The notes under the pieces: generated by a model | The model's database searches: none | The model's input: only the letters and a program-made list of their open reading frames with translations | Told to the model about the DNA's origin: nothing | Position numbers and translations under genes: made by a program | In this document: positions 1-64,000 of the stretch, in pieces | Numbering within the stretch: position 1 is the first letter of the stretch | Layout of the letters: every line of letters starts with the position of its first letter | DNA from: Acutalibacteraceae bacterium | GTDB lineage: Bacteria > Bacillota > Clostridia > Oscillospirales > Acutalibacteraceae | Direction: 5' to 3' | Length of the DNA stretch: 64,000 nucleotides | Assembly: GCA_045637705.1 (NCBI GenBank) | Contig: JAZTZY010000013.1 | Coordinates: 11,154 to 75,153, forward strand

Positions 1-1216
1 CGGCAGCGGTGAGACACTTAAAAAGCTTCAGACTCAGATGGAAGAAGCCGCAGAAAAAATGGAATATGAAAAAGCCGCAAGGTACCGTGACAAAATAAAG
101 TCTATTGAGAGAATTGCCGCAAGACAGAAGGTTGTGGTTGAAGACAGCACCAACGAAGATGTTTTCGCCATTGCTCAGAGAGGTAACAAAGCCTGCCTTG
201 CAGTGCTTTCTTTCAGAGAGGGTTTGCTTGTAAACACCGAGCATTTTATTATAGATTATTCAGAAAATCTTGCCGATACGAGATATGAACTTATAACCTC
301 TTATTATTCCTCAGGCAGACAGATACCGCCTTTGATAGTTGTTGACGGTGATGTTACGGATAAGGAGCTTATAGAAGAATACCTATGTCAGAGACGGCAG
401 AAGAAAGCTGCCATACTCAAGCCTCAGCGAGGCGAAAAGGTCAGGGTAATGGAGATGTGTCTGCAGAATGCGGCTCAGAAGCTGGGCGAATATCTCGGCA
501 GGGCAGGTCGTGAAACGGCTGTACTCGATGAACTTGCGAAGATACTCGGACTTTCTAAGACTCCCGAATATATCGAGTCTTACGATATATCCCACACTGC
601 GGGCAGTGACAATGTTGCAGGCATGATAGTCTTTAAAAATGCACAGCCATACAGAAAAGCTTATAAGAGATTCAGCATAAAAGGCTTCGACGGTCAGGAT
701 GATTACGGCTCGATGAGAGAGGTCATCTCAAGACGCTTTAACAGATATATGGAAGAGCAGGAAACAGGGGAGGGCTTCGGCAGACTTCCCGACCTGATAT
801 TGCTTGACGGCGGTCAGGGTCAGGTCAATGCGGTCAAACCCATTATCGAGGCTTTCGGTTTAGATGTACCCGTTTTCGGTATGGTCAAAGACTCAAAGCA
901 CCGAACCAGGGCCATAGCCTCGGGCGGTGAGGAAATCAGCATAAATTACGGCAGAGAGGTTTTCACTCTTGTCTCTTCAATACAGGAAGAAGTCCACAGA
1001 TTTGCTATCAGCTATCATAAGAGCAAACACACTAAAAACACTGTGAAAACAGCTCTGACTCAGATTGAGGGCATCGGTGAAAAGAAAGCGACAAACCTTC
1101 TTTTGCATTTTAAGACAGTTGCTAAAATAAAAAATGCCACCCCCGAAGACCTCGGCAGGGTACCCGGAATAAACAAAAATGATGCTCAGAAAATATATGA
1201 GCACTTCAAAAGATGA
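1..1216 (+). CDS. uvrC: Excinuclease ABC subunit C, C-terminal part (5' end lies outside the window)
   Basis: ORF 38..1216 is open to the window edge. It shows the UvrBC-interaction motif (EYEKAARYRDKI), an RNase-H-like endonuclease region and a C-terminal HhH pair (GIGEKKA...LGRVPGIN). Confidence 0.85.
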   Translation, partial: GSGETLKKLQTQMEEAAEKMEYEKAARYRDKIKSIERIAARQKVVVEDSTNEDVFAIAQRGNKACLAVLSFREGLLVNTEHFIIDYSENLADTRYELITSYYSSGRQIPPLIVVDGDVTDKELIEEYLCQRRQKKAAILKPQRGEKVRVMEMCLQNAAQKLGEYLGRAGRETAVLDELAKILGLSKTPEYIESYDISHTAGSDNVAGMIVFKNAQPYRKAYKRFSIKGFDGQDDYGSMREVISRRFNRYMEEQETGEGFGRLPDLILLDGGQGQVNAVKPIIEAFGLDVPVFGMVKDSKHRTRAIASGGEEISINYGREVFTLVSSIQEEVHRFAISYHKSKHTKNTVKTALTQIEGIGEKKATNLLLHFKTVAKIKNATPEDLGRVPGINKNDAQKIYEHFKR

Positions 1217-1230
1217 AAGGAAGAATGAAA

Positions 1231-1611
1231 ATGACACTTGCAGAATCACTCAAAGAAATCAGAAAAAAATTTAATATGACTCAGGATGAAGTAGCTTTAT
1301 TTTTAGGAGTGAGCCGTAGCGGATATACCTATTACGAGACCGGCAAATCAGAGCCGTCGATAGATACACTCAAAAAGCTCGCAACTATATATGACATTAC
1401 AGTCGATGAGATATTATCTATGCCGAAGAAAAAAATTATAGGAAGAAAAATTGCCGAAGACGATATCTCAGCATCAGGCGCTGACCCTATAATGTATATG
1501 AAAAAGGATGAGAAGAGTCTTGTTATGGCATACAGACTCGCTTCAAAAGAAAATAAAGAAAAAATTTTATCAGAAGCATTTGCTTTGGCTAATGAAGAAA
1601 ATGTTGAATAA
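1231..1611 (+). CDS. XRE-family helix-turn-helix transcriptional regulator
   Basis: HTH_3 signature (MTQDEVALFLGVSRSGYTYYETGKSEPSIDTLKKLATIYDITVDEIL). RBS AAAGGAAG precedes the ATG at 1231; ORF-track start 1213 overlaps the uvrC stop. Confidence 0.7.
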   Translation: MTLAESLKEIRKKFNMTQDEVALFLGVSRSGYTYYETGKSEPSIDTLKKLATIYDITVDEILSMPKKKIIGRKIAEDDISASGADPIMYMKKDEKSLVMAYRLASKENKEKILSEAFALANEENVE

Positions 1612-1714
1612 GTTTTAATATTTTTTATATACCGGTAAATCTGTTAAAAATCTCTTGACAAAAAATTCTCATACGGATATACTTGAATTACCAAATTAAA
1701 GGAGGCAAATAATT

Positions 1715-2137
1715 ATGAAAAAGATTATTGCATTATTACTCGCTCTTATTATGACTTTCTCAGTTGCTACAGTTGCTTTCGCAACAGATGCTGAAGCTCC
1801 TGAAACAAACAGTGGTGAAGTTGCTCCCGAAGCTCCCGAAGAAGGTAAGCTTTCAGATAAGCTTGGCGATTTACTCGGCGAATATGAGAAACTTCTCGAC
1901 CTTCCCTTCGGTGTAGTTAAACCCGCTCTCAAGATTGCTAAGATTGCTCTCAAGTTCCTCAAGGTTTACCTTAAGATCTGTGATGTTTTCCATCTTGATC
2001 CTATGAAAACAGCTCAGTTTATCTTCGATTATGTTGGTGGCGTTCTTGAAGACAACGGTGTTCAGATTCCCGGCACAGGTGAAGAAGCTCCTGAAGAAGC
2101 TCCGGCTGAACCCGAAACAACAGCTGCTGCAGCATAA
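1715..2137 (+). CDS. Small secreted protein, function unknown
   Basis: AGGAGG RBS, N-terminal signal peptide (MKKIIALLLALIMTFSVATVAFA), acidic Pro/Glu-rich tails and a central amphipathic segment. Confidence 0.55.
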   Translation: MKKIIALLLALIMTFSVATVAFATDAEAPETNSGEVAPEAPEEGKLSDKLGDLLGEYEKLLDLPFGVVKPALKIAKIALKFLKVYLKICDVFHLDPMKTAQFIFDYVGGVLEDNGVQIPGTGEEAPEEAPAEPETTAAAA

Positions 2138-2154
2138 AAAAACAAACAACATAC

Positions 2155-2188
2155 GCCGAGTGTCCGAAAGGATGCTCGGTAGTTTTTT
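2155..2188 (+). terminator. Rho-independent terminator candidate
   Basis: ccgag...ctcgg stem followed by tagtttttt. Confidence 0.4.
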
Positions 2189-2282
2189 GTTTAAAGCTTT
2201 ATTGTTAAATTGCACAAAAACATACATCTGAAATTATGCAAACCCGTCAAGTCTACAAAATTTCTCGCGGAAGAAAAAAATG

Positions 2283-2311
2283 TTGACAAAGGCACTATAA
2301 TAGGTTATAAT
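2283..2311 (+). promoter_or_regulatory. Sigma-A-type promoter of the str operon
   Basis: TTGACA (2283-2288), 17-nt spacer, TATAAT (2306-2311). Confidence 0.5.
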
Positions 2312-2354
2312 AGCAGGGCATGTGATTATGCGATGTAATATTTTAAGAAAGGAG

Positions 2355-2786
2355 ATGCTACGATTGCCAACCTTTAACCAGTTAGTTCGCAGCGGTAGAG
2401 AAACACTTGTAAAGAAGCCTAAGGCTCCTGCTCTTCTTAAGGGTCTCAACTCAAAGAAGAATGTTATGACTGACCACAGCGCACCCCAGAAGCGTGGTGT
2501 TTGCACAGCAGTTAAAACAGCTACACCGAAAAAGCCTAACTCAGCTCTTCGTAAGATCGCCAGAGTTCGTCTTACAAACGGCATTGAAGTTTCAGCTTAT
2601 ATCCCCGGCGTAGGCCACAACCTTCAGGAACACTCAGTAGTTCTCATCAGAGGCGGCCGTGTTAAGGACCTTCCCGGTGTGCGTTACCACATCGTCCGCG
2701 GTACACTCGATACACAGGGTGTTAACGGCAGAATGCAGAGCCGTTCAAAATACGGTGCTAAGCGTCCTAAGGCAGCTAAGAAATAA
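2355..2786 (+). CDS. rpsL: 30S ribosomal protein S12
   Basis: [12 protein letters not shown]...[17 protein letters not shown]...[30 protein letters not shown] at 2364 would give the canonical MPTFNQL start. Confidence 0.95.
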
Positions 2787-3006
2787 TTCAGCGAAAGTTC
2801 TGAATTAAACAAAACAAATTTTAAAAGAATCCGTAGTCAGACGGAAAAAACTATGAATTGACAAATCTTCTTGCAGGCAGACAGCTGTAAGATGCTGTCG
2901 GAATGTGAGAGTGTATATATATTATTGTATGCCTCTCAATTTGGTGCCGACGGGAATTTGTCACTCGAGTACCTATGATATCATTATTATGAAGGAGGGA
3001 AGCGCA

Positions 3007-3477
3007 GTGCCAAGAAGAGGCCAGATCGCAAAACGTGACGTTTTGCCGGATCCGCTTTACAATTCAAAGCTTGTAACACGTCTTATTAACAGTGTTATGT
3101 ACGATGGTAAAAAAGGTGTCGCTCAGAAAATTGTATACGACGCTTTCGATATCATCAAGGAAAAAACAGGTAAGGAACCCCTCGAGGTTTTCGAAACAGC
3201 AATGGAAAATGTAATGCGCTTGCTCGAAGTTAAGGCTCGCCGTGTAGGTGGTTCAACTTACCAGGTTCCCATGGATGTTCGTCCCGAAAGAAGACAGACA
3301 TTGGGTCTTCGTTGGATCACACTCTACAGCCGTCAGCGTTCAGAAAGAACAATGAAGGAAAGACTTGCCAACGAAATCATTGATGCTACCAACGAAACAG
3401 GTTCAGCATTCAAGAAGCGTGAAGATACCCATAAGATGGCTGAAGCTAACAAAGCTTTCGCACATTTCAGATGGTAA
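3007..3477 (+). CDS. rpsG: 30S ribosomal protein S7
   Basis: GTG start after [36 protein letters not shown]...AFAHFRW. Confidence 0.95.
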
Positions 3478-3516
3478 TAATCTTATTCGCTTAAATTTTA
3501 ATAGGAGGATAAAGTT

Positions 3517-5595
3517 ATGGCCAGAAAGGTATCACTTGAAAAAACAAGAAATATTGGTATTATGGCTCATATTGACGCAGGTAAGACTACAACATCAGAG
3601 CGTATTCTTTACTACACAGGCGTTAACCATAAGATTGGTGAAACCCACGACGGTTCAGCAACTATGGACTGGATGGCTCAGGAGCAGGAAAGAGGTATCA
3701 CAATTACTTCAGCTGCTACTACATGCTTCTGGAAAGACCATCGTATCAATATCATCGACACACCGGGCCACGTTGACTTCACAGTAGAAGTTCAGCGTTC
3801 ACTCCGTGTACTTGACGGTTCAGTTACCGTTCTTTGTGCTAAGGGTGGCGTTGAGCCTCAGAGTGAAACAGTTTGGCGTCAGGCTGACGAGTATAAAGTA
3901 CCCCGTATGATCTATGTTAATAAGATGGACATTATGGGTGCTGACTTCTATCGCGTTCTCAAGATGATCAAGGAGCGTTTCAACTGCAACGCAGTTCCCG
4001 TACAGCTCCCCATCGGTTCAGAAAGCGATTTCAAGGGTATTGTTGACCTTGTAAACAACAATGCTATCGTTTATTACGACGACCTTGGTAAAGATGTAAG
4101 AATTGAAGAAATTCCTGAAGAAATGAAGGATCTTGCTGAAGAGTACCGTAACAACCTCATCGAAGCAGTTTGCGAAATGGATGAGGAACTTATGGAAAAA
4201 TACTTCGAAGGCGAAGAACCCTCAGTAGCTGACATGAAGAGAATCATCCGTGCGGCAACTATCTCAAATGATATGGTTCCCGTATGCTGCGGTACTTCAT
4301 ACCGTAACAAGGGTGTTCAGCCTCTCCTCGATAACATCGTGGACTACATGCCCGCTCCCACAGACATCGAAGCTATCAAGGGTGTTAACCCTGAAACAGA
4401 AGAAGAGGAAGTAAGACATTCATCAGACGAAGAACCCTTCGCAGCTCTTGCTTTCAAGATTGCTACTGACCCCTTCGTTGGTAAGCTCTGCTTCTTCCGT
4501 GTATATTCAGGTACAGTTGAAGCAGGTACAACCGTTTACAACTCAGTTAAGGATAACAGAGAAAGACTCGGTCGTATCCTTCAGATGCACGCTAACCACA
4601 GAGAAGACATTGATATCGTATATTCAGGTGATATCGCTGCTACAGTTGGTCTTAAGAACACAACTACAGGTGATACACTCTGCGATCAGAAGAATCCCAT
4701 CATTCTTGAATCAATGAACTTCCCCGAACCCGTTATCCGTGTAGCTATCGAACCCAAAACAAAAGCAGGTCAGGAAAAGATGGGCATCGGCCTTCAGAAG
4801 CTTGCTGAAGAAGATCCCACATTCCGTTGCTATACAGATGAAGAAACAGGCCAGACCATCATCGCAGGTATGGGTGAGCTTCATCTCGAAATCATCGTTG
4901 ACAGACTTCTCCGTGAATTCAAGGTAGAAGCTAACGTAGGTAAGCCTCAGGTTGCATACAGAGAAACTATCCGCGCAGCTGCTTCATCAGATACCAAGTA
5001 TGCACGTCAGTCAGGTGGTAAGGGTCAGTACGGTCACGTTAAGATCAACATCGAACCCAACCCCGACAAGGGATATGAGTTTGTTAACAACATCGTCGGT
5101 GGTGCTATTCCCAAGGAATACATCGGACCCGTTGATGCAGGTATCCAGGGCGCTATGCAGTCAGGTGTTATTGCAGGCTACAGCATGGTTGACGTTAAGG
5201 TAACTCTTTATGACGGTTCATACCATGAAGTTGACTCATCAGAAATGGCATTCAAGATTGCAGGTTCAATGGCATTCAAAGATGCTGCTAAGAAAGCAAG
5301 CCCCGTTCTTCTCGAGCCCATCATGAAGGTTGTAGTTATTACTCCCGAAGATTATATGGGCGACGTTATCGGCGACCTTAACTCACGCCGTGGCGAAATC
5401 CAGGGCTTCGAAGACCGTACAGGTGTTAAGCAGATCAATGCAAGAGTACCTCTTGCTGAAATGTTCGGTTACGCTACCGACCTTCGTTCAAAGACACAGG
5501 GTCGTGGTCAGTATGTAATGGAACCCGACGGTTACAAAGAAGTTCCCAAGTCAATTGCAGAGTCAATTGTTACAGAAAGAAGCAAGAGAGACTAA
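3517..5595 (+). CDS. fusA: Elongation factor G
   Basis: 692 aa. [26 protein letters not shown], and rpsL-rpsG-fusA-tuf synteny. Confidence 0.97.
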
Positions 5596-5706
5596 TTTTT
5601 TCTTAAAAAGGTCTTGAAATTCTTTAATATTCTTGATAGAATATAAATAATGTAGCCTATTGCTACACCCAAATAAAAACATTGCATTATTAAGGAGGAG
5701 ATTCCA

Positions 5707-6909
5707 ATGGCAAAAGCAAAATTTGAAAGAACCAAACCCCACGTTAACATTGGTACTATCGGCCACGTTGACCACGGTAAGACAACCCTTACAGCTGCTA
5801 TCACAAAGACACTCGCTATGAAGGGTGGCGCAGACTTCATCGATTACGCTAACATCGATAAGGCTCCCGAAGAAAGAGAAAGAGGTATCACAATCAACAC
5901 AGCTCACGTTGAGTACGAGACAGAAACACGTCACTACGCTCACGTTGACTGCCCCGGCCACGCCGACTACATCAAGAACATGATCACAGGTGCTGCTCAG
6001 ATGGACGGTGCTATCCTTGTTATCGCTTCAACAGACGGCCCCATGGCTCAGACAAAAGAACACCTTCTTCTTGCTCGTCAGGTAGGCGTTCCTTACATCA
6101 TCGTATTCATGAACAAGGTTGACCAGGTTGACGACGAAGAACTTCTTGAACTCGTTGAAATGGAAATCCGTGAAACACTTGACGAATATGAATTCCCCGG
6201 CGATGATACACCCATCATCAAGGGTTCAGCTCTCAAGGCTCTCGAATATGCAGGCGGCGACGTAAGCGCTCCCGAACTTGCTCCCATCTGGGAACTCATG
6301 GATGCAGTTGACAGCTACATCCCCACACCCGATCGTAAGGCAGACCTTCCCTTCCTTATGCCCGTAGAAGACGTATTCACAATCACAGGTCGTGGTACTG
6401 TTGCTACAGGTAGAGTTGAAAGAGGTCAGCTCAAGACAGGTGAAGAACTTGAAATCGTTGGTCTTACTGAAGAAAAGAGAAAGACAGTATGTACTGGTAT
6501 CGAAATGTTCAGAAAGATCCTTGACTACGCAGAGGCAGGCGACAACATCGGTGCTCTTCTTCGTGGTATCCAGAGAACAGAAATTGAACGTGGCCAGGTT
6601 CTTGCTAAGCCCGGTTCAATTCACCCCCACACAAAGTTCCGCGGTCAGGTTTACGTTCTTAATAAGGATGAAGGCGGCCGTCACACACCTTTCTTCAACA
6701 ACTATCGTCCTCAGTTCTACTTCAGAACAACTGACGTTACAGGTACAATTTCACTTCCCGAAGGCGTTGAAATGTGCATGCCTGGTGATAACGTTGAAAT
6801 GGACGTTACACTTATCACAGAAATCGCTATCGAAGAAGGTCTTCGTTTCGCTATCCGTGAAGGTGGCCGTACAGTTGGTTCAGGCGTTGTTACAGCTATC
6901 AACGAATAA
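5707..6909 (+). CDS. tuf: Elongation factor Tu
   Basis: 400 aa. [27 protein letters not shown]. Confidence 0.97.
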
Positions 6910-6932
6910 TTGGTGCTTTCATAACACAACTA

Positions 6933-6966
6933 AAGACTCTCACTTATGTGGGAGTCTTTTTTATTA
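6933..6966 (+). terminator. Rho-independent terminator of the str operon
   Basis: agactctcac-ttat-gtgggagtct hairpin plus a T-run. Confidence 0.6.
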
Positions 6967-6971
6967 TACGT

Positions 6972-7110
6972 GGGGGAGTGGTGCAAGAGAGGGGGAGGCG
7001 GCTCCATCAAGTCGCTTTGCGATTTGCGGCTGCGGAGCAGCCGGCCCGAACGATAGTTCGGGCATGGAGCCGCCGCACTATCCGTCATAGCAAACTATAT
7101 GACGCGTGCC
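6972..7110. repeat. GC-rich structured element E1 (outer stem plus three hairpins)
   Basis: Outer stem ggcggctccat (6997-7007) pairs atggagccgcc (7064-7074). Inner hairpins: tcgc-tttg-cga, cggctgc-gga-gcagccg, gcccgaac-gata-gttcgggc. Shares the 5' flank GTGCAAGAG with E7. Confidence 0.6.
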
Positions 7111-7201
7111 ATAATAATTTTGATTTTTGCTATTGCTCAACTCTATCTTTTATGCTATAATATATTGATAAATTTTCACTCCGATTATATAGAGGTGAAC
7201 T

Positions 7202-9019
7202 ATGGCTGTTAAAAAAGAAAATATAAGAAACTTTTCTATCATCGCCCATATCGACCACGGCAAGTCAACTCTTGCAGACAGACTTCTCGAAATCACTGAC
7301 TCTGTGGCTAAACGTGATATGTCGGCTCAGATTCTCGACGATATGGACCTTGAAAAAGAAAGAGGAATCACTATAAAGGCTCACGCTGTAAAGCTTGACT
7401 ATAAGGCTAAAGACGGCGAAACTTATGAGCTCAACCTTATCGATACTCCGGGTCACGTTGACTTTAACTATGAGGTTTCACGTTCACTCGCGGCTTGTGA
7501 GGGTGCTATCCTTATTATCGACGCTTCTCAGGGCATCGAAGCTCAGACTCTTGCCAATACTTATCTTGCTCTCGACCACGACCTTGAGCTTGTTCCCGTT
7601 ATCAATAAAATCGACCTGCCTGCTGCAGAGCCTGACAGAGTTGCCGCTGAGGTTGAAGAAATCATCGGTCTTGACTGTATGAGCGCTCCCAGAGTGTCGG
7701 CTAAAACAGGCGAAAATGTGGCTGATGTGCTCGAAAAAATTGTTGCGGATATTCCCGCTCCCGCAGACGCTGTAGACGATGCACCTCTCAAGGCGTTGAT
7801 TTTCGACTCAGTTTATGACAACTATAAGGGTGTTATTGTTTATGTCCGCGTTATGCAGGGCACCCTTAAAGCAGGCGAAACAATGAAAATGATGGCTACG
7901 GGTGTCGAGTTCAATGTTGTTGAAGTAGGCTATATGCGAGCTACGGGTCTTGAACCCTGTAAGGAGCTTTCTGCAGGTGAGGTAGGCTACATTACTGCCT
8001 CAATCAAAACTGTCCGTGATGCTAAAGTGGGTGATACCGTCACAAAGCTTCAGAGACCTTCTGATAAACCTCTTCCCGGTTACAGAAAGGTTAATCCTAT
8101 GGTTTACTGCGGTGTGTATCCTGCCGACGGAGCAGACTATGAAGCTCTTCGCGATGCTCTTGAAAAATTGCAGCTTAACGATGCTTCTCTTTCATATGAG
8201 CCTGAAACATCAGGTGCTCTCGGTTTCGGTTTCCGTTGCGGTTTCCTCGGACTTCTGCATCTTGAAATTATTCAGGAAAGACTCGAGAGAGAATATAATC
8301 TCGACCTTGTTACAACAGTACCGTCGGTTGTGTATAAAGTCCATCTCGGTGACGGCAGTGTTGTCGATGTTGATAATCCCACTCACTATCCCGATCAGGC
8401 TAATATCGATTTCTGTGAGGAACCCATAACCAATGCTCATATCTATGCTCCGTCAGATTATGTGGGAGCCATTATGGACCTTTGTCAGGACAGACGAGGC
8501 GTTTTCAAAGATATGAAATATATCACCACAGACCGTGTTGATATTCACTATGAGCTTCCTCTTAACGAAATTATCTATGACTTCTTCGATGCCCTCAAGT
8601 CAAGAACGAGAGGCTATGCTTCATTTGACTATGAGATTTTCGAATACAGACGTTCTACTCTTCAGAAGGTAGACGTGCTTCTCAACGGTGATATCATCGA
8701 TGCGCTGAGCTTCATCATTCACTCTGAAAAAGCTCAGGCAAGAGCAAGAAAGATTGCTGAAAAGCTCAAGACTCATATACCCAGACAGATGTTCGAGATA
8801 CCCATTCAGGTTGCAATCGGCTCAAAGGTTATTGCCCGTGAGACTGTTAAGGCGATGAGAAAAGACGTTCTTGCCAAGTGTTACGGCGGTGACATCACCC
8901 GTAAGAAGAAGCTTCTTGAGAAACAGAAGGAAGGTAAAAAGCGTATGCGTCAGTTCGGCAGCGTTGAAGTGCCTCAGGAGGCATTTATGGCTGTGCTCAA
9001 GCTTGACGACGATAATTAA
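7202..9019 (+). CDS. lepA: Elongation factor 4
   Basis: 605 aa. [28 protein letters not shown], and the conserved LepA C-terminus. Confidence 0.95.
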
Positions 9020-9026
9020 AAAGCAT

Positions 9027-10124
9027 ATGACAGGAATATATATTCATATACCCTTTTGTCAGGGGAAATGTCCTTATTGTGATTTCTATTCCTTTAAAGC
9101 TAATGAAACCGAAAAGGACAGCTACTTAAAGGCTGTCCTTTTGTGTCTTAAAAAGTGGAAAGAAAAAATAAGTGACAGCATAGATACGGTTTATTTCGGC
9201 GGTGGTACCCCGAGTGTTTTCGGCAGTGAGAGAATATCTCAGGTTCTTGAGTTTATAAAAGCTAACTTCTGTCTCACCGACGATGCGGAAATAACAGTGG
9301 AATGCAATCCCTCAAGTGTCTCCCGGGAGTTTTTTAAGGGTATCAGTAAGGCGGGAGCAAACAGAATATCTATGGGTATGCAGTCGGCTGTTAAAAAAGA
9401 GCGACTGACTCTCGGCAGAGTTTCAGACTCTTCTCAGGTCAGAGATGCCGTTGATATGGCAAAAAAAGAGGGAATAGACAATATTTCTCTTGATATAATG
9501 CTTGGGGTGCCATATCAGACTATGGAAAGCTTAGATGAAAGCATAGATTTTCTGCTGAGTCTAGAGATTCCTCATATCAGCGCCTATATGCTGAAAGTTG
9601 AAGAGGGAACACCCTTTGATAAAATGGTTGACAGTCTTCTGCTGCCTGATGAGGACACTGTGGCAGAGATGTATCTTCATTGTTCGGAGCGCCTTGTTTC
9701 GGCAGGGTACGAGCACTATGAAATCTCGAATTTTGCTTTGAAAGGTAAGCAGAGCCGACATAACAACCGCTATTGGAAAGGACAGGACTATATAGGTATC
9801 GGCCCCTCAGCTCATTCCTGTTTCGGCGGCGAAAGATTTTATTATGACAGAGATTTTAATAGTTTTGTTTCGGGCGCTGAGCCGATAAACGACGGCTTCG
9901 GCGGTGATAAAGAGGAATATATTATGCTCAGACTCAGACTCTCTGAGGGTTTGAATTTCGAGGAATATGAGAAAAAATTCGGTGAAAAAATATCTGAAAA
10001 TATAATTGAAAAGATGAAAAAATATCACAAAGCAGGTCTTTTGCATATTGATGATAAGGGGATAAGACTGACCCCTGAGGGATTCTTGCTTTCAAATGTG
10101 ATAATAGGAGAAATGATTAGTTAG
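9027..10124 (+). CDS. hemW: Radical SAM heme chaperone HemW (coproporphyrinogen-III-oxidase-like)
   Basis: MTGIYIHIPFCQGKCPYCDF (CxxxCxxC) and a HemN-C-like tail. The start is placed after the lepA stop. Confidence 0.85.
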   Translation: MTGIYIHIPFCQGKCPYCDFYSFKANETEKDSYLKAVLLCLKKWKEKISDSIDTVYFGGGTPSVFGSERISQVLEFIKANFCLTDDAEITVECNPSSVSREFFKGISKAGANRISMGMQSAVKKERLTLGRVSDSSQVRDAVDMAKKEGIDNISLDIMLGVPYQTMESLDESIDFLLSLEIPHISAYMLKVEEGTPFDKMVDSLLLPDEDTVAEMYLHCSERLVSAGYEHYEISNFALKGKQSRHNNRYWKGQDYIGIGPSAHSCFGGERFYYDRDFNSFVSGAEPINDGFGGDKEEYIMLRLRLSEGLNFEEYEKKFGEKISENIIEKMKKYHKAGLLHIDDKGIRLTPEGFLLSNVIIGEMIS

Positions 10125-10230
10125 CAGGTGGCGGTAGGTTGCGGCGGCTCCATACCCGTCTGAAAGACGGGTCGGCAACGCAGTCGCCGTAAATCGCCGA
10201 GGCGATTTAATGGAGCCGCCTCCTGCCTAC
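10125..10230. repeat. GC-rich structured element E2
   Basis: The same outer stem as E1: ggcggctccat (10144-10154) pairs atggagccgcc (10210-10220). Inner hairpins: cccgtct-gaaa-agacggg, aatcgcc-gag-gcgatt. An additional flanking pair gcaggtggcgg/ccgcctcctgc. Confidence 0.6.
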
Positions 10231-10261
10231 AGATATTACTCTGATAAAAGGAGTTGAAATT

Positions 10262-11413
10262 ATGAATAAATACGGTCTTGTATTAGCCGGTGGTGGCGGT
10301 AAGGGTGCTTATCAGATAGGTGCCTGGCAGGCTATGAGAGAAATGGGAATAGAATTTGAGGCTATTGCAGGTGCCTCAATCGGTGGTATAAACGGTGCTT
10401 TTATTGCTGCAGGTGACTATGATAAAGCAGTAGAGTTCTGGCATAATATTTCAGTGGATAAGGGTGTCAGTTTTGCCAAAAATCTCCCCGACAGCGAAAA
10501 TCTCTTTTCAAGAAAAAACTGGGGAGTGCTCTTTAAGGAGTTTATAAAGACCGGCGGTATCGATGCTTCGCCTGCAGGACAGTTTGTCTCAGAGTTTATT
10601 GATGAAAAGAAGGTCCGTGACAGCGGTATCGACCTTGCAGTTATTGCCGTTCAGATGACTCAGGGTGTTGTGCCCAGAGAAATATTTATTCACGAGATGC
10701 CTGATGGTCAGCTTGTGGATTATCTGCTTGCGTCTGCCAACATACCTCTTGCTCAGAATATCGGCCCTGAGGGTGAAAAGTTCCTTGACGGGGGAGCATA
10801 TGACAATGCTCCTGCTATGACTCTTAAAAAGCGAGGATATAACCGCCTGATTATAGTGGATATTTCAAATATAAAGGGTGTGGCTCACAGTCTTAACTAT
10901 CTCAACAGCGAGATTGTGCATATCAGACCATATGATATTGATGATTTGGGAGCTACCTTTGACTTTGACGATGCGGTTATTGACCGCAGAATAAAGCTCG
11001 GTTATCTTGATACCAAAAAGTCATTTTCATATCTTCTTGGCAACATCTACTATTTCGAACCCGAAATTTTCAGAGCTATGGTCAAGAGGTACTCTGCCGA
11101 TACAGTATTGCAAATAGAACAGATGGCTCATCTGCTGAAAATTGAAAAGGCTGAGATTTATGATGAAAATGAGTTTATCTCGGCTGTAAAAGCTGAATAT
11201 GAAAAAGAGATAATTACTTATTATGAGAAACAACAGGCTCTTTTGCAGGAGGAAGACGGTATAATGCTTCACCTCAAGAGACGGTTTATGGATAAGAAAA
11301 GCTTTGACGATTATCCCTTGGCTGTGGAGCTTTTTGACAGTCTTAACCCAAATCTCAAAGCTCTTAAGGAGCCTGTAACCAAAGAATTAGCGGAGACAAC
11401 CGATGAAGTTTAA
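10262..11413 (+). CDS. Patatin-like phospholipase
   Basis: GGGGKGAYQIGAWQAM glycine-rich loop, nucleophile-elbow G-A-S-I-G and a DGG motif. Confidence 0.8.
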   Translation: MNKYGLVLAGGGGKGAYQIGAWQAMREMGIEFEAIAGASIGGINGAFIAAGDYDKAVEFWHNISVDKGVSFAKNLPDSENLFSRKNWGVLFKEFIKTGGIDASPAGQFVSEFIDEKKVRDSGIDLAVIAVQMTQGVVPREIFIHEMPDGQLVDYLLASANIPLAQNIGPEGEKFLDGGAYDNAPAMTLKKRGYNRLIIVDISNIKGVAHSLNYLNSEIVHIRPYDIDDLGATFDFDDAVIDRRIKLGYLDTKKSFSYLLGNIYYFEPEIFRAMVKRYSADTVLQIEQMAHLLKIEKAEIYDENEFISAVKAEYEKEIITYYEKQQALLQEEDGIMLHLKRRFMDKKSFDDYPLAVELFDSLNPNLKALKEPVTKELAETTDEV

Positions 11414-13058
11414 AACAGTTATATGTGTCCTCAACTCAAAATATATTCACTCTTCCCTGGCACCCTGGTGTCTTTATGCTGCCTGCAAAAAGGAACTGCC
11501 GAGTGAATGTGAAGTTAAAGTTGTCGAGGGTACAATAAACGAAAAGCAAGAAGATATATATAACAGAATAATTGCAGAAAAGCCTGATTTTGTTGGATTT
11601 TCCTGCTATATATGGAATATAACCAAGAGCCTTGAAATTGCCCGAAAGCTTAAAAATCTGGGAATTGCAATAGCTTTAGGCGGTCCTGAGGTGTCATACC
11701 GTCAAAGAGATATTTTAGAAAGATATGACTTTGCGGACTATGTTTTAAACGGCGAGGGTGAGGAAATTTTTCCTGAGCTTGTGAGAGCTTTGGCTAACGG
11801 TAAAGTGCCCGTGATCAAAGGTGTGTCCCTCAGAAAAGACGGAGAAGATATTATATCTGAGGGTGATACCGTAGATTTTGAAAACAGTGTTTCACCTTAT
11901 TGTGAAGAGTACTTCGAGGCATTGGGCAACAGAATTGCTTATATTGAAAGCAGCAGAGGCTGTCCCTTTTCCTGCGCTTTTTGTCTTTCAGGCAGATGCG
12001 GTAAAGTCAGATTTATTCCCCTGGAAAGAGTTAAAAGGGAAATGGTGCTTCTGAGTGATATGGGAGCCAAAACAATAAAATTTGTTGACCGTACCTTTAA
12101 CTGCAACCCCAAAAGAGCAGTTGAAATTCTGAGTTTTATCCGTGATGAATACGGCAAAAAAATAAAGAATGATGTTTGTTTTCACTTTGAGATTGCCGCA
12201 GATATCTTAACTCAGGAGCTCTTTGACGTAATAGCTTCTTTGCCCGTCGGTGCAGTTCAGTTTGAGGTTGGAATACAGTCTTTTAATGAAGAGACTCTGA
12301 AGAAAATCAATCGCAAAACCAATGTGGATCTGGTTGAAAGCAATGTAAAGAGACTTCTGTCTTACGGCAATTGCCATGTGCATATAGACCTGATTGCAGG
12401 ACTGCCCCTTGAAGATTATGACAGCTTTGTCAGAGGTTTTGACAGAGCTTATAATATCGGTGCTAATATGCTTCAGCTCGGCTTTTTAAAGGTGCTTCAC
12501 GGCTCACCAATGGCTGAGAATAAAGAAGAATATCCTTGCCTTTATTCAGGTGCAGCGCCTTATGAGGTTATAAAAACACCCTGGATAAACGAGGAAGAAC
12601 TTGAATTGTTGCATTTATGCGAAAACGAGCTTGAGAGACTTTATAATAGCGGAAGATTCCCACGTACTTTAGGGTATGTGACAAGATTTATGCCGCCATA
12701 TGATTTGTTTTTAGGATTTGCTGAATACTTGAACAGCATTGGCGAAAGCGGAAGTATACCTCTTGATAAATATGTGTGTCTTGTTTATGAGTATTTTTCT
12801 CTTATTCGCGGTGTGGATAAGATGAAGCTTCGTGATCTGATGATACTTGACAGGATTTCCACCAATAATTCAGATGTGATTCCCGCTTGCCTGAAGGTGA
12901 CGGATGAAAGACTGAAAAAGCTCAGAAGACAGGTCGGTAAGCATTGCAGTGTGGCTATACTTTACAGTGAAAATGTGGCGGTTTGCTGCGATTATGATGA
13001 AGATAAAAATCCTGTGACAGGTCAGTGGGAAATTAAAAGAATTGATGAAATTATATAA
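11403..13058 (+). CDS. B12-binding-domain radical SAM protein (DUF4080-type)
   Basis: N-terminal B12-binding-like region, CPFSCAFC radical-SAM cluster motif, 551 aa. Overlaps the patatin gene by 11 nt. Confidence 0.8.
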   Translation: MKFKTVICVLNSKYIHSSLAPWCLYAACKKELPSECEVKVVEGTINEKQEDIYNRIIAEKPDFVGFSCYIWNITKSLEIARKLKNLGIAIALGGPEVSYRQRDILERYDFADYVLNGEGEEIFPELVRALANGKVPVIKGVSLRKDGEDIISEGDTVDFENSVSPYCEEYFEALGNRIAYIESSRGCPFSCAFCLSGRCGKVRFIPLERVKREMVLLSDMGAKTIKFVDRTFNCNPKRAVEILSFIRDEYGKKIKNDVCFHFEIAADILTQELFDVIASLPVGAVQFEVGIQSFNEETLKKINRKTNVDLVESNVKRLLSYGNCHVHIDLIAGLPLEDYDSFVRGFDRAYNIGANMLQLGFLKVLHGSPMAENKEEYPCLYSGAAPYEVIKTPWINEEELELLHLCENELERLYNSGRFPRTLGYVTRFMPPYDLFLGFAEYLNSIGESGSIPLDKYVCLVYEYFSLIRGVDKMKLRDLMILDRISTNNSDVIPACLKVTDERLKKLRRQVGKHCSVAILYSENVAVCCDYDEDKNPVTGQWEIKRIDEII

Positions 13059-13063
13059 CTTAG

Positions 13064-13098
13064 TGCAAAAACGCACCCCATCGAGGGGTGCGTTTTTG
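13064..13098 (+). terminator. Rho-independent terminator
   Basis: aaaacgcacccc-atcg-aggggtgcgtttt plus TTTTT. Confidence 0.7.
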
Positions 13099-13101
13099 CT
13101 T

Positions 13102-13190
13102 GGCGGGGGCGGGGCCAAAGCGCCTGAAAGGCGCTTTGATGCGGGCGTTGCCCGCAGTTGCAGCCGAAGGCTGCAACGCCCCGCCCTAAA
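13102..13190. repeat. GC-rich structured element E3
   Basis: Outer gggcggggc/gccccgccc. Inner aaagcgcc-tgaa-aggcgcttt, gcgggc-gtt-gcccgc, gttgcagcc-gaa-ggctgcaac. Confidence 0.6.
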
Positions 13191-13240
13191 TCCGGTAATT
13201 ATCTGCCGGCTTTCATCATATAATTACTCAGGTGATTTAT

Positions 13241-13837
13241 ATGATGAATTACATTTTCCCGATTTTACTGATTTTTTCATTCGTTTCAGCCATAGTTACA
13301 GGCAGAATGAATGAGCTTTCCGCGGCTGTCATAGATGGCGCTGAAGCGGCTGTGCAATTGCTGATGAGACTTATATCAATGCTGTGTCTCTGGGGCGGTA
13401 TAATGGAAATCGGCGACAGGGCAGGCCTTACAGCTATGTTTTCAAAGATAATGTATCCGGTTGTGTCGCTTATATTTCCTCGCCTGAGAAAAGAAAAATA
13501 TGTTCTTGAAGCCATATCAATGAATATAACAGCCAATGTCCTTGGTCTTGGCAACGCCGCTACGCCCTTGGGTCTTGAAGCAATGAGAAGACTTCAGAGC
13601 ATAAACGGTGACACCTCTGTGGCAAGTGATGAGATGGTGGTCTTTGTTGTTATGAATACGGCGGCTATGCATATAATCCCCACCACTGTTGCAACTATGA
13701 GAGGTCAGTATGGCAGTGCAGATCCGATGGAAATTATGCCTGCGGCTTTTCTGACATCCTTTTGCGCCCTGATGTCAGCTATAAGTGTTGCTAAAATAGG
13801 CAACCGAATTTACAGAAAAAGGCAGGGGAAGATATGA
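13241..13837 (+). CDS. spmA: Spore maturation protein A (nucleoside-recognition membrane protein)
   Basis: Gate/nucleoside-transporter-like TM protein, paired with spmB. ATG at 13241 follows the RBS AGGTGA. Confidence 0.8.
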   Translation: MMNYIFPILLIFSFVSAIVTGRMNELSAAVIDGAEAAVQLLMRLISMLCLWGGIMEIGDRAGLTAMFSKIMYPVVSLIFPRLRKEKYVLEAISMNITANVLGLGNAATPLGLEAMRRLQSINGDTSVASDEMVVFVVMNTAAMHIIPTTVATMRGQYGSADPMEIMPAAFLTSFCALMSAISVAKIGNRIYRKRQGKI

Positions 13838-14358
13838 CGGATAATTGGGGAAGCTATATTTTGCCTGTGATGGTTGTCGGAATTGTAGCATTCGGACTTT
13901 TTAAAAAGGTCAAGGTTTTCGATTGCTTTATGTCAGGAGCCAAGAAAGGTTTACATACTGTTTATGAGCTTATGCCGAGTATTACGGGACTTGTTGTGGC
14001 GGTAACAATGCTCAAAGAAAGCGGAGCTATGGACATTCTCTCAGACGTGCTTTCTCCCGTGACGAGCTTTTTCGGCGTACCAAAAGAGATAACGCCTATG
14101 GCTCTGCTGAGTCCTGTGTCGGGCGGGGGATCGCTGTCGCTTTTTGAAAGTGTGCTGAAAACCTACGGGCCTGATTCTTTTGTGGGTCAGGTGGCAAGTG
14201 TTGTTATGGGTTCGACGGATACGACTCTGTATGCTGTTGCGGTTTATTATGCGGCGGTTAGTATTAAAAACACAAGGCATACTCTTATTTCGGGTTTGAC
14301 GGCAGATTTTTTGAGTCTTGTTCTTTCAGCTTTTTTTATCAGACTTACGGTGGGATGA
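13834..14358 (+). CDS. spmB: Spore maturation protein B
   Basis: 174-aa membrane protein, overlaps the spmA stop (ATGA). Confidence 0.8.
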   Translation: MTDNWGSYILPVMVVGIVAFGLFKKVKVFDCFMSGAKKGLHTVYELMPSITGLVVAVTMLKESGAMDILSDVLSPVTSFFGVPKEITPMALLSPVSGGGSLSLFESVLKTYGPDSFVGQVASVVMGSTDTTLYAVAVYYAAVSIKNTRHTLISGLTADFLSLVLSAFFIRLTVG

Positions 14359-14440
14359 GGGGGGCTCAGGTCTGCGACGAAGTCGCAGAGAAGCGACATC
14401 GTCGCTTAAAAATCCCGCAGGGATTTTCCTGAGCCCCCCT
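14358..14440. repeat. GC-rich structured element E4
   Basis: Outer aggggggctcagg/cctgagcccccct. Inner tctgcgac-gaa-gtcgcaga, agcgac-atc-gtcgct, aaaatccc-gca-gggatttt. Begins at the spmB stop codon. Confidence 0.65.
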
Positions 14441-14533
14441 AGACTTGCAAAATTTCAGAAAATATGTTATTATATAAAAAGATGACAAAATTGTAATAAT
14501 TAAGAAGGAACTCAAAAACTAAGGAGCGACATA

Positions 14534-16441
14534 ATGATTAAAAGACTGTTAAGTTTGACTTTGGCGGTGTTGTTGATTTTTCCTTTTATACCTGATATAA
14601 ATACTGAAGCTGCAAGTGACACTATGACTAACCTTGCGTCCCTTGTCAATCAGTTCCCTCACGGAAAATATTGGAACCATGTGGGTAAAAGCAATGACCC
14701 CGATGGAGTTACATCAACGCCTTGCATAAGCCATAGCAACTGTCACTGGTCAGCCAACAGCTGTAACTGCAATAGCTTCGACAACGCCATTCAGTGTATG
14801 GGATATGCTCATAAGATTTCATATGAGATAACAGGCGTACTGCCAAGAAATAACTATGTAAAACATACTACACTTAAAGCTTCAGACCTCAGAGTCGGTG
14901 ATATTATCCGTTACCGCTGGAACGGTCATTCAATTTGCGTGACGGGTGTAAAGGGCAATCAGATATCTTTTACTGACTGCAACTATATAGGCAGATGTCA
15001 GATAAGATGGGGCGTTATGAATCTCTCGGACATTGTGGGATTTTCATATGTACTCAGACTCAGCGGTAATCAGAGAAAAAACAGTGACCTTTATTTCTAT
15101 AAAAATCTTGACGGATATGAGACAGAAATTGACCTTGAGGCAAATCACGAAACCTGGCAGATGACAGACAATATCCTGAATCTCAGATCTGATTATAATA
15201 CATCAGCCAATATTGTCGGCAAGATTCCTGCAGGGGCACTGTTTAACATTTACGATAAATACTACGACGGTACCTATATATGGGGCAAGGTAGTATATGG
15301 TGATATAATGGGTTGGTGTGCTCTGAATTACTCGGAATATATTGAGGGCATAATTGAAAGACCTAACCTTAAAAACATTAATGAAGCCTATAAAACAGGC
15401 GAAAAAATCCTTTTACAGTGGGATGAAGTCAGCGGAGCGACGAAATATATCATTGCCGTTTATAACAGTGACGGAAAAAGAGTGAAGCGCTATGTTGTGA
15501 ACAGAAAGACCACAGAAAAAGCCCTTAAGATTTCCACTGCTGATGAATATACAGCTAAGGTTGTGGCAACGAGTTCCATAACTCCGTCATGGAAAATCGA
15601 GAGCAAACCTTATGTTTTCAATGTGGTTAAAAAGGCTGATATTGTCAAGGTAGAGAATTTGACTTTTACTGCGCCTAAAAAGATTGCCAAAGGCAGCAGC
15701 ATCACTCTTGAAGCTATTGTTGAGCCTGCCTGGGCAACGGACACTGCCGTTATATGGAATAGCAGTGATACATCAATTCTCTCAATCAGTTCAAAAGGTA
15801 AGGTTTCGGCCAAGAAGATAGGTGCTGTTACTGTAAGATGCACATCTGCTGAAAACAGCGAGATTTCTTTCAGTCGCAAAATTACAGTGGTACCCGACAA
15901 AGTAAAAAATATTTCTCAGACTTCGTCATCGTCATCATCAGTCGAACTTGGTTGGTCAAAGGTTGGCGGTGCAAGCGGTTTTGCAATATATAAATATAAC
16001 AGCAAGACAAAAAAATATGAGGAATTTGATAAGGCGGACAGCAATTCTTACACGATGAAAGTTTCGCCGGGGAAGACCTATAAAATCAAGGTCTGTGCTA
16101 TAGGAACCGTTTCGAACAAGGTATATAACGGTGAAATGTCTGATGAATTTTTGGTTGTTGCAGGCCCGAAAGCACCTGAGCTTGAGGCTGTTGTATCAAA
16201 GAAAAAAGCAGTTCTCAGCTGGAGTATGATTCCTGAAGCAACTCATTATCAGATCTATAGGATAAAAGACGGAAAAACGGTGAAATTAGCCACGGAGGAT
16301 GCTGACAGCACTGATTACTCCTTTGCTGATAAAAACCTCAAAACGGGCTCATACAGCTATAAAATCAGAGCTGTCAGAAAACTTGACGGTGTGACCGGTT
16401 ACGGCAGCTATTCCGATGTTGTGACTGTGAAAGTTAAATAA
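14534..16441 (+). CDS. Secreted multidomain protein: Cys/His-rich N-terminal domain, SH3b, Big_2 and fibronectin-III repeats
   Basis: Signal peptide, N-terminal CxxC/H-rich module (possible peptidase/amidase), SH3_3-like segment (IPAGALFNIYDKYYDGTYIWGKV), Ig-like Big_2 (ITLEAIVEPAWATDTAVIWNSSD) and Fn3-like repeats. Confidence 0.7.
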   Translation: MIKRLLSLTLAVLLIFPFIPDINTEAASDTMTNLASLVNQFPHGKYWNHVGKSNDPDGVTSTPCISHSNCHWSANSCNCNSFDNAIQCMGYAHKISYEITGVLPRNNYVKHTTLKASDLRVGDIIRYRWNGHSICVTGVKGNQISFTDCNYIGRCQIRWGVMNLSDIVGFSYVLRLSGNQRKNSDLYFYKNLDGYETEIDLEANHETWQMTDNILNLRSDYNTSANIVGKIPAGALFNIYDKYYDGTYIWGKVVYGDIMGWCALNYSEYIEGIIERPNLKNINEAYKTGEKILLQWDEVSGATKYIIAVYNSDGKRVKRYVVNRKTTEKALKISTADEYTAKVVATSSITPSWKIESKPYVFNVVKKADIVKVENLTFTAPKKIAKGSSITLEAIVEPAWATDTAVIWNSSDTSILSISSKGKVSAKKIGAVTVRCTSAENSEISFSRKITVVPDKVKNISQTSSSSSSVELGWSKVGGASGFAIYKYNSKTKKYEEFDKADSNSYTMKVSPGKTYKIKVCAIGTVSNKVYNGEMSDEFLVVAGPKAPELEAVVSKKKAVLSWSMIPEATHYQIYRIKDGKTVKLATEDADSTDYSFADKNLKTGSYSYKIRAVRKLDGVTGYGSYSDVVTVKVK

Positions 16442-16449
16442 AAGTTATT

Positions 16450-16483
16450 AAGGCGATGCTTATGCATCGCCTTAAGTTTTTAG
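16450..16483 (+). terminator. Rho-independent terminator
   Basis: aaggcgatgc-ttat-gcatcgcctt plus TTTTT. Confidence 0.65.
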
Positions 16484-16485
16484 TC

Positions 16486-16592
16486 TGAGGCGAAAGTGAG
16501 ACGGTGGCTCCGCCGCCGAAGGAACTTCGGCGAAGAGGGCGCGAAGCGCCCTCTTAAAATCGCTTTGCGATTTTGCGGAGCCACCGGTCCTG
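16486..16592. repeat. GC-rich structured element E5
   Basis: Outer ggtggctccgc/gcggagccacc. Inner cgccgaag-gaa-cttcggcg, agagggcgc-gaa-gcgccctct, aaatcgc-ttt-gcgattt. Confidence 0.65.
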
Positions 16593-16609
16593 ATTTTCAG
16601 ATACACATA

Positions 16610-16651
16610 TAAAAAAAGAACGCAGACTCTGAATCTGCGTTCTCGATTTTT
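16610..16651. terminator. Bidirectional terminator hairpin
   Basis: agaacgcag...ctgcgttct, flanked by an A-run on one side and a T-run on the other. Confidence 0.5.
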
Positions 16652-17150
16652 AGTTTCTGTTTTCAGTCTGCTGAAGACCGCTGAACTTCTGACCCCAGGC
16701 ATTTGCCCAAGCTTCACAATAAAGCTTTGAGTAGGGAACGTTGTTTTTCTTTCTGTAACCTGCAAAGCAGTTGCACCAGATAACTGAGGGAAGTGCAACA
16801 ATAATGTAGTAAAGAGGTCCGAGAAGAAGAGCCTGCCATGTGTGACCGTATTCGTGAATACGGCAGTTGTAAGTCCATTCTTTGCTCTTTGCATTATCTT
16901 TGATGAAGATAAACAGACCCATTGAAAGTCCGCCGCCTTTCCAGGGTACATAGACAATCTTAGCATAACCGAAGTGCTGCCAACGATAGCCTAAAATCTT
17001 TGTGCAGATGATATATGCAATCCAACCTACAAGGTTAACAGGCAGCGCCCATGTCCACTGAACAAGCATAAAGAGGAAATCTTTAAGGCTCTGCTGCCAG
17101 CATTTTTCTTTCTTAGGGGGTTCTTTTACTGAAATATCAATCTTTGTCAT
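16650..17150 (-). CDS. Polytopic membrane protein with an HExxH (HEYGH) motif, function unknown
   Basis: 166 aa, several TM helices, HEYGHTWQ. Overlaps the upstream transporter gene by ATGA. Confidence 0.5.
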   Translation of the reverse strand: MTKIDISVKEPPKKEKCWQQSLKDFLFMLVQWTWALPVNLVGWIAYIICTKILGYRWQHFGYAKIVYVPWKGGGLSMGLFIFIKDNAKSKEWTYNCRIHEYGHTWQALLLGPLYYIIVALPSVIWCNCFAGYRKKNNVPYSKLYCEAWANAWGQKFSGLQQTENRN

Positions 17151-18841
17151 TATGCATTCTCCTTTTCTGCTTTTTTACCCTCTTTTGAGTTTCTGATAGC
17201 TTTCATTTCTTCTTCGATTTCAACAAGAATCTGATATTCACCGTTTTCATCAGGCTCAACGGTGTGTGCTTCGGCAAGGTTGTTATCTTTACCGAGCCAT
17301 GTGTTTTCGTACTTCTGGCCGGAAATCTTTTCCATAATTTCGACCTGTTCATCAGTGAGAGCTACTGAGCCGTACTTATGCTTTGTTGCAATAGCAGCAC
17401 GGATGATTGAGTGCTCCTTCTTTGTCATCTGGAACTTGTGAAGAAGGAAGAGAGAAATAAGGGTAAATACGATAGGTGCAAATGTGATACAGATTCTTAC
17501 ACCTAAAAGAGCGCTGTCAGACTGTTGGAAATTGGGATCAACAGCAAGCTTATCCTTAAGCTCGTCACCAACGATAAGACCGAAGCCGCCGAGGATAAAC
17601 ATAACAACTGAGCTCATAACACCTGAAACTGTCTTTTTGATGAAGGTGTTGAATGTACCGATAACGCCTTCGCGTCTGCGGCCTGTGATGAGTTCGTCAA
17701 CGTCTGAGATATCGGGAAGGATATTTGTTGCAACATAGCCAAGACCTGACTTACCGAAGGGATAAAGAACAGCTGTAGCCATGAGAATAACTTTCCAGAT
17801 AAGTGCACCCTCTGTTTCGGGTGTGGGATTCATAAGCAGACAAACTGCAAAACCTGCAAGCATAAGAGGTGTTACAATAGCACCGCACTTTTTCTTGCCG
17901 AATTTGATGGTGAGAGCATAGTTGAGGGGGAATGATGCTGCTTCAAAGGCACCTGCGATGGTTGTGAAAAGAGTATACATTGAAGGAAGCTTTGCAACAT
18001 ATTCAATGTAATAAATAAGGGTTGTTGTATAGAAGTAGGTTGCGATGTTGTAGCAAAGGCTCATAAAGAAATATTCTCTGAAAGCTCTGTTTTTTACAAC
18101 ATAGCGATATTCATTCATAAGGAATTTGAAATCAAACTTCTCTGTCTTAAGGTCAAGAGAGGGCTTTTCTCTTACGCTTTTGAATGTTGTGAAAAGACTC
18201 AAGCCGTAAACTACCGCGAGAATAATACCTGCTATAAGCATAGGTTTCTGTGCACCTGCCTGAGGTGTGCTGAAACCGAATGAACCAAGAATTGCTGATA
18301 CAAGGAAGAATGAGGGGAACATACCGAATGAGTTAAAAATATAACCTACTGAGTTGTACTGTATTCTCAGGTCATAGTCCGGTGCAAGCTCAGGAAGCAT
18401 TGCAACGTGAGGTATGTCGATAACTGTGTATGCTGTTTTATAAAGCATATAAGCGGCAGTAAAATAGAGGAAGGTCTTTAAGGGTTCTGTTCTGCCGTCA
18501 AAACCGTAACCGTTCCACATCATTACAAAAGAAAGGCATAACAGAGGCATACCCCAGAGTATGTAACGTCTGTGCTTGCCGTACTTTGAACGGGTTCTGT
18601 CGGTGATAACACCCATAATGGGGTCGGTGATTGCGTCCCATACAACTGCAACGGTTGTAACGAGACCTGCCCATGCGAGGGGGAGGTTGACAACGTCGGT
18701 GAGGAATTTCATGTAATAGAGGTTTACAACATATCCCGCACCGGAGGTGGTGATGTTTGCGCTGCTATATTTCATCATGGGCAAAACGTCGTTTTTAAAG
18801 GTGCCCTTGACGCCTATCAGCTTAAGGATTTTTTGTTCCAT
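17150..18841 (-). CDS. MFS transporter, glycoside-pentoside-hexuronide:cation symporter family, with a C-terminal cytoplasmic extension
   Basis: 12-TM GPH signature region (DAITDPIMGVITDRTRSKYGKHRRY) and an approximately 100-aa hydrophilic tail. Confidence 0.8.
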   Translation of the reverse strand: MEQKILKLIGVKGTFKNDVLPMMKYSSANITTSGAGYVVNLYYMKFLTDVVNLPLAWAGLVTTVAVVWDAITDPIMGVITDRTRSKYGKHRRYILWGMPLLCLSFVMMWNGYGFDGRTEPLKTFLYFTAAYMLYKTAYTVIDIPHVAMLPELAPDYDLRIQYNSVGYIFNSFGMFPSFFLVSAILGSFGFSTPQAGAQKPMLIAGIILAVVYGLSLFTTFKSVREKPSLDLKTEKFDFKFLMNEYRYVVKNRAFREYFFMSLCYNIATYFYTTTLIYYIEYVAKLPSMYTLFTTIAGAFEAASFPLNYALTIKFGKKKCGAIVTPLMLAGFAVCLLMNPTPETEGALIWKVILMATAVLYPFGKSGLGYVATNILPDISDVDELITGRRREGVIGTFNTFIKKTVSGVMSSVVMFILGGFGLIVGDELKDKLAVDPNFQQSDSALLGVRICITFAPIVFTLISLFLLHKFQMTKKEHSIIRAAIATKHKYGSVALTDEQVEIMEKISGQKYENTWLGKDNNLAEAHTVEPDENGEYQILVEIEEEMKAIRNSKEGKKAEKENA

Positions 18842-18962
18842 TTTAACTTTTACACTCCTTTTAAGATATATAGATATACTTTACCATTTTATCGCTGTAA
18901 AGTCAAGGTGAAGAGGCAAAAAACAGGCACTTTACATCACTGCAAAGTGCCGTTTTAATTAA

Positions 18963-20570
18963 TTATTTTTTATTTGCAACAAACTCTTCAACCTTGCGTC
19001 TGATAATCTTTTTTGTTGTTGTTCTGGGGAAGGGTTCTTCAGAGACATAGATGTTTGTAATCTGCTTATAAACGGGCATATCCTTGTTGAACTTAGCAAT
19101 ATCTTCGCGGAGTTGCTGCTGTGTTGCGCCGCTTTCTTCGTCCATATAAACAGCTGCACAGAGCTTGTCGTCAACGCCGAGAACAACCACTTCGCTGATA
19201 TAGGGGATTGCCTTGTGAATATCATCTTCAATGCCTTCGGGAGCAACATTTTTGCCGTTGCCGAGAATGATGAGGTTCTTCTTTCTGCCGGTGAGGAAAA
19301 CGAAATCGTCTTCGTCAATATAGCCCATATCACCTGTCTTGAACCAACCGTCTGCGAAGTTTTCTTTTGTGTTTTCAGGGTCGTTATAGTATCCTGTCGA
19401 AACAGATACGCCTTTTGCCCAGAGTTCGCCGTCTACTACTTTCATTTCACAGCCGGGTACAACTCTGCCCACTGAATCAGCTTTCTGCAGATAGTCGAAG
19501 TTGAAAGCGAGAAGAGGTGAACACTCTGAAAGACCGTAACCTGTGAGCACCATAATGCCTAAATCTTTGCAGGAATCAACAAGAGTCTGTGAAACGGGTG
19601 CACCGCCTGCAACAACAAGTCTGAGTCTGCCGCCGAAAGCTGCCTTAACTTCGCCGAGAAGCTTATCTGTAAGGTCGATGCCGAGCTTTTTGGCAATGTT
19701 ACAGATTTTGATGCCAAGCTTGAGTTTCTTATCTTTACCCTCTTTTCTTGCTGTTGACCACACTTTGTCAATAAGCATCTGAGGAAGAAGAGGTACAGCG
19801 AAAAGCATTGTGGGTCTGTATTCGATAAGCTCTTTTGCAATGTGTCTCAGACCGCTGCTGATACATACGGGAATGCCGAAATATACCATAAGGAAGAGGT
19901 TGCCGAGACATTCGTAAGCGTGGTTCATGGGGAGTACTGAAAGAGATACGTCACTTTCGTGATAAACCCTTGCATGAGCACCGCCTGCCATAACATTTCT
20001 TGCGATGTTTCTCTGAGTGAGCATTACGCCTTTGCCCTTGCCGGTTGTGCCTGAAGTGAAGATGATAGTTGAAAGTTTGTCAGGCTGAACTTCGGGGAAG
20101 GGAAGATCTTCGCCCTCGAGCTCTACGGGGTTGTTAATGCAGAACATACCCATAGTACCGTCAGTTTTTTCTTTTACAAGCTCAGCGTAATCCTTATATG
20201 TTTTATCATAAAGGAAGAAGTCAACATCTGCCTTTTCCATCTGCTCATAAACATCTTCAAAACCGAGTTCTTTGTCGAGGGGTACGATAACAAGACCTGC
20301 ATACATAGCAGCATAGTAGCTGACAATATACTGATAGCTTGAACCGCCGATAACTGCAACATGACCTTTTTTTAGGTTCTGTCTCATAAGAAACTGAGCG
20401 AACTTCTTGCTGTCTGCAACCAGGTCGTTGTAGGTCTTTTCTACCTTTTGTCTTTTTTCTTTATAGATATAAGCTACGGAGTCTCCGTAAAGTCTTTTTG
20501 AGCGCTCTGCGAGTTCAACGATGGAGTTGATTTCTTCGCAGGGATAAAGCTTGAATTCTTTCTTGGACAT
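18963..20570 (-). CDS. Long-chain-fatty-acid--CoA ligase (AMP-binding enzyme)
   Basis: IIFTSGTTGKGKGVMLT AMP-binding motif, 535 aa. Minus-strand terminator hairpin at 18912-18955. Confidence 0.85.
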   Translation of the reverse strand: MSKKEFKLYPCEEINSIVELAERSKRLYGDSVAYIYKEKRQKVEKTYNDLVADSKKFAQFLMRQNLKKGHVAVIGGSSYQYIVSYYAAMYAGLVIVPLDKELGFEDVYEQMEKADVDFFLYDKTYKDYAELVKEKTDGTMGMFCINNPVELEGEDLPFPEVQPDKLSTIIFTSGTTGKGKGVMLTQRNIARNVMAGGAHARVYHESDVSLSVLPMNHAYECLGNLFLMVYFGIPVCISSGLRHIAKELIEYRPTMLFAVPLLPQMLIDKVWSTARKEGKDKKLKLGIKICNIAKKLGIDLTDKLLGEVKAAFGGRLRLVVAGGAPVSQTLVDSCKDLGIMVLTGYGLSECSPLLAFNFDYLQKADSVGRVVPGCEMKVVDGELWAKGVSVSTGYYNDPENTKENFADGWFKTGDMGYIDEDDFVFLTGRKKNLIILGNGKNVAPEGIEDDIHKAIPYISEVVVLGVDDKLCAAVYMDEESGATQQQLREDIAKFNKDMPVYKQITNIYVSEEPFPRTTTKKIIRRKVEEFVANKK

Positions 20571-20820
20571 CTGTTTGCCTCCTTTTGATATTAACTGTTT
20601 ATTTGCGATATTAGAATTTCATAGTTGCACACATATACCCTTATATAATATCAAAAAAGCACATCGGCATATGTTAAAAAACTAATGACAAACAATTAAC
20701 AAATTGTGTATATACAACATTCAGAGCGCGATTTGTTGTGATATTTTGATATCGGGTTGGTACTTGTGAAAAAGAAAATGGTGTGTTATAATTAATCGAA
20801 AAAGATTTGGGGAGAGAGTT

Positions 20821-21414
20821 ATGAGTAAACATCAACTGACAAGAAAACAGCTTGAATATTTTTCGAAAATGGCGGCAGAGGCTTATGTCAACGACCCTGT
20901 GCATTCTTATGTAACAAAGAATGAGACTTTAAGAAAAAAGTTTGTCTATCACTTTATGATAGAGCGCCTTGCCACATCTTCAAGAGAAGACATAATTTAT
21001 ACCGACGAGGAGAACAGAGGCATCTGCATATGGAGAGAAGCTCACAATGAATACGGAGTGCTTGATTTCCTCAGATGTCCCAATTGGGTGTTTTTATATT
21101 TTTATTGGCCCAAGACCATCAAAACTCTTATGGCTTATTCTCATCTTGATGTGAAAGTCTTTCCTGAAAATACTCTGATTATATCGCCTGTGTTTGTTGA
21201 CCCTCAACATCAGGGCAAGGGTATTGCAACAAAACTCATAAAGCAGGGCATAGCTGATCTGACAGCCAAAGGTTATAAGTTAGGCCTTGAGGCTCAGAAC
21301 GGCGACAATGTGAAGTTTTATGAAAAGCTCGGCTTCAGGGTCATAAAACACGACTATTGGAAAAGAGAAAAAATAGATAACTACTATATGATGTATCAGG
21401 AGGATGAACAATGA
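20821..21414 (+). CDS. GNAT-family N-acetyltransferase
   Basis: VDPQHQGKGIATKLI...KLGFRV acetyl-CoA-binding motifs. Confidence 0.8.
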   Translation: MSKHQLTRKQLEYFSKMAAEAYVNDPVHSYVTKNETLRKKFVYHFMIERLATSSREDIIYTDEENRGICIWREAHNEYGVLDFLRCPNWVFLYFYWPKTIKTLMAYSHLDVKVFPENTLIISPVFVDPQHQGKGIATKLIKQGIADLTAKGYKLGLEAQNGDNVKFYEKLGFRVIKHDYWKREKIDNYYMMYQEDEQ

Positions 21415-22373
21415 AAAATCTGACATTTGCCGATATTAACGGCGCTGACTTCAGACTTTATAAAAATAACCCCGTTATTCACAATCCTATATTCAGCAAT
21501 GTTGCTGCTGACCCGAGTGTTATCACACCCGACTTTTCTCACGACGGCAAGTGGCATCTGTTTTGTCATACTATGTACGGTGTATACCGTTATGAGAGCG
21601 GTGACGGTATCAGCTTTAATAATACCGGCAGGATAGTAAACCGTGCTATGAGACCCGACATCAATATCATCGACGGCAGATATTATCTTTTTTATGAGAG
21701 AACAAAGCCTCTTATCGGCAATGCACTTGCTTTGGTCGGCGGCAAATGGAAAAGTGAAATCTACTGCACAGAGTCAACCGACTTGAAAACCTGGACAAAG
21801 CCTCACTGTGTCATTGCCCATACAAGAGATTTTGAGGTTGACGAAAAAGGTCAGGCAATTTCAAATCCTTTCCTTATTGAAAAAGACGGCGGGTACAGAC
21901 TCTATTATTCCTGTGGTCAGACTTTCATCAAAGATTGCGGCTTCTGTGAGCCGACACATATTTCATATGCCGAGAGCAAAGCTATTTCAAAGGGTTACAC
22001 TTCCCGTACCGAGCCTATTATCAGCCCTGATAAAAACAACAAATATCTCAATCTCTGCTCAGGCTGCATCAAGGTCTATAAGCTCAAAGACTGTTACATA
22101 GGTCTGCAAAACGGCATATATGAAGACGGCGGCAAGAGTCATTCTGCTATTATGCTTCTTAAATCAGACGACGGAGAAAACTTCGAGTTTGTTAAGCCTT
22201 TCCTTGTGCCTCAGATGTGCGGCGACAACAACTGGATGGCTCAGTTTGTCTATGCCTGCTGTCTGACATATTATGAGGGCAAACTCAGACTTTATTTCAA
22301 TGCCCGTAATGTTGCGAATCCTATTATGGGAAGAGAAAGCATCGGTATATACGAAGCCGATTTAATTAAATAA
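21411..22373 (+). CDS. Glycoside-hydrolase-like beta-propeller protein (GH43/GH130-like)
   Basis: AADPSVITPDFSHDGKWHLFCH and DGRYYLFYE motifs are typical of five-bladed propeller glycosidases. Overlaps the GNAT stop. Confidence 0.45.
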   Translation: MKNLTFADINGADFRLYKNNPVIHNPIFSNVAADPSVITPDFSHDGKWHLFCHTMYGVYRYESGDGISFNNTGRIVNRAMRPDINIIDGRYYLFYERTKPLIGNALALVGGKWKSEIYCTESTDLKTWTKPHCVIAHTRDFEVDEKGQAISNPFLIEKDGGYRLYYSCGQTFIKDCGFCEPTHISYAESKAISKGYTSRTEPIISPDKNNKYLNLCSGCIKVYKLKDCYIGLQNGIYEDGGKSHSAIMLLKSDDGENFEFVKPFLVPQMCGDNNWMAQFVYACCLTYYEGKLRLYFNARNVANPIMGRESIGIYEADLIK

Positions 22374-22495
22374 TTCACCGTTTCCGGCAATTTAGCAGTG
22401 TCTATTTTGCCGGATTTATCATTTATTTCCGCCTGTGAATAAGATAGAATATAGTCGTAACATCAGGTTACATATCATTTTCAAGGAGGAAAACA

Positions 22496-22720
22496 ATGTT
22501 TGAAATCTTAGTTACCCTTTTATCTTTGTGGCTGTTTTTCGGTGCCGTGAAGCTTGCGTTCAGGTTAACCTGGGGAGCCACTAAAATTGTAGCTTCGGTT
22601 TTATTGGGTATTGCAGTGCCGGTGATGATACTTTGCCTTGTTTTTGCAGGCGGTGCTGTGATACTCATTCCTGCACTGCTTATAGGCGGAGCCTTCGCAA
22701 TGCTGAAAAAATGTGCATAA
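22496..22720 (+). CDS. Small two-TM membrane protein
   Basis: AGGAGG RBS, 74 aa, two hydrophobic helices. Confidence 0.5.
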   Translation: MFEILVTLLSLWLFFGAVKLAFRLTWGATKIVASVLLGIAVPVMILCLVFAGGAVILIPALLIGGAFAMLKKCA

Positions 22721-22721
22721 C

Positions 22722-22812
22722 TGAGGGCGGGGCTCCGTGAAGCTGTCACAAGTGACAGCTTCAGCCGGTGCCGCAGGCACCGGCGCGCCGTAAACGGCGA
22801 CGGAGCCCCCAC
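22722..22812. repeat. GC-rich structured element E6
   Basis: Outer ggggctccgt/acggagcccc. Inner gaagctgtcac-aa-gtgacagcttc, gccggtgcc-gca-ggcaccggc, cgccg-taaa-cggcg. Confidence 0.65.
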
Positions 22813-22899
22813 TCACTTTTTGCAGGAACTAAAAAAGATAAACATAAATACCGCTGCACAGCTCGATGCTGTGCAGCGGTATCTTTCAGTTGAGATGTT

Positions 22900-25638
22900 T
22901 TATTTTGTGTGAAGTCTGATAACAGTTGCGCTGAACTGAGGAATGGTGTAGTTGAACTGACTTGCAAAGCCGTCAACTGTGAATTCTTTCATTATGCAGG
23001 CTTCTTTTGCACCGAGATAGTTGTCGTTTCCGAGAGAGTCACCTGCAACCTGAGCAACATAAGCCTCTGAGTCAACGTCGGCACCATTAAGGTCAACAGC
23101 TACAACTCTGTCTGAATCAGTTCTGTTGACAAGCTTGATGATAATATCGCTTGTTTCTTCGTCGGTGGAAACAACGTGATAGCACTCGGCATTTGTATTT
23201 TCGTTGGGATTATATTCAAACTGCAATTCACCGTCAATATAACCCTTGATGATATAATCGGTTACTTCGATTTTTATATTGTATGTTCTGCCGGTTTCAA
23301 CAGTGAAATCAGTTGTTGTTTCGTGTATTGCCTCACTCTTGACGCCGTTTTCAACTCTCTGAAGGGCTGTCTTTGTGTTACCCCAACCGCCGATATTCCA
23401 GAAGAACATATTGTTTTCATCTTCATAAAGGAAAGGAATCAGGAAACCTTCGCCGCCGTCTGTTTTGGTAGCTTCAAAGGTGTAGGTGTAATCTGACCAG
23501 TCTTCATCGCCGAAAACTGATATAGCACCGAGGGGATTATAAGCATGCCATGTGTTATTCTGCTGAAGCTTGCCGCCTTTGATTTTCCAATCGCCTTCGG
23601 AAATCTTCTGCCAGTTCCACCAGAAGTTAGTGGGCAGTGTGAATTTATCGCTTCTGAGTACTCTGCCGTTTTTGTTGCTGACAACTTTAATGTTATCAAA
23701 CTCAGCTGCAGTCCACCATGTGCCGAGACCAACCTTGCCCTTGAGGGGTTCTGCTTCCATTTCAGCACCCTTTAAGTCTGAGTAAATGAGAGTGTCACCG
23801 CCGTTATTTGAGAAGAGCTTTTGCATATAGTAGTTGATTGAACCTGTTGAAAGGTGGTTGTTGAACCAGATAAGGTCAGGCGCCCAGTGAGTAGCTGTAA
23901 GGTTGCCGAAAAGGGGAGCATAAGCTGCCATAACAACAATGTCACCGTTTCTCTCGAGACCTGTCATATATGCCGCCTCAGCAAGAGCTGCTTCGAGTCT
24001 GTTTGAGCGTGCTGCATATTCACCGACGAAAACCTTGATAGCACCGCCGTAGTGACTGTCTGTCATTGTCTCAACATCGCGTGAGTAGTTCTCTTCGTCA
24101 TAGTGGTCTGTGTTTTTAAAGAACCAATCAGGTTCGTTATAATAGTGGTGGTCAGTTGCACCTGCAAATTCGTCAACGGTCATACCGTTTTCTTTTATGC
24201 AATCCTTGGCATATTCATATGATGCGAAATAGTTCTGACCGCTTGTTGCGTCGTCTACGCCTGAGGAATAAATCAGTTCAAGGTCTTTATATAATTCGGG
24301 ATTATTTTTCTTGGCTTCGTTGAAGCTCTCAAGGAAGATTTCATATCTCTCGAAATAAACCTGACCCTCCTGCTCGTTGCCGATGCAGATATATTTCAGG
24401 TCAAAGGGTTCTTTGTGACCGAGTGAAACTCTCACCTTGCCCCAAGTAGTGTTTTCGTCGCCTCTGCAGAATTCTACCAGGTCGTGCATATCCTGAACAT
24501 ACTGCTTGAATTCATCGGAGTTTATATCGACTCCGCCTTTGCCTCTCATCTGACAGTTGATACCGCAGTTGATTACGGGCACGCCGATAGCACCGATATC
24601 CTCTGCGAGCTGGAAGTATTCAAAGAATCCGAGACCGTAGCTCATATAGCTTGGCTGAGGGTCTTCTGTTGCTTCGGGGTTAGTCCAGAGATTTACTGCA
24701 TATTTTCTGGCTGCCACATCACCGTATCTGCCGTTGAATTCCAAAGGTAAACCGTCTCTGCCTGTGCCGATTGAATCTTTCCAGTTGTAGGCACTCTCAT
24801 AGTCCCAACCCTCGATGATGCAACCGCCGGGGAAGCGAAGGAAAGCAGGGGAGAGGTCTTCGAGCTTTTGGGCAAGGTCAATTCTCATACCGTGACCCTT
24901 GTATGTCTCAGGGAAAAGAGAAATCATATCAAGAGCAACCGTGCCCTTTTCTGTGAGCACCTGAAGATAAACATTTGCGTCGGCAGTTTTATCTGAGGTG
25001 ATAACTGTTTCATATTTTGCCCACTCATCGGTGATTGCATCAATTGTTGCTTCGCCTGCGATTTTGTCACCGACAACGAGTCTTACAGTGAGTTTTCCGC
25101 TGTAACCGTCAACAGCCTTAGCATAAACCGAGAAGTCATATTCTTCACCCTCTGTTATTGCCATACCCTCAAGGAAGCCTTTGTTGGCTATGCCCTGAAG
25201 AGAATCGGAGGTGTTTGTCATAAGAAGATAGTTGGGATTGTTTTCATTGAGTGAGCCGTCATTTTTGATTACCTTAAGCTCGGATGTACCGACTTTGCTG
25301 TAGCCGTGAAGTTCATCGTCTGTTGCAATAACGCCGTATTCAAATGAGCGGTTTATAACCTTTTCGGCATAAAGACCGCCGTCGGCTGCAAAGTTGATAT
25401 CTTCAAAGAATATGCCGTAAAGCAAATCACTTATGTCGTGAATTTCATCTGTGGGGTCAACATTCAATATGTAGTCCGCCACTGTATCAGCGCTGTTATA
25501 AGGTGTTACGGTGTTTTCCTCGGGGCGTGATGTTATTTTGTCGGCAGTGTCCCCGCCACCGAAAATTGAAAGTGAAGCAAGGACAGACATTATAATTGCC
25601 ATTGCTTTTTTGAGAAAAGAGTTAAGTTTCTGTTGCAT
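22900..25638 (-). CDS. Secreted alpha-L-arabinofuranosidase (GH51-like) with N-terminal CBM and C-terminal accessory domain
   Basis: Signal peptide. DISDLLYGIFFEDINFAADGGLYAEKVINRSFE resembles the GH51 N-terminus. Clan GH-A catalytic core, 912 aa. Confidence 0.75.
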   Translation of the reverse strand: MQQKLNSFLKKAMAIIMSVLASLSIFGGGDTADKITSRPEENTVTPYNSADTVADYILNVDPTDEIHDISDLLYGIFFEDINFAADGGLYAEKVINRSFEYGVIATDDELHGYSKVGTSELKVIKNDGSLNENNPNYLLMTNTSDSLQGIANKGFLEGMAITEGEEYDFSVYAKAVDGYSGKLTVRLVVGDKIAGEATIDAITDEWAKYETVITSDKTADANVYLQVLTEKGTVALDMISLFPETYKGHGMRIDLAQKLEDLSPAFLRFPGGCIIEGWDYESAYNWKDSIGTGRDGLPLEFNGRYGDVAARKYAVNLWTNPEATEDPQPSYMSYGLGFFEYFQLAEDIGAIGVPVINCGINCQMRGKGGVDINSDEFKQYVQDMHDLVEFCRGDENTTWGKVRVSLGHKEPFDLKYICIGNEQEGQVYFERYEIFLESFNEAKKNNPELYKDLELIYSSGVDDATSGQNYFASYEYAKDCIKENGMTVDEFAGATDHHYYNEPDWFFKNTDHYDEENYSRDVETMTDSHYGGAIKVFVGEYAARSNRLEAALAEAAYMTGLERNGDIVVMAAYAPLFGNLTATHWAPDLIWFNNHLSTGSINYYMQKLFSNNGGDTLIYSDLKGAEMEAEPLKGKVGLGTWWTAAEFDNIKVVSNKNGRVLRSDKFTLPTNFWWNWQKISEGDWKIKGGKLQQNNTWHAYNPLGAISVFGDEDWSDYTYTFEATKTDGGEGFLIPFLYEDENNMFFWNIGGWGNTKTALQRVENGVKSEAIHETTTDFTVETGRTYNIKIEVTDYIIKGYIDGELQFEYNPNENTNAECYHVVSTDEETSDIIIKLVNRTDSDRVVAVDLNGADVDSEAYVAQVAGDSLGNDNYLGAKEACIMKEFTVDGFASQFNYTIPQFSATVIRLHTK

Positions 25639-25650
25639 ATTATCCTCCCG

Positions 25651-28092
25651 TTATGAAAGTGCGTTTATAGTGATTTCAGCAATCTGAGGTGCGAATGCTT
25701 CCATATTGTGGAATTTGTAATTTCCGCTGTTTGTCAGAGTGATCAGATTGTCGCCCTCTTTAAGACTGAGATTGAAAGTCATAGTTTTGTATGTATACTT
25801 GCTGTAGGTGTTGCGGGTGAAAATATCCTGGCTTTCATCGCCGACAGTTACTGTCATATATCTTTCGATAAGGTCGACGTTATAGTCGTGGTAACCGCCC
25901 TCGGAGTTGTTCGCATAAAGGACAGTGACTCTGTAATCTCCGTCTGCAGGTACATTTACATTAAATTCAGCCTTGCCGCCAAGGTCTGAGATGTTGTCAA
26001 TATATTTAACACCGTATTTGTCTGTGAAGAGTTCAGCCTTGCCGCTGAGAGTGATATCCTCAGCTTTTATAGTTTTGGTGAAAGCCTTGGCAGTGACTTT
26101 AAACAGACGAAGTTCACCGCCGAAGCTTATTTCGTTAAGTCCTCGTCTGAGATAGACTATATCTCCTTTTTGTACACTGCCGATTGCACCGTCGACGCTG
26201 ATTTCACCTGAATAGTCTGTATAAATCTCATAATATCCGTCATTAGGAGCAACTGCGTAATATCTGTTGTCACCGTCACGGAGAACGGGAATTTCATAAG
26301 CCTCTTCATATGGTGAAACGAGCATACTGTCAAGGACATAAGTGCCCTCGCAGTTATAAAACTCGATAGTGTGAATGCCCGTTGAAAGAGTTTTTCTGAT
26401 AGTTTTGCTTGTTGTATATTCGCTCTTGACTGTGTTTTCAAGGCTGATGATTTCTTCTTTGCCGTCAAGCTTCATTCTGACCTTTGCATAATCTCTGCCC
26501 TGAGGAATTCCCGAGTCATTGTGTTTGCCGAAAATAATGTCGAGGTCATAGAGACCGCCTTTGTTTACGGTGAAGGTAAGCTTAACGCCGTCGCCGTCTT
26601 TTTCCATACCGCCGACCATACCTTTCAGCTCACCTGTTGTTGCGTACCAGCTGTCATAGGTATAGGCGTCGCCCTTGAGTCTGCCATTTTCAAATTCATA
26701 TCGCTTTGGAATGTTGGTGTTTCTGATTATCTGCGCATTCTCATCTTTGGGTGAAACAGTCACAAAATAAACTGCATCCTTATCTGTGCCGGGCACTGTG
26801 ATATTGAGATTGCCTGATGTGACCTTTGCATTATACTGTCTTAAAAGTGTGGGAGCCGATACTATACCTGTAAGACCCTCGTAGTATACAGATTCAATCT
26901 TAACTGTGACATTTTCATTCAGGAGTGTATCATCGAGATTTCTGACTTTGACATTGAAGCTCTTGTCACTGCCCGTGATAATCATATTGACAGTGTCGCT
27001 GTTTTGTGTGAGAGTTGCAAAGCCGTCAAGTCTGTCTTTGGGCTCATATTTATTCTGAGTTTTGCTATTAACGGCAAGTCTTTGCTGACCCTTCATTTCG
27101 GCATATCTGCGATAAAGCCACCAGTTTGAGTTGGGTGAGTTGTCATCGGCTGTGGTATCGTTGAGATTGTTGCTCAGTCGCCAATAAGCCATATTGCCGT
27201 AAATGCCGGTCTTTTCCATAGCGATAATATAATGAAGCATAGCAGCCGGGTTGCCGCATTCTTCGGGTTCGCCGTATTCTGTTACAATAATGGGAAGCTC
27301 AGCTATGCCGCATTCTTTCTCGATTCTGCGGTAATCTTCATAGTGAAGATGCCAATCGGGAATTGACCAATAAGCGAGCTCGTGCCATATCATTATTTCG
27401 GGAACGCAGTTGTTTTCGGCAGTGTACTGCATAAAGCCGGTGATTTTGCTTGTCTCATAGTCGCAGAAGCCGGGGCCGCCTATTTTTGCATCGGGAGCCA
27501 TTGATTTGATGAAATCATATGTGATTTTCCAGGCCTCATAGAAATTCTGTCTGCCGATTTCGTCGTAGTGCACATTTCCGTCGATATAGTTGCCGAACCA
27601 GATTGCGTTGTCGCATTCATTAAAGATGCAGTATACAAGGCGATCTTTGTAGGCTTGAGCTTCCAGGTGTTTTACCTTTTCTTCCACAATGGGGAGATAT
27701 CTCTCATAGAGGAATTCTTTCCAATCATATGTACCCTCGGCTCTCATATCCATTATTTCTTTGTGGCAGTAATACCAGGTATCAAAGCTGTCCTGAAGAT
27801 AAGCCACGATATAATCGCAACTGTCAAGCTGGTCTTTGATGTGGTCGATATCGCCTGTGGGGTGCTGAAGTCCGTCGGGAACTTTCTGAGAGACGGAGCT
27901 TATTTTAAGTGCGTTTGTTATAGCTGATGAGGGCACTTCCTTTTCGGCAAGACCGTAAAGAAAACCTGTTGCTCTTGTGGTGCTCTCGCCGAGAATATCT
28001 GAGGCATCAACTGTCAGTGCAGGCTGAAATGCCGCAGGCACTGACTCGAAAAGAATTATAAGGGTAATTAAAAAACCGATAATTTTAGTCAT
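25651..28092 (-). CDS. Secreted clan GH-A (TIM-barrel) glycoside hydrolase with C-terminal beta-sandwich/CBM-like domains
   Basis: Signal peptide. IFNECDN (acid/base-like NEx) and IIVTEYGEP (nucleophile-like TExG) motifs. 813 aa. Confidence 0.6.
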   Translation of the reverse strand: MTKIIGFLITLIILFESVPAAFQPALTVDASDILGESTTRATGFLYGLAEKEVPSSAITNALKISSVSQKVPDGLQHPTGDIDHIKDQLDSCDYIVAYLQDSFDTWYYCHKEIMDMRAEGTYDWKEFLYERYLPIVEEKVKHLEAQAYKDRLVYCIFNECDNAIWFGNYIDGNVHYDEIGRQNFYEAWKITYDFIKSMAPDAKIGGPGFCDYETSKITGFMQYTAENNCVPEIMIWHELAYWSIPDWHLHYEDYRRIEKECGIAELPIIVTEYGEPEECGNPAAMLHYIIAMEKTGIYGNMAYWRLSNNLNDTTADDNSPNSNWWLYRRYAEMKGQQRLAVNSKTQNKYEPKDRLDGFATLTQNSDTVNMIITGSDKSFNVKVRNLDDTLLNENVTVKIESVYYEGLTGIVSAPTLLRQYNAKVTSGNLNITVPGTDKDAVYFVTVSPKDENAQIIRNTNIPKRYEFENGRLKGDAYTYDSWYATTGELKGMVGGMEKDGDGVKLTFTVNKGGLYDLDIIFGKHNDSGIPQGRDYAKVRMKLDGKEEIISLENTVKSEYTTSKTIRKTLSTGIHTIEFYNCEGTYVLDSMLVSPYEEAYEIPVLRDGDNRYYAVAPNDGYYEIYTDYSGEISVDGAIGSVQKGDIVYLRRGLNEISFGGELRLFKVTAKAFTKTIKAEDITLSGKAELFTDKYGVKYIDNISDLGGKAEFNVNVPADGDYRVTVLYANNSEGGYHDYNVDLIERYMTVTVGDESQDIFTRNTYSKYTYKTMTFNLSLKEGDNLITLTNSGNYKFHNMEAFAPQIAEITINALS

Positions 28093-28110
28093 AACTTTTC
28101 TCCTTTGGTT

Positions 28111-29211
28111 TTACCATCTGTTTTCGACGTATTCGCAGAAAGCGAAAAGGTCTTTTATCTCAAGCTTTGTTCCGTTGTCGAGTGTCACATCGCCGTTCCA
28201 TAGGCCGTAAACCTGATTGCAGTTCATTCTTGCAATGATGCCGAGATTAAGGTCGCTGGGGTTGTTTCTTATGGGTGTCATCGTCATATTGAATCTGCCG
28301 TCTTCGGATATGATTTTCCATTCTTCCATAAATCTGCCCTTGGGGAATTTCTCAACATCAACAGCACCGATTTTGTGTACCTTGCCGTCATAGAAAAGAC
28401 AGGTCTCTGTTGCGTGGCTTTCGTCGCCTATTGCCCAGGTGATTTCAAAACCGAAGATATGATTTTTGCCCTCGGCATCAGGAAGATATGTCGCACCGCT
28501 GCCCCAATACCACACCATATGTCGGGGAGTATTCACTTTGCCCCAGTCCACAGAGCAGAAGGATGTATCTTTTGAAAATTCATATGTAAAGTCGCCGAAT
28601 CTGAAAACGCCTGATGTGGGAAGACAGTTCTGCTTGGTGGTCATAAAGTATTTGGTGTTGTCACCCTCAAAAGGCAAAACAGTTGTGATGCTTTCAAGAC
28701 CCTCGGGAATATCCATAGAGAGATTACATTCTAAAGCTTTGCCCTGATGAATCATCTTGAAATAAACAGTGCGTTCTGTTTCCATTGTATTGAAATCAAA
28801 AACCGTTGTGCCTTGTTTGCCGGTGAATCTGCCGGGGGCGTCAATTCTGTTAAGGGGCAGGAATTTGTTTGCACCTGCAAATATAACCGAACCGTCGGCG
28901 TGAACCTCGCCTGTGTGAAGGTCAATGAGACGAAGCCCCATAAAGCCGCCGATGCCGACATGGGCGAAAGAGACAAGAAGCTGTTTCTGTCCGTCGGTAA
29001 CGGTGTAGTAGTCCCACTCTTTTTTGCTGATGAGACGTTCTTTTTTGACTAAGCTTCTGTCATACTGAAAAACATTGTGTCTTGCCCAGCCTTTTGCATT
29101 GAGAGTGCCGTCGGGGTTTAAAAGGGGAGTAGGCTCAGTATATTCTGTCTGCTTTGAGGGCTCTTTCCATTCGTTAAAGGGTATGTAGGTGCGCGGAAGC
29201 TCTTTGCTCAT
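28111..29211 (-). CDS. Conserved hypothetical protein in the glycan-utilisation operon
   Basis: 366 aa, no signal peptide, co-directional and tightly spaced with the hydrolase genes. Confidence 0.5.
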   Translation of the reverse strand: MSKELPRTYIPFNEWKEPSKQTEYTEPTPLLNPDGTLNAKGWARHNVFQYDRSLVKKERLISKKEWDYYTVTDGQKQLLVSFAHVGIGGFMGLRLIDLHTGEVHADGSVIFAGANKFLPLNRIDAPGRFTGKQGTTVFDFNTMETERTVYFKMIHQGKALECNLSMDIPEGLESITTVLPFEGDNTKYFMTTKQNCLPTSGVFRFGDFTYEFSKDTSFCSVDWGKVNTPRHMVWYWGSGATYLPDAEGKNHIFGFEITWAIGDESHATETCLFYDGKVHKIGAVDVEKFPKGRFMEEWKIISEDGRFNMTMTPIRNNPSDLNLGIIARMNCNQVYGLWNGDVTLDNGTKLEIKDLFAFCEYVENRW

Positions 29212-29771
29212 TATTTAAGCTCCTTTCCGTCTGAAAATGCTTTGCCCACAACCTCGCCGATAGTGCGGTAGGTATGAGCAACGGGGTCATATGTTATAGG
29301 TATAAACTTATCAAGGGTGATTCTGCCCTTGTCGTCAAGTATGCTTTCGTCAGCGCTGATGTTGACAATTTCGCCCACAAGTCTGCAATTATCTTTGTCA
29401 TAGCTTTTAAGCTTGCACTCGAGAGTCATAGGCAGCTCTTTGAAAATCGGAGCATTGACAAAGTCGCTTTTTTCTGCAGTCCAATTACATTTCGCAATTT
29501 TATCGGGCACATCATTGCCTGAAACGATACCCACATAATCAGCTGCCGCAAGATTGTTTTTATCTGCAATGCTGACAGTGAATGCACCGGTCTTTACAAC
29601 ATTTTCGGCTGTTTTATGCTCGTCGCTGACACAGATAGAAATCTCTGTCTCTTCACTAATGCCGCCCCAGGCAGCGTTCATAGCATTGGGAACACCTTTT
29701 TCATCATAAGTACCTATAATGAGTACGGGCATAGGATAAAGGATAGCTTTTGCACCAAGGTTTTTTCTCAT
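29211..29771 (-). CDS. Flavin-reductase-like (FMN-binding split-barrel) protein
   Basis: ILYPMPVLIIGTYDEKGVPNAMNAAWGG matches the flavin-reductase-like domain. Overlaps the upstream stop. Confidence 0.75.
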   Translation of the reverse strand: MRKNLGAKAILYPMPVLIIGTYDEKGVPNAMNAAWGGISEETEISICVSDEHKTAENVVKTGAFTVSIADKNNLAAADYVGIVSGNDVPDKIAKCNWTAEKSDFVNAPIFKELPMTLECKLKSYDKDNCRLVGEIVNISADESILDDKGRITLDKFIPITYDPVAHTYRTIGEVVGKAFSDGKELK

Positions 29772-29950
29772 ATCAAATTCTCCTTATTGTTGTATCCTTT
29801 ATTTTAACACAGATGTTTTTAATTTGCAATTAAACTTCTGTTCAAATATATAAAAATTTCTCTTGTAAAAAAAATAGTTTTGTTGTATAATTAAAAAAAT
29901 ATGCAAATTGCAGACGATGTTCATATATAAAAGTGAAAGAAGGAATATTA

Positions 29951-31057
29951 ATGTTGACTCCCGAAATTAAAACAGCTTTTGAATCTTTTGGCGACCTTGG
30001 AGAAATTGTAAGCGTTCAGCAGATTACTGCAGGTCTTATCAATGCTACATATCTTATTGAAACCGACAAGGCAGAAAAATATATCCTGCAGAAAATCAAT
30101 ACTTTTGTTTTCAAGAACCCTGCCGAGCTTATGGAAAATATCGTGGGTGTTACAAAATATCTCGCGGCAAGCATTGAAAAAGACGGCGGTGACTCCAAAC
30201 GCGGTACCCTTAACTTTGTTAAAAACAGCAACGGAAAGTTCTTCTATACAGATGAAAACGGCGGAGCCTGGAGAATGTATTACTATGTTGACGATGCATT
30301 CACATACAATAAGGCTGAAAGCAGTGAAAACTTAAAGAGTGCAGGTGAATCCTTCGGCCGTTTTATGAAGCTTCTTGCAGGTTATCCTGCTGACACTCTT
30401 CACGAGACTATTGTCAATTTCCACAATACCCCCTCAAGATATCAGGACTTCCTTAAGGCAGTTGAAGCTGATGTCAAGGGCAGAAGAGCTGAAGTGGAAG
30501 CTGAAATCAAGTTTGTTACAGACAGAGAGGCTGACACAAGAAAGCTCACAGACCTTCTCGCTAAGGGTGAGATTCCCCTGAGAGTTACTCATAATGATAC
30601 AAAGCTCAACAATGTTCTTTTTGACAAAGACTCAAAAAAGAGCATCTGCGTTATTGACCTTGACACTATTATGCCCGGTCTTGCAGGCTATGACTTCGGC
30701 GACAGCATCCGTTCAGGTGCAAATGCTGCAAACGAAGACGAGGCAGATTTATCCAAGGTTTATGTTAACTTTGATTTTTATGAGAGCTATGTTGACGGGT
30801 ACCTCAGTCAGACAGCCGACAGCCTCAATGATAAAGAAATCGAAAACCTTGCATTCTCAGCTAAGCTTATGACCTTTGAATGCGGTATGAGATTCCTTAC
30901 AGACTATCTCAACGGTGACGTATATTTCAGAACAACTTATCCCGAGCACAATATCGTCAGAGCAAGAAATCAGTTCAAGCTTATCGAAGATATGGAAAAC
31001 AATATGGATAAGATGCAGGCCATCGTAATGAAATATAAAGAAAAATATACTAAATAA
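29951..31057 (+). CDS. Phosphotransferase of the APH/choline-kinase fold (N-acetylhexosamine-1-kinase-like)
   Basis: Catalytic loop HNDTKLNNVLFD and Mg-binding VIDLDT, about 369 aa. ATG at 29951 follows the RBS GAAAGAAGG. Confidence 0.65.
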   Translation: MLTPEIKTAFESFGDLGEIVSVQQITAGLINATYLIETDKAEKYILQKINTFVFKNPAELMENIVGVTKYLAASIEKDGGDSKRGTLNFVKNSNGKFFYTDENGGAWRMYYYVDDAFTYNKAESSENLKSAGESFGRFMKLLAGYPADTLHETIVNFHNTPSRYQDFLKAVEADVKGRRAEVEAEIKFVTDREADTRKLTDLLAKGEIPLRVTHNDTKLNNVLFDKDSKKSICVIDLDTIMPGLAGYDFGDSIRSGANAANEDEADLSKVYVNFDFYESYVDGYLSQTADSLNDKEIENLAFSAKLMTFECGMRFLTDYLNGDVYFRTTYPEHNIVRARNQFKLIEDMENNMDKMQAIVMKYKEKYTK

Positions 31058-31110
31058 AAAAGTCAGGAGCAGTTCCTACGCCTCGGCGTAATTGAACTGC
31101 TCCGTTAATT

Positions 31111-31845
31111 TTAGTTGCCGCAATAATTTCCGATTGTGCTTCTGATAAACTCAGCAGTGCCGTCACCGTGTTTATCGATATTGTTTCTGAATCTCTCGTC
31201 CAGAACATACATTTCACCGAGCCCTCTGAGAATATCTTTTGTGCAGTTATAAAAATTATCGGTGATAAATTTCTGAAGCTTTTCTGCAAGTGCCAGTGCC
31301 TCGTCGTTTTCACAAGACACTCCCTTTTTCATAGCCCGGGCAAATTCACCCATTATGCTGTCAAGACCGTCGGTTGCACTCTGCCACTTGTCTGCCGTGT
31401 ACCCTGCCGTTTTTTTCTGAGATTGCTTATAGGCTTCGGTGCCGCCCCATTTTTCTCTGACTTCTTTTTCATATTCTTTTCTTTTGTTTTCGTAATCGTT
31501 ATTTTTGAATGATGCCATATCAATTTCGCCTTTCTCTGCTTTTTCCAGAGAATCAATAAGCTTCTCCAGGTGTTGTTTTTTGCATATAAGAAGCTCTTTC
31601 TGTTTGCGGAAAGCTTCTTTTTTATTATAATCGGGGGAGGAAAGAATATCTCTGATATCTTTAAGTGAAAAGTCAAGCTCTCTGAGAAACATAATCTCAA
31701 ACATTCTCTGAGCACAGGTGTCGTCATAGTAACGGTATGAGTTGCCCGGGTCTGTAAAAGCCGGCTTGAGAAGACCTGTCTGGTCATAATAATGCAAAGT
31801 TCTGACGCTGACACCGAAAAGATCTGCAAATTCTTTTATGTGCAT
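31111..31845 (-). CDS. MerR-family transcriptional regulator (TipAS-like C-terminus)
   Basis: HIKEFADLFGVSVRTLHYYDQTGLLKP MerR HTH. Start at 31845 follows the RBS (rc of CCTCACCTC). Confidence 0.8.
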   Translation of the reverse strand: MHIKEFADLFGVSVRTLHYYDQTGLLKPAFTDPGNSYRYYDDTCAQRMFEIMFLRELDFSLKDIRDILSSPDYNKKEAFRKQKELLICKKQHLEKLIDSLEKAEKGEIDMASFKNNDYENKRKEYEKEVREKWGGTEAYKQSQKKTAGYTADKWQSATDGLDSIMGEFARAMKKGVSCENDEALALAEKLQKFITDNFYNCTKDILRGLGEMYVLDERFRNNIDKHGDGTAEFIRSTIGNYCGN

Positions 31846-32080
31846 TTTCATTTTCCTCACCTCATTTATACTATATACTATGACGCAAGGTCAGAGTCAA
31901 GTCTTTATAAAATATTTTCTTGTTTTTTTCGGCAGAGTACCTGTGACACATAAATAACACATTGTGTTTATAAAAATCTAAAATTCAATTTTTATTAAAA
32001 TAGTTGACTTTTCTTTTACGATTAACTATAATGTAAGCATAAGACGGCAGTACTATGCCAATTTTAAGGAGGAAATTCCA

Positions 32081-40927: not shown

Positions 40928-42268
40928 ATGTCAGTAAAGTTAAACGGCAAATATGTTAAGGCTTTTGTGACTGATGAAGAAATTTATTCTTATCAGGAAA
41001 AAATCACAAAGGCACACAATGACTTACACAATAAAACAGGTGCAGGCAACGATTTCACAGGTTGGGTTGACCTTCCCGTAGATTATGACAAAGAAGAATT
41101 CGAAAGAATCAAGGTTGCTGCAGATAAAATCAAAAACAACAGCGATATCCTTATTGTTATCGGTATCGGCGGCTCATACTTAGGTGCAAGAGCTGTTATC
41201 GAATTTGTAAAGAGTCAGAATTACAATGACCTTCGCAAAGGCACACCTGCTATCTATTATGCAGGCAACAGCATTTCACCCTCATATCTCAATGAGCTTC
41301 TCGAAATCATTGACGGCAAAGATTTCAGCGTCAATGTAATTTCAAAGTCAGGCACAACTACAGAGCCTGCTATTGCATTCAGAGTTTTCCGTGAGCTTCT
41401 TATTGAAAAGTACGGCAAAGACGGTGCTAAAGACAGAATCTTCGTTACCACAGACAAGGCTAAGGGTACCCTTAAAAACCTTGCTGACGAAGAAGGCTAT
41501 GAGACTTTTGTTGTACCCGACGATGTAGGCGGCAGATACTCAGTTCTCACAGCAGTAGGTCTTCTTCCCATTGCTGCTGCAGGCATCGACATCGATGCTC
41601 TTATGCAGGGTGCAGCCGATGCAAGAAGTGAACTTATGGATACAGATATCGACAAGAATGACTGCTATAAATATGTTGCTGTAAGAAATGCACTTTATAA
41701 CAAGGGCAAGAAAACAGAAATGTATATCAGCTATGAACCCTCATTCACAATGATGAACGAGTGGCTCAAGCAGCTCTTCGGCGAAAGCGAAGGCAAAGAG
41801 GGCAAGGGTCTTTTCCCCACCTCAGCAGTTTTCTCAACTGACCTTCACTCACTTGGTCAGTACATTCAGGAAGGCGAAAGAATAATGTTCGAAACCGTTG
41901 TTACATTCGCTAAACCTAAGAAAGAAATCTATATCAAAGAAGATAAAGCTAACGTTGACGGCCTCAACTTCCTTGCAGGCAAGACAATGTCATTTGTCAA
42001 CGAAAAAGCATATCAGGGCACAGTTCTCGCCCACAATGACGGCGGCGTAGCAAACATCGTTATTGAAAATGAGGATATGACAGAAAAATCACTTGGCTAT
42101 CTCATTTATTTCTTCGAGAAAGCTTGTGCAGTTTCAGGCTATGTTTTAGGCATCAATCCCTTTGACCAGCCCGGTGTTGAAAGCTACAAGAAGAATATGT
42201 TTGCGCTTTTAGGCAAACCCGGCTATGAAAATGAGAAAGAAGTACTTGAAGAAAGACTCAATAAGTGA
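40928..42268 (+). CDS. pgi: Glucose-6-phosphate isomerase
   Basis: 446 aa. [13 protein letters not shown] and the conserved PGI signatures. Confidence 0.95.
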
Positions 42269-42342
42269 TATAATAAAGGTGTAATTGAATAGCAGAGGTC
42301 TTCGGACATCTGCGAAGCAATAAATAAAAGGAGGAAATACAA

Positions 42343-42762
42343 ATGATTTCTATTATTTTAGGACACAAAGGTTCAGGAAAGACTAAGCGCTTGATTTCTT
42401 GCGTAAACCAGGCTGTTGAAACTTCAAAGGGTAACGTGGTTTGCATAGAGAAAGAAACCAAGTTGACATATGATGTTAATTATCAGGCAAGACTTATCGC
42501 TACTGATGATTACGAAATTAAAGGTTATGCTTCATTCTTCGGTTTCCTTGCAGGCGTATGTGCAGGCAACCACGACATCACAGACGTGCTTGTAGATGCT
42601 ACACTTCGTATCGGTGGCAGAAACTACGAAGCTCTTGCTGAATTCCTTGAGAAGGTTTACGAGCTTGCTTCAGCTCACGAAAAGAATTTCGTATTCACAA
42701 TCTCAGCTGATAAAGACGAACTCCCTGCAGCAATCTTCAACTTCTGCACAGTCCTTGAATAA
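42343..42762 (+). CDS. Small P-loop-containing protein, function unknown
   Basis: Walker-A-like GHKGSGKT near the N-terminus, 139 aa. AAGGAGG RBS. Confidence 0.45.
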   Translation: MISIILGHKGSGKTKRLISCVNQAVETSKGNVVCIEKETKLTYDVNYQARLIATDDYEIKGYASFFGFLAGVCAGNHDITDVLVDATLRIGGRNYEALAEFLEKVYELASAHEKNFVFTISADKDELPAAIFNFCTVLE

Positions 42763-42908
42763 GAACCAACTAAAAGCTGTCGCGAAAGCGGCAGCTTTAA
42801 AGTTAGGAGTTAGGGGTTGTGGGACGCGATAAACTCACGCGGAATAAACAACTCTTTTCCCGCCGAGGAAGATTGATAAACTTGGATTTGACAAAGGAGT
42901 GTGATTGT

Positions 42909-43370
42909 ATGAGCATATGTAGATTTATTGCTTCGGATTTACCTTTGCCGGAATTTGCACCATCTCAGGATTATCCAATTGAAATAAATGTTGATAATGG
43001 CACTATATATGATGGCGGTGCTGACGATAACTATTTTCTTAATACTTTTTTAAGTGTCGGGGACTATACCAATAAAAAATATGGTGTTTATCTTGAGTGG
43101 GACTATACGGACGGTAGAGCAAAACAAATCATTGAGTATATAAAAGCTGCTTTACAGAACACTGATGCCGTAGAGTTTTGGCATGTATGGTTGATGGATT
43201 ATTATGAATTTGAGGAGAGACCTTTCATTCACAGAAAAACAATTTTCATTGATGAACTGACCACAGAGAATATTAAAGATATAAATGATGCAAATGTGTG
43301 GAATAAACCCGATAAAATGTATCCTGACAGACCATCATTCTATTGCTTAACAATAACACGATGTGATTAA
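42909..43370 (+). CDS. Hypothetical protein
   Basis: AAGGAG RBS 10 nt upstream of the ATG. 153 aa, Trp/Tyr/Asp-rich, no recognisable motifs. Confidence 0.4.
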   Translation: MSICRFIASDLPLPEFAPSQDYPIEINVDNGTIYDGGADDNYFLNTFLSVGDYTNKKYGVYLEWDYTDGRAKQIIEYIKAALQNTDAVEFWHVWLMDYYEFEERPFIHRKTIFIDELTTENIKDINDANVWNKPDKMYPDRPSFYCLTITRCD

Positions 43371-43402
43371 TAAATGCCAATTTAAAAGCGAGGGAAACAA
43401 AA

Positions 43403-44002
43403 ATGACTTACGAATATGAAAAACAAGCTCTCGATGAGGGATACAAAGTAGTCTGTGGCGTTGACGAAGCAGGCAGAGGACCTCTCTGCGGTCCTGTCTG
43501 TGCTGCTGCAGTTATCTTGCCTCTTGACTGCGAAATCGAGGGTATCAACGACTCCAAAAAGCTCAGCGAAAAGAAACGCGATATGCTCTATGATATCATA
43601 AAAGAAAAGGCTCTGGCATATTCTGTAGTGATGGTTGATGCTAAAACTATCGACGAAATCAATATTCTGCAGGCTACATTCAAAGCTATGCGCGAAGCTG
43701 TGGAGGGCCTGAGTATCAAAGCTGATATCGCACTCATCGACGGCAACCAGAAGCCCGGTCTTTCCATTGAGCAGCGCACTCTCGTTAAGGGTGATGCCAA
43801 GAGTGTATCTATCGCGGCGGCTTCAATTCTCGCAAAGGTTACCCGTGACAGATATTGCCTTGAAATGGATGAAAAGTACCCCGAGTACCAATTTGCAAAG
43901 CACAAGGGCTACGGCACAAAGCTCCACTATGAAATGATAGCTGAGCACGGCATCTGCCCTGAGCACAGACGCACTTTCCTGAAGAAAATTTTAGGTGAGT
44001 GA
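43403..44002 (+). CDS. rnhB: Ribonuclease HII
   Basis: VVCGVDEAGRGPLCGPV and the DxK catalytic residues. Confidence 0.9.
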   Translation: MTYEYEKQALDEGYKVVCGVDEAGRGPLCGPVCAAAVILPLDCEIEGINDSKKLSEKKRDMLYDIIKEKALAYSVVMVDAKTIDEINILQATFKAMREAVEGLSIKADIALIDGNQKPGLSIEQRTLVKGDAKSVSIAAASILAKVTRDRYCLEMDEKYPEYQFAKHKGYGTKLHYEMIAEHGICPEHRRTFLKKILGE

Positions 44003-44390
44003 TATGGGTACGAAACAAATCGGCGACTTAGGTGAAAGTTTCGCCGCAAAGCTATATGAAAAGCTCGGTTTTACCGTTACGGCGAGGAATTATCATTCTC
44101 GCTACGGTGAGATTGATGTTATAGCTGAAAACAGCGACACACTTTGTTTTATCGAGGTCAAGACCCGCAAACAGGCTTCTATGGGCACCCCTGCCGAGGC
44201 GGTAGATTCACGCAAAAGAAAAAAGCTGACTCTCACAGCTATGAAGTATCTCGGTGAAAATGAATGCTTTAAACAGCCGCGTTTTGATGTTGTGGAAGTG
44301 TGGCAGCAGGATGGAAAAATCATCAGTTACAACCTTATAGAAAATGCCTTCTGGGCAGAAGATTTCGGGGGACAGTATGAGATATTCTGA
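43995..44390 (+). CDS. yraN: YraN-family (UPF0102) endonuclease
   Basis: GEIDVIAENSDTLCFIEVKTRK PD-(D/E)xK motif. Overlaps the rnhB stop. Confidence 0.8.
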   Translation: MSDMGTKQIGDLGESFAAKLYEKLGFTVTARNYHSRYGEIDVIAENSDTLCFIEVKTRKQASMGTPAEAVDSRKRKKLTLTAMKYLGENECFKQPRFDVVEVWQQDGKIISYNLIENAFWAEDFGGQYEIF

Positions 44391-45249
44391 CCTGCACTGC
44401 GACACTGTCAGCAGAGCTTATAAAGAAAACAAGTCGCTTTATGACGGCGATTTGCAGATAAATGCAGTCAAAAGCAAAAATATTGAAAAGTACGAGCAGT
44501 ATTTCGCACTGTGGCTCAGTGATGAGCTTCGGGGAAAGGCTGCTTTTTCTTTATGCAAAAATATGCTCGACTATTATGAAAACGAAATGAAACCTATCAT
44601 ATCCAAACGTACCAATATATCCGCACATCTATCAGTAGAAAACGCCTCGGCTCTCGGAGGTGACCTTGATAACATAGCTTATTTCGGCAGCAGAGGAGTA
44701 GAAATTATGAGCCTTACCTGGAACGGTGAAAACGACCTTGCTTCAGGGGTTAATGTCAAAGGTGGGCTCAAACCCTTGGGCAGAGACGCCGTCAGGGAAA
44801 TGGCAAGGCAGAATATAACTCTTGATGTATCACACTTGAACGAGCGAGGATTTTATGAGGTGTGCCTCATTGACAGCATTAAAATCATTGCAACTCACAG
44901 CAATTGCTATGACATCTGCCCACACATCCGCAATCTCAAAAAGTGGCAGATTAAAGAGATAATCAGCCGAGGGGGACTCATCGGACTTAACTTCTATCCC
45001 ACATTTTTAGGGTGGGGGAGAGTCTTTGAGAAAATCAGGGAGAATATTGAATATCTGCTGTCTCTTGGCGGTGAAAACTCAATAGCTTTCGGCAGTGACT
45101 TCGACGGGGCGGAGATGTCAGAAGAGCTTGACGGCATTGATAAGGTGGGGGACTTGTATGAATATCTTTCGGGGCATGGATTTGATAGTGAGTTGTTGGA
45201 TAAGATTTTTTATAGAAATGCTGTAAGAATTATGAATTATGAATTATGA
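44377..45249 (+). CDS. Membrane dipeptidase (M19 family)
   Basis: YSDLHCDT N-terminus, HxD and HLNERG motifs. ATG at 44377. Confidence 0.75.
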   Translation: MRYSDLHCDTVSRAYKENKSLYDGDLQINAVKSKNIEKYEQYFALWLSDELRGKAAFSLCKNMLDYYENEMKPIISKRTNISAHLSVENASALGGDLDNIAYFGSRGVEIMSLTWNGENDLASGVNVKGGLKPLGRDAVREMARQNITLDVSHLNERGFYEVCLIDSIKIIATHSNCYDICPHIRNLKKWQIKEIISRGGLIGLNFYPTFLGWGRVFEKIRENIEYLLSLGGENSIAFGSDFDGAEMSEELDGIDKVGDLYEYLSGHGFDSELLDKIFYRNAVRIMNYEL

Positions 45250-45261
45250 ATTATGAATTGT
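45227..45261. repeat. Heptamer tandem repeat (GAATTAT)x4 plus GAATTGT
   Basis: Read directly. Overlaps the last seven codons and the stop of the dipeptidase gene. Confidence 0.8.
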
Positions 45262-45439
45262 AGCGCATTTCGCTCAATTGCGAATGAAATGCAAAATGAC
45301 TCCCTCCGTCACTTCGTGACAGCTCCCTCTGGGAGCAACTCCTAACTCCTAACTTATTTCATAATTATTCTTTACTTTTTCGTTTTAATGTGTTACAATA
45401 AACCGATTATAATTCTCTGAAAATAATGGAGGTATAAAA

Positions 45440-46930
45440 ATGCTTTATACAAGTACAAGAGATAAAAGCGTAAAAGTAACTTCAGCTCAGGCTATTGCTC
45501 AGGGTATCTCAAAAGACGGCGGTCTTTTCGTGCCTGAATCAATTCCTGCAATTTCAAAGGAGTTTGTTGACTCTCTCGTAGGTCTTGACTATATCTCAAG
45601 AGCTAAGAAAGTCCTCTCACTTTATCTTACAGATTACACCGAAGACGAAATCGATATGTGTGTCAGTGGCGCTTATGCTAAGGGCAAATTCTCAAGCGAT
45701 AAGGTGTCACCTATCAAGACTATCGCTGAGGGTAAAAACATTCTCGAGCTCTGGAGAGGTCCCACTTGCGCATTTAAGGATATGGCTCTTCAGCTTCTTC
45801 CTTATCTTCTCACAACTGCCGCTAAAAAGACAGTTGCAGATAAGACTATCGTTATCCTTGTTGCTACCTCAGGTGACACAGGTAAGGCTGCACTTGAAGG
45901 CTTCAAAGATGTACCGGGCACAAAGATTATGGTATTCTATCCCAACGACGGCGTAAGCCCCATGCAGAAGCTTCAGATGACAACTCAGGCCGGCGAAAAT
46001 GTTGCAGTTTGCGCTATCAACGGCAACTTTGACGATGCACAGAGCGGTGTTAAGAAAATCTTCACTGATAAAGAAGTTGCAGCCAAACTCGACGAAAAGG
46101 GTATGATGTTCTCATCAGCCAACTCAATCAACTGGGGCAGACTTGTTCCTCAGATTGTTTACTACATCAGCGCATACTGCGACCTTATCGAAAACGGTAC
46201 CATCAAAAACGGCGACGAAGTCAATGTTGTTGTGCCTACAGGTAACTTCGGTAATATCCTCGCTGCATACTATGCTAAGAAGATGGGCATTCCTTTCGGC
46301 AAGCTTATCTGTGCTTCAAATGCCAATAATGTACTCACCGACTTCCTCAAGACAGGCGTTTATGACAGAAACAGAAAGTTCTTCACAACAACTTCACCCT
46401 CAATGGATATTCTTATTTCATCAAACCTTGAAAGACTTCTCTATCACCTTACAGACGAAAATGCTGAAGCTGTAAGCGAGTGGATGGGTCAGCTCTCATC
46501 AGAGGGCAAATACACTGTATGTGATAAAGTCAAGGCTCTTATCACCGACCTCTTTGATGCAGGTTGCTGTGATGATAAGGACACTGCCGAAACAATCAGT
46601 GCTACTTATAAAGACGGATATCTTCTTGATACTCACACTGCTGTAGCCGTTAAGGTTTATGACGAGTATGTAAAGGCAACAGGCGATAAGAAAGAAACAA
46701 TCATTGCCTCAACAGCGAATCCCTATAAGTTCTCGGCAGCGGTACTCGGCGCTGTGGCAGAAGTGCCCGCAGATGCTGATGAATTCCGTCAGGTTGAGCT
46801 TCTCAGAGAAGCAACAGGTGAAGAGTGTCCTGAACAGCTTGCAAATCTCAAGGGTAAGACTCCGAGATTTACCGATTGCTGTGACAAAGAAGATATGATT
46901 AACAAGGTTTATGCTATGCTCGGCATTTAA
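45440..46930 (+). CDS. thrC: Threonine synthase
   Basis: 496 aa. PLP-lysine motif CAFKDMALQ and the long-form ThrC N-terminus MLYTSTRDK. Confidence 0.9.
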   Translation: MLYTSTRDKSVKVTSAQAIAQGISKDGGLFVPESIPAISKEFVDSLVGLDYISRAKKVLSLYLTDYTEDEIDMCVSGAYAKGKFSSDKVSPIKTIAEGKNILELWRGPTCAFKDMALQLLPYLLTTAAKKTVADKTIVILVATSGDTGKAALEGFKDVPGTKIMVFYPNDGVSPMQKLQMTTQAGENVAVCAINGNFDDAQSGVKKIFTDKEVAAKLDEKGMMFSSANSINWGRLVPQIVYYISAYCDLIENGTIKNGDEVNVVVPTGNFGNILAAYYAKKMGIPFGKLICASNANNVLTDFLKTGVYDRNRKFFTTTSPSMDILISSNLERLLYHLTDENAEAVSEWMGQLSSEGKYTVCDKVKALITDLFDAGCCDDKDTAETISATYKDGYLLDTHTAVAVKVYDEYVKATGDKKETIIASTANPYKFSAAVLGAVAEVPADADEFRQVELLREATGEECPEQLANLKGKTPRFTDCCDKEDMINKVYAMLGI

Positions 46931-46943
46931 GAGGTGAGCTCTT

Positions 46944-47636
46944 TTGTCAATATTTACAATAGCAGACACACACTTATCTCTCAGTGACGATAAGCCTATG
47001 GATATTTTCGGTGGCTGGCAGGACTATGTCACAAGACTCGAAAGCAATTGGAAAAGCCTTGTCAGTGATGATGATACCGTCATAATCCCCGGTGATATAT
47101 CCTGGGCTATGAGCCTTGAGGGTGCTGAAAAGGATTTCAGGTTTATTCATAATCTGCCGGGGAAAAAGATTATCCTCAAAGGCAATCACGACTATTGGTG
47201 GAACACAAAAAGAAAAATGGATGCCTGGCTCCAAAACGAAAAGCTTGACACAATCAGCATACTTCATAATAACGCCTTTAAGGTTGGCGACTATGTTATT
47301 TGCGGCACGAGAGGCTGGTTCTACGATGCGGAAAAAAGCGCTGATATGAAAGTTCTTCTTCGCGAGGCTTCAAGACTTGAGCGCTCTATCGAAGAGGGCA
47401 AAAAGCTCGGAGAAAACCTGATAGTTTTTCTTCATTATCCGCCGGTAACACAGTCTCAGAAGTGTCAGGAGATATTTGATGTGCTGAAAAAACACGATAT
47501 AAAACGCTGTTATTACGGTCACTTACACGGTGAATCCACCCGTTACAGTGTGAATGAAACAGTGGATGGCATTAAATTTTCGCTGATTTCTGCAGATTTT
47601 CTCAGTTTTTGCCCTCAATTAGTGGAAAAATTTTGA
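46944..47636 (+). CDS. Metallophosphoesterase (calcineurin-like)
   Basis: IADTHLS, IPGDISW and GNHDYWW metal-binding motifs. TTG start after AGAGGTGA. Confidence 0.7.
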   Translation: MSIFTIADTHLSLSDDKPMDIFGGWQDYVTRLESNWKSLVSDDDTVIIPGDISWAMSLEGAEKDFRFIHNLPGKKIILKGNHDYWWNTKRKMDAWLQNEKLDTISILHNNAFKVGDYVICGTRGWFYDAEKSADMKVLLREASRLERSIEEGKKLGENLIVFLHYPPVTQSQKCQEIFDVLKKHDIKRCYYGHLHGESTRYSVNETVDGIKFSLISADFLSFCPQLVEKF

Positions 47637-47726
47637 AAAAACTATGGAAATTTAAAAACAATGCTGATATAATATATGGGTTAAAATGCAAGTGGGCGTA
47701 TAAAGCTCACGGATAGGAGTTTTGAA

Positions 47727-49052
47727 ATGAGTTTAAAATCATCAAACAACGTTGAAACAAATGTTTACGCTCTCGAGATCGAGATCGACGCAGCTACTTT
47801 TGAAGCTGCTCAGAACAAAGCCTTCAATAAGCAGAAGGGCAAGATTCAGCTTCCCGGCTTCCGTAAGGGTAAGGTAACACGCAAAATGGCTGAAAACTTC
47901 TTCGGCAAGGGCTGGCTCTATGAAGACGCTCTTGATCTTTGCTTCGGCGAAGCTGTTGAAGAAGCAGTTAAAGAAGCAGGCCTCGATATGGTTGGCACAA
48001 AGACAGCTGACGTTAAGGAAATCGGCGAAAACGGTGTAACAATGACAGTTGAAATCTTTGTTAAACCTGACGTAGAAATCACAGAGTACAAAGAACTCAA
48101 GGCTACAAAGAAAAAGGTAGAAGCTACTGACGAAGAAGTAGACCAGAGAATCGAAGAACTCAAAGAAAGAAACGCTCGTCTTGTTTCAATCGAAGACAGA
48201 GCAGTTGTAGACGGTGACATCACAGTTATCGACTTCGAAGGTTTTGTTGACGGCGTAGCATTTGAAGGCGGCAAGGGCGAAAACTATGAACTTACAATCG
48301 GTTCAGGTCAGTTCATCCCCGGCTTTGAAGAGCAGATTATCGGTCACACTCTCGGTGAAGAATTTGATGTTAACGTTAAGTTCCCCACAGAGTACACTCC
48401 CGAACTTGCTGACAAGGATGCTGTATTCAAGATTAAGCTTCACGAAATCAAGGTTAAGGAACTTCCCGAAGTTGATGACGACTTCGCTCAGGAAGCAGCA
48501 GACTGCGATACAGTTGCTGACCTTAAGAAGCAGATCAAAGAAGAAATCAAGAACCACAAAGAGCACGAGAATGAGAAAGAAATCGAAACTCAGCTTCTCG
48601 ACAAGCTTGCTGAAAACGTAAAGGGCGAAATCCCCGAAGTTATGGTTGACAACGAAATCAACGGCCAGATCAGAGACATCGACTACAGACTCAGCATGCA
48701 GGGTATGAACTTCGAAACATATCTTCAGTATATGGGTATGACAGTTGATATGTATAAGGAACAGGCTAAGGAAGCTGCTCTCAAGAACGTTAAGATCCGT
48801 CTTGCTCTTGAAAAGATTGCTGTTCTTGAAAGCCTTGAAGTTTCAGATGAAGAACTCGATGCTGAATACACCAAGTTTGCTGAGCAGTACGGCATGGAAG
48901 TAGACAAGATCAAGGAAGTTGTTCCTGCTGACGGTCTCAAGGCTGATATGCTCAAGGAAAAAGCAATCACTTTTGTTAAGGATAATGCTAAGGTTACAAC
49001 AGCAAGAAAGCCCAGAGCTAAGAAAGAAGAAGCTTCTGCTGATGCTGAATAA
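47727..49052 (+). CDS. tig: Trigger factor
   Basis: GFRKGKV signature, 441 aa, tig-clpP-clpX synteny. Confidence 0.95.
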   Translation: MSLKSSNNVETNVYALEIEIDAATFEAAQNKAFNKQKGKIQLPGFRKGKVTRKMAENFFGKGWLYEDALDLCFGEAVEEAVKEAGLDMVGTKTADVKEIGENGVTMTVEIFVKPDVEITEYKELKATKKKVEATDEEVDQRIEELKERNARLVSIEDRAVVDGDITVIDFEGFVDGVAFEGGKGENYELTIGSGQFIPGFEEQIIGHTLGEEFDVNVKFPTEYTPELADKDAVFKIKLHEIKVKELPEVDDDFAQEAADCDTVADLKKQIKEEIKNHKEHENEKEIETQLLDKLAENVKGEIPEVMVDNEINGQIRDIDYRLSMQGMNFETYLQYMGMTVDMYKEQAKEAALKNVKIRLALEKIAVLESLEVSDEELDAEYTKFAEQYGMEVDKIKEVVPADGLKADMLKEKAITFVKDNAKVTTARKPRAKKEEASADAE

Positions 49053-49158
49053 TCTTAAGTGATTATTTAAGGTTAATTTAACACAGAATATTTATAATGA
49101 TGTGGAACTGGCTGAAATTGTCAGTTCCACAATTGCAATATTATTTAGGAGGTATAAT

Positions 49159-49741
49159 TATGCCATTAGTACCTTATGTTGTAGAACAGACAAATCGCGG
49201 TGAAAGACAGTATGACATCTATTCACGCCTTTTAAACGACAGAATTATTGTGCTTTCAGACGAGGTTAACGACGCAACTGCAAGCCTTGTTGTTGCTCAG
49301 ATGCTTTTCCTTGAAAGCCAGGACAGCGAAAAGGATATCAGCTTTTATATCAACAGCCCCGGCGGAAGTGTAACTGCAGGTATGGCTATCTATGATACAA
49401 TGCAGTATATCAAGTGTGATGTTTCAACTATCTGTATGGGTATGGCTGCAAGTATGGGCGCATTCCTTCTTTCCTCAGGTGCAAAGGGCAAGAGATACGT
49501 TCTCCCCAATGCTGAAGTTATGATTCATCAGCCTTCAGGCGGTGCAAAGGGTCAGGCTACAGATATCAAGATTGTTGCTGACCACATTCTCAGAACCAAA
49601 GCAAAGCTCAACAAGATTCTTGCCGAAAACACAGGCAAGCCTATTGATGTTATCGCTGCAGATACAGAGCGCGACAACTTTATGACAGCTGAAGAGGCTC
49701 TCGAATACGGTCTTGTTGATAAGATTATGTATAAAAGATAA
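49159..49741 (+). CDS. clpP: ATP-dependent Clp protease proteolytic subunit
   Basis: [25 protein letters not shown] with catalytic Ser ([13 protein letters not shown]) and His motifs. AGGAGG RBS. Confidence 0.95.
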
Positions 49742-49760
49742 TTTAAAGAGGTAATTATAT

Positions 49761-51056
49761 ATGGCAAGAGATGGTGACATCAAAGACAAGTCCGTAAGAT
49801 GTTCCTTTTGCGGAAAACTTCAGAGTGACGTCAAGTCCTTGATTGCCGGTCCCGGTGTATATATCTGCGATCAGTGTGTAGCTCTTTGCGAAGATATTAT
49901 AGCTGATATGGACGAGGAAAAGACCAAAGAAAGCGAGCTTGACTTCACTTCTCTCAAAAAGCCTCAGGAAATCAAAGCGAAGCTTGATGAATATGTAATC
50001 GGTCAGGAAGAGGCTAAAAAGGCTCTCAGCGTTGCCGTTTACAATCACTATAAGAGAATATATACAGGCAGCAAAGGCGATGTTGAGGTCAGCAAGAGTA
50101 ACATTCTTATGCTCGGTCCCACCGGTGTTGGTAAGACAATGCTTGCTCAGACCCTTGCGAGAATTCTTGATGTACCTTTTGCAATTGCCGATGCGACAAC
50201 TCTCACCGAAGCAGGTTATGTCGGTGAAGACGTTGAAAATATTCTTTTAAGACTTATTCAGGCTGCTGATTTTGATGTTGAGAGAGCAGAAAAAGGTATT
50301 ATCTATGTCGATGAAATTGACAAGATTGCCCGTAAGAGCGAAAGCACCTCAATTACCCGTGACGTAAGCGGTGAGGGTGTGCAGCAGGCTCTTCTCAAGA
50401 TTCTTGAGGGTACTGTTTCAAATGTGCCTCCTCAGGGCGGCAGAAAGCATCCTCAGCAGGAATTTATACAGATTGATACATCAAATATTCTTTTCATCTG
50501 CGCAGGTGCTTTCGACGGTATCGAGAAGCAGGTTGAAAAAAGACTCGGCAACTCAGGTATGGGCTTCGGCGCTAAGATAAAGAGCAAAGACGAATATGCC
50601 AAAGATAAGGTTATGCATAAGGTTATTCACCATGACCTTGTCAAGTTCGGACTTATCCCCGAGCTTGTTGGCCGACTTCCCGTTATTACAGCTCTCGACA
50701 ATCTTGACGAAGATGCTCTTGTAAAAATTATGACTGAGCCTAAAAATGCTCTCACAAAGCAGTATCAGTATCTTTTCGGTATTGACGGTATCGAGCTCAG
50801 ATTTGATGAAGATGCTCTCAGAAGCATCGCCAAGAGTACCCTCGAAGCAGGCACAGGTGCCCGCGGTCTTCGCTCAGTAATTGAAAAACTTCTTATGGAA
50901 TATATGTATTCATTCCCCTCAAGCGGAAAGACAGGTGTTCTCACTGTGACTAAGGATACAGTTGAAAACGGTGCAGATCCCATTTTTGAAGAAAAAGATA
51001 TCGCTCAGATAAAAAATGTAAAGATACCTTTGCCTAAACGCAAAAAGTCTGAATAA
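49761..51056 (+). CDS. clpX: ATP-dependent Clp protease ATP-binding subunit ClpX
   Basis: Zn-finger CSFCGK...CDQC, Walker A GPTGVGKT, 431 aa. Confidence 0.95.
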
Positions 51057-51123
51057 GCTATTGACTTTTTGTGTCGGCTTGTGTTAAAATACCATAGTAT
51101 AAAAATTTCGGAGGTTTAATCTC

Positions 51124-51372
51124 ATGACAGCTCTTCAGTATGTATTAGCGATTGTTATTATACTTGTTTCTATTGCAATCATTGCTTTAGTTATGCTTCA
51201 GGAAGGCAAACAGCAGGGTCTCGGTGCTATCGCAGGTGCCGCTGATAACTTCTTCGGTAAGAATAAGGGTAAGACTATGGATGCTCAGCTTGCAAAGTTT
51301 ACAAAGATTTGCGGTGTTGTATTCTTCATTCTTGCACTTGTAGCTTCACTTCTCGTTCTTTTCGGTGCATAA
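51124..51372 (+). CDS. secG: Preprotein translocase subunit SecG
   Basis: 82 aa, two TM helices, LQEGKQQGLGAIAGAAD signature. Confidence 0.85.
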   Translation: MTALQYVLAIVIILVSIAIIALVMLQEGKQQGLGAIAGAADNFFGKNKGKTMDAQLAKFTKICGVVFFILALVASLLVLFGA

Positions 51373-51392
51373 GAAATATTAAACAATCAACA

Positions 51393-51428
51393 AAAGGCGA
51401 ACCAATCGGTTCGCCTTAATTTTTTTAT
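51393..51428 (+). terminator. Rho-independent terminator
   Basis: aaggcgaacc-aatc-ggttcgcctt plus TTTTTTT. Confidence 0.7.
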
Positions 51429-51439
51429 AGTGAGTGCAA

Positions 51440-51540
51440 GAGGTGGGACGGGGGCTCAGGACTGCGGCGAAGCCGCAGTGAAGCGACTATGTCGCTTCGG
51501 TAATCCGCAAAGCGGATTACCCCTGAGCCCCCGGCTCTCC
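51440..51540. repeat. GC-rich structured element E7
   Basis: Outer gggggctcagg/cctgagccccc, identical to the E4 stem. Inner actgcggc-gaa-gccgcagt, gaagcgac-tat-gtcgcttc, ggtaatccgc-aaa-gcggattacc. 5' flank GTGCAAGAG as in E1. Confidence 0.65.
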
Positions 51541-51553
51541 CGATAGCAACTGC

Positions 51554-52330
51554 TTAAATATAATTCACCTTAGCCTTATTTCTCGGAGGGATGCGCTCAT
51601 ATTTCACATCAGGGTAACCGATAACGAGAGTGGTTACGGGTTTATATCCCTTTTCAAGCTCTAACATTGAGCCGATTTTTGGATTGAGCTTAGCTGCTGC
51701 AACAAAAAATCCGCTGTAAAGCACACCGAGTCCGAGACTTTCAGCCATAAGCTCCATATAAGATGAAGCAAGACAGGCACTTGTGTTGCCCTTGCTGCTG
51801 ACAACAATAACAAGAGGTGCTTTCTTAAAGAAGAAATTATCGTCTATAGTTGAATTTTTGATATATGATGAGAAAGGTGTAACTGCTTTTTGTCCGAATC
51901 GGAAAAATTTGACACATTCCTTTTCGATTTCGCTGAGCTTATCTGTGATTACAGTGAAAGCGAAGTCCTGAGCATTGGTGCCGGTGGGGCAGTATCTGCC
52001 TGATTCGATGATTTTTGCAATGTCCTCATCTGAGATTTCCTTGTCTTTGAACTGACGGATTGTTCTTCTTGACTTCATAGCCTGAAGAAGCTTGTCAGAG
52101 TCAAATTCTGTCATATCGGTTACCTTTTCATCGGGAGTATCAGGGTAATCTCTCATGGTAACAGCACCGGTGGGACAGATGGCAAAACAGTGACCGCACT
52201 GAATGCATCTTTCATATTTGAATTCGGCTTTGCCGTCAATGATTTTGAGCTTTTCGCTGACACAGTCTTTGACACATTTTCCGCAACCGATACATTTTTC
52301 TTTGTCGATTATTACAGGTTTCATAGTCAT
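51554..52330 (-). CDS. Nitroreductase-family protein with N-terminal 2x[4Fe-4S] ferredoxin domain
   Basis: CIGCGKCVKDC and CIQCGHCFAICP cluster motifs, followed by a nitroreductase fold (RRTIRQF). Confidence 0.75.
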   Translation of the reverse strand: MTMKPVIIDKEKCIGCGKCVKDCVSEKLKIIDGKAEFKYERCIQCGHCFAICPTGAVTMRDYPDTPDEKVTDMTEFDSDKLLQAMKSRRTIRQFKDKEISDEDIAKIIESGRYCPTGTNAQDFAFTVITDKLSEIEKECVKFFRFGQKAVTPFSSYIKNSTIDDNFFFKKAPLVIVVSSKGNTSACLASSYMELMAESLGLGVLYSGFFVAAAKLNPKIGSMLELEKGYKPVTTLVIGYPDVKYERIPPRNKAKVNYI

Positions 52331-52450
52331 GCTCCTTATGTCTTAGTTTTCTATAAGTATAAACTAAAGCTCTGCAGGTGTCAAGTGATGACTTGCACTG
52401 AAATGAAAACTGTGATATAATAATCAGGTTAATTGAAAAGAGGTGAAAAT

Positions 52451-53491
52451 ATGGCTCAATTCGGTGAAAAAGAACTCAAAGCTCATATCAAGTCAGGGGA
52501 TTTCTATTGTATATATCTCATCTGTGGAGATGAAGATTATCTTAAAAAGAACTATACGGATATGATTTGTCAGAAGAATGTTTCAGGTGCCTTCGAGAGC
52601 TTTAATCTTGAGAAATTTGACGGTAAAGGCATTTCTCTTCAGGACGTCTTTGAGCAGGCGAGCATTATGCCTATGATGGGTGATAAGCGCTGCATTGTTG
52701 TTGAGGACTATAAATTAGAGGGTGCCAACGATAAAGACATCGCTCAGATTTCCGCTTATGTTGAGTCTTGTCCCGAAACCTCAATAGTTATTTTTCATCA
52801 GAAAAACGCCGAATTTTCACTCAGCAAAGCTAAAAAAGCGGCCGATATTATCTCAAAACACGGAGCTGTCTGCGTACTCAACAAAAGAACAGGTAATGAC
52901 CTTATAAAGCCTCTTATTTCTTCGGCAAATAAGCAGGGTTGTATTCTATCGTCACAGATGGCTAACTATCTTGTTTCTCAGGTTGGCGACGATTTTAATG
53001 TGCTTATAAATGAGCTTCACAAGGTTTGCGGTTATGCTGCAGGCGCTGAAATCACCAAGGCTCACATTGATGCTGTTGCTGTTAAAACCGACGATGTTAA
53101 AATCTATTATCTGACCAAGGCTCTTATACAGAAAGACTTTGACAAGGCGTATAAGGTGCTTCATACACTTCTTAAACAAAAGATCTCAGCTGAATATATT
53201 CTCGGAACTATCGTCAGCACCTATGTTGATATGTACCGTGCCCGTGTTTCGCTTTTCTGCGGTGAAAGAGCAGAGGCTCTCGCAGGTGATTTCGGCTATA
53301 AAAACACTGCTTTCCGTCTGACTAACGGAGCCAGAGACTCAACAAAGATGGATTTGCCCACCCTCAGAAAATGCCTTGATGTGCTGGCAGAAGCAGATAT
53401 GAAGCTGAAAAAAAGTTATGACGATGAGGTCGTAGTTTTAGAAAAACTTATGGTTAAGCTCTTTCTTGTTTCAAACGGTGAGAAAGTATGA
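52451..53491 (+). CDS. holA: DNA polymerase III subunit delta
   Basis: About 346 aa with HolA-like architecture, followed by an overlapping rnmV. ATG at 52451 after AGGTGA. Confidence 0.75.
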   Translation: MAQFGEKELKAHIKSGDFYCIYLICGDEDYLKKNYTDMICQKNVSGAFESFNLEKFDGKGISLQDVFEQASIMPMMGDKRCIVVEDYKLEGANDKDIAQISAYVESCPETSIVIFHQKNAEFSLSKAKKAADIISKHGAVCVLNKRTGNDLIKPLISSANKQGCILSSQMANYLVSQVGDDFNVLINELHKVCGYAAGAEITKAHIDAVAVKTDDVKIYYLTKALIQKDFDKAYKVLHTLLKQKISAEYILGTIVSTYVDMYRARVSLFCGERAEALAGDFGYKNTAFRLTNGARDSTKMDLPTLRKCLDVLAEADMKLKKSYDDEVVVLEKLMVKLFLVSNGEKV

Positions 53492-54084
53492 TTAAGACTG
53501 ATAAAGCTATAATAGTCGAGGGCAAATACGATATAATAAAGCTCAGCAGAATTGTTGACGGACTTATAATAAAGACAGACGGCTTCGGCATATTCAAGGA
53601 TAAAGAAAAGCAGAAGCTTCTCAGGCGTCTTGCTGATGAAAAGGGTATAATAGTGCTGACAGACAGCGACTCAGCAGGTTTTCTTATAAGAAAATTTCTC
53701 AAATCATCTATACCTGAAGATAAAATCACCCACGTTTATATTCCTGACGTTTACGGCAAAGAAAAGCGTAAGACTCAGGCAGGAAAAGAGGGTAAACTTG
53801 GCGTAGAGGGCATAAGTGAAGAGATACTTATAGAAGCTTTCACCAAGGCGGGCGTAATCTGTAATCAGTCACAGAATGAAGAAAGACGCCTTATAACCAA
53901 TATCGATTTATTTGAAGCAGGTCTTATGGGAAGAGAAAACAGCAAAGAAAAGCGCATAAAGCTTATGAAAGCTCTCGCTTTACCTGAAAGACTTTCCACA
54001 TCATCTCTTCTTAAAATACTCAATACCTTTGTAACATATGATGAATTCATTGAAAAGCTCAAGGAGGCAGATTTATGCGAATAG
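53488..54084 (+). CDS. rnmV: Ribonuclease M5 (Toprim-domain 5S rRNA maturase)
   Basis: [13 protein letters not shown]...[16 protein letters not shown] Toprim motifs (E, DxD). Confidence 0.75.
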
Positions 54085-54548
54085 GTTACGGATATGATGT
54101 ACATAAGCTCGTGGAGGGCAGAAAGCTCATTATGGGCGGTGTAGAGATTCCTTATGAGAAAGGTCTTCTCGGACACTCTGATGCCGATGTGCTTCTTCAC
54201 GCCATATCAGATGCCCTTTTAGGTGCTGCCGCTTTAGGTGATATAGGCAAGCTTTTCCCTGATACGGATATGCAATATAAGGGTGCAGACAGCCGTGTGC
54301 TTATGGCTGAGGTTATGAGAAGAATAAAAGAAATGGGTTACAGAGTTGTCAATGTGGATGCGACAATAATTGCTCAGAGACCTAAAATGAGAAATTATAT
54401 TGATACTATGAGACAAAATATTGCTGATACTCTCGGCTGTGATATAGATAACATAAATGTCAAAGCCACCACAGAAGAGGGAATGGGCTTCACCGGTGAG
54501 GGTATGGGTATATCTGCTCACGCCGTCTGCCTTATTGAAAAAGAATAA
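54075..54548 (+). CDS. ispF: 2-C-methyl-D-erythritol 2,4-cyclodiphosphate synthase
   Basis: [11 protein letters not shown]...[19 protein letters not shown]. Confidence 0.95.
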
Positions 54549-54549
54549 C

Positions 54550-54930
54550 TTACATCACATTGCCAAGGTTGGTCCGTGTATTATCATAGATTTCGCGGAT
54601 ATAACCCTGGCATTCTCTTATGCTGTGAAGACAGGAATCATAGTTTTTATCTAAGAGGCAGTAATAGATGCTTATGATGCTTTTCTGAGGTTCAAGCAGG
54701 GCTTCGTCGCCGACAATTATACTCAGAAAGGCATCTTTTTTCTGCCAGGAATCAAGAAGTTTGCTGACATTGTCTTGTGCCTGAGAAAAGTCTTTCTTTT
54801 TTATATTGTCTGCACAGATTTCAAGGTTGTTTTCCAATTTTTTGCAATAGTCGAGAACATATATCTCAGCAAAAATATTATAACCGAAAAGCAAACATAG
54901 AATGATGAAAGATGTAATCAGCCGTTTCAT
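54550..54930 (-). CDS. DUF4363-like small membrane-anchored protein
   Basis: N-terminal TM helix, 126 aa, paired with DUF421 as commonly seen in Firmicutes. Confidence 0.45.
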   Translation of the reverse strand: MKRLITSFIILCLLFGYNIFAEIYVLDYCKKLENNLEICADNIKKKDFSQAQDNVSKLLDSWQKKDAFLSIIVGDEALLEPQKSIISIYYCLLDKNYDSCLHSIRECQGYIREIYDNTRTNLGNVM

Positions 54931-55610
54931 TTTTTCGCAGCCTTTCTCACTGTATAGATGTTGCCCTGACTGTCAGCTGTCATCAGAAAGACCTCCGACA
55001 CCGTCAGGTTGTTTTTGTTTAGTATCTTGTCAAGCTTTTCGGGTGTCATACCGCATAGGTCGAAATCCCGTTTGATAACCTTGCCGTCGCTTATCACAAG
55101 GCAGGGGAGTGCATTTTCACGGCAGGGTACATTTAAGTCTTTTGAGGTAACGGGCTCGTCGCCCTTTTTGAGTCTGACGCTGACAGAGCCGTTGGTTTCA
55201 ATATAGGCATATTGCACCTGAGAAATATCGAAAACATCTTTGAGTCTCAGAGCTTCAAGCAGGTCATCTGTGCTGTAACGAATCATTGATAGGTTTTCTA
55301 TCAGCAGATGACCGTCTTTGATTATAAGCACACTGTGGCCCTGAATCATGGTTCGATAGGGTCTGAATTTCATAGCTAAAAACGATGAGAGTAATTCTAA
55401 TGTTACAAAGAGAAAAACAATAGAAATACCGCTTAGTACGGGAAACGTATCATCCTGAAGCGGCATAGTTGCAACCTCAGAAAGTACCATCGTAATAACA
55501 AGCTCCCCCGGCTGAAGCTCGCCTATCTGACGCTTTCCCATGAATCTTATAGCCACAGTCAGCATAGAATAGATTATGAGACCTTTGATGAGTATGTTCA
55601 AAGCAATCAC
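54927..55610 (-). CDS. DUF421 (YetF-like) membrane protein
   Basis: N-terminal TM helices plus a YetF-like soluble C-terminal domain. Overlaps the downstream gene by ATGA. Confidence 0.65.
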   Translation of the reverse strand: MIALNILIKGLIIYSMLTVAIRFMGKRQIGELQPGELVITMVLSEVATMPLQDDTFPVLSGISIVFLFVTLELLSSFLAMKFRPYRTMIQGHSVLIIKDGHLLIENLSMIRYSTDDLLEALRLKDVFDISQVQYAYIETNGSVSVRLKKGDEPVTSKDLNVPCRENALPCLVISDGKVIKRDFDLCGMTPEKLDKILNKNNLTVSEVFLMTADSQGNIYTVRKAAKK

Positions 55611-55779
55611 CTCAGATAAAGTTTTGACACAAATGAGAATATAAAACCTTATAAAAATAATTTTTAAGGATATATTGATATTTCTTAATAGCGGTTAATA
55701 TAATGTTAATAGTATGTTAAAAAGTTAAGCAACAAAATCTTGTATAATGCCTAAAACAATGTTAAGGAGGTAAATGTAG

Positions 55780-55914
55780 ATGTATGACCCGTTGTATCTG
55801 ATACTCAAGAGCCTGAATATGCTTCTGACAAGAATAACACGCATTTTTGCATTGATTTTCCTTAATTATTTTCCTGATCCTACACCTGATAAATCGGATA
55901 AAAACATATTCTGA
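55780..55914 (+). CDS. Candidate 44-aa hydrophobic small protein
   Basis: Strong RBS AAGGAGG 10 nt upstream and an extended -10 (TGTATAAT at 55741-55748). MYDPLYLILKSLNMLLTRITRIFALIFLNYFPDPTPDKSDKNIF. A longer antisense ORF (55762..56025) lacks an RBS. Confidence 0.3.
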   Translation: MYDPLYLILKSLNMLLTRITRIFALIFLNYFPDPTPDKSDKNIF

Positions 55915-55966
55915 GGCCTTAACATATAAAATTCTCAAAAAAATTCTAAAAAATTGAAAATACCCA

Positions 55967-55995
55967 TTGACAAACAGAAACTTTTCTGATATATT
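55967..55995 (+). promoter_or_regulatory. Promoter of the tRNA operon
   Basis: TTGACA, 17-nt spacer, TATATT. Confidence 0.5.
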
Positions 55996-56037
55996 ATACG
56001 AGTCGCTGTGAGAGATAAGTCTCAAACAGAAGATGTG

Positions 56038-56112
56038 GGAGCATAGCTCAGCTGGGAGAGCATCTGCCTTACAAGCAGAGGGTCACAGGTTCGAGCCCTG
56101 TTGTTCCCACCA
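56038..56112 (+). tRNA. tRNA-Val (anticodon TAC)
   Basis: GGGAGCATAGCTCAGCTGGGAGAGC D-arm, anticodon loop CTTACAA, T-arm GGTTCGAGCCC, encoded CCA. Confidence 0.9.
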
Positions 56113-56117
56113 CATAT

Positions 56118-56194
56118 GGCCCGGTAGTTCAGTTGGTTAGAACGCTAGCCTGTCACGCTAGAGGTCGACGGTTCGAGCCCGTTCCGGGTCGCCA
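56118..56194 (+). tRNA. tRNA-Asp (anticodon GTC)
   Basis: GGCCCGGTAGTTCAGTTGGTTAGAAC, anticodon loop CTGTCAC, GGTTCGAGCCC, encoded CCA. Confidence 0.9.
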
Positions 56195-56209
56195 TTTAAA
56201 AGTTAAAAA

Positions 56210-56286
56210 TGCGGATGTAGCTCATCTGGTAGAGCGCCACCTTGCCAAGGTGGAGGTAGCGAGTTCGAGCCTCGTCATCCGCTCCA
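56210..56286 (+). tRNA. tRNA-Gly (anticodon GCC)
   Basis: GCGGATGTAGCTCATCTGGTAGAGC, anticodon loop TTGCCAA, GGTTCGAGTTCG-type T-arm, encoded CCA. Confidence 0.9.
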
Positions 56287-56291
56287 TATAT

Positions 56292-56366
56292 GGTACCATA
56301 GCCAAGCGGTAAGGCCACGGTCTGCAAAACCGTTATGCCCCGGTTCAAATCCGGGTGGTACCTCCA
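56292..56366 (+). tRNA. tRNA-Cys (anticodon GCA)
   Basis: GGTACCATAGCCAAGCGGTAAGGC, anticodon loop CTGCAAA, GGTTCAAATCC T-arm, encoded CCA. Confidence 0.9.
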
Positions 56367-56425
56367 TGTGAATGACATCCCAAATCCGAACTAATGCGGT
56401 TCGATTGAGATGTCATTTTATTTTT
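56367..56425 (+). repeat. Terminator-like hairpin, copy 1 of an approximately 55-nt direct repeat (tgaatgacatcccaaatccgaactaatgcggttcgattgagatgtcatttt)
   Basis: Stem aatgacatc/gatgtcatt with inner cgaac/gttcg, followed by a T-run. About 85% identical to 63684-63738. Confidence 0.7.
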
Positions 56426-56561
56426 ATAAACTTAGTAAGGAAGAGGCTTTACGGCACTTTCTTATTTTAATTTTAATCGAACCATTAAATTCGAAAAATG
56501 TCAAAATCTGTGTTGAAAAACTGAAATTGCAAGTAAAACGAACCATACCGGTTCGATTTTT

Positions 56562-57692
56562 TTATGCCTTTTTATGTCTGTTGAAGTACTCGTTTTCTGT
56601 ATCATTTGGAGTTCGGTTTCTGTTAATCTTATGCGGTCTTTTACTATTATAAAATTCTATATATTTATCTATACTTTCTTTAAACTCTTTCTCTGAACGA
56701 TAGTTGTTTCTATAGAGTTCTTCTGCCTTTAATGATTTGAAGAAAGACTCCATAACGGAATTATCATACGGTGTACCGCTTCTTGATAGGGAGCGAATAA
56801 TTCCCAGTGTTTTACAAAACTCAATAAAAGTGCGGGATGTATAATTAGCGCCTCTGTCACTGTGGAAGATTAGTCCTTCTATTGGCATACGATCGTAGTA
56901 TGCTTTGCTAAGAGTTCTCTTGGTTAATTGTGTGCTGTTCTTGCTTGAAATTCCATAGGCGACTACTTTTCTTGCATAAAGGTCAATAATTACACAGATA
57001 TAATATTTTATATTTTTGAGAGAAAAATATGTAACATCACTAACCCAAGCCTGGTTCGGTTCTGTAGCTACAAATCGCTGAGATAATATATTTTCTTTTC
57101 TTTGTTTGTTCATTTCGTAGAGCTTTTTTGATCCACCGCGTATACTGAACCAGCCATTTTCGTGCATAATATCAGCGACCGTCTTTTCGGCAACTACATA
57201 ACCTCGATTTCTGAGTATGGCATTGATTTTAGCTGCACCAAAAATCTGGTTGCTCTCATTAAAAATTTCTTCGATAATAGGAGTTATTTCATTCTTTTTA
57301 CGGGCGTAAGATGTGTTTTCATTTGCATTTCTTAGAATGTGATTGTAATAGCTTCCTTTAGCTACTTTCAGGGCATCACAAAGAAGTGTAATCGAGTAAG
57401 TTTCAGATAAATCTTTGATAACTTCATATCGTTCATGTAGTGGAGCGTTTACAGGGCAAGGAGACATTTGTAAAACCTCTACCATTTTCTCCAACTTTTC
57501 ACACCGCTGTTTTAGGATCCTGACATCTGTCATATTTATCGGTTTTCGTTTTGTTGTATTATCAGTATTTAACCACGAGTACAGGGTGCTTTTAGAAATA
57601 CCTGTATTTTTACAAATACTAGATAATGTTTCGCCTGAACGATACCGTGATACAATTTCCTTTTTCTGTTCTTCTGAATAGTTTTTTCTCAT
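56562..57692 (-). mobile_element. IS3/IS481-superfamily DDE (rve) transposase gene, single uninterrupted 376-aa ORF
   Basis: N-terminal HTH plus leucine-zipper-like region (ISKSTLYSWL...LEKMVEVLQ), and an rve core with D (WVSDVTYF), D (HSDRGANYTS) and E motifs. Element ends not resolved. Confidence 0.75.
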
Positions 57693-57968
57693 ATTGTGAG
57701 CCTCCTAAAAGTTTTTAGACTCAATAATACAACATTTTCTTAAAAAAGTGAACACACTGATACTGCGACACTAACACTAATGCGATTAGTTTTACAAGTT
57801 TTAGACTCGAATTTTTATTTAGTGTGAAAAATCGTGATTAAATAATTGTAGGGGAAAGAGATTTGAATAGTGACAAAAACTAACTAAAAAAAGACTTTAT
57901 CACTTAATATTGAACAATTTACAAATTATGATATAATAAACTTAAATACAACCAAGGAGGTGAAACCA

Positions 57969-59207
57969 ATGGCATACACAGAGCTTATTAAAAACTTTGA
58001 GCGAATCCGTGACTATATGAGAGAGTTTTATGTTTACGGCTTTAAAAGCAGAGATGAATACGACAAAAAGAGTGCCCGTTCCTATGACAATGAACGCCGC
58101 AGAATTGAAAGCTATCTCGGTGAATATATGGGATTCCGTCAGAGCGAAAAGGGCAAGAATGTTTTTCTTTCTATAGACAGCCGTTCGGTTTCACATAATC
58201 CGCTTTACAGTGTGCTTAAATCAAAAAGCTTTACTGACGGTGATATAACTCTGCATTTTATTATATTTGATATTTTGTGTTCACCTGAAGTTACTTTGTC
58301 ACTTTCCGAAATTACAGATAAAATTGACAGCGAATATCTTTCCTGCTTCAGAGAGTCTATGGTGTTTGACGAGTCAACCGTCCGTAAGAAGCTTAAGGAA
58401 TATGTAGAACTCGGACTTGTACTATGCCATAAGGATGGCAAAAAGGTGCTTTATTCAAGAAGTACCGACACTGATATCTCCGAGCTTTGTGATGTTATAT
58501 CTTTTTTCAGCGAGGCGGGACTTTGCGGTGTTGTCGGCAGTTTTCTGCTCGATAAATTTTCTTCGATTGAGGATTGCTTTTCATTCAAGCATCATTACAT
58601 AACCCACGCTCTTGAAAGTGAGGTTCTGTATAAGGTTTTTGATGCGATTTCACAGAAAAGAATTCTCACAGTAACAAACACATCACGCCGTACACAAAAT
58701 GACCGCATAGAAGAAACAGTGCCGCTGAAGGTGCTTATAAGTGTACAGAACGGCAGAAGATATCTTGCCGCGTATTCGATAAGCTACAAGTATTACAAGG
58801 TTTACCGTCTTGACTATCTCAGTGATATAAATATTGGTGAGTTTTACAGTGACTTTGACGAAAGAAGAGAAAATTTCTCTCTGATGCAAAAAAATATGTG
58901 GGGTGTCGTCTGTGATGAAAGACGGCCTCTTGAACATATTGAATTTACTGTACATATTGGTAGGGATGAGGAGTACATTTACCGCAGACTTTTAAGAGAA
59001 AAGCGTTGCGGTACAGTAGAGCGAATTGATGAAATAACTTGCCGTTTCTCTGCTGATGTTTACGACTCAAGTGAGCTTAATCCCTGGATTCGTACCTTTA
59101 TAGGCAGAATTGAAAACATAGAGTATTCCAATAAGCTTTACGAAAACCGATTCAATATGGACTTGCAGGATATGTACCGTCTTTATGGCTTGGGAGGTGA
59201 GGAATAA
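57969..59207 (+). CDS. WYL-domain protein (PafB/PafC-like, with WCX-like C-terminus), first of a pair
   Basis: WYL-type segment VPLKVLISVQNGRRYLAAYSISYKYYKVYRLDYLSDINIGE. C-terminal WCX-like segment (NPWIRTFIGRIENIE). AGGAGG RBS; ATG at 57969. Confidence 0.6.
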   Translation: MAYTELIKNFERIRDYMREFYVYGFKSRDEYDKKSARSYDNERRRIESYLGEYMGFRQSEKGKNVFLSIDSRSVSHNPLYSVLKSKSFTDGDITLHFIIFDILCSPEVTLSLSEITDKIDSEYLSCFRESMVFDESTVRKKLKEYVELGLVLCHKDGKKVLYSRSTDTDISELCDVISFFSEAGLCGVVGSFLLDKFSSIEDCFSFKHHYITHALESEVLYKVFDAISQKRILTVTNTSRRTQNDRIEETVPLKVLISVQNGRRYLAAYSISYKYYKVYRLDYLSDINIGEFYSDFDERRENFSLMQKNMWGVVCDERRPLEHIEFTVHIGRDEEYIYRRLLREKRCGTVERIDEITCRFSADVYDSSELNPWIRTFIGRIENIEYSNKLYENRFNMDLQDMYRLYGLGGEE

Positions 59208-60124
59208 TGCTCTTTCACGAGATTTACGGCTGTTACTATAATGCTGTTGCAGAAATCCTCCATCAGGCTGTGAACGGTGAGCTTACAGAAAAGGAAATGC
59301 ATAAAATCATATCCGAAAAAGCCTTTTCGGAAAGCTTTCTTACCGTAATACCATCACTTAATGACGAAAAATGGCAATTGCTGAAAAAGGATTTATCCAC
59401 ACCGATTAAAAATGAGCCGTCTATGCCGTTGACCGAATTACAAAAGCGATGGCTGAAATCAATAAGCCTTGACCCGAGGGTTAAGCTTTTTGATGCAGAT
59501 TTCAGCTTTCTTGATGATGTGGAGCCTTTGTTCACACCTGATGATTATACTGTTTTTGACAAGTATAACGATGGCGATGATTTTGAAAATGAAAATTATA
59601 TAAATGTTTTTCGCAAACTTATGTATGCCTTGAAAAACAAAAAGAAAGTAAAAATCGGTTATCACGGAGCAAAGGGAACGTTCCGCATTTTTGTAGGTGA
59701 CCCATATAAAATGGAGTATTCCGAAAAGGATGATAAATTCAGAGTTCTTATCCGCTCTTGCAGAAACGGACCGATGTTAAGGGTTGACGGAATAGAAAGT
59801 GTAACCATTATCGGTGATGCTTTTGCCGAAAATACACGGGAAGTGCTTGAAAGTACAGAGCATATAACTTTGGAGCTTCTCGACCACAGAAACGCTCTCG
59901 AAAGAGTAATGCTTCATTTTGCACACTTTAAAAAAGAGGTTGAAAAAATCGGTGATGAAAGATACCGTATAAAGATTTTCTATGACGCTTCTGATGAAAC
60001 AGAGCTTGTTATCAGAGTTTTATCATTCGGGCCTTTTGTTGAAGTAACCGAACCGCAGAATTTCAGAAATCTTATCATAGACCGCCTGAAAAAACAAAAA
60101 AATATTCAAAATAAAGAGTTGTGA
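59207..60124 (+). CDS. WYL-WCX domain protein, second of the pair
   Basis: KVKIGYHGAKGTFRIFVGDPYKMEYSEKDDKFRVLIRSCRNGPMLRVDGIESVTIIGD (WYL pattern) and VIRVLSFGPFVEVTEPQNFRNLI (WCX pattern). TAATG overlap with the upstream gene. Confidence 0.65.
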   Translation: MLFHEIYGCYYNAVAEILHQAVNGELTEKEMHKIISEKAFSESFLTVIPSLNDEKWQLLKKDLSTPIKNEPSMPLTELQKRWLKSISLDPRVKLFDADFSFLDDVEPLFTPDDYTVFDKYNDGDDFENENYINVFRKLMYALKNKKKVKIGYHGAKGTFRIFVGDPYKMEYSEKDDKFRVLIRSCRNGPMLRVDGIESVTIIGDAFAENTREVLESTEHITLELLDHRNALERVMLHFAHFKKEVEKIGDERYRIKIFYDASDETELVIRVLSFGPFVEVTEPQNFRNLIIDRLKKQKNIQNKEL

Positions 60125-60304
60125 GCTTGATTTTCGTCAAGTTCGCAACTTTTTTTCCGTGAAAAAACAGTTTCTGATTGGTAGAATATGGTTGTAAAGT
60201 TGCTTCGGATAGTGTTTGAACTCACTTCGGTGCACGAGGATTTTCCAAAGTGTATGCCTGAAGAACTTTGCGCTTGGCAATCGAGAGAGTCTGTAAAACT
60301 CACG

Positions 60305-60394
60305 GTCGATGAGGTTCAAATCCTCTTTGTGGACTTTTAATCCACCCTTTACGCGGGTTCGAATCCCGCCGTACGTAATTATAACGTATCGCCA
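60305..60394 (+). ncRNA. tRNA-like structured element (candidate tRNA-mimic ncRNA or tRNA remnant)
   Basis: gaggTTCAAATcctc (60311-60325); gtgga-cttttaa-tccac anticodon-arm-like hairpin with a UUU 'anticodon' (60329-60345); gcgggTTCGAATcccgc T-arm (60353-60369); tacgt-aattata-acgta hairpin then cGCCA (60371-60394). No canonical D-arm or 5' acceptor strand. Confidence 0.45.

Positions 60395-64000: not shown

Follow-up and report, generated by a model that had tools for sequence, protein, structure and literature searches.

What are the short G+C-rich islands that recur between the genes of this stretch of an Acutalibacteraceae genome: structured RNAs, sites at which the host DNA itself adopts a special form, or copies of a dispersed repeat? 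The seven islands named in the preliminary description are all present in the window (by which we mean the whole 64-kb stretch of DNA analysed) at the places given there, and their cores could be refined by folding and model searches. Exactly seven sites in the window consist of an outer stem enclosing three hairpins, with cores of 75-85 nt:

6967-6996, plus strand: G-rich 5' flank of E1, TACGTGGGGGAGTGGTGCAAGAGAGGGGGA, taken from the flank listing and the alignment; it fits the family flank consensus GTAYRCGGGrAAGT..CTGCAAGAGGTGGGA
6997-7074, plus strand: core of E1, which folds and scores 92.9 bits with model R1 on the plus strand; outer stem GGCGGCTCCAT/ATGGAGCCGCC, hairpin A CAAGTCGC-TTT-GCGATTTG, hairpin C CGGCTGC-GGA-GCAGCCG, hairpin B GCCCGAAC-GATA-GTTCGGGC
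7075-7110, plus strand: C-rich 3' flank of E1, GCACTATCCGTCATAGCAAAC..., a degenerate inverted copy of its 5' flank
10121-10142: conserved TTAG flank of E2, containing the hemW stop codon TAG (10122-10124)
10143-10220, minus strand: core of E2, which folds and scores 90.6 bits with model R1 on the minus strand; the A module comes last on the plus strand
13106-13187, plus strand: core of E3, which folds and scores 39.6 bits with model R1
14359-14439, minus strand: core of E4, scoring 56.2 bits with model R1 on the minus strand at 14360-14438; outer stem GGGGGGCTCAGG/CCTGAGCCCCCC
16502-16586, minus strand: core of E5, which folds and scores 68.1 bits with model R1 on the minus strand; outer stem CGGTGGCTCCGC
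22729-22809, plus strand: core of E6, which folds and scores 37.2 bits with model R1; outer stem GGGGCTCCGT
51428-51448: 5' flank of E7, ATAGTGAGTGCAAGAGGTGGGA, in agreement with the family flank consensus
51449-51533, minus strand: core of E7, which folds and scores 45.3 bits with model R1 on the minus strand; outer stem CGGGGGCTCAGG

The common architecture claimed for the islands proved real when all seven were folded. With RNA parameters, six of the seven copies form an outer stem of 9-12 bp and three hairpins of 5-11 bp with loops of 3-5 nt, around a junction nearly devoid of unpaired bases (0-2 per element); their energies of -51 to -73 kcal/mol correspond to z-scores between -4.8 and -10 relative to dinucleotide-shuffled sequences, and none of 200 shuffles was as stable as the native element. 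For E4, entered in shortened form, the RNA minimum-energy fold fuses two hairpins. With DNA parameters the three-hairpin fold is obtained for all seven copies (z from -6.2 to -12.9), E4 having been folded on 14358-14432, so that part of its 3' arm lies outside and its outer stem is only partly visible. When a 110-nt fold was slid along both strands of the whole window (mean -21.7, standard deviation 6.9 kcal/mol), the seven sites reached -58 to -76 kcal/mol and the next best value, -43.7, fell at the tRNA cluster. A covariance model built from 16 copies retrieved exactly these seven sites in the window and no others. The folding energy is equal on both strands. The genome had been called AT-rich, which is true only moderately, because its G+C content is 41.9%.

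A search of 857 kb returned matches only in the window, in four related loci from metagenome-assembled genomes (L001, L002, L008 and L011) and in low-GC metagenome contigs, 28 of which carry the element in differing gene contexts, beside housekeeping genes. Another 37 Oscillospirales loci contain no match, and neither plasmids nor phages gave one; independent assemblies from different hosts carry the elements. The family is limited to a narrow clade of uncultured ruminant-gut Acutalibacteraceae. At the gathering thresholds of Rfam 15 the only matches in the window are four tRNAs, and a permissive scan of 6900-22900 yielded chance-level matches, those overlapping the elements scoring 19.5-24.5 bits against gathering scores of 47-59. 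The preliminary description had recognised no named family, in agreement with the lack of an Rfam match, and the repeat is previously undescribed. Copy density is seven in the 64-kb window, where six lie within 16 kb, and four per 9-22 kb in each of the four related loci.

Across the family the unit spans 75-100 nt and contains four nested palindromes. Counting its surroundings, the nested palindrome measures about 130 nt and has three layers. Outermost is an inverted flank, degenerate and G-rich/C-rich, of some 20-30 nt; next comes a perfect inverted repeat of 9-12 bp; and inside it lie three short modular palindromes. The outer-stem sequences are those listed previously; GGCGGCTCCAT is identical in many copies, the divergent stem GGGGCGGGGC of E3 is confined to that site, and E4 is a paralogue of E7. 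The GTGCAAGAG flank reported as common to E1 and E7 is borne out by the flank listings and the alignment, and is a piece of a longer conserved flank, AGTnnCTGCAAGAGGTGGGA (roughly 20-30 nt), that accompanies many copies. The inner hairpins, by contrast, are not the free-form sequences they were taken for, being built instead from a small stock of conserved modules (AAATCGC/GCGATTT, CCGAAC/GTTCGG and CGGCnnC/GnnGCCG). Their number is always three, and variation in length is limited to the middle one. Among short-form copies from unrelated loci, column identity averages 82%. Stem sequences are conserved whereas loops vary freely, and no unpaired position is conserved in the family. C-closed triloops predominate and come in complementary pairs (GAA/TTC, GCA/TGC and AAA/TTT). 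At one site, a hairpin with a GAA loop in one genome carries TTC in a second.

All copies lie in spacers, overlapping at most a stop codon, and nearly always at the end of one gene or more, in many cases right behind the T-run of a terminator. The settings in the window are as follows:

6932-6959: terminator of tuf, after which E1 lies, before the lepA promoter; the 5' flank of E1 begins right after the terminator T-run
10143-10220: E2, between hemW and a patatin-like gene, with no intervening terminator
13069-13098: terminator of a B12/radical-SAM gene, followed by E3 upstream of spmA
14356-14358: stop codon TGA of spmB, with E4 beginning 1 nt past it
16448-16475 (plus strand) and 16644-16616 (minus strand): convergent intrinsic terminators flanking E5, which lies outside both neighbouring transcription units
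22846-22884: bidirectional terminator common to the E6-side gene and a convergent arabinofuranosidase gene; it follows E6, which lies about 8 nt past a stop codon
about 51392-51427: secG terminator, followed by E7
51554-52330, minus strand: convergent nitroreductase-like gene, whose stop is 21 nt from E7

E2, E4 and E6 thus directly follow stop codons and E1, E3, E5 and E7 lie past intrinsic terminators, as had been stated. Contexts that could be fully classified comprise 19 tandem, 8 convergent and 2 divergent arrangements, against a background of 54, 14 and 16, respectively. The elements were also considered as intrinsic terminators themselves, a possibility rejected because no T-run follows the outer stem; conventional terminators, separate from the element, adjoin E1, E3, E5, E6 and E7.

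The location of nearly all copies just past a gene end invites the explanation that they are RNA elements acting in cis, at the 3' end of an mRNA or between two cistrons. Once transcribed, the four-way junction would bar 3'-to-5' exonucleases and so stabilize the message upstream; other conceivable functions are in processing or attenuation, or as a site for an RNA-binding protein. E2, E4 and E6 probably belong to transcripts, each following its stop codon with no terminator in between; folded as RNA, the elements are extremely stable; and effects of this kind have been reported or proposed for co-transcribed REP and BOX repeats (PMC3049150). The preserved pairing, taken in the preliminary description as a sign of selection on structure, might be read in the same sense, as selection on an RNA. 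However, the composition of the stems does not fit this reading: pairs are 97.9% Watson-Crick (1734 Watson-Crick, 18 G·T and 7 A·C), and G·U makes up about 1% of them; for terminator-like hairpins roughly collected from the same DNA the figure is 11.8%. There is a slight G·U excess on the gene-sense strand (11 versus 4), which would favor RNA and is not significant. The stem sequence itself is conserved, which would be needless for a generic exonuclease block, while loops are exchanged for their complements and whole interiors are inverted at orthologous sites. Moreover, four of the seven copies in the window lie past terminators, E5 between two convergent ones, and orientation relative to the genes is mixed (three one way, four the other). 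The absence of conserved unpaired positions and of an Rfam match points the same way. Watson-Crick pairing, complement-swapping loops, inverted interiors, mixed orientation and copies past terminators therefore favor a palindrome at the DNA level over a strand-specific RNA, and we consider a primary role in RNA unlikely.

The age of the copies can be judged from the related genomes. E1 has orthologous copies in L008 (1100-1177) and L011 (219-296), E2 has orthologs in identical orientation in L001, L008 and L011, and E4 has one in L001 (5235-5313). The E3 site, in the spacer between the radical-SAM gene and spmA, is occupied in L001, L002, L008 and L011, with the interior inverted in L008 and L011, and is empty in the close relatives L005-L007 (70-71% protein identity). 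The same site is thus occupied in five genomes whose neighboring protein is 74-83% identical. The copy in L071, and probably also that in L044, adjoins orthologs of genes in the window at a spot where the window itself is empty.

Near-perfect pairing and the many identical outer stems (GGCGGCTCCAT) might simply reflect youth, i.e. the elements might be ordinary, recently amplified MITEs, or else assembly artefacts, which a palindromic partial copy at the contig end of L008 (18656-18816) does resemble. The comparison of orthologous sites is hard to reconcile with either origin. Genomes with occupied sites in common agree at only 38-51% of four-fold degenerate positions, so their synonymous sites are saturated, while the orthologous cores are 69-92% identical (about 55% when shuffled). 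The claim that the copies are not the product of recent copy-paste is upheld by these values. Features peculiar to a site have been inherited, among them the E3 type of outer stem and the ACCyGTC hairpin in E2. The maintenance of pairing noted earlier likewise stands, through two-sided changes: 97.5% of cells are paired in the model-fitted alignment, compared to 66% after shuffling, one-sided changes in that model-fitted alignment affect about 0.7% of cells, and 75 double versus 4 single changes separate orthologous copies. Together with the presence of elements in independent assemblies from different hosts, these sequence comparisons largely refute recent amplification or artefact, which we regard as very improbable.

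Persistence of this kind is also what would be expected of sites that serve the host, namely DNA structures at transcription-unit boundaries kept by purifying selection, either as a Holliday-junction-like cruciform or as a palindromic set of protein-binding sites. Such sites could dock gyrase, HU or a junction-binding protein, or act as a supercoil sink; E. coli BIMEs bind gyrase and IHF. Conservation of stems with variable loops, the equivalence of the strands (function would not depend on orientation), enrichment at convergent gene ends and beside terminators, and a junction as free of unpaired bases as a true four-way DNA junction would all agree with a host function. On the other hand, the relatives at 70-71% protein identity manage without elements at the same sites, occupancy varies between related genomes, a 16-kb segment holds six of the seven copies in the window, no candidate binding protein emerged, and the arms, at 7-12 bp, are short for a cruciform to extrude spontaneously. 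We therefore judge a host site to be quite unlikely.

If the elements are dispersed repeats, a mobilizing protein might be expected nearby. The window encodes no Y1 homolog, and the 58 ORFs adjoining the metagenome copies include no transposase. As a RAYT we considered and rejected the product of a Y1 gene beside a copy in L002 (4679-5158), which scores 158.7 bits with the IS200 model and 34.5 with the REP-associated transposase model (cut-off 80), i.e. it is an ordinary IS200 equivalog. The suggestion that a RAYT-like gene be sought is thereby answered in part: the only Y1 gene near any copy in the DNA searched (the window and related loci) is that of an IS200. Proteins 94-96% identical to it occur in 17 contexts from which the element is absent, and this IS200 transposase is not linked to the repeats. 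Direct repeats at a consistent offset, as expected of a target-site duplication, were not found (at best 3 of 38 copies for 4-mers). Nor is there a fixed GTAG or CGTC tag in 76 flanks, where GTAG occurs 18 times, scattered, and CGTC twice; the recurrent flank words are TAGT (19 of 76 flanks, at -30 to -21) and GTAC/GTAT.

Of the roles offered in the preliminary description, a REP/BIME-like junction or cruciform fits better than either a 3' stabilizer or processing element or a site for an RNA-binding protein. REP, BIME and REPIN elements of Proteobacteria, mobilized by RAYT (TnpA-REP), are likewise short, G+C-rich, extragenic palindromes, present in many copies outside genes, mostly past gene ends and in either orientation, and are believed to function in the form of folded single strands of DNA, with side effects on mRNA when co-transcribed. 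Like the present family, their copies can last very long in a lineage (bioRxiv 10.1101/2021.07.10.451892). However, a REP is a single imperfect palindrome of 20-40 nt with a fixed GTAG/CGTC tag at one end and a cognate, usually single-copy RAYT gene that the repeats flank, and a REPIN is a doublet forming one long hairpin, whereas our family forms a four-way junction, lacks such a tag in the 76 flanks, and has no RAYT beside it in the DNA searched. The phyla listed for tagged REPs do not include Clostridia, its host lineage (PMC3733652).

The BOX (boxA-boxB(n)-boxC) and RUP/SPRITE repeats of Streptococcus pneumoniae share with it a Firmicutes host and a modular build, in which terminal inverted repeats pair as an outer duplex around variable inner modules. 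BOX elements fold tightly, are overrepresented downstream of genes, and owe their numbers to an old proliferation, being slow-moving today; the likeness is one of architecture only, judged from the description of BOX (PMC3049150). BOX varies in the copy number of boxB, is AT-richer and does not form perfect junctions, while our family always has three hairpins, with the middle one variable in length, and a near-perfect junction. Classical bacterial MITEs (Correia/NEMIS, ERIC and Nezha) are also non-coding and dispersed, with terminal inverted repeats and presence/absence differences between relatives, as found here; but MITEs are AT-rich, our family is G+C-rich and lacks target-site duplications, no insertion sequence with ends like its own is known that could be its parent (the element-bearing genomes being represented by about 130 kb), and its interior of three perfect hairpins is unusual. 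The "mobile/repeat sequence candidates" of the Breaker laboratory, as far as the available part of the source describes them (PMC11109978), are structured, covarying, multi-copy intergenic motifs of AT-richer genomes with inconsistent orientation, much like the present elements. They constitute an operational category rather than a family, the example in that part is a single long stem, and no four-way-junction member was found among them there (PMC11109978).

Taken together, we propose that the elements are probably, though by a modest degree of confidence, a lineage-specific non-coding interspersed DNA repeat, a nested palindrome like REP, REPIN and BOX. We are similarly inclined to believe that the family is of the same kind as REP/BIME/REPIN and BOX, with the distinction that one strand makes a four-way junction rather than a simple hairpin. 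On this best reading it behaves as a new, unusually shaped relative of REP/BOX repeats and not as a regulatory RNA. The unit that matters would be folded DNA, either a single strand on the lagging-strand template or an extruded cruciform. Copying of one arm from the other, via hairpin-templated strand switching or arm-to-arm recombination, would remove mismatches and flip loops and interiors, and the conserved stems may be read by a putative protein, specific for both structure and sequence, that would spread or maintain the copies. Where co-transcribed (E2, E4 and E6), the elements would give very stable RNA that could slow 3' exonucleases or ribosome release, which we regard as a side effect and not the reason for the family.

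Several observations go against the REP/BOX-like reading. No mobilizing protein came to light in the DNA searched, long residence at the same site is unusual for selfish DNA and could equally mean a host function, the REP and MITE hallmarks (target-site duplication, fixed GTAG/CGTC tag) are missing, and the loop polarity, which is genome-specific, is left unaccounted for by the model. It is tempting to compare the elements with the inverted terminal repeats of parvoviruses (AAV), as a working analogy only that implies no homology. There, too, small GC-rich palindromes, looped by three nucleotides (AAA/TTT), lie inside an outer stem, and the interior exists in inverted "flip" and "flop" forms because the hairpin, recognized by an HUH nuclease, is unfolded and copied. 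The AAV repeats form T-shaped, three-way telomeres on a linear viral genome, whereas our elements are four-way, chromosomal and internal. One could imagine domesticated DNA four-way junctions, mimics of the Holliday junction kept by the host at the ends of transcription units and acted on by a dedicated enzyme, a conjecture that we find distinctly improbable. Such a structure-specific enzyme would unfold and recopy the hairpins, resulting in an AAV-like flip/flop of loops and interiors and in a strand-coordinated loop polarity throughout the genome. If true, these junctions would represent a new class of chromosomal structural DNA signal, beyond selfish repeats or RNA motifs. The polarity itself is pronounced: on the gene strand, triloops of the purine and the pyrimidine type stand at 12:2 in the window and at 1:13 in L001 and L002 combined (Fisher p = 7e-5).

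The seven repeats E1-E7, in each of which an outer stem encloses three hairpins in a four-way junction, form a real and well-defined family. Their architecture, proposed in the preliminary description, is borne out both by folding and by a covariance model, and the outer-stem sequences reported there have been confirmed. Under RNA parameters a closed junction, in which an outer stem of 9-12 bp surrounds three hairpins, forms in six of the seven elements; the energies range from -51 to -73 kcal/mol (z -4.8 to -10), a stability matched by 0 of 200 dinucleotide shuffles. The RNA minimum-energy fold of E4, calculated on a shortened span (the true span is 14359-14439), merges two hairpins. With DNA parameters the three-hairpin fold is obtained in all seven (z -6.2 to -12.9; E4 on the shortened span). 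When a 110-nt fold was slid along both strands of the whole window (G+C content 41.9%), the element sites reached -58 to -76 kcal/mol against an overall mean of -21.7 kcal/mol (sd 6.9), and the next best value, -43.7 kcal/mol, was found at a tRNA cluster. The covariance-model check envisaged earlier, with a model built from 16 copies and run over 857 kb including the window, recovered exactly E1-E7 in the window, as well as copies in related loci. The tRNA cluster (four genes, 56037-56363, + strand) provides the only Rfam matches of the window. A stable fold at 34441-34550 was set aside, as it resembles ordinary, probably coding sequence.

The consensus of the short form of the element can be written as GGCGGCTCCAT / TAAATCGC-nnn-GCGATTTA / CGGCTAC-nnn-GTAGCCG / ACCCGAAC-nnn-GTTCGGGT / ATGGAGCCGCC. 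Column identity averages 82% between its copies from unrelated loci, and the loops are the sole freely varying part. In another variant the middle hairpin reaches 10-13 bp and has CAAGG/CGAGG conserved at its base. The flanks are part of the element and, read inward from either side, approximate (T-run)..GTAYRCGGGrAAGT..AGTnnCTGCrrGAGGTGGGa; on the + strand the left flank is G-rich and the right one C-rich. The GTGCAAGAG sequence noticed earlier beside E1 and E7 is real and belongs to this family flank. The element has polarity, since the longer flank lies mostly on the side of the AAATCGC hairpin (13 of 16 cases, counted by hand). A long perfect palindrome at a contig end of the related locus L008 (18656-18816), whose GGGGGCTCAGG outer stem encloses just one hairpin, AAAATCC, is more likely a fold-back assembly artefact than a one-hairpin variant.

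The 49 catalogued copies contain 1734 Watson-Crick pairs, 18 G·T pairs, 7 A·C pairs, 13 other mismatches and 4 bulges. In the model-fitted alignment 97.5% of cells are paired, compared to 66% after shuffling and 33-44% with the partners slid, and 890 cells have changed on both sides versus only about 20 on one side, although these cell counts are inflated by the inclusion of both strands of most copies. In the orthologous copies of E1 and E2, 191 pairs are unchanged, 75 have undergone double changes that keep Watson-Crick pairing and 4 have changed on one side. The preservation of pairing through covariation, already suspected from the window, is real. Wobble pairs are nearly absent, unlike in RNA helices; terminator-like hairpins, roughly collected from the same DNA as a control, have 11.8% G·U, a noisy figure because many of these hairpins lie within coding sequence. 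Both strands of the element fold equally well, and the G·U counts (11 in gene sense, 4 in antisense) do not differ significantly and are too few to decide the strand.

The placement of the elements after stop codons or terminators has also been confirmed. E1 (between tuf and lepA), E3 (in the rSAM-spmA spacer), E5 and E7 (after secG) are located beyond intrinsic terminators, E5 between two convergent ones. E6 is flanked by a stop codon on one side and by a bidirectional terminator on the other. The genes on either side of E2 (after hemW) and E4 (after spmB) run in the same direction, and no terminator intervenes between the upstream stop and the element. The hemW stop codon TAG falls inside the conserved TTAG of the E2 flank (10121-10124), and a single nucleotide separates the TGA stop of spmB from the outer stem of E4 (14356-14359), so that the E4 flank encodes the last spmB codons. 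Where both neighbours of a copy could be called, the context was tandem in 19 cases, convergent in 8 and divergent in 2 (with at least one spurious call in this last class), compared to 54, 14 and 16 in the background; these crude ORF-based calls were made with the G+C-rich elements masked, because they generate spurious ORFs. In tandem contexts the copy is usually closer to the upstream stop than to the downstream start. According to the best strand, E1, E3 and E6 are in the + and E2, E4, E5 and E7 in the - orientation, and all follow + strand genes. The density of copies is uneven, with six of the seven in 16 kb (6997-22809, from tuf/lepA to an arabinofuranosidase gene) and one in the other 41 kb.

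The best-supported reading, and on balance the probable one, is that the elements are a REP/REPIN/BOX-like nested-palindrome DNA repeat, maintained as folded DNA. An RNA element acting at 3' ends would be possible for co-transcribed copies, but it is rather unlikely given that copies lie distal to terminators and in mixed orientation, that wobble pairs are scarce and that the stem sequences are conserved. As a practical warning, strong covariation in an intergenic motif is by itself no proof of RNA. If the elements are indeed DNA repeats, the maintained unit would be the folded form, which may be kept up by copying from arm to arm and probably also by a protein that recognises the conserved stems, and the element would be tolerated, or targeted, in terminator-proximal spacers. 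The REP/REPIN/BOX type would then extend to an uncultured clade of gut Clostridia and acquire a new geometry, that of a perfect four-way junction.

The rSAM-spmA spacer carries an element in the window and in four related loci from metagenome-assembled genomes (MAGs), L001, L002, L008 and L011, and lacks it in the relatives L005-L007; the sites of E1, E2, E4 and E5 are also occupied in some related loci. Identity between the five genomes that carry elements is 74-83% in the neighbouring protein and 38-51% at four-fold degenerate sites, which is near saturation; orthologous element cores reach 69-92%, versus about 55% for shuffled ones. Site-specific traits are inherited, for example the ACCyGTC hairpin of E2 and the E3 stem of GGCGGGGC type. 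The sharing of sites at near-saturated divergence, the core identity and the inherited traits together indicate that individual copies are old and sequence-constrained, which upholds the earlier view that they do not stem from recent copy-paste; recent amplification, or an artefact, is essentially excluded. The long persistence of copies would also suit a DNA junction site with a function for the host, a live if quite improbable alternative. Occupancy also varies: the L071 copy adjoins an orthologue of a window gene at a position that is empty in the window, and the same is probably true of the copy in L044.

Relatives of the B12/radical-SAM protein (11403-13058) led to a collection of 42 loci, all from MAGs of ruminant guts that represent uncultured Acutalibacteraceae or further members of the Oscillospirales. 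When these loci were folded and parsed for junctions, elements were detected in just the four closest, L001, L002, L008 and L011 (74-77% protein identity; 4-5 copies apiece), in agreement with the covariance model, which gave zero matches in the 37 other loci (search over 857 kb). The contigs of the four MAGs with elements come from the assemblies JAZQZO01, JAZSMR01, JAGBSR01 and JAZRDY01; L003-L007 count among the relatives free of elements. A metagenome scan with the commonest outer stem as a query matched at least 80 loci. Among the matches listed, 28 are true elements, all on low-GC contigs, and the remaining ones are chance matches in high-GC DNA. These 28 listed copies occupy distinct contexts beside housekeeping genes, with no transposase genes next to them. 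No relevant Rfam family was found at gathering or permissive thresholds, which agrees with the initial failure to recognise a named family; BLAST of the consensus element against plasmids and phages gave no match, and a literature search found no published description. The family is apparently undescribed. A scan of viral contigs for the outer-stem pattern returned one match, which is due to chance and has no hairpins.

The commonest loops are C-closed triloops that form complementary pairs: AAA/TTT (22), GAA/TTC (22) and GCA/TGC (20). C-GNA-G triloops are exceptionally stable DNA mini-hairpins. One hairpin at the E3 site has the loop GAA in two loci (the window and L008) and TTC in two others (L001 and L011); this exchange of all three bases for their complement is an inversion from one arm to the other, as opposed to several point mutations. 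At E3 the hairpins of L008 and L011 follow the opposite order to those of the window, L001 and L002, and a reversed order is also seen in the copies that precede lepA in L002 and L008. Triloops of the two types are distributed among the five loci as follows.

Triloops counted on the strand with syntenic genes (GC skew positive in all five loci); purine-type, GAA/GCA/AAA; pyrimidine-type, TTC/TGC/TTT
Window: purine-type 12, pyrimidine-type 2
L001: purine-type 1, pyrimidine-type 6
L002: purine-type 0, pyrimidine-type 7
L008: purine-type 3, pyrimidine-type 4
L011: purine-type 3, pyrimidine-type 5

The heterogeneity over the five loci is significant (chi-square p = 0.0012), as is the difference between the window and L001 plus L002 (Fisher p = 7e-5), and in the window the polarity tracks the genome strand, not the orientation of the element. 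Loop polarity is coordinated within a genome and differs between genomes at shared syntenic sites. Replication or transcription direction was rejected as its cause, because the five syntenic loci combine the same gene orientation and sign of GC skew with opposite loop polarities. The genome-wide coordination hints at an active, strand-aware process. With its wobble-free double changes, complement loop swaps, interior inversion and persistence across saturated divergence, the family offers an unusually clean natural data set for the evolution of nested palindromes.

The search for a mobilising enzyme yielded one candidate, a Y1 transposase gene in L002 (4679-5158, 159 aa; flanks about 4590-5300), 162 nt upstream of the pre-lepA copy; no homologue was found in the window. 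Its product, a TnpA of the IS200/IS605 type, is an IS200 equivalog (158.7 bits) and scores 34.5 bits on the model of REP-associated transposases (cut-off 80). Public metagenomes contain over 8000 close homologues of this TnpA, the majority on very short contigs, as is usual for a multi-copy insertion sequence that is spreading among gut bacteria. No element was found in 17 contexts of proteins 94-96% identical to it. On these grounds TnpA was rejected as a dedicated RAYT, and its gene is regarded as an unrelated insertion sequence that has inserted at a similar type of site. Neither target-site duplications nor a GTAG or CGTC tag were found at the elements. In another locus, L139 (836-1797), the same IS200-type transposase directly follows secG, the type of site occupied by E7. 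Post-terminator spacers seem to be landing sites that different elements share.

In L008, a gene for a 569-aa protein with a weak alpha/beta-hydrolase match (1350-3059) lies between tuf and lepA (1100-3210), bracketed by two complete inverted elements (1100-1177 and 3132-3210). The tuf-lepA site of the window and L011 has a single element and lacks this gene; the L008 arrangement suggests that a gene was inserted or captured at an element.

Follow-up and report, generated by a model that had tools for sequence, protein, structure and literature searches.

The tRNA-like element at positions 60305-60394 of the analyzed window (the whole stretch of 64,000 nt of Acutalibacteraceae DNA) was found to be part of a conserved structured RNA of ~470 nt, which spans about 60194-60665 directly upstream of a slipin gene. 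With a probability of roughly 90%, the element is functional and belongs, as a structured RNA derived from tRNA, to the b7a-tRNA ('Band-7-associated tRNA') kind. The RNA of the Clostridia is most likely a degenerate, uncurated form of the predicted b7a-tRNA, judged by the description given in the citing paper. According to the passage of that paper dealing with it, b7a-tRNA was predicted by Burroughs and Aravind (2016) beside Band-7 and RtcB genes and was experimentally unvalidated as of 2018 (10.1101/312249). The parts of the locus from the WYL gene to rtcB are located on the forward (+) strand.

The sequence-only reading had suspected a larger structured RNA around the element and proposed a covariation analysis of homologous leaders; both the suspicion and the structure were supported. 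On 42 aligned leaders the 121 predicted base pairs were 91.6% paired, compared to 35–48% in slid controls. Changes on both sides were observed for 85 pairs (39–51 in the slid controls), and the covariation score was 0.357 (≤0.108 in the controls). The identity of the leader DNA is 65–80%, while the slipin protein is only 62–70% identical. No Rfam family matching these leader regions was found, no RNA is annotated there in RefSeq and a literature search on the extended leader returned nothing. The ~470-nt RNA probably runs from a conserved promoter into the slipin - DUF2247-like - rtcB operon and would be co-transcribed with it.

Downstream of the regulator genes, a hairpin with a U-run was identified at 60113-60166, which was seen in weak Rfam alignments. 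Within it, the 3′ half including the U-run, AGTTCGCAACTTTTTTTCCGTGAAAAAAC (60138-60166), shows the strongest DNA conservation in the whole locus and is a putative operator. Among about 60 leaders the motif GTTCGCAGCTTTTTTTCCGTG hardly varies, and the window contains a single copy when up to two mismatches are allowed (0 expected). A consensus scan detected a promoter-like site at 60159-60187 (GTGAAA, 17 nt, TGnTAGAAT), of which the −10 element (TAAAAT/TAGAAT) and its distance to the operator are conserved among the leaders. From this site, the start of the RNA is predicted near 60194. A second, slightly degenerate operator/−10 copy is located at 61828-61875 ahead of the DUF2247-like ORF and was found in the window clade only.

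The 5′ domain (60194-60271) comprises helices 2–6, which are 80–100% paired. These include P1 (60194-99 with 60266-71), P1b (60203-06 with 60260-63), a small helix (60212-14 with 60223-25) and P2 (60229-35 with 60250-58), which encloses an inner helix (60238-40 with 60244-46). GUAAAG/CUUUGC in the window is replaced by GCAAG/CUUGC in most relatives and by AUGUAAU/AUUACAU in L018; in addition, GGA/UCC is exchanged for GGC/GCC in 17 sequences. UUCG tetraloop hairpins had been described for this region, and CACUUCGGUG is indeed present at 60223-60232. However, the loop is NGCG or CGAG in relatives and the CAC-UUCG-GUG hairpin overlaps the covarying helix 60229-35/60250-58, so that the CACUUCGGUG hairpins were rejected as a feature.

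The 5′ domain is followed by a series of hairpin modules (60274-60448). The first, a UUGGCAAUC motif with unpaired GG and an extended arm (60274-60310), was identified only in leaders of the 'complex' class. The outer stem of this arm (60280-84 with 60306-10) is 97% paired with two covarying pairs, the inner stem (60287-90 with 60298-301) is 92% paired with all four pairs covarying, and the tip loop CUGUAAA (60291-97) varies among near-identical relatives. The arm was also inspected by eye for a hammerhead ribozyme, since CUGAUGAG is present in some relatives; the window has CGAGAGAG and no GAAA core, and this candidate was discarded.

Two T-arm hairpins had been reported for the element, and these, like all other listed elements, could be located. 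The first, T′ (GAGG-UUCAAAU-CCUC; 60311-60325), was found in roughly one in three leaders, mostly with the loop UUCAACU. In 20 leaders of the complex class it is 97.5% paired with two covarying pairs. The main T-arm (GCGGG-UUCGAAU-CCCGC; 60353-60369) is 100% paired in the 42 leaders, with compensatory changes between CG and UA in eight sequences and between GC and AU in two. The motif GGTTCRAWTCC occurs three times in the window compared to 0.16 expected occurrences, which argues against chance T-arms; the third copy belongs to a real tRNA-Cys.

Between the two T-arms, an anticodon-arm-like hairpin (GUGGA-CUUUUAA-UCCAC; 60329-60345) was recognized from its sequence, and helices 7–8 covary. A homologous hairpin was found in most leaders, with CUGUNAA as the commonest loop. 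Lying just 5′ of the main T-arm, it corresponds in position to an anticodon arm or a variable arm.

The T-stem is abutted by a closed hairpin of 7 bp (60370-60391; gtacgt/acgtat arms at 60371-60389, U60389 bulged, loop 60377-83), which is 95% paired with changes on both sides in six of seven pairs. The following cGCCA (60390-60394) had been read as a 3′ end. Instead, CCAG (60392-95) and UUGG (60400-03) form the stem of a conserved, D-arm-like mini hairpin (CCAG-UGGU-UUGG; 60392-60403) with GG in the loop. It is 97% paired; its changes are one-sided in the 42-leader alignment, and a separate count gave one both-sided change (A-U to G-C) in one sequence. Two further hairpins are located at 60407-10 with 60415-18 (GCCG/CGGC, GUCC/GGAC in others; 88.5% paired, three covarying pairs) and at 60432-37 with 60443-48 (83.8% paired, four covarying pairs). 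A covariance model from the main T-arm through hairpin 60407-60418 (R1) recovered 21 held-out loci and had a single match in the window (60347-60424; 82.8 bits, E 8e-23). A helix closing the multi-hairpin region (U-rich before the T-arm with A-rich after hairpin 5) was obtained in single-sequence folds only and was rejected, being absent from the consensus. A kissing interaction between the T-loop and GUGUUUGA, which is conserved, was set aside, as there is no covariation at this position that could serve as a test.

The element had been described as lacking a 5′ acceptor strand. The strand following the T-arm (60370-76) has a 7/7 partner at 60250-56, 103 nt upstream of the T-arm, and this pairing is complete in 45 of 54 leaders. 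In leaders of the 'minimal' class, the distance between the upstream strand and the T-arm is 48–53 nt, which equals the spacing in a tRNA. Nevertheless, an acceptor stem was rejected as the functional fold, because changes are one-sided only, the pairing crosses P1 and it is less stable, by 5–10 kcal/mol in eight of nine leaders, than the covarying alternative. Furthermore, the hairpins flanking the pairing are similar in sequence, and the complementarity is therefore no independent evidence.

The 3′ domain (60467-60630) forms a long irregular hairpin of helices 14–21, in which nearly all pairs of the long helices covary and the internal loops are highly conserved. The outer helices are 60467-76 with 60621-30 and 60507-12 with 60615-20, the inner helices 60525-29 with 60601-05, 60553-58 with 60576-81 and 60561-64 with 60569-72. 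The core is 124–131 nt long in all 42 leaders, and a covariance model of the domain (R2) matched 27 of 27 held-out Clostridial loci with 35–133 bits. R2 gave no match on the proteobacterial loci, and conservation of the domain in Proteobacteria was rejected. In four leaders (L014, L021, L049 and L070) the standard T-arm module is missing and the 3′ domain is kept. Within the Clostridial RNA, constancy is highest in the 3′ domain and not in the tRNA-like part.

In every locus the 3′ domain ends ~36 nt upstream of the start codon. Where an extra ORF is inserted, it precedes that ORF with the same spacing of ~36 nt. In the window, the Shine-Dalgarno sequence AGGAGG (60650-55) and the slipin start codon (60666) lie within 60650-60668, and UACAUAU is conserved ahead of the slipin AUG. 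The slipin gene begins 297 nt past the main T-arm, and a scan of 59900-60800 for terminator-like sites found none.

Upstream of the RNA, two putative regulators are encoded, a WYL-domain protein of 415 aa (57960-59207; Pfam WYL, 23.2 bits) and a WCX-domain protein of 305 aa (59207-60124; Pfam WCX, 23.7 bits with a cut-off of 23.9). The two genes overlap by 1 nt, an arrangement that is presumably comparable to that of PafB/PafC. The WYL gene was found upstream of the RNA in 63 of 80 loci, the remaining loci being mostly cut contigs, and the WCX gene in 69 of 80. An IS3-family transposase is encoded 2.6 kb upstream (56562-57692). Downstream of the RNA, the slipin (SPFH/Band-7) gene (60666-61769; 367 aa, Pfam Band_7 1.8e-29) is followed by a DUF2247-like ORF (61863-62459), a weak match below the Pfam cut-off (E 0.0012) and a clade-specific insertion in seven of 80 loci. 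The gene for the RNA ligase RtcB (62444-63682; 412 aa, Pfam RtcB 1.1e-62) is located 3′ of the slipin gene in 69 of 80 loci. No hydrophobic segment was seen in the slipin sequence by eye.

The order WYL - WCX - RNA - slipin - RtcB was found in at least 80 species-level genomes, and the flanks of the cassette are unrelated among the three loci scanned. Hundreds of gut Clostridia carry the RNA ahead of the slipin-rtcB operon; one carrier, locus L086, is the cultivable Subdoligranulum variabile. Relatives of the slipin are encoded in 317 genome stretches, and full-length homologues with 31% identity are present in E. coli, Burkholderia and Photobacterium. The slipin had only one distant viral match, in a contig of 244 kb, and none among phage records. 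The RNA pattern was found in no viral contig, and a phage origin was therefore rejected.

None of the Rfam models for tRNA, YrlA and tmRNA, which had been suggested for a check, reached its gathering score (29, 69 and 47 bits, respectively) in 60050-60720. The tRNA model had no match in the element or in seven Clostridial loci, and in the scan of the window nothing scored except the four real tRNAs at 56037-56366. For tmRNA, the sole match was local and covered 18 nt of the T-arm (17.7 bits), and ARAGORN detected no tmRNA, so that this class was rejected. Other Rfam families and known large RNAs were likewise discarded, as only chance-level snoRNA/miRNA matches and the T-arm were found at E≤10.

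The sequence-only reading had stated that no canonical cloverleaf can be completed. This agrees with the tRNA model, which has no match at E≤10, but ARAGORN forces a cloverleaf at 60298-60377 ('tRNA-Lys ttt'). Inspection of this call revealed an acceptor stem with five of seven positions paired and the first T-arm serving as the D-arm. Odd tRNAs were called by ARAGORN in a minority of loci only. As the Rfam models fail and the forced cloverleaf needs a mismatched acceptor stem and T′ in place of the D-arm, a genuine tRNA was rejected. The RNA shares with canonical tRNAs the T-loop consensus, anticodon-loop-like loops of 7 nt and the 7/7 acceptor-type complement. It differs from them in the missing D-arm, the corresponding region being paired to the RNA's 5′ end in P1/P1b, and in the lack of CCA in the window RNA.

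The assignment to b7a-tRNA is suggested by the neighborhood, since the RNA always adjoins the gene for a slipin (SPFH/Band-7), in the window within an RtcB RNA-repair neighborhood, and contains a conserved T-arm with the T-loop consensus. A related leader and slipin island (yjbD-lysC) is present in 30% of the complete E. coli genomes. There, the partner of the slipin is RlaP, an RNA-repair nucleotidyltransferase; the slipin, not the ligase, is therefore the invariant neighbor of the RNA.

The proteobacterial slipin genes are preceded by tRNA-like RNAs, which were detected with the Rfam tRNA model in Burkholderia (44 bits) and as a tandem in Photobacterium (54 and 46 bits). These RNAs (L084, L085) exceed the gathering score of 29 bits, possess their own acceptor stem of 6–7 bp and have aberrant anticodon loops of 5–6 nt; the Burkholderia RNA carries an extra T-hairpin. 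Both examples are in line with the wording 'strongly resembles an authentic tRNA' used in the part of the citing paper on b7a-tRNA (10.1101/312249). The two T-arms of the window RNA can be explained by tandem tRNA-like units.

In contrast, the window form is not recognized by the tRNA covariance model and forms no complete cloverleaf, it lacks a D-arm and the stem in the acceptor position is closed by a loop. Moreover, the Clostridial form has up to three serial degenerate units within a covarying RNA of 470 nt that has gained a 5′ domain and the 127-nt 3′ domain, which the proteobacterial loci do not have. R1 gave weak full-length matches of about 18 bits at the syntenic position in E. coli and in Photobacterium (rough E of 0.0004–0.005, according to how much sequence was searched); in Burkholderia it matched the T-arm only. 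Since neither the tRNA nor the YrlA model recognizes the window form, the putative homology to the proteobacterial genes rests on synteny, the T-arm and these weak R1 scores.

For the function of the RNA, a role as the tRNA-mimicking cognate RNA of slipin and RtcB is tentatively preferred, at slightly under even odds. The ~470-nt RNA would form the 5′ part of the transcript of the slipin-rtcB RNA-repair operon, under the WYL/WCX pair. D-arms and open acceptor ends would have disappeared from tandem tRNA-like units, leaving a string of hairpins between the 5′ and 3′ domains: the GG motif with the long arm and T′, the anticodon-like hairpin with the T-arm, the closed acceptor-like hairpin and the mini D-like hairpin. 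Folded into tRNA-shaped modules, the RNA may act as the cognate subunit of an apparently soluble slipin scaffold, similar to Y RNA for Ro60. Its tRNA-like surface could bring together RtcB and tRNA-type substrates or compete with tRNAs for nucleases, and production in cis would couple the amount of RNA to that of the protein. Binding of the RNA by slipin and processing of the RNA are predicted.

A possible but rather unlikely explanation is that the leader is a bait for anticodon nucleases. Cleavage of the leader by a toxin would leave a fragment with a 2′,3′-cyclic phosphate; the WYL pair would sense this fragment and induce the operon, and RtcB would reseal tRNAs and bait and turn the signal off. 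The anticodon-arm-like loops of the leader would imitate those cut by ribotoxins, namely the GUN set Asp/Tyr/Asn/His (colicin E5-type) and Lys-UUU (PrrC-type). Of 34 loops of 7 nt that directly precede the T-arm and are not T-loops, 25 conform to the pattern Y-U-NNN-R-N and 20 carry U-G-U at the positions equivalent to 33–35 (CUGUCAA nine times, CUGUAAA four times, CUGUUAA twice, and UUGUGAA). The commonest hairpin, GAGCCUGUCAAGCUC, and the anticodon arm of the window tRNA-Asp have AGCCUGUCA-GCU in common. The loops of the window clade are CUUUUAA/UUUUUAA, which we take to be the loop of tRNA-Lys(UUU).

However, the UGU pattern could be inherited from an ancestral tRNA-Asp, as the sequences are related by descent. 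In addition, 18 of 60 leaders have no hairpin with a 7-nt loop at that place, and the loops of the proteobacterial b7a-tRNAs are 5–6 nt long. The ends left by such nucleases are exactly those joined by RtcB. tRNA fragments with cyclic ends are sensed by RtcR (PMC7790460) and WYL transcription factors have been proposed to sense RNA with cyclic ends (PMC9503650), whereas the Salmonella YrlA is not cut by the anticodon nuclease studied (PMC7790460). In the RtcR system, described in 2020, an RtcB operon likewise has its own transcription factor that senses a ligand, which offers a functional analogy for the WYL pair and the bait model (PMC7790460). Here, the putative regulator is a WYL/WCX pair instead of a sigma-54 CARF activator, and the source of the signal would be the operon's own leader.

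A purely cis-regulatory leader, i.e., a riboswitch-like or protein-binding 5′-UTR setting the translation or stability of the slipin-rtcB mRNA, is judged unlikely. The T-loops would then be structural building blocks only and the constant 3′ domain the sensor. The fixed end of this domain ~36 nt from the start codon, even with an inserted ORF, fits such a role at least as well. Its length of 124–131 nt, its retention where the tRNA-like module is lost and the lack of a terminator-like site between the RNA and the slipin gene are also consistent with it. The proteobacterial RNAs appear as free-standing tRNA-like genes with their own acceptor stem, which rather suggests a trans-acting or processed RNA. 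The short helix 22 can involve the Shine-Dalgarno region, but its apparent covariation is likely due to alignment shifts, and neither a ligand nor an anti-Shine-Dalgarno logic could be identified.

A further reading, which we consider doubtful, regards the leader as a new class of large structured bacterial RNA, with serial degenerate tRNA units and the constant 127-nt 3′ domain, acting as the sentinel of the RNA-repair operon with its anticodon-like loops as bait for anticodon nucleases. The cut cyclic-phosphate bait would be the inducer for the WYL pair and re-ligation by RtcB the reset, and the bait would have been swapped from UGU (Asp/Tyr/Asn/His) to UUU (Lys) in the window clade.

The sequence-only reading had also proposed a tRNA-mimic ncRNA of the YrlA type associated with rtcB. 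The kind of RNA was recognized correctly and the rtcB operon is located downstream, but membership in the YrlA family did not hold, as the Rfam model RF02553 has no match at E≤10 in 60050-60720 and gave only 27 bits on the tandem units of Photobacterium (L085). YrlA is a Y RNA with Ro60 (Rsr), encoded in rsr-yrlBA-rtcBA operons, with the module order V-T-AS-D (Chen et al., 2014; PMC4201824). The window RNA shows the same order with the hairpin 60329-45 (V), the T-arm 60353-69 (T), the closed hairpin 60370-91 in the acceptor-stem position, loop-closed as in YrlA, and the much reduced D-like hairpin 60392-403. Its T-stem GCGGG/CCCGC is close to GCGGG/CCCGU of the Salmonella YrlA (10.1101/312249). 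Both are tRNA mimics in RtcB operons without a free CCA end, and for both, roles as cofactor or competitive inhibitor have been proposed.

Nevertheless, the D-like element is a hairpin of 4 bp with a 4-nt loop and no D-loop, and no Ro-binding stem between the 5′ and 3′ ends (GNCGAAN0-1G) appears in the consensus structure. The window RNA is much larger and apparently an mRNA leader, whereas YrlA is a separate gene of ~100 nt. No TROVE domain was found among the operon proteins of the window and nine flank ORFs scanned, i.e., an Rsr partner is lacking in the cassette and in the flanks of three loci. A YrlA/bacterial Y RNA that tethers Ro60 (Rsr) to an effector is therefore very improbable.

The other origin that had been put forward, an att remnant in which an integrating element left behind the 3′ half of a gene for tRNA-Lys, fits the ARAGORN call and the transposase upstream, but is hardly credible given the same cassette position in 80 genomes with unrelated flanks in the three loci scanned, the covariation of every hairpin, a covarying hairpin in place of an acceptor strand and CCA 3′ of the T-arm, no adjacent integrase and no viral matches to the RNA pattern.

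The identification of the window RNA as a form of b7a-tRNA supports an RNA that was predicted in 2016 and, as far as the citing paper's account of it goes, unvalidated as of 2018. In gut Clostridia, this RNA is larger than predicted, with ~470 nt and more than 100 base pairs supported by covariation. Its size and the quality of the covariation rank it with the few large bacterial RNAs of unknown function. An operator, a WYL pair, a tRNA mimic and a ligase are combined in one compact cassette, which bears on RNA-damage sensing and the control of RtcB outside the RtcR/CARF paradigm. Furthermore, the different forms of the RNA may outline how tandem tRNA genes evolved into tRNA mimics with the permuted order known from YrlA.

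The tRNA-like element (60305-60394) was established as part of a conserved, structured, tRNA-derived RNA which is tied to the slipin gene in RNA-repair neighbourhoods. It is located in the 541-nt gap 60125-60665, preceded on the same strand by two overlapping genes for a WYL-domain and a WCX-domain protein and followed by a slipin (SPFH/Band-7) gene, a small DUF2247-like ORF and rtcB. A slipin alignment search resulted in 317 genome stretches, and 80 loci from Oscillospiraceae, Acutalibacteraceae and other Clostridia MAGs were kept. In nearly all of them the gap is retained with a DNA identity of 65-80%, compared to 62-70% identity for the slipin protein. The order WYL - WCX - RNA - slipin - RtcB was found on essentially every contig of sufficient length, and the flanking genes were unrelated among the three loci scanned.

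For the consensus structure, 42 full leaders (the RNA region 5′ of the slipin gene; alignment A3) were folded using RNAalifold. The fold comprises 121 pairs in 22 helices, with 91.6% of the cells paired versus 35-48% when partners were slid by 1-3 columns, a percentage that is inflated because the fold comes from the very alignment being scored. This hardly explains the both-sided changes, which were found in 85 pairs (39-51 in the slid controls) and 590 cells (103-147). The covariation score was 0.357 compared to ≤0.108. The larger structured RNA suspected in the sequence-only reading is thus a four-part fold of about 470 nt, and the covariation check in homologues proposed there supports it.

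The four parts (all features on the + strand) are a 5′ domain (P1, 60194-99 with 60266-71, plus P1b, closing around P2, 60229-35 with 60250-58), a variable tRNA-derived region, two hairpins with a conserved GAGAACG linker, and a long 3′ domain (60467-60630) whose long-helix pairs nearly all covary. The core of the latter measures 124-131 nt in 42 of 42 leaders and ends about 36 nt 5′ of the start codon. Its covariance model (R2) matched every Clostridial locus searched, four without the standard T-arm module among them, and no proteobacterial locus, which makes this domain the RNA's most constant part in the clade. Three nearly invariant loop sequences were identified at 60504-60630 and in all Clostridial loci (GCCUUGCCYGARAAYGGAUACCGUG; GCCAAAAGA..UCUUUCCGC; CACUCAAGUUUUCRGCCGC), and the 3′ domain resembles an independent domain for binding a ligand or a protein.

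The gap opens with a hairpin and a U-run, followed by the promoter-like site GTGAAA-17-TGnTAGAAT. The motif GTTCGCAGCTTTTTTTCCGTG and, about 22 nt further on, TAAAAT form an almost invariant pair among the loci, whose placement puts the putative RNA start near 60194. No terminator-like site was found between the RNA and the slipin start codon. A slightly degenerate second copy of the hairpin-half/operator and −10 module (CTCGCAACTTTTTTCCGTG ... GGTAAAAT) is located at 61828-61875, after the slipin gene and ahead of the DUF2247-like ORF. This copy suggests a second WYL-type promoter that arrived together with the clade-specific ORF, whose annotated TTG start (61863) overlaps the −10 element of the module and is probably wrong.

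Several loci carry additional elements. An IS3-family transposase (56562-57692, − strand) lies between the Val-Asp-Gly-Cys tRNA cluster (56037-56366) and the first WYL gene, consistent with a cassette located in a variable region. In eight loci (L010, L038, L044 at 3318-3983, L050, L062, L064, L066 and L073) an extra ORF of about 220 aa without recognisable family separates the 3′ domain from the slipin gene; in the seven scanned by R2, the 3′ domain is immediately ahead of this ORF and not of the slipin gene. Locus L051 matches the Gut-1 RNA family (RF01706; − strand) twice, with 50.6 bits (1534-1617) and 44.7 bits (3095-3175), once between the two WYL/WCX genes and once between the 3′ domain and the slipin gene. 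In L015, a stretch just 3′ of rtcB (6446-6670, − strand) matched group II intron D1-D4 with 34.7 bits, which exceeds the gathering score.

All elements listed earlier for 60305-60394, including two T-arm motifs, are present: a first T-arm-like hairpin (T′; GAGG-UUCAAAU-CCUC, 60311-25), an anticodon-arm-like hairpin (GUGGA-CUUUUAA-UCCAC, 60329-45), the main T-arm (GCGGG-UUCGAAU-CCCGC, 60353-69) and, just 3′ of it, a closed 7-bp hairpin (60370-91, with CGCCA after the stem seen at 60371-89), in which 6 of 7 pairs covary. In the 64-kb window, three copies of the T-arm consensus GGTTCRAWTCC were counted versus 0.16 expected, the third being the genuine tRNA-Cys. The supposed 3′-terminal GCCA is internal, since it sits in the helix of a mini hairpin (CCAG-UGGU-UUGG, 60392-403) directly after the closed one.

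That this is not an ordinary tRNA gene was confirmed. In the window, the Rfam tRNA model matched only the four real tRNAs at 56037-56366, and the proposed Rfam scan (tRNA, tmRNA, YrlA) of 60050-60720 at E≤10 gave nothing tRNA-like except an 18-nt local T-arm match to the tmRNA model. The tRNA-Lys(ttt) called by ARAGORN at 60298-60377 was rejected, as on inspection of the sequence its acceptor stem reaches only 5/7 and the first T-arm is taken as the D-arm.

The leaders sort into a minimal class, with one hairpin (mostly GAGC-CUGUCAA-GCUC) 6 or 7 bases 5′ of the T-arm, and a complex class including the window, with the additional UUGGCAAUC motif, T′ and a two-tier arm (60280-84 with 60306-10; 60287-90 with 60298-301). 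Covariation was seen in all of these elements. The minimal core is 97.4% paired with both-sided changes in 9 pairs; in the complex insert the outer stem is 97%, the inner stem 92% (4/4 pairs covarying) and the T′ arm 97.5% paired. The covariance model of the T-arm part (R1) found its sole window site at 60347-60424 (82.8 bits) and also matched 21 loci outside its seed. The loop at the tip of the extended arm (60291-60297) varies between the window and L004, L007 and L009 (CUGUAAA, CCCAAAA, CUUGAAA), although their leaders are >94% identical and the stems do not change.

In 45 of 54 leaders, the strand directly 3′ of the T-arm (60370-76) can form 7/7 pairs with 60250-56 (0.9% for a random 7-mer); in the minimal class the latter lies at a tRNA-like distance from the T-arm, and ARAGORN calls tRNA-Asp or tRNA-His from this pairing in several relatives. 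As a functional fold this canonical acceptor is disfavoured: changes are one-sided only (wobble-compatible), the pairing crosses P1, the covarying alternative is more stable by 5-10 kcal/mol in 8 of 9 leaders, and similar stems in the two flanking hairpins can explain the complementarity. The pairing is taken as a probable remnant of the ancestral acceptor stem, or else as a possible switch.

Full-length slipin homologues (31% identity) were found in E. coli, Citrobacter, Burkholderia and Photobacterium. Upstream of slipin, Burkholderia multivorans has a tRNA-like gene, scored at 44 bits by the Rfam tRNA model (gathering score 29), with a 5-nt "anticodon" loop and an extra T-hairpin ahead, and Photobacterium has a tandem pair of tRNA-like units (54 and 46 bits). 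Such tandem units explain the two T-arms of the window; the T-arm of one unit with the D-arm of the next is an arrangement that mimics YrlA. At the syntenic E. coli spot a T-arm and a hairpin score 17.8 bits with R1, without a call by ARAGORN or Rfam. Of 5426 complete E. coli genomes, 1632 carry this island of leader, slipin, RlaP nucleotidyltransferase and zeta-toxin family gene, which has no annotated RNA; it lies between yjbD and lysC in L083 (NZ_CP019267.1, 4280-7700) and also in L082.

In the window, a hairpin, the T-arm, the closed acceptor-position hairpin and the GG-loop hairpin follow one another in the V-T-AS-D order of YrlA (PMC4201824; 10.1101/312249). Neither the tRNA nor the YrlA model recognises the Clostridial RNA: the only YrlA match was the Photobacterium tandem (27 bits, gathering score 69), with none in 60050-60720 at E≤10. 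The earlier proposal of a YrlA-type tRNA mimic accompanying rtcB therefore holds for the kind of RNA but not for the family. Unlike tRNA, the Clostridial form has a closed acceptor-position stem and, as noted before, no D-arm, the bases at its place pairing with the RNA 5′ end; unlike the proteobacterial RNAs, it carries the extra 5′ and 3′ domains. The tRNA-like element itself is not new, since the b7a-tRNA (Band-7-associated tRNA) class was already predicted in 2016, as reported via Wang et al. (10.1101/312249). New, as far as checked, are the degenerate multi-unit form, the surrounding 470-nt covarying RNA, the WYL-linked promoter module and the anticodon-loop pattern.

By analogy to Ro60 and Y RNA, the tRNA mimic may be the RNA subunit of a slipin scaffold (probability roughly 0.45). 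This model is preferred because slipin is the sole invariant neighbour across phyla, whereas ligase, regulator and anticodon-like loops vary. A bait or sentinel for anticodon nucleases, with these loops as targets, is attractive for the Clostridial clade but on the whole unlikely. Twenty of 34 non-T-loop 7-nt loops adjoining the T-arm have U-G-U at positions equivalent to 33-35, the signature common to Asp/Tyr/Asn/His tRNAs, and the most frequent hairpin is almost the same as the anticodon arm of the window's own tRNA-Asp. The loop of the window clade, CUUUUAA, is Lys-type, matching the tRNA-Lys(UUU) anticodon loop. Colicin E5-type and PrrC-type nucleases cut exactly such loops, and RtcB joins the resulting ends. 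The cassette also includes a WYL pair, and WYL factors have been proposed as sensors of RNA with cyclic-phosphate ends (PMC9503650). The bait model is weakened by the 18 of 60 leaders without such a hairpin and by the proteobacterial forms, whose loops measure 5-6 nt. A leader with a purely cis-regulatory role, retained as a third option since the 3′ domain keeps a fixed position before the start codon, is slightly less probable still. An att-site remnant of tRNA-Lys is wrong, as the same cassette order recurs in other loci and the hairpins covary. If the RNA is a slipin partner, the slipin-RNA scaffold would, on the same analogy, assist RtcB or compete with tRNAs.
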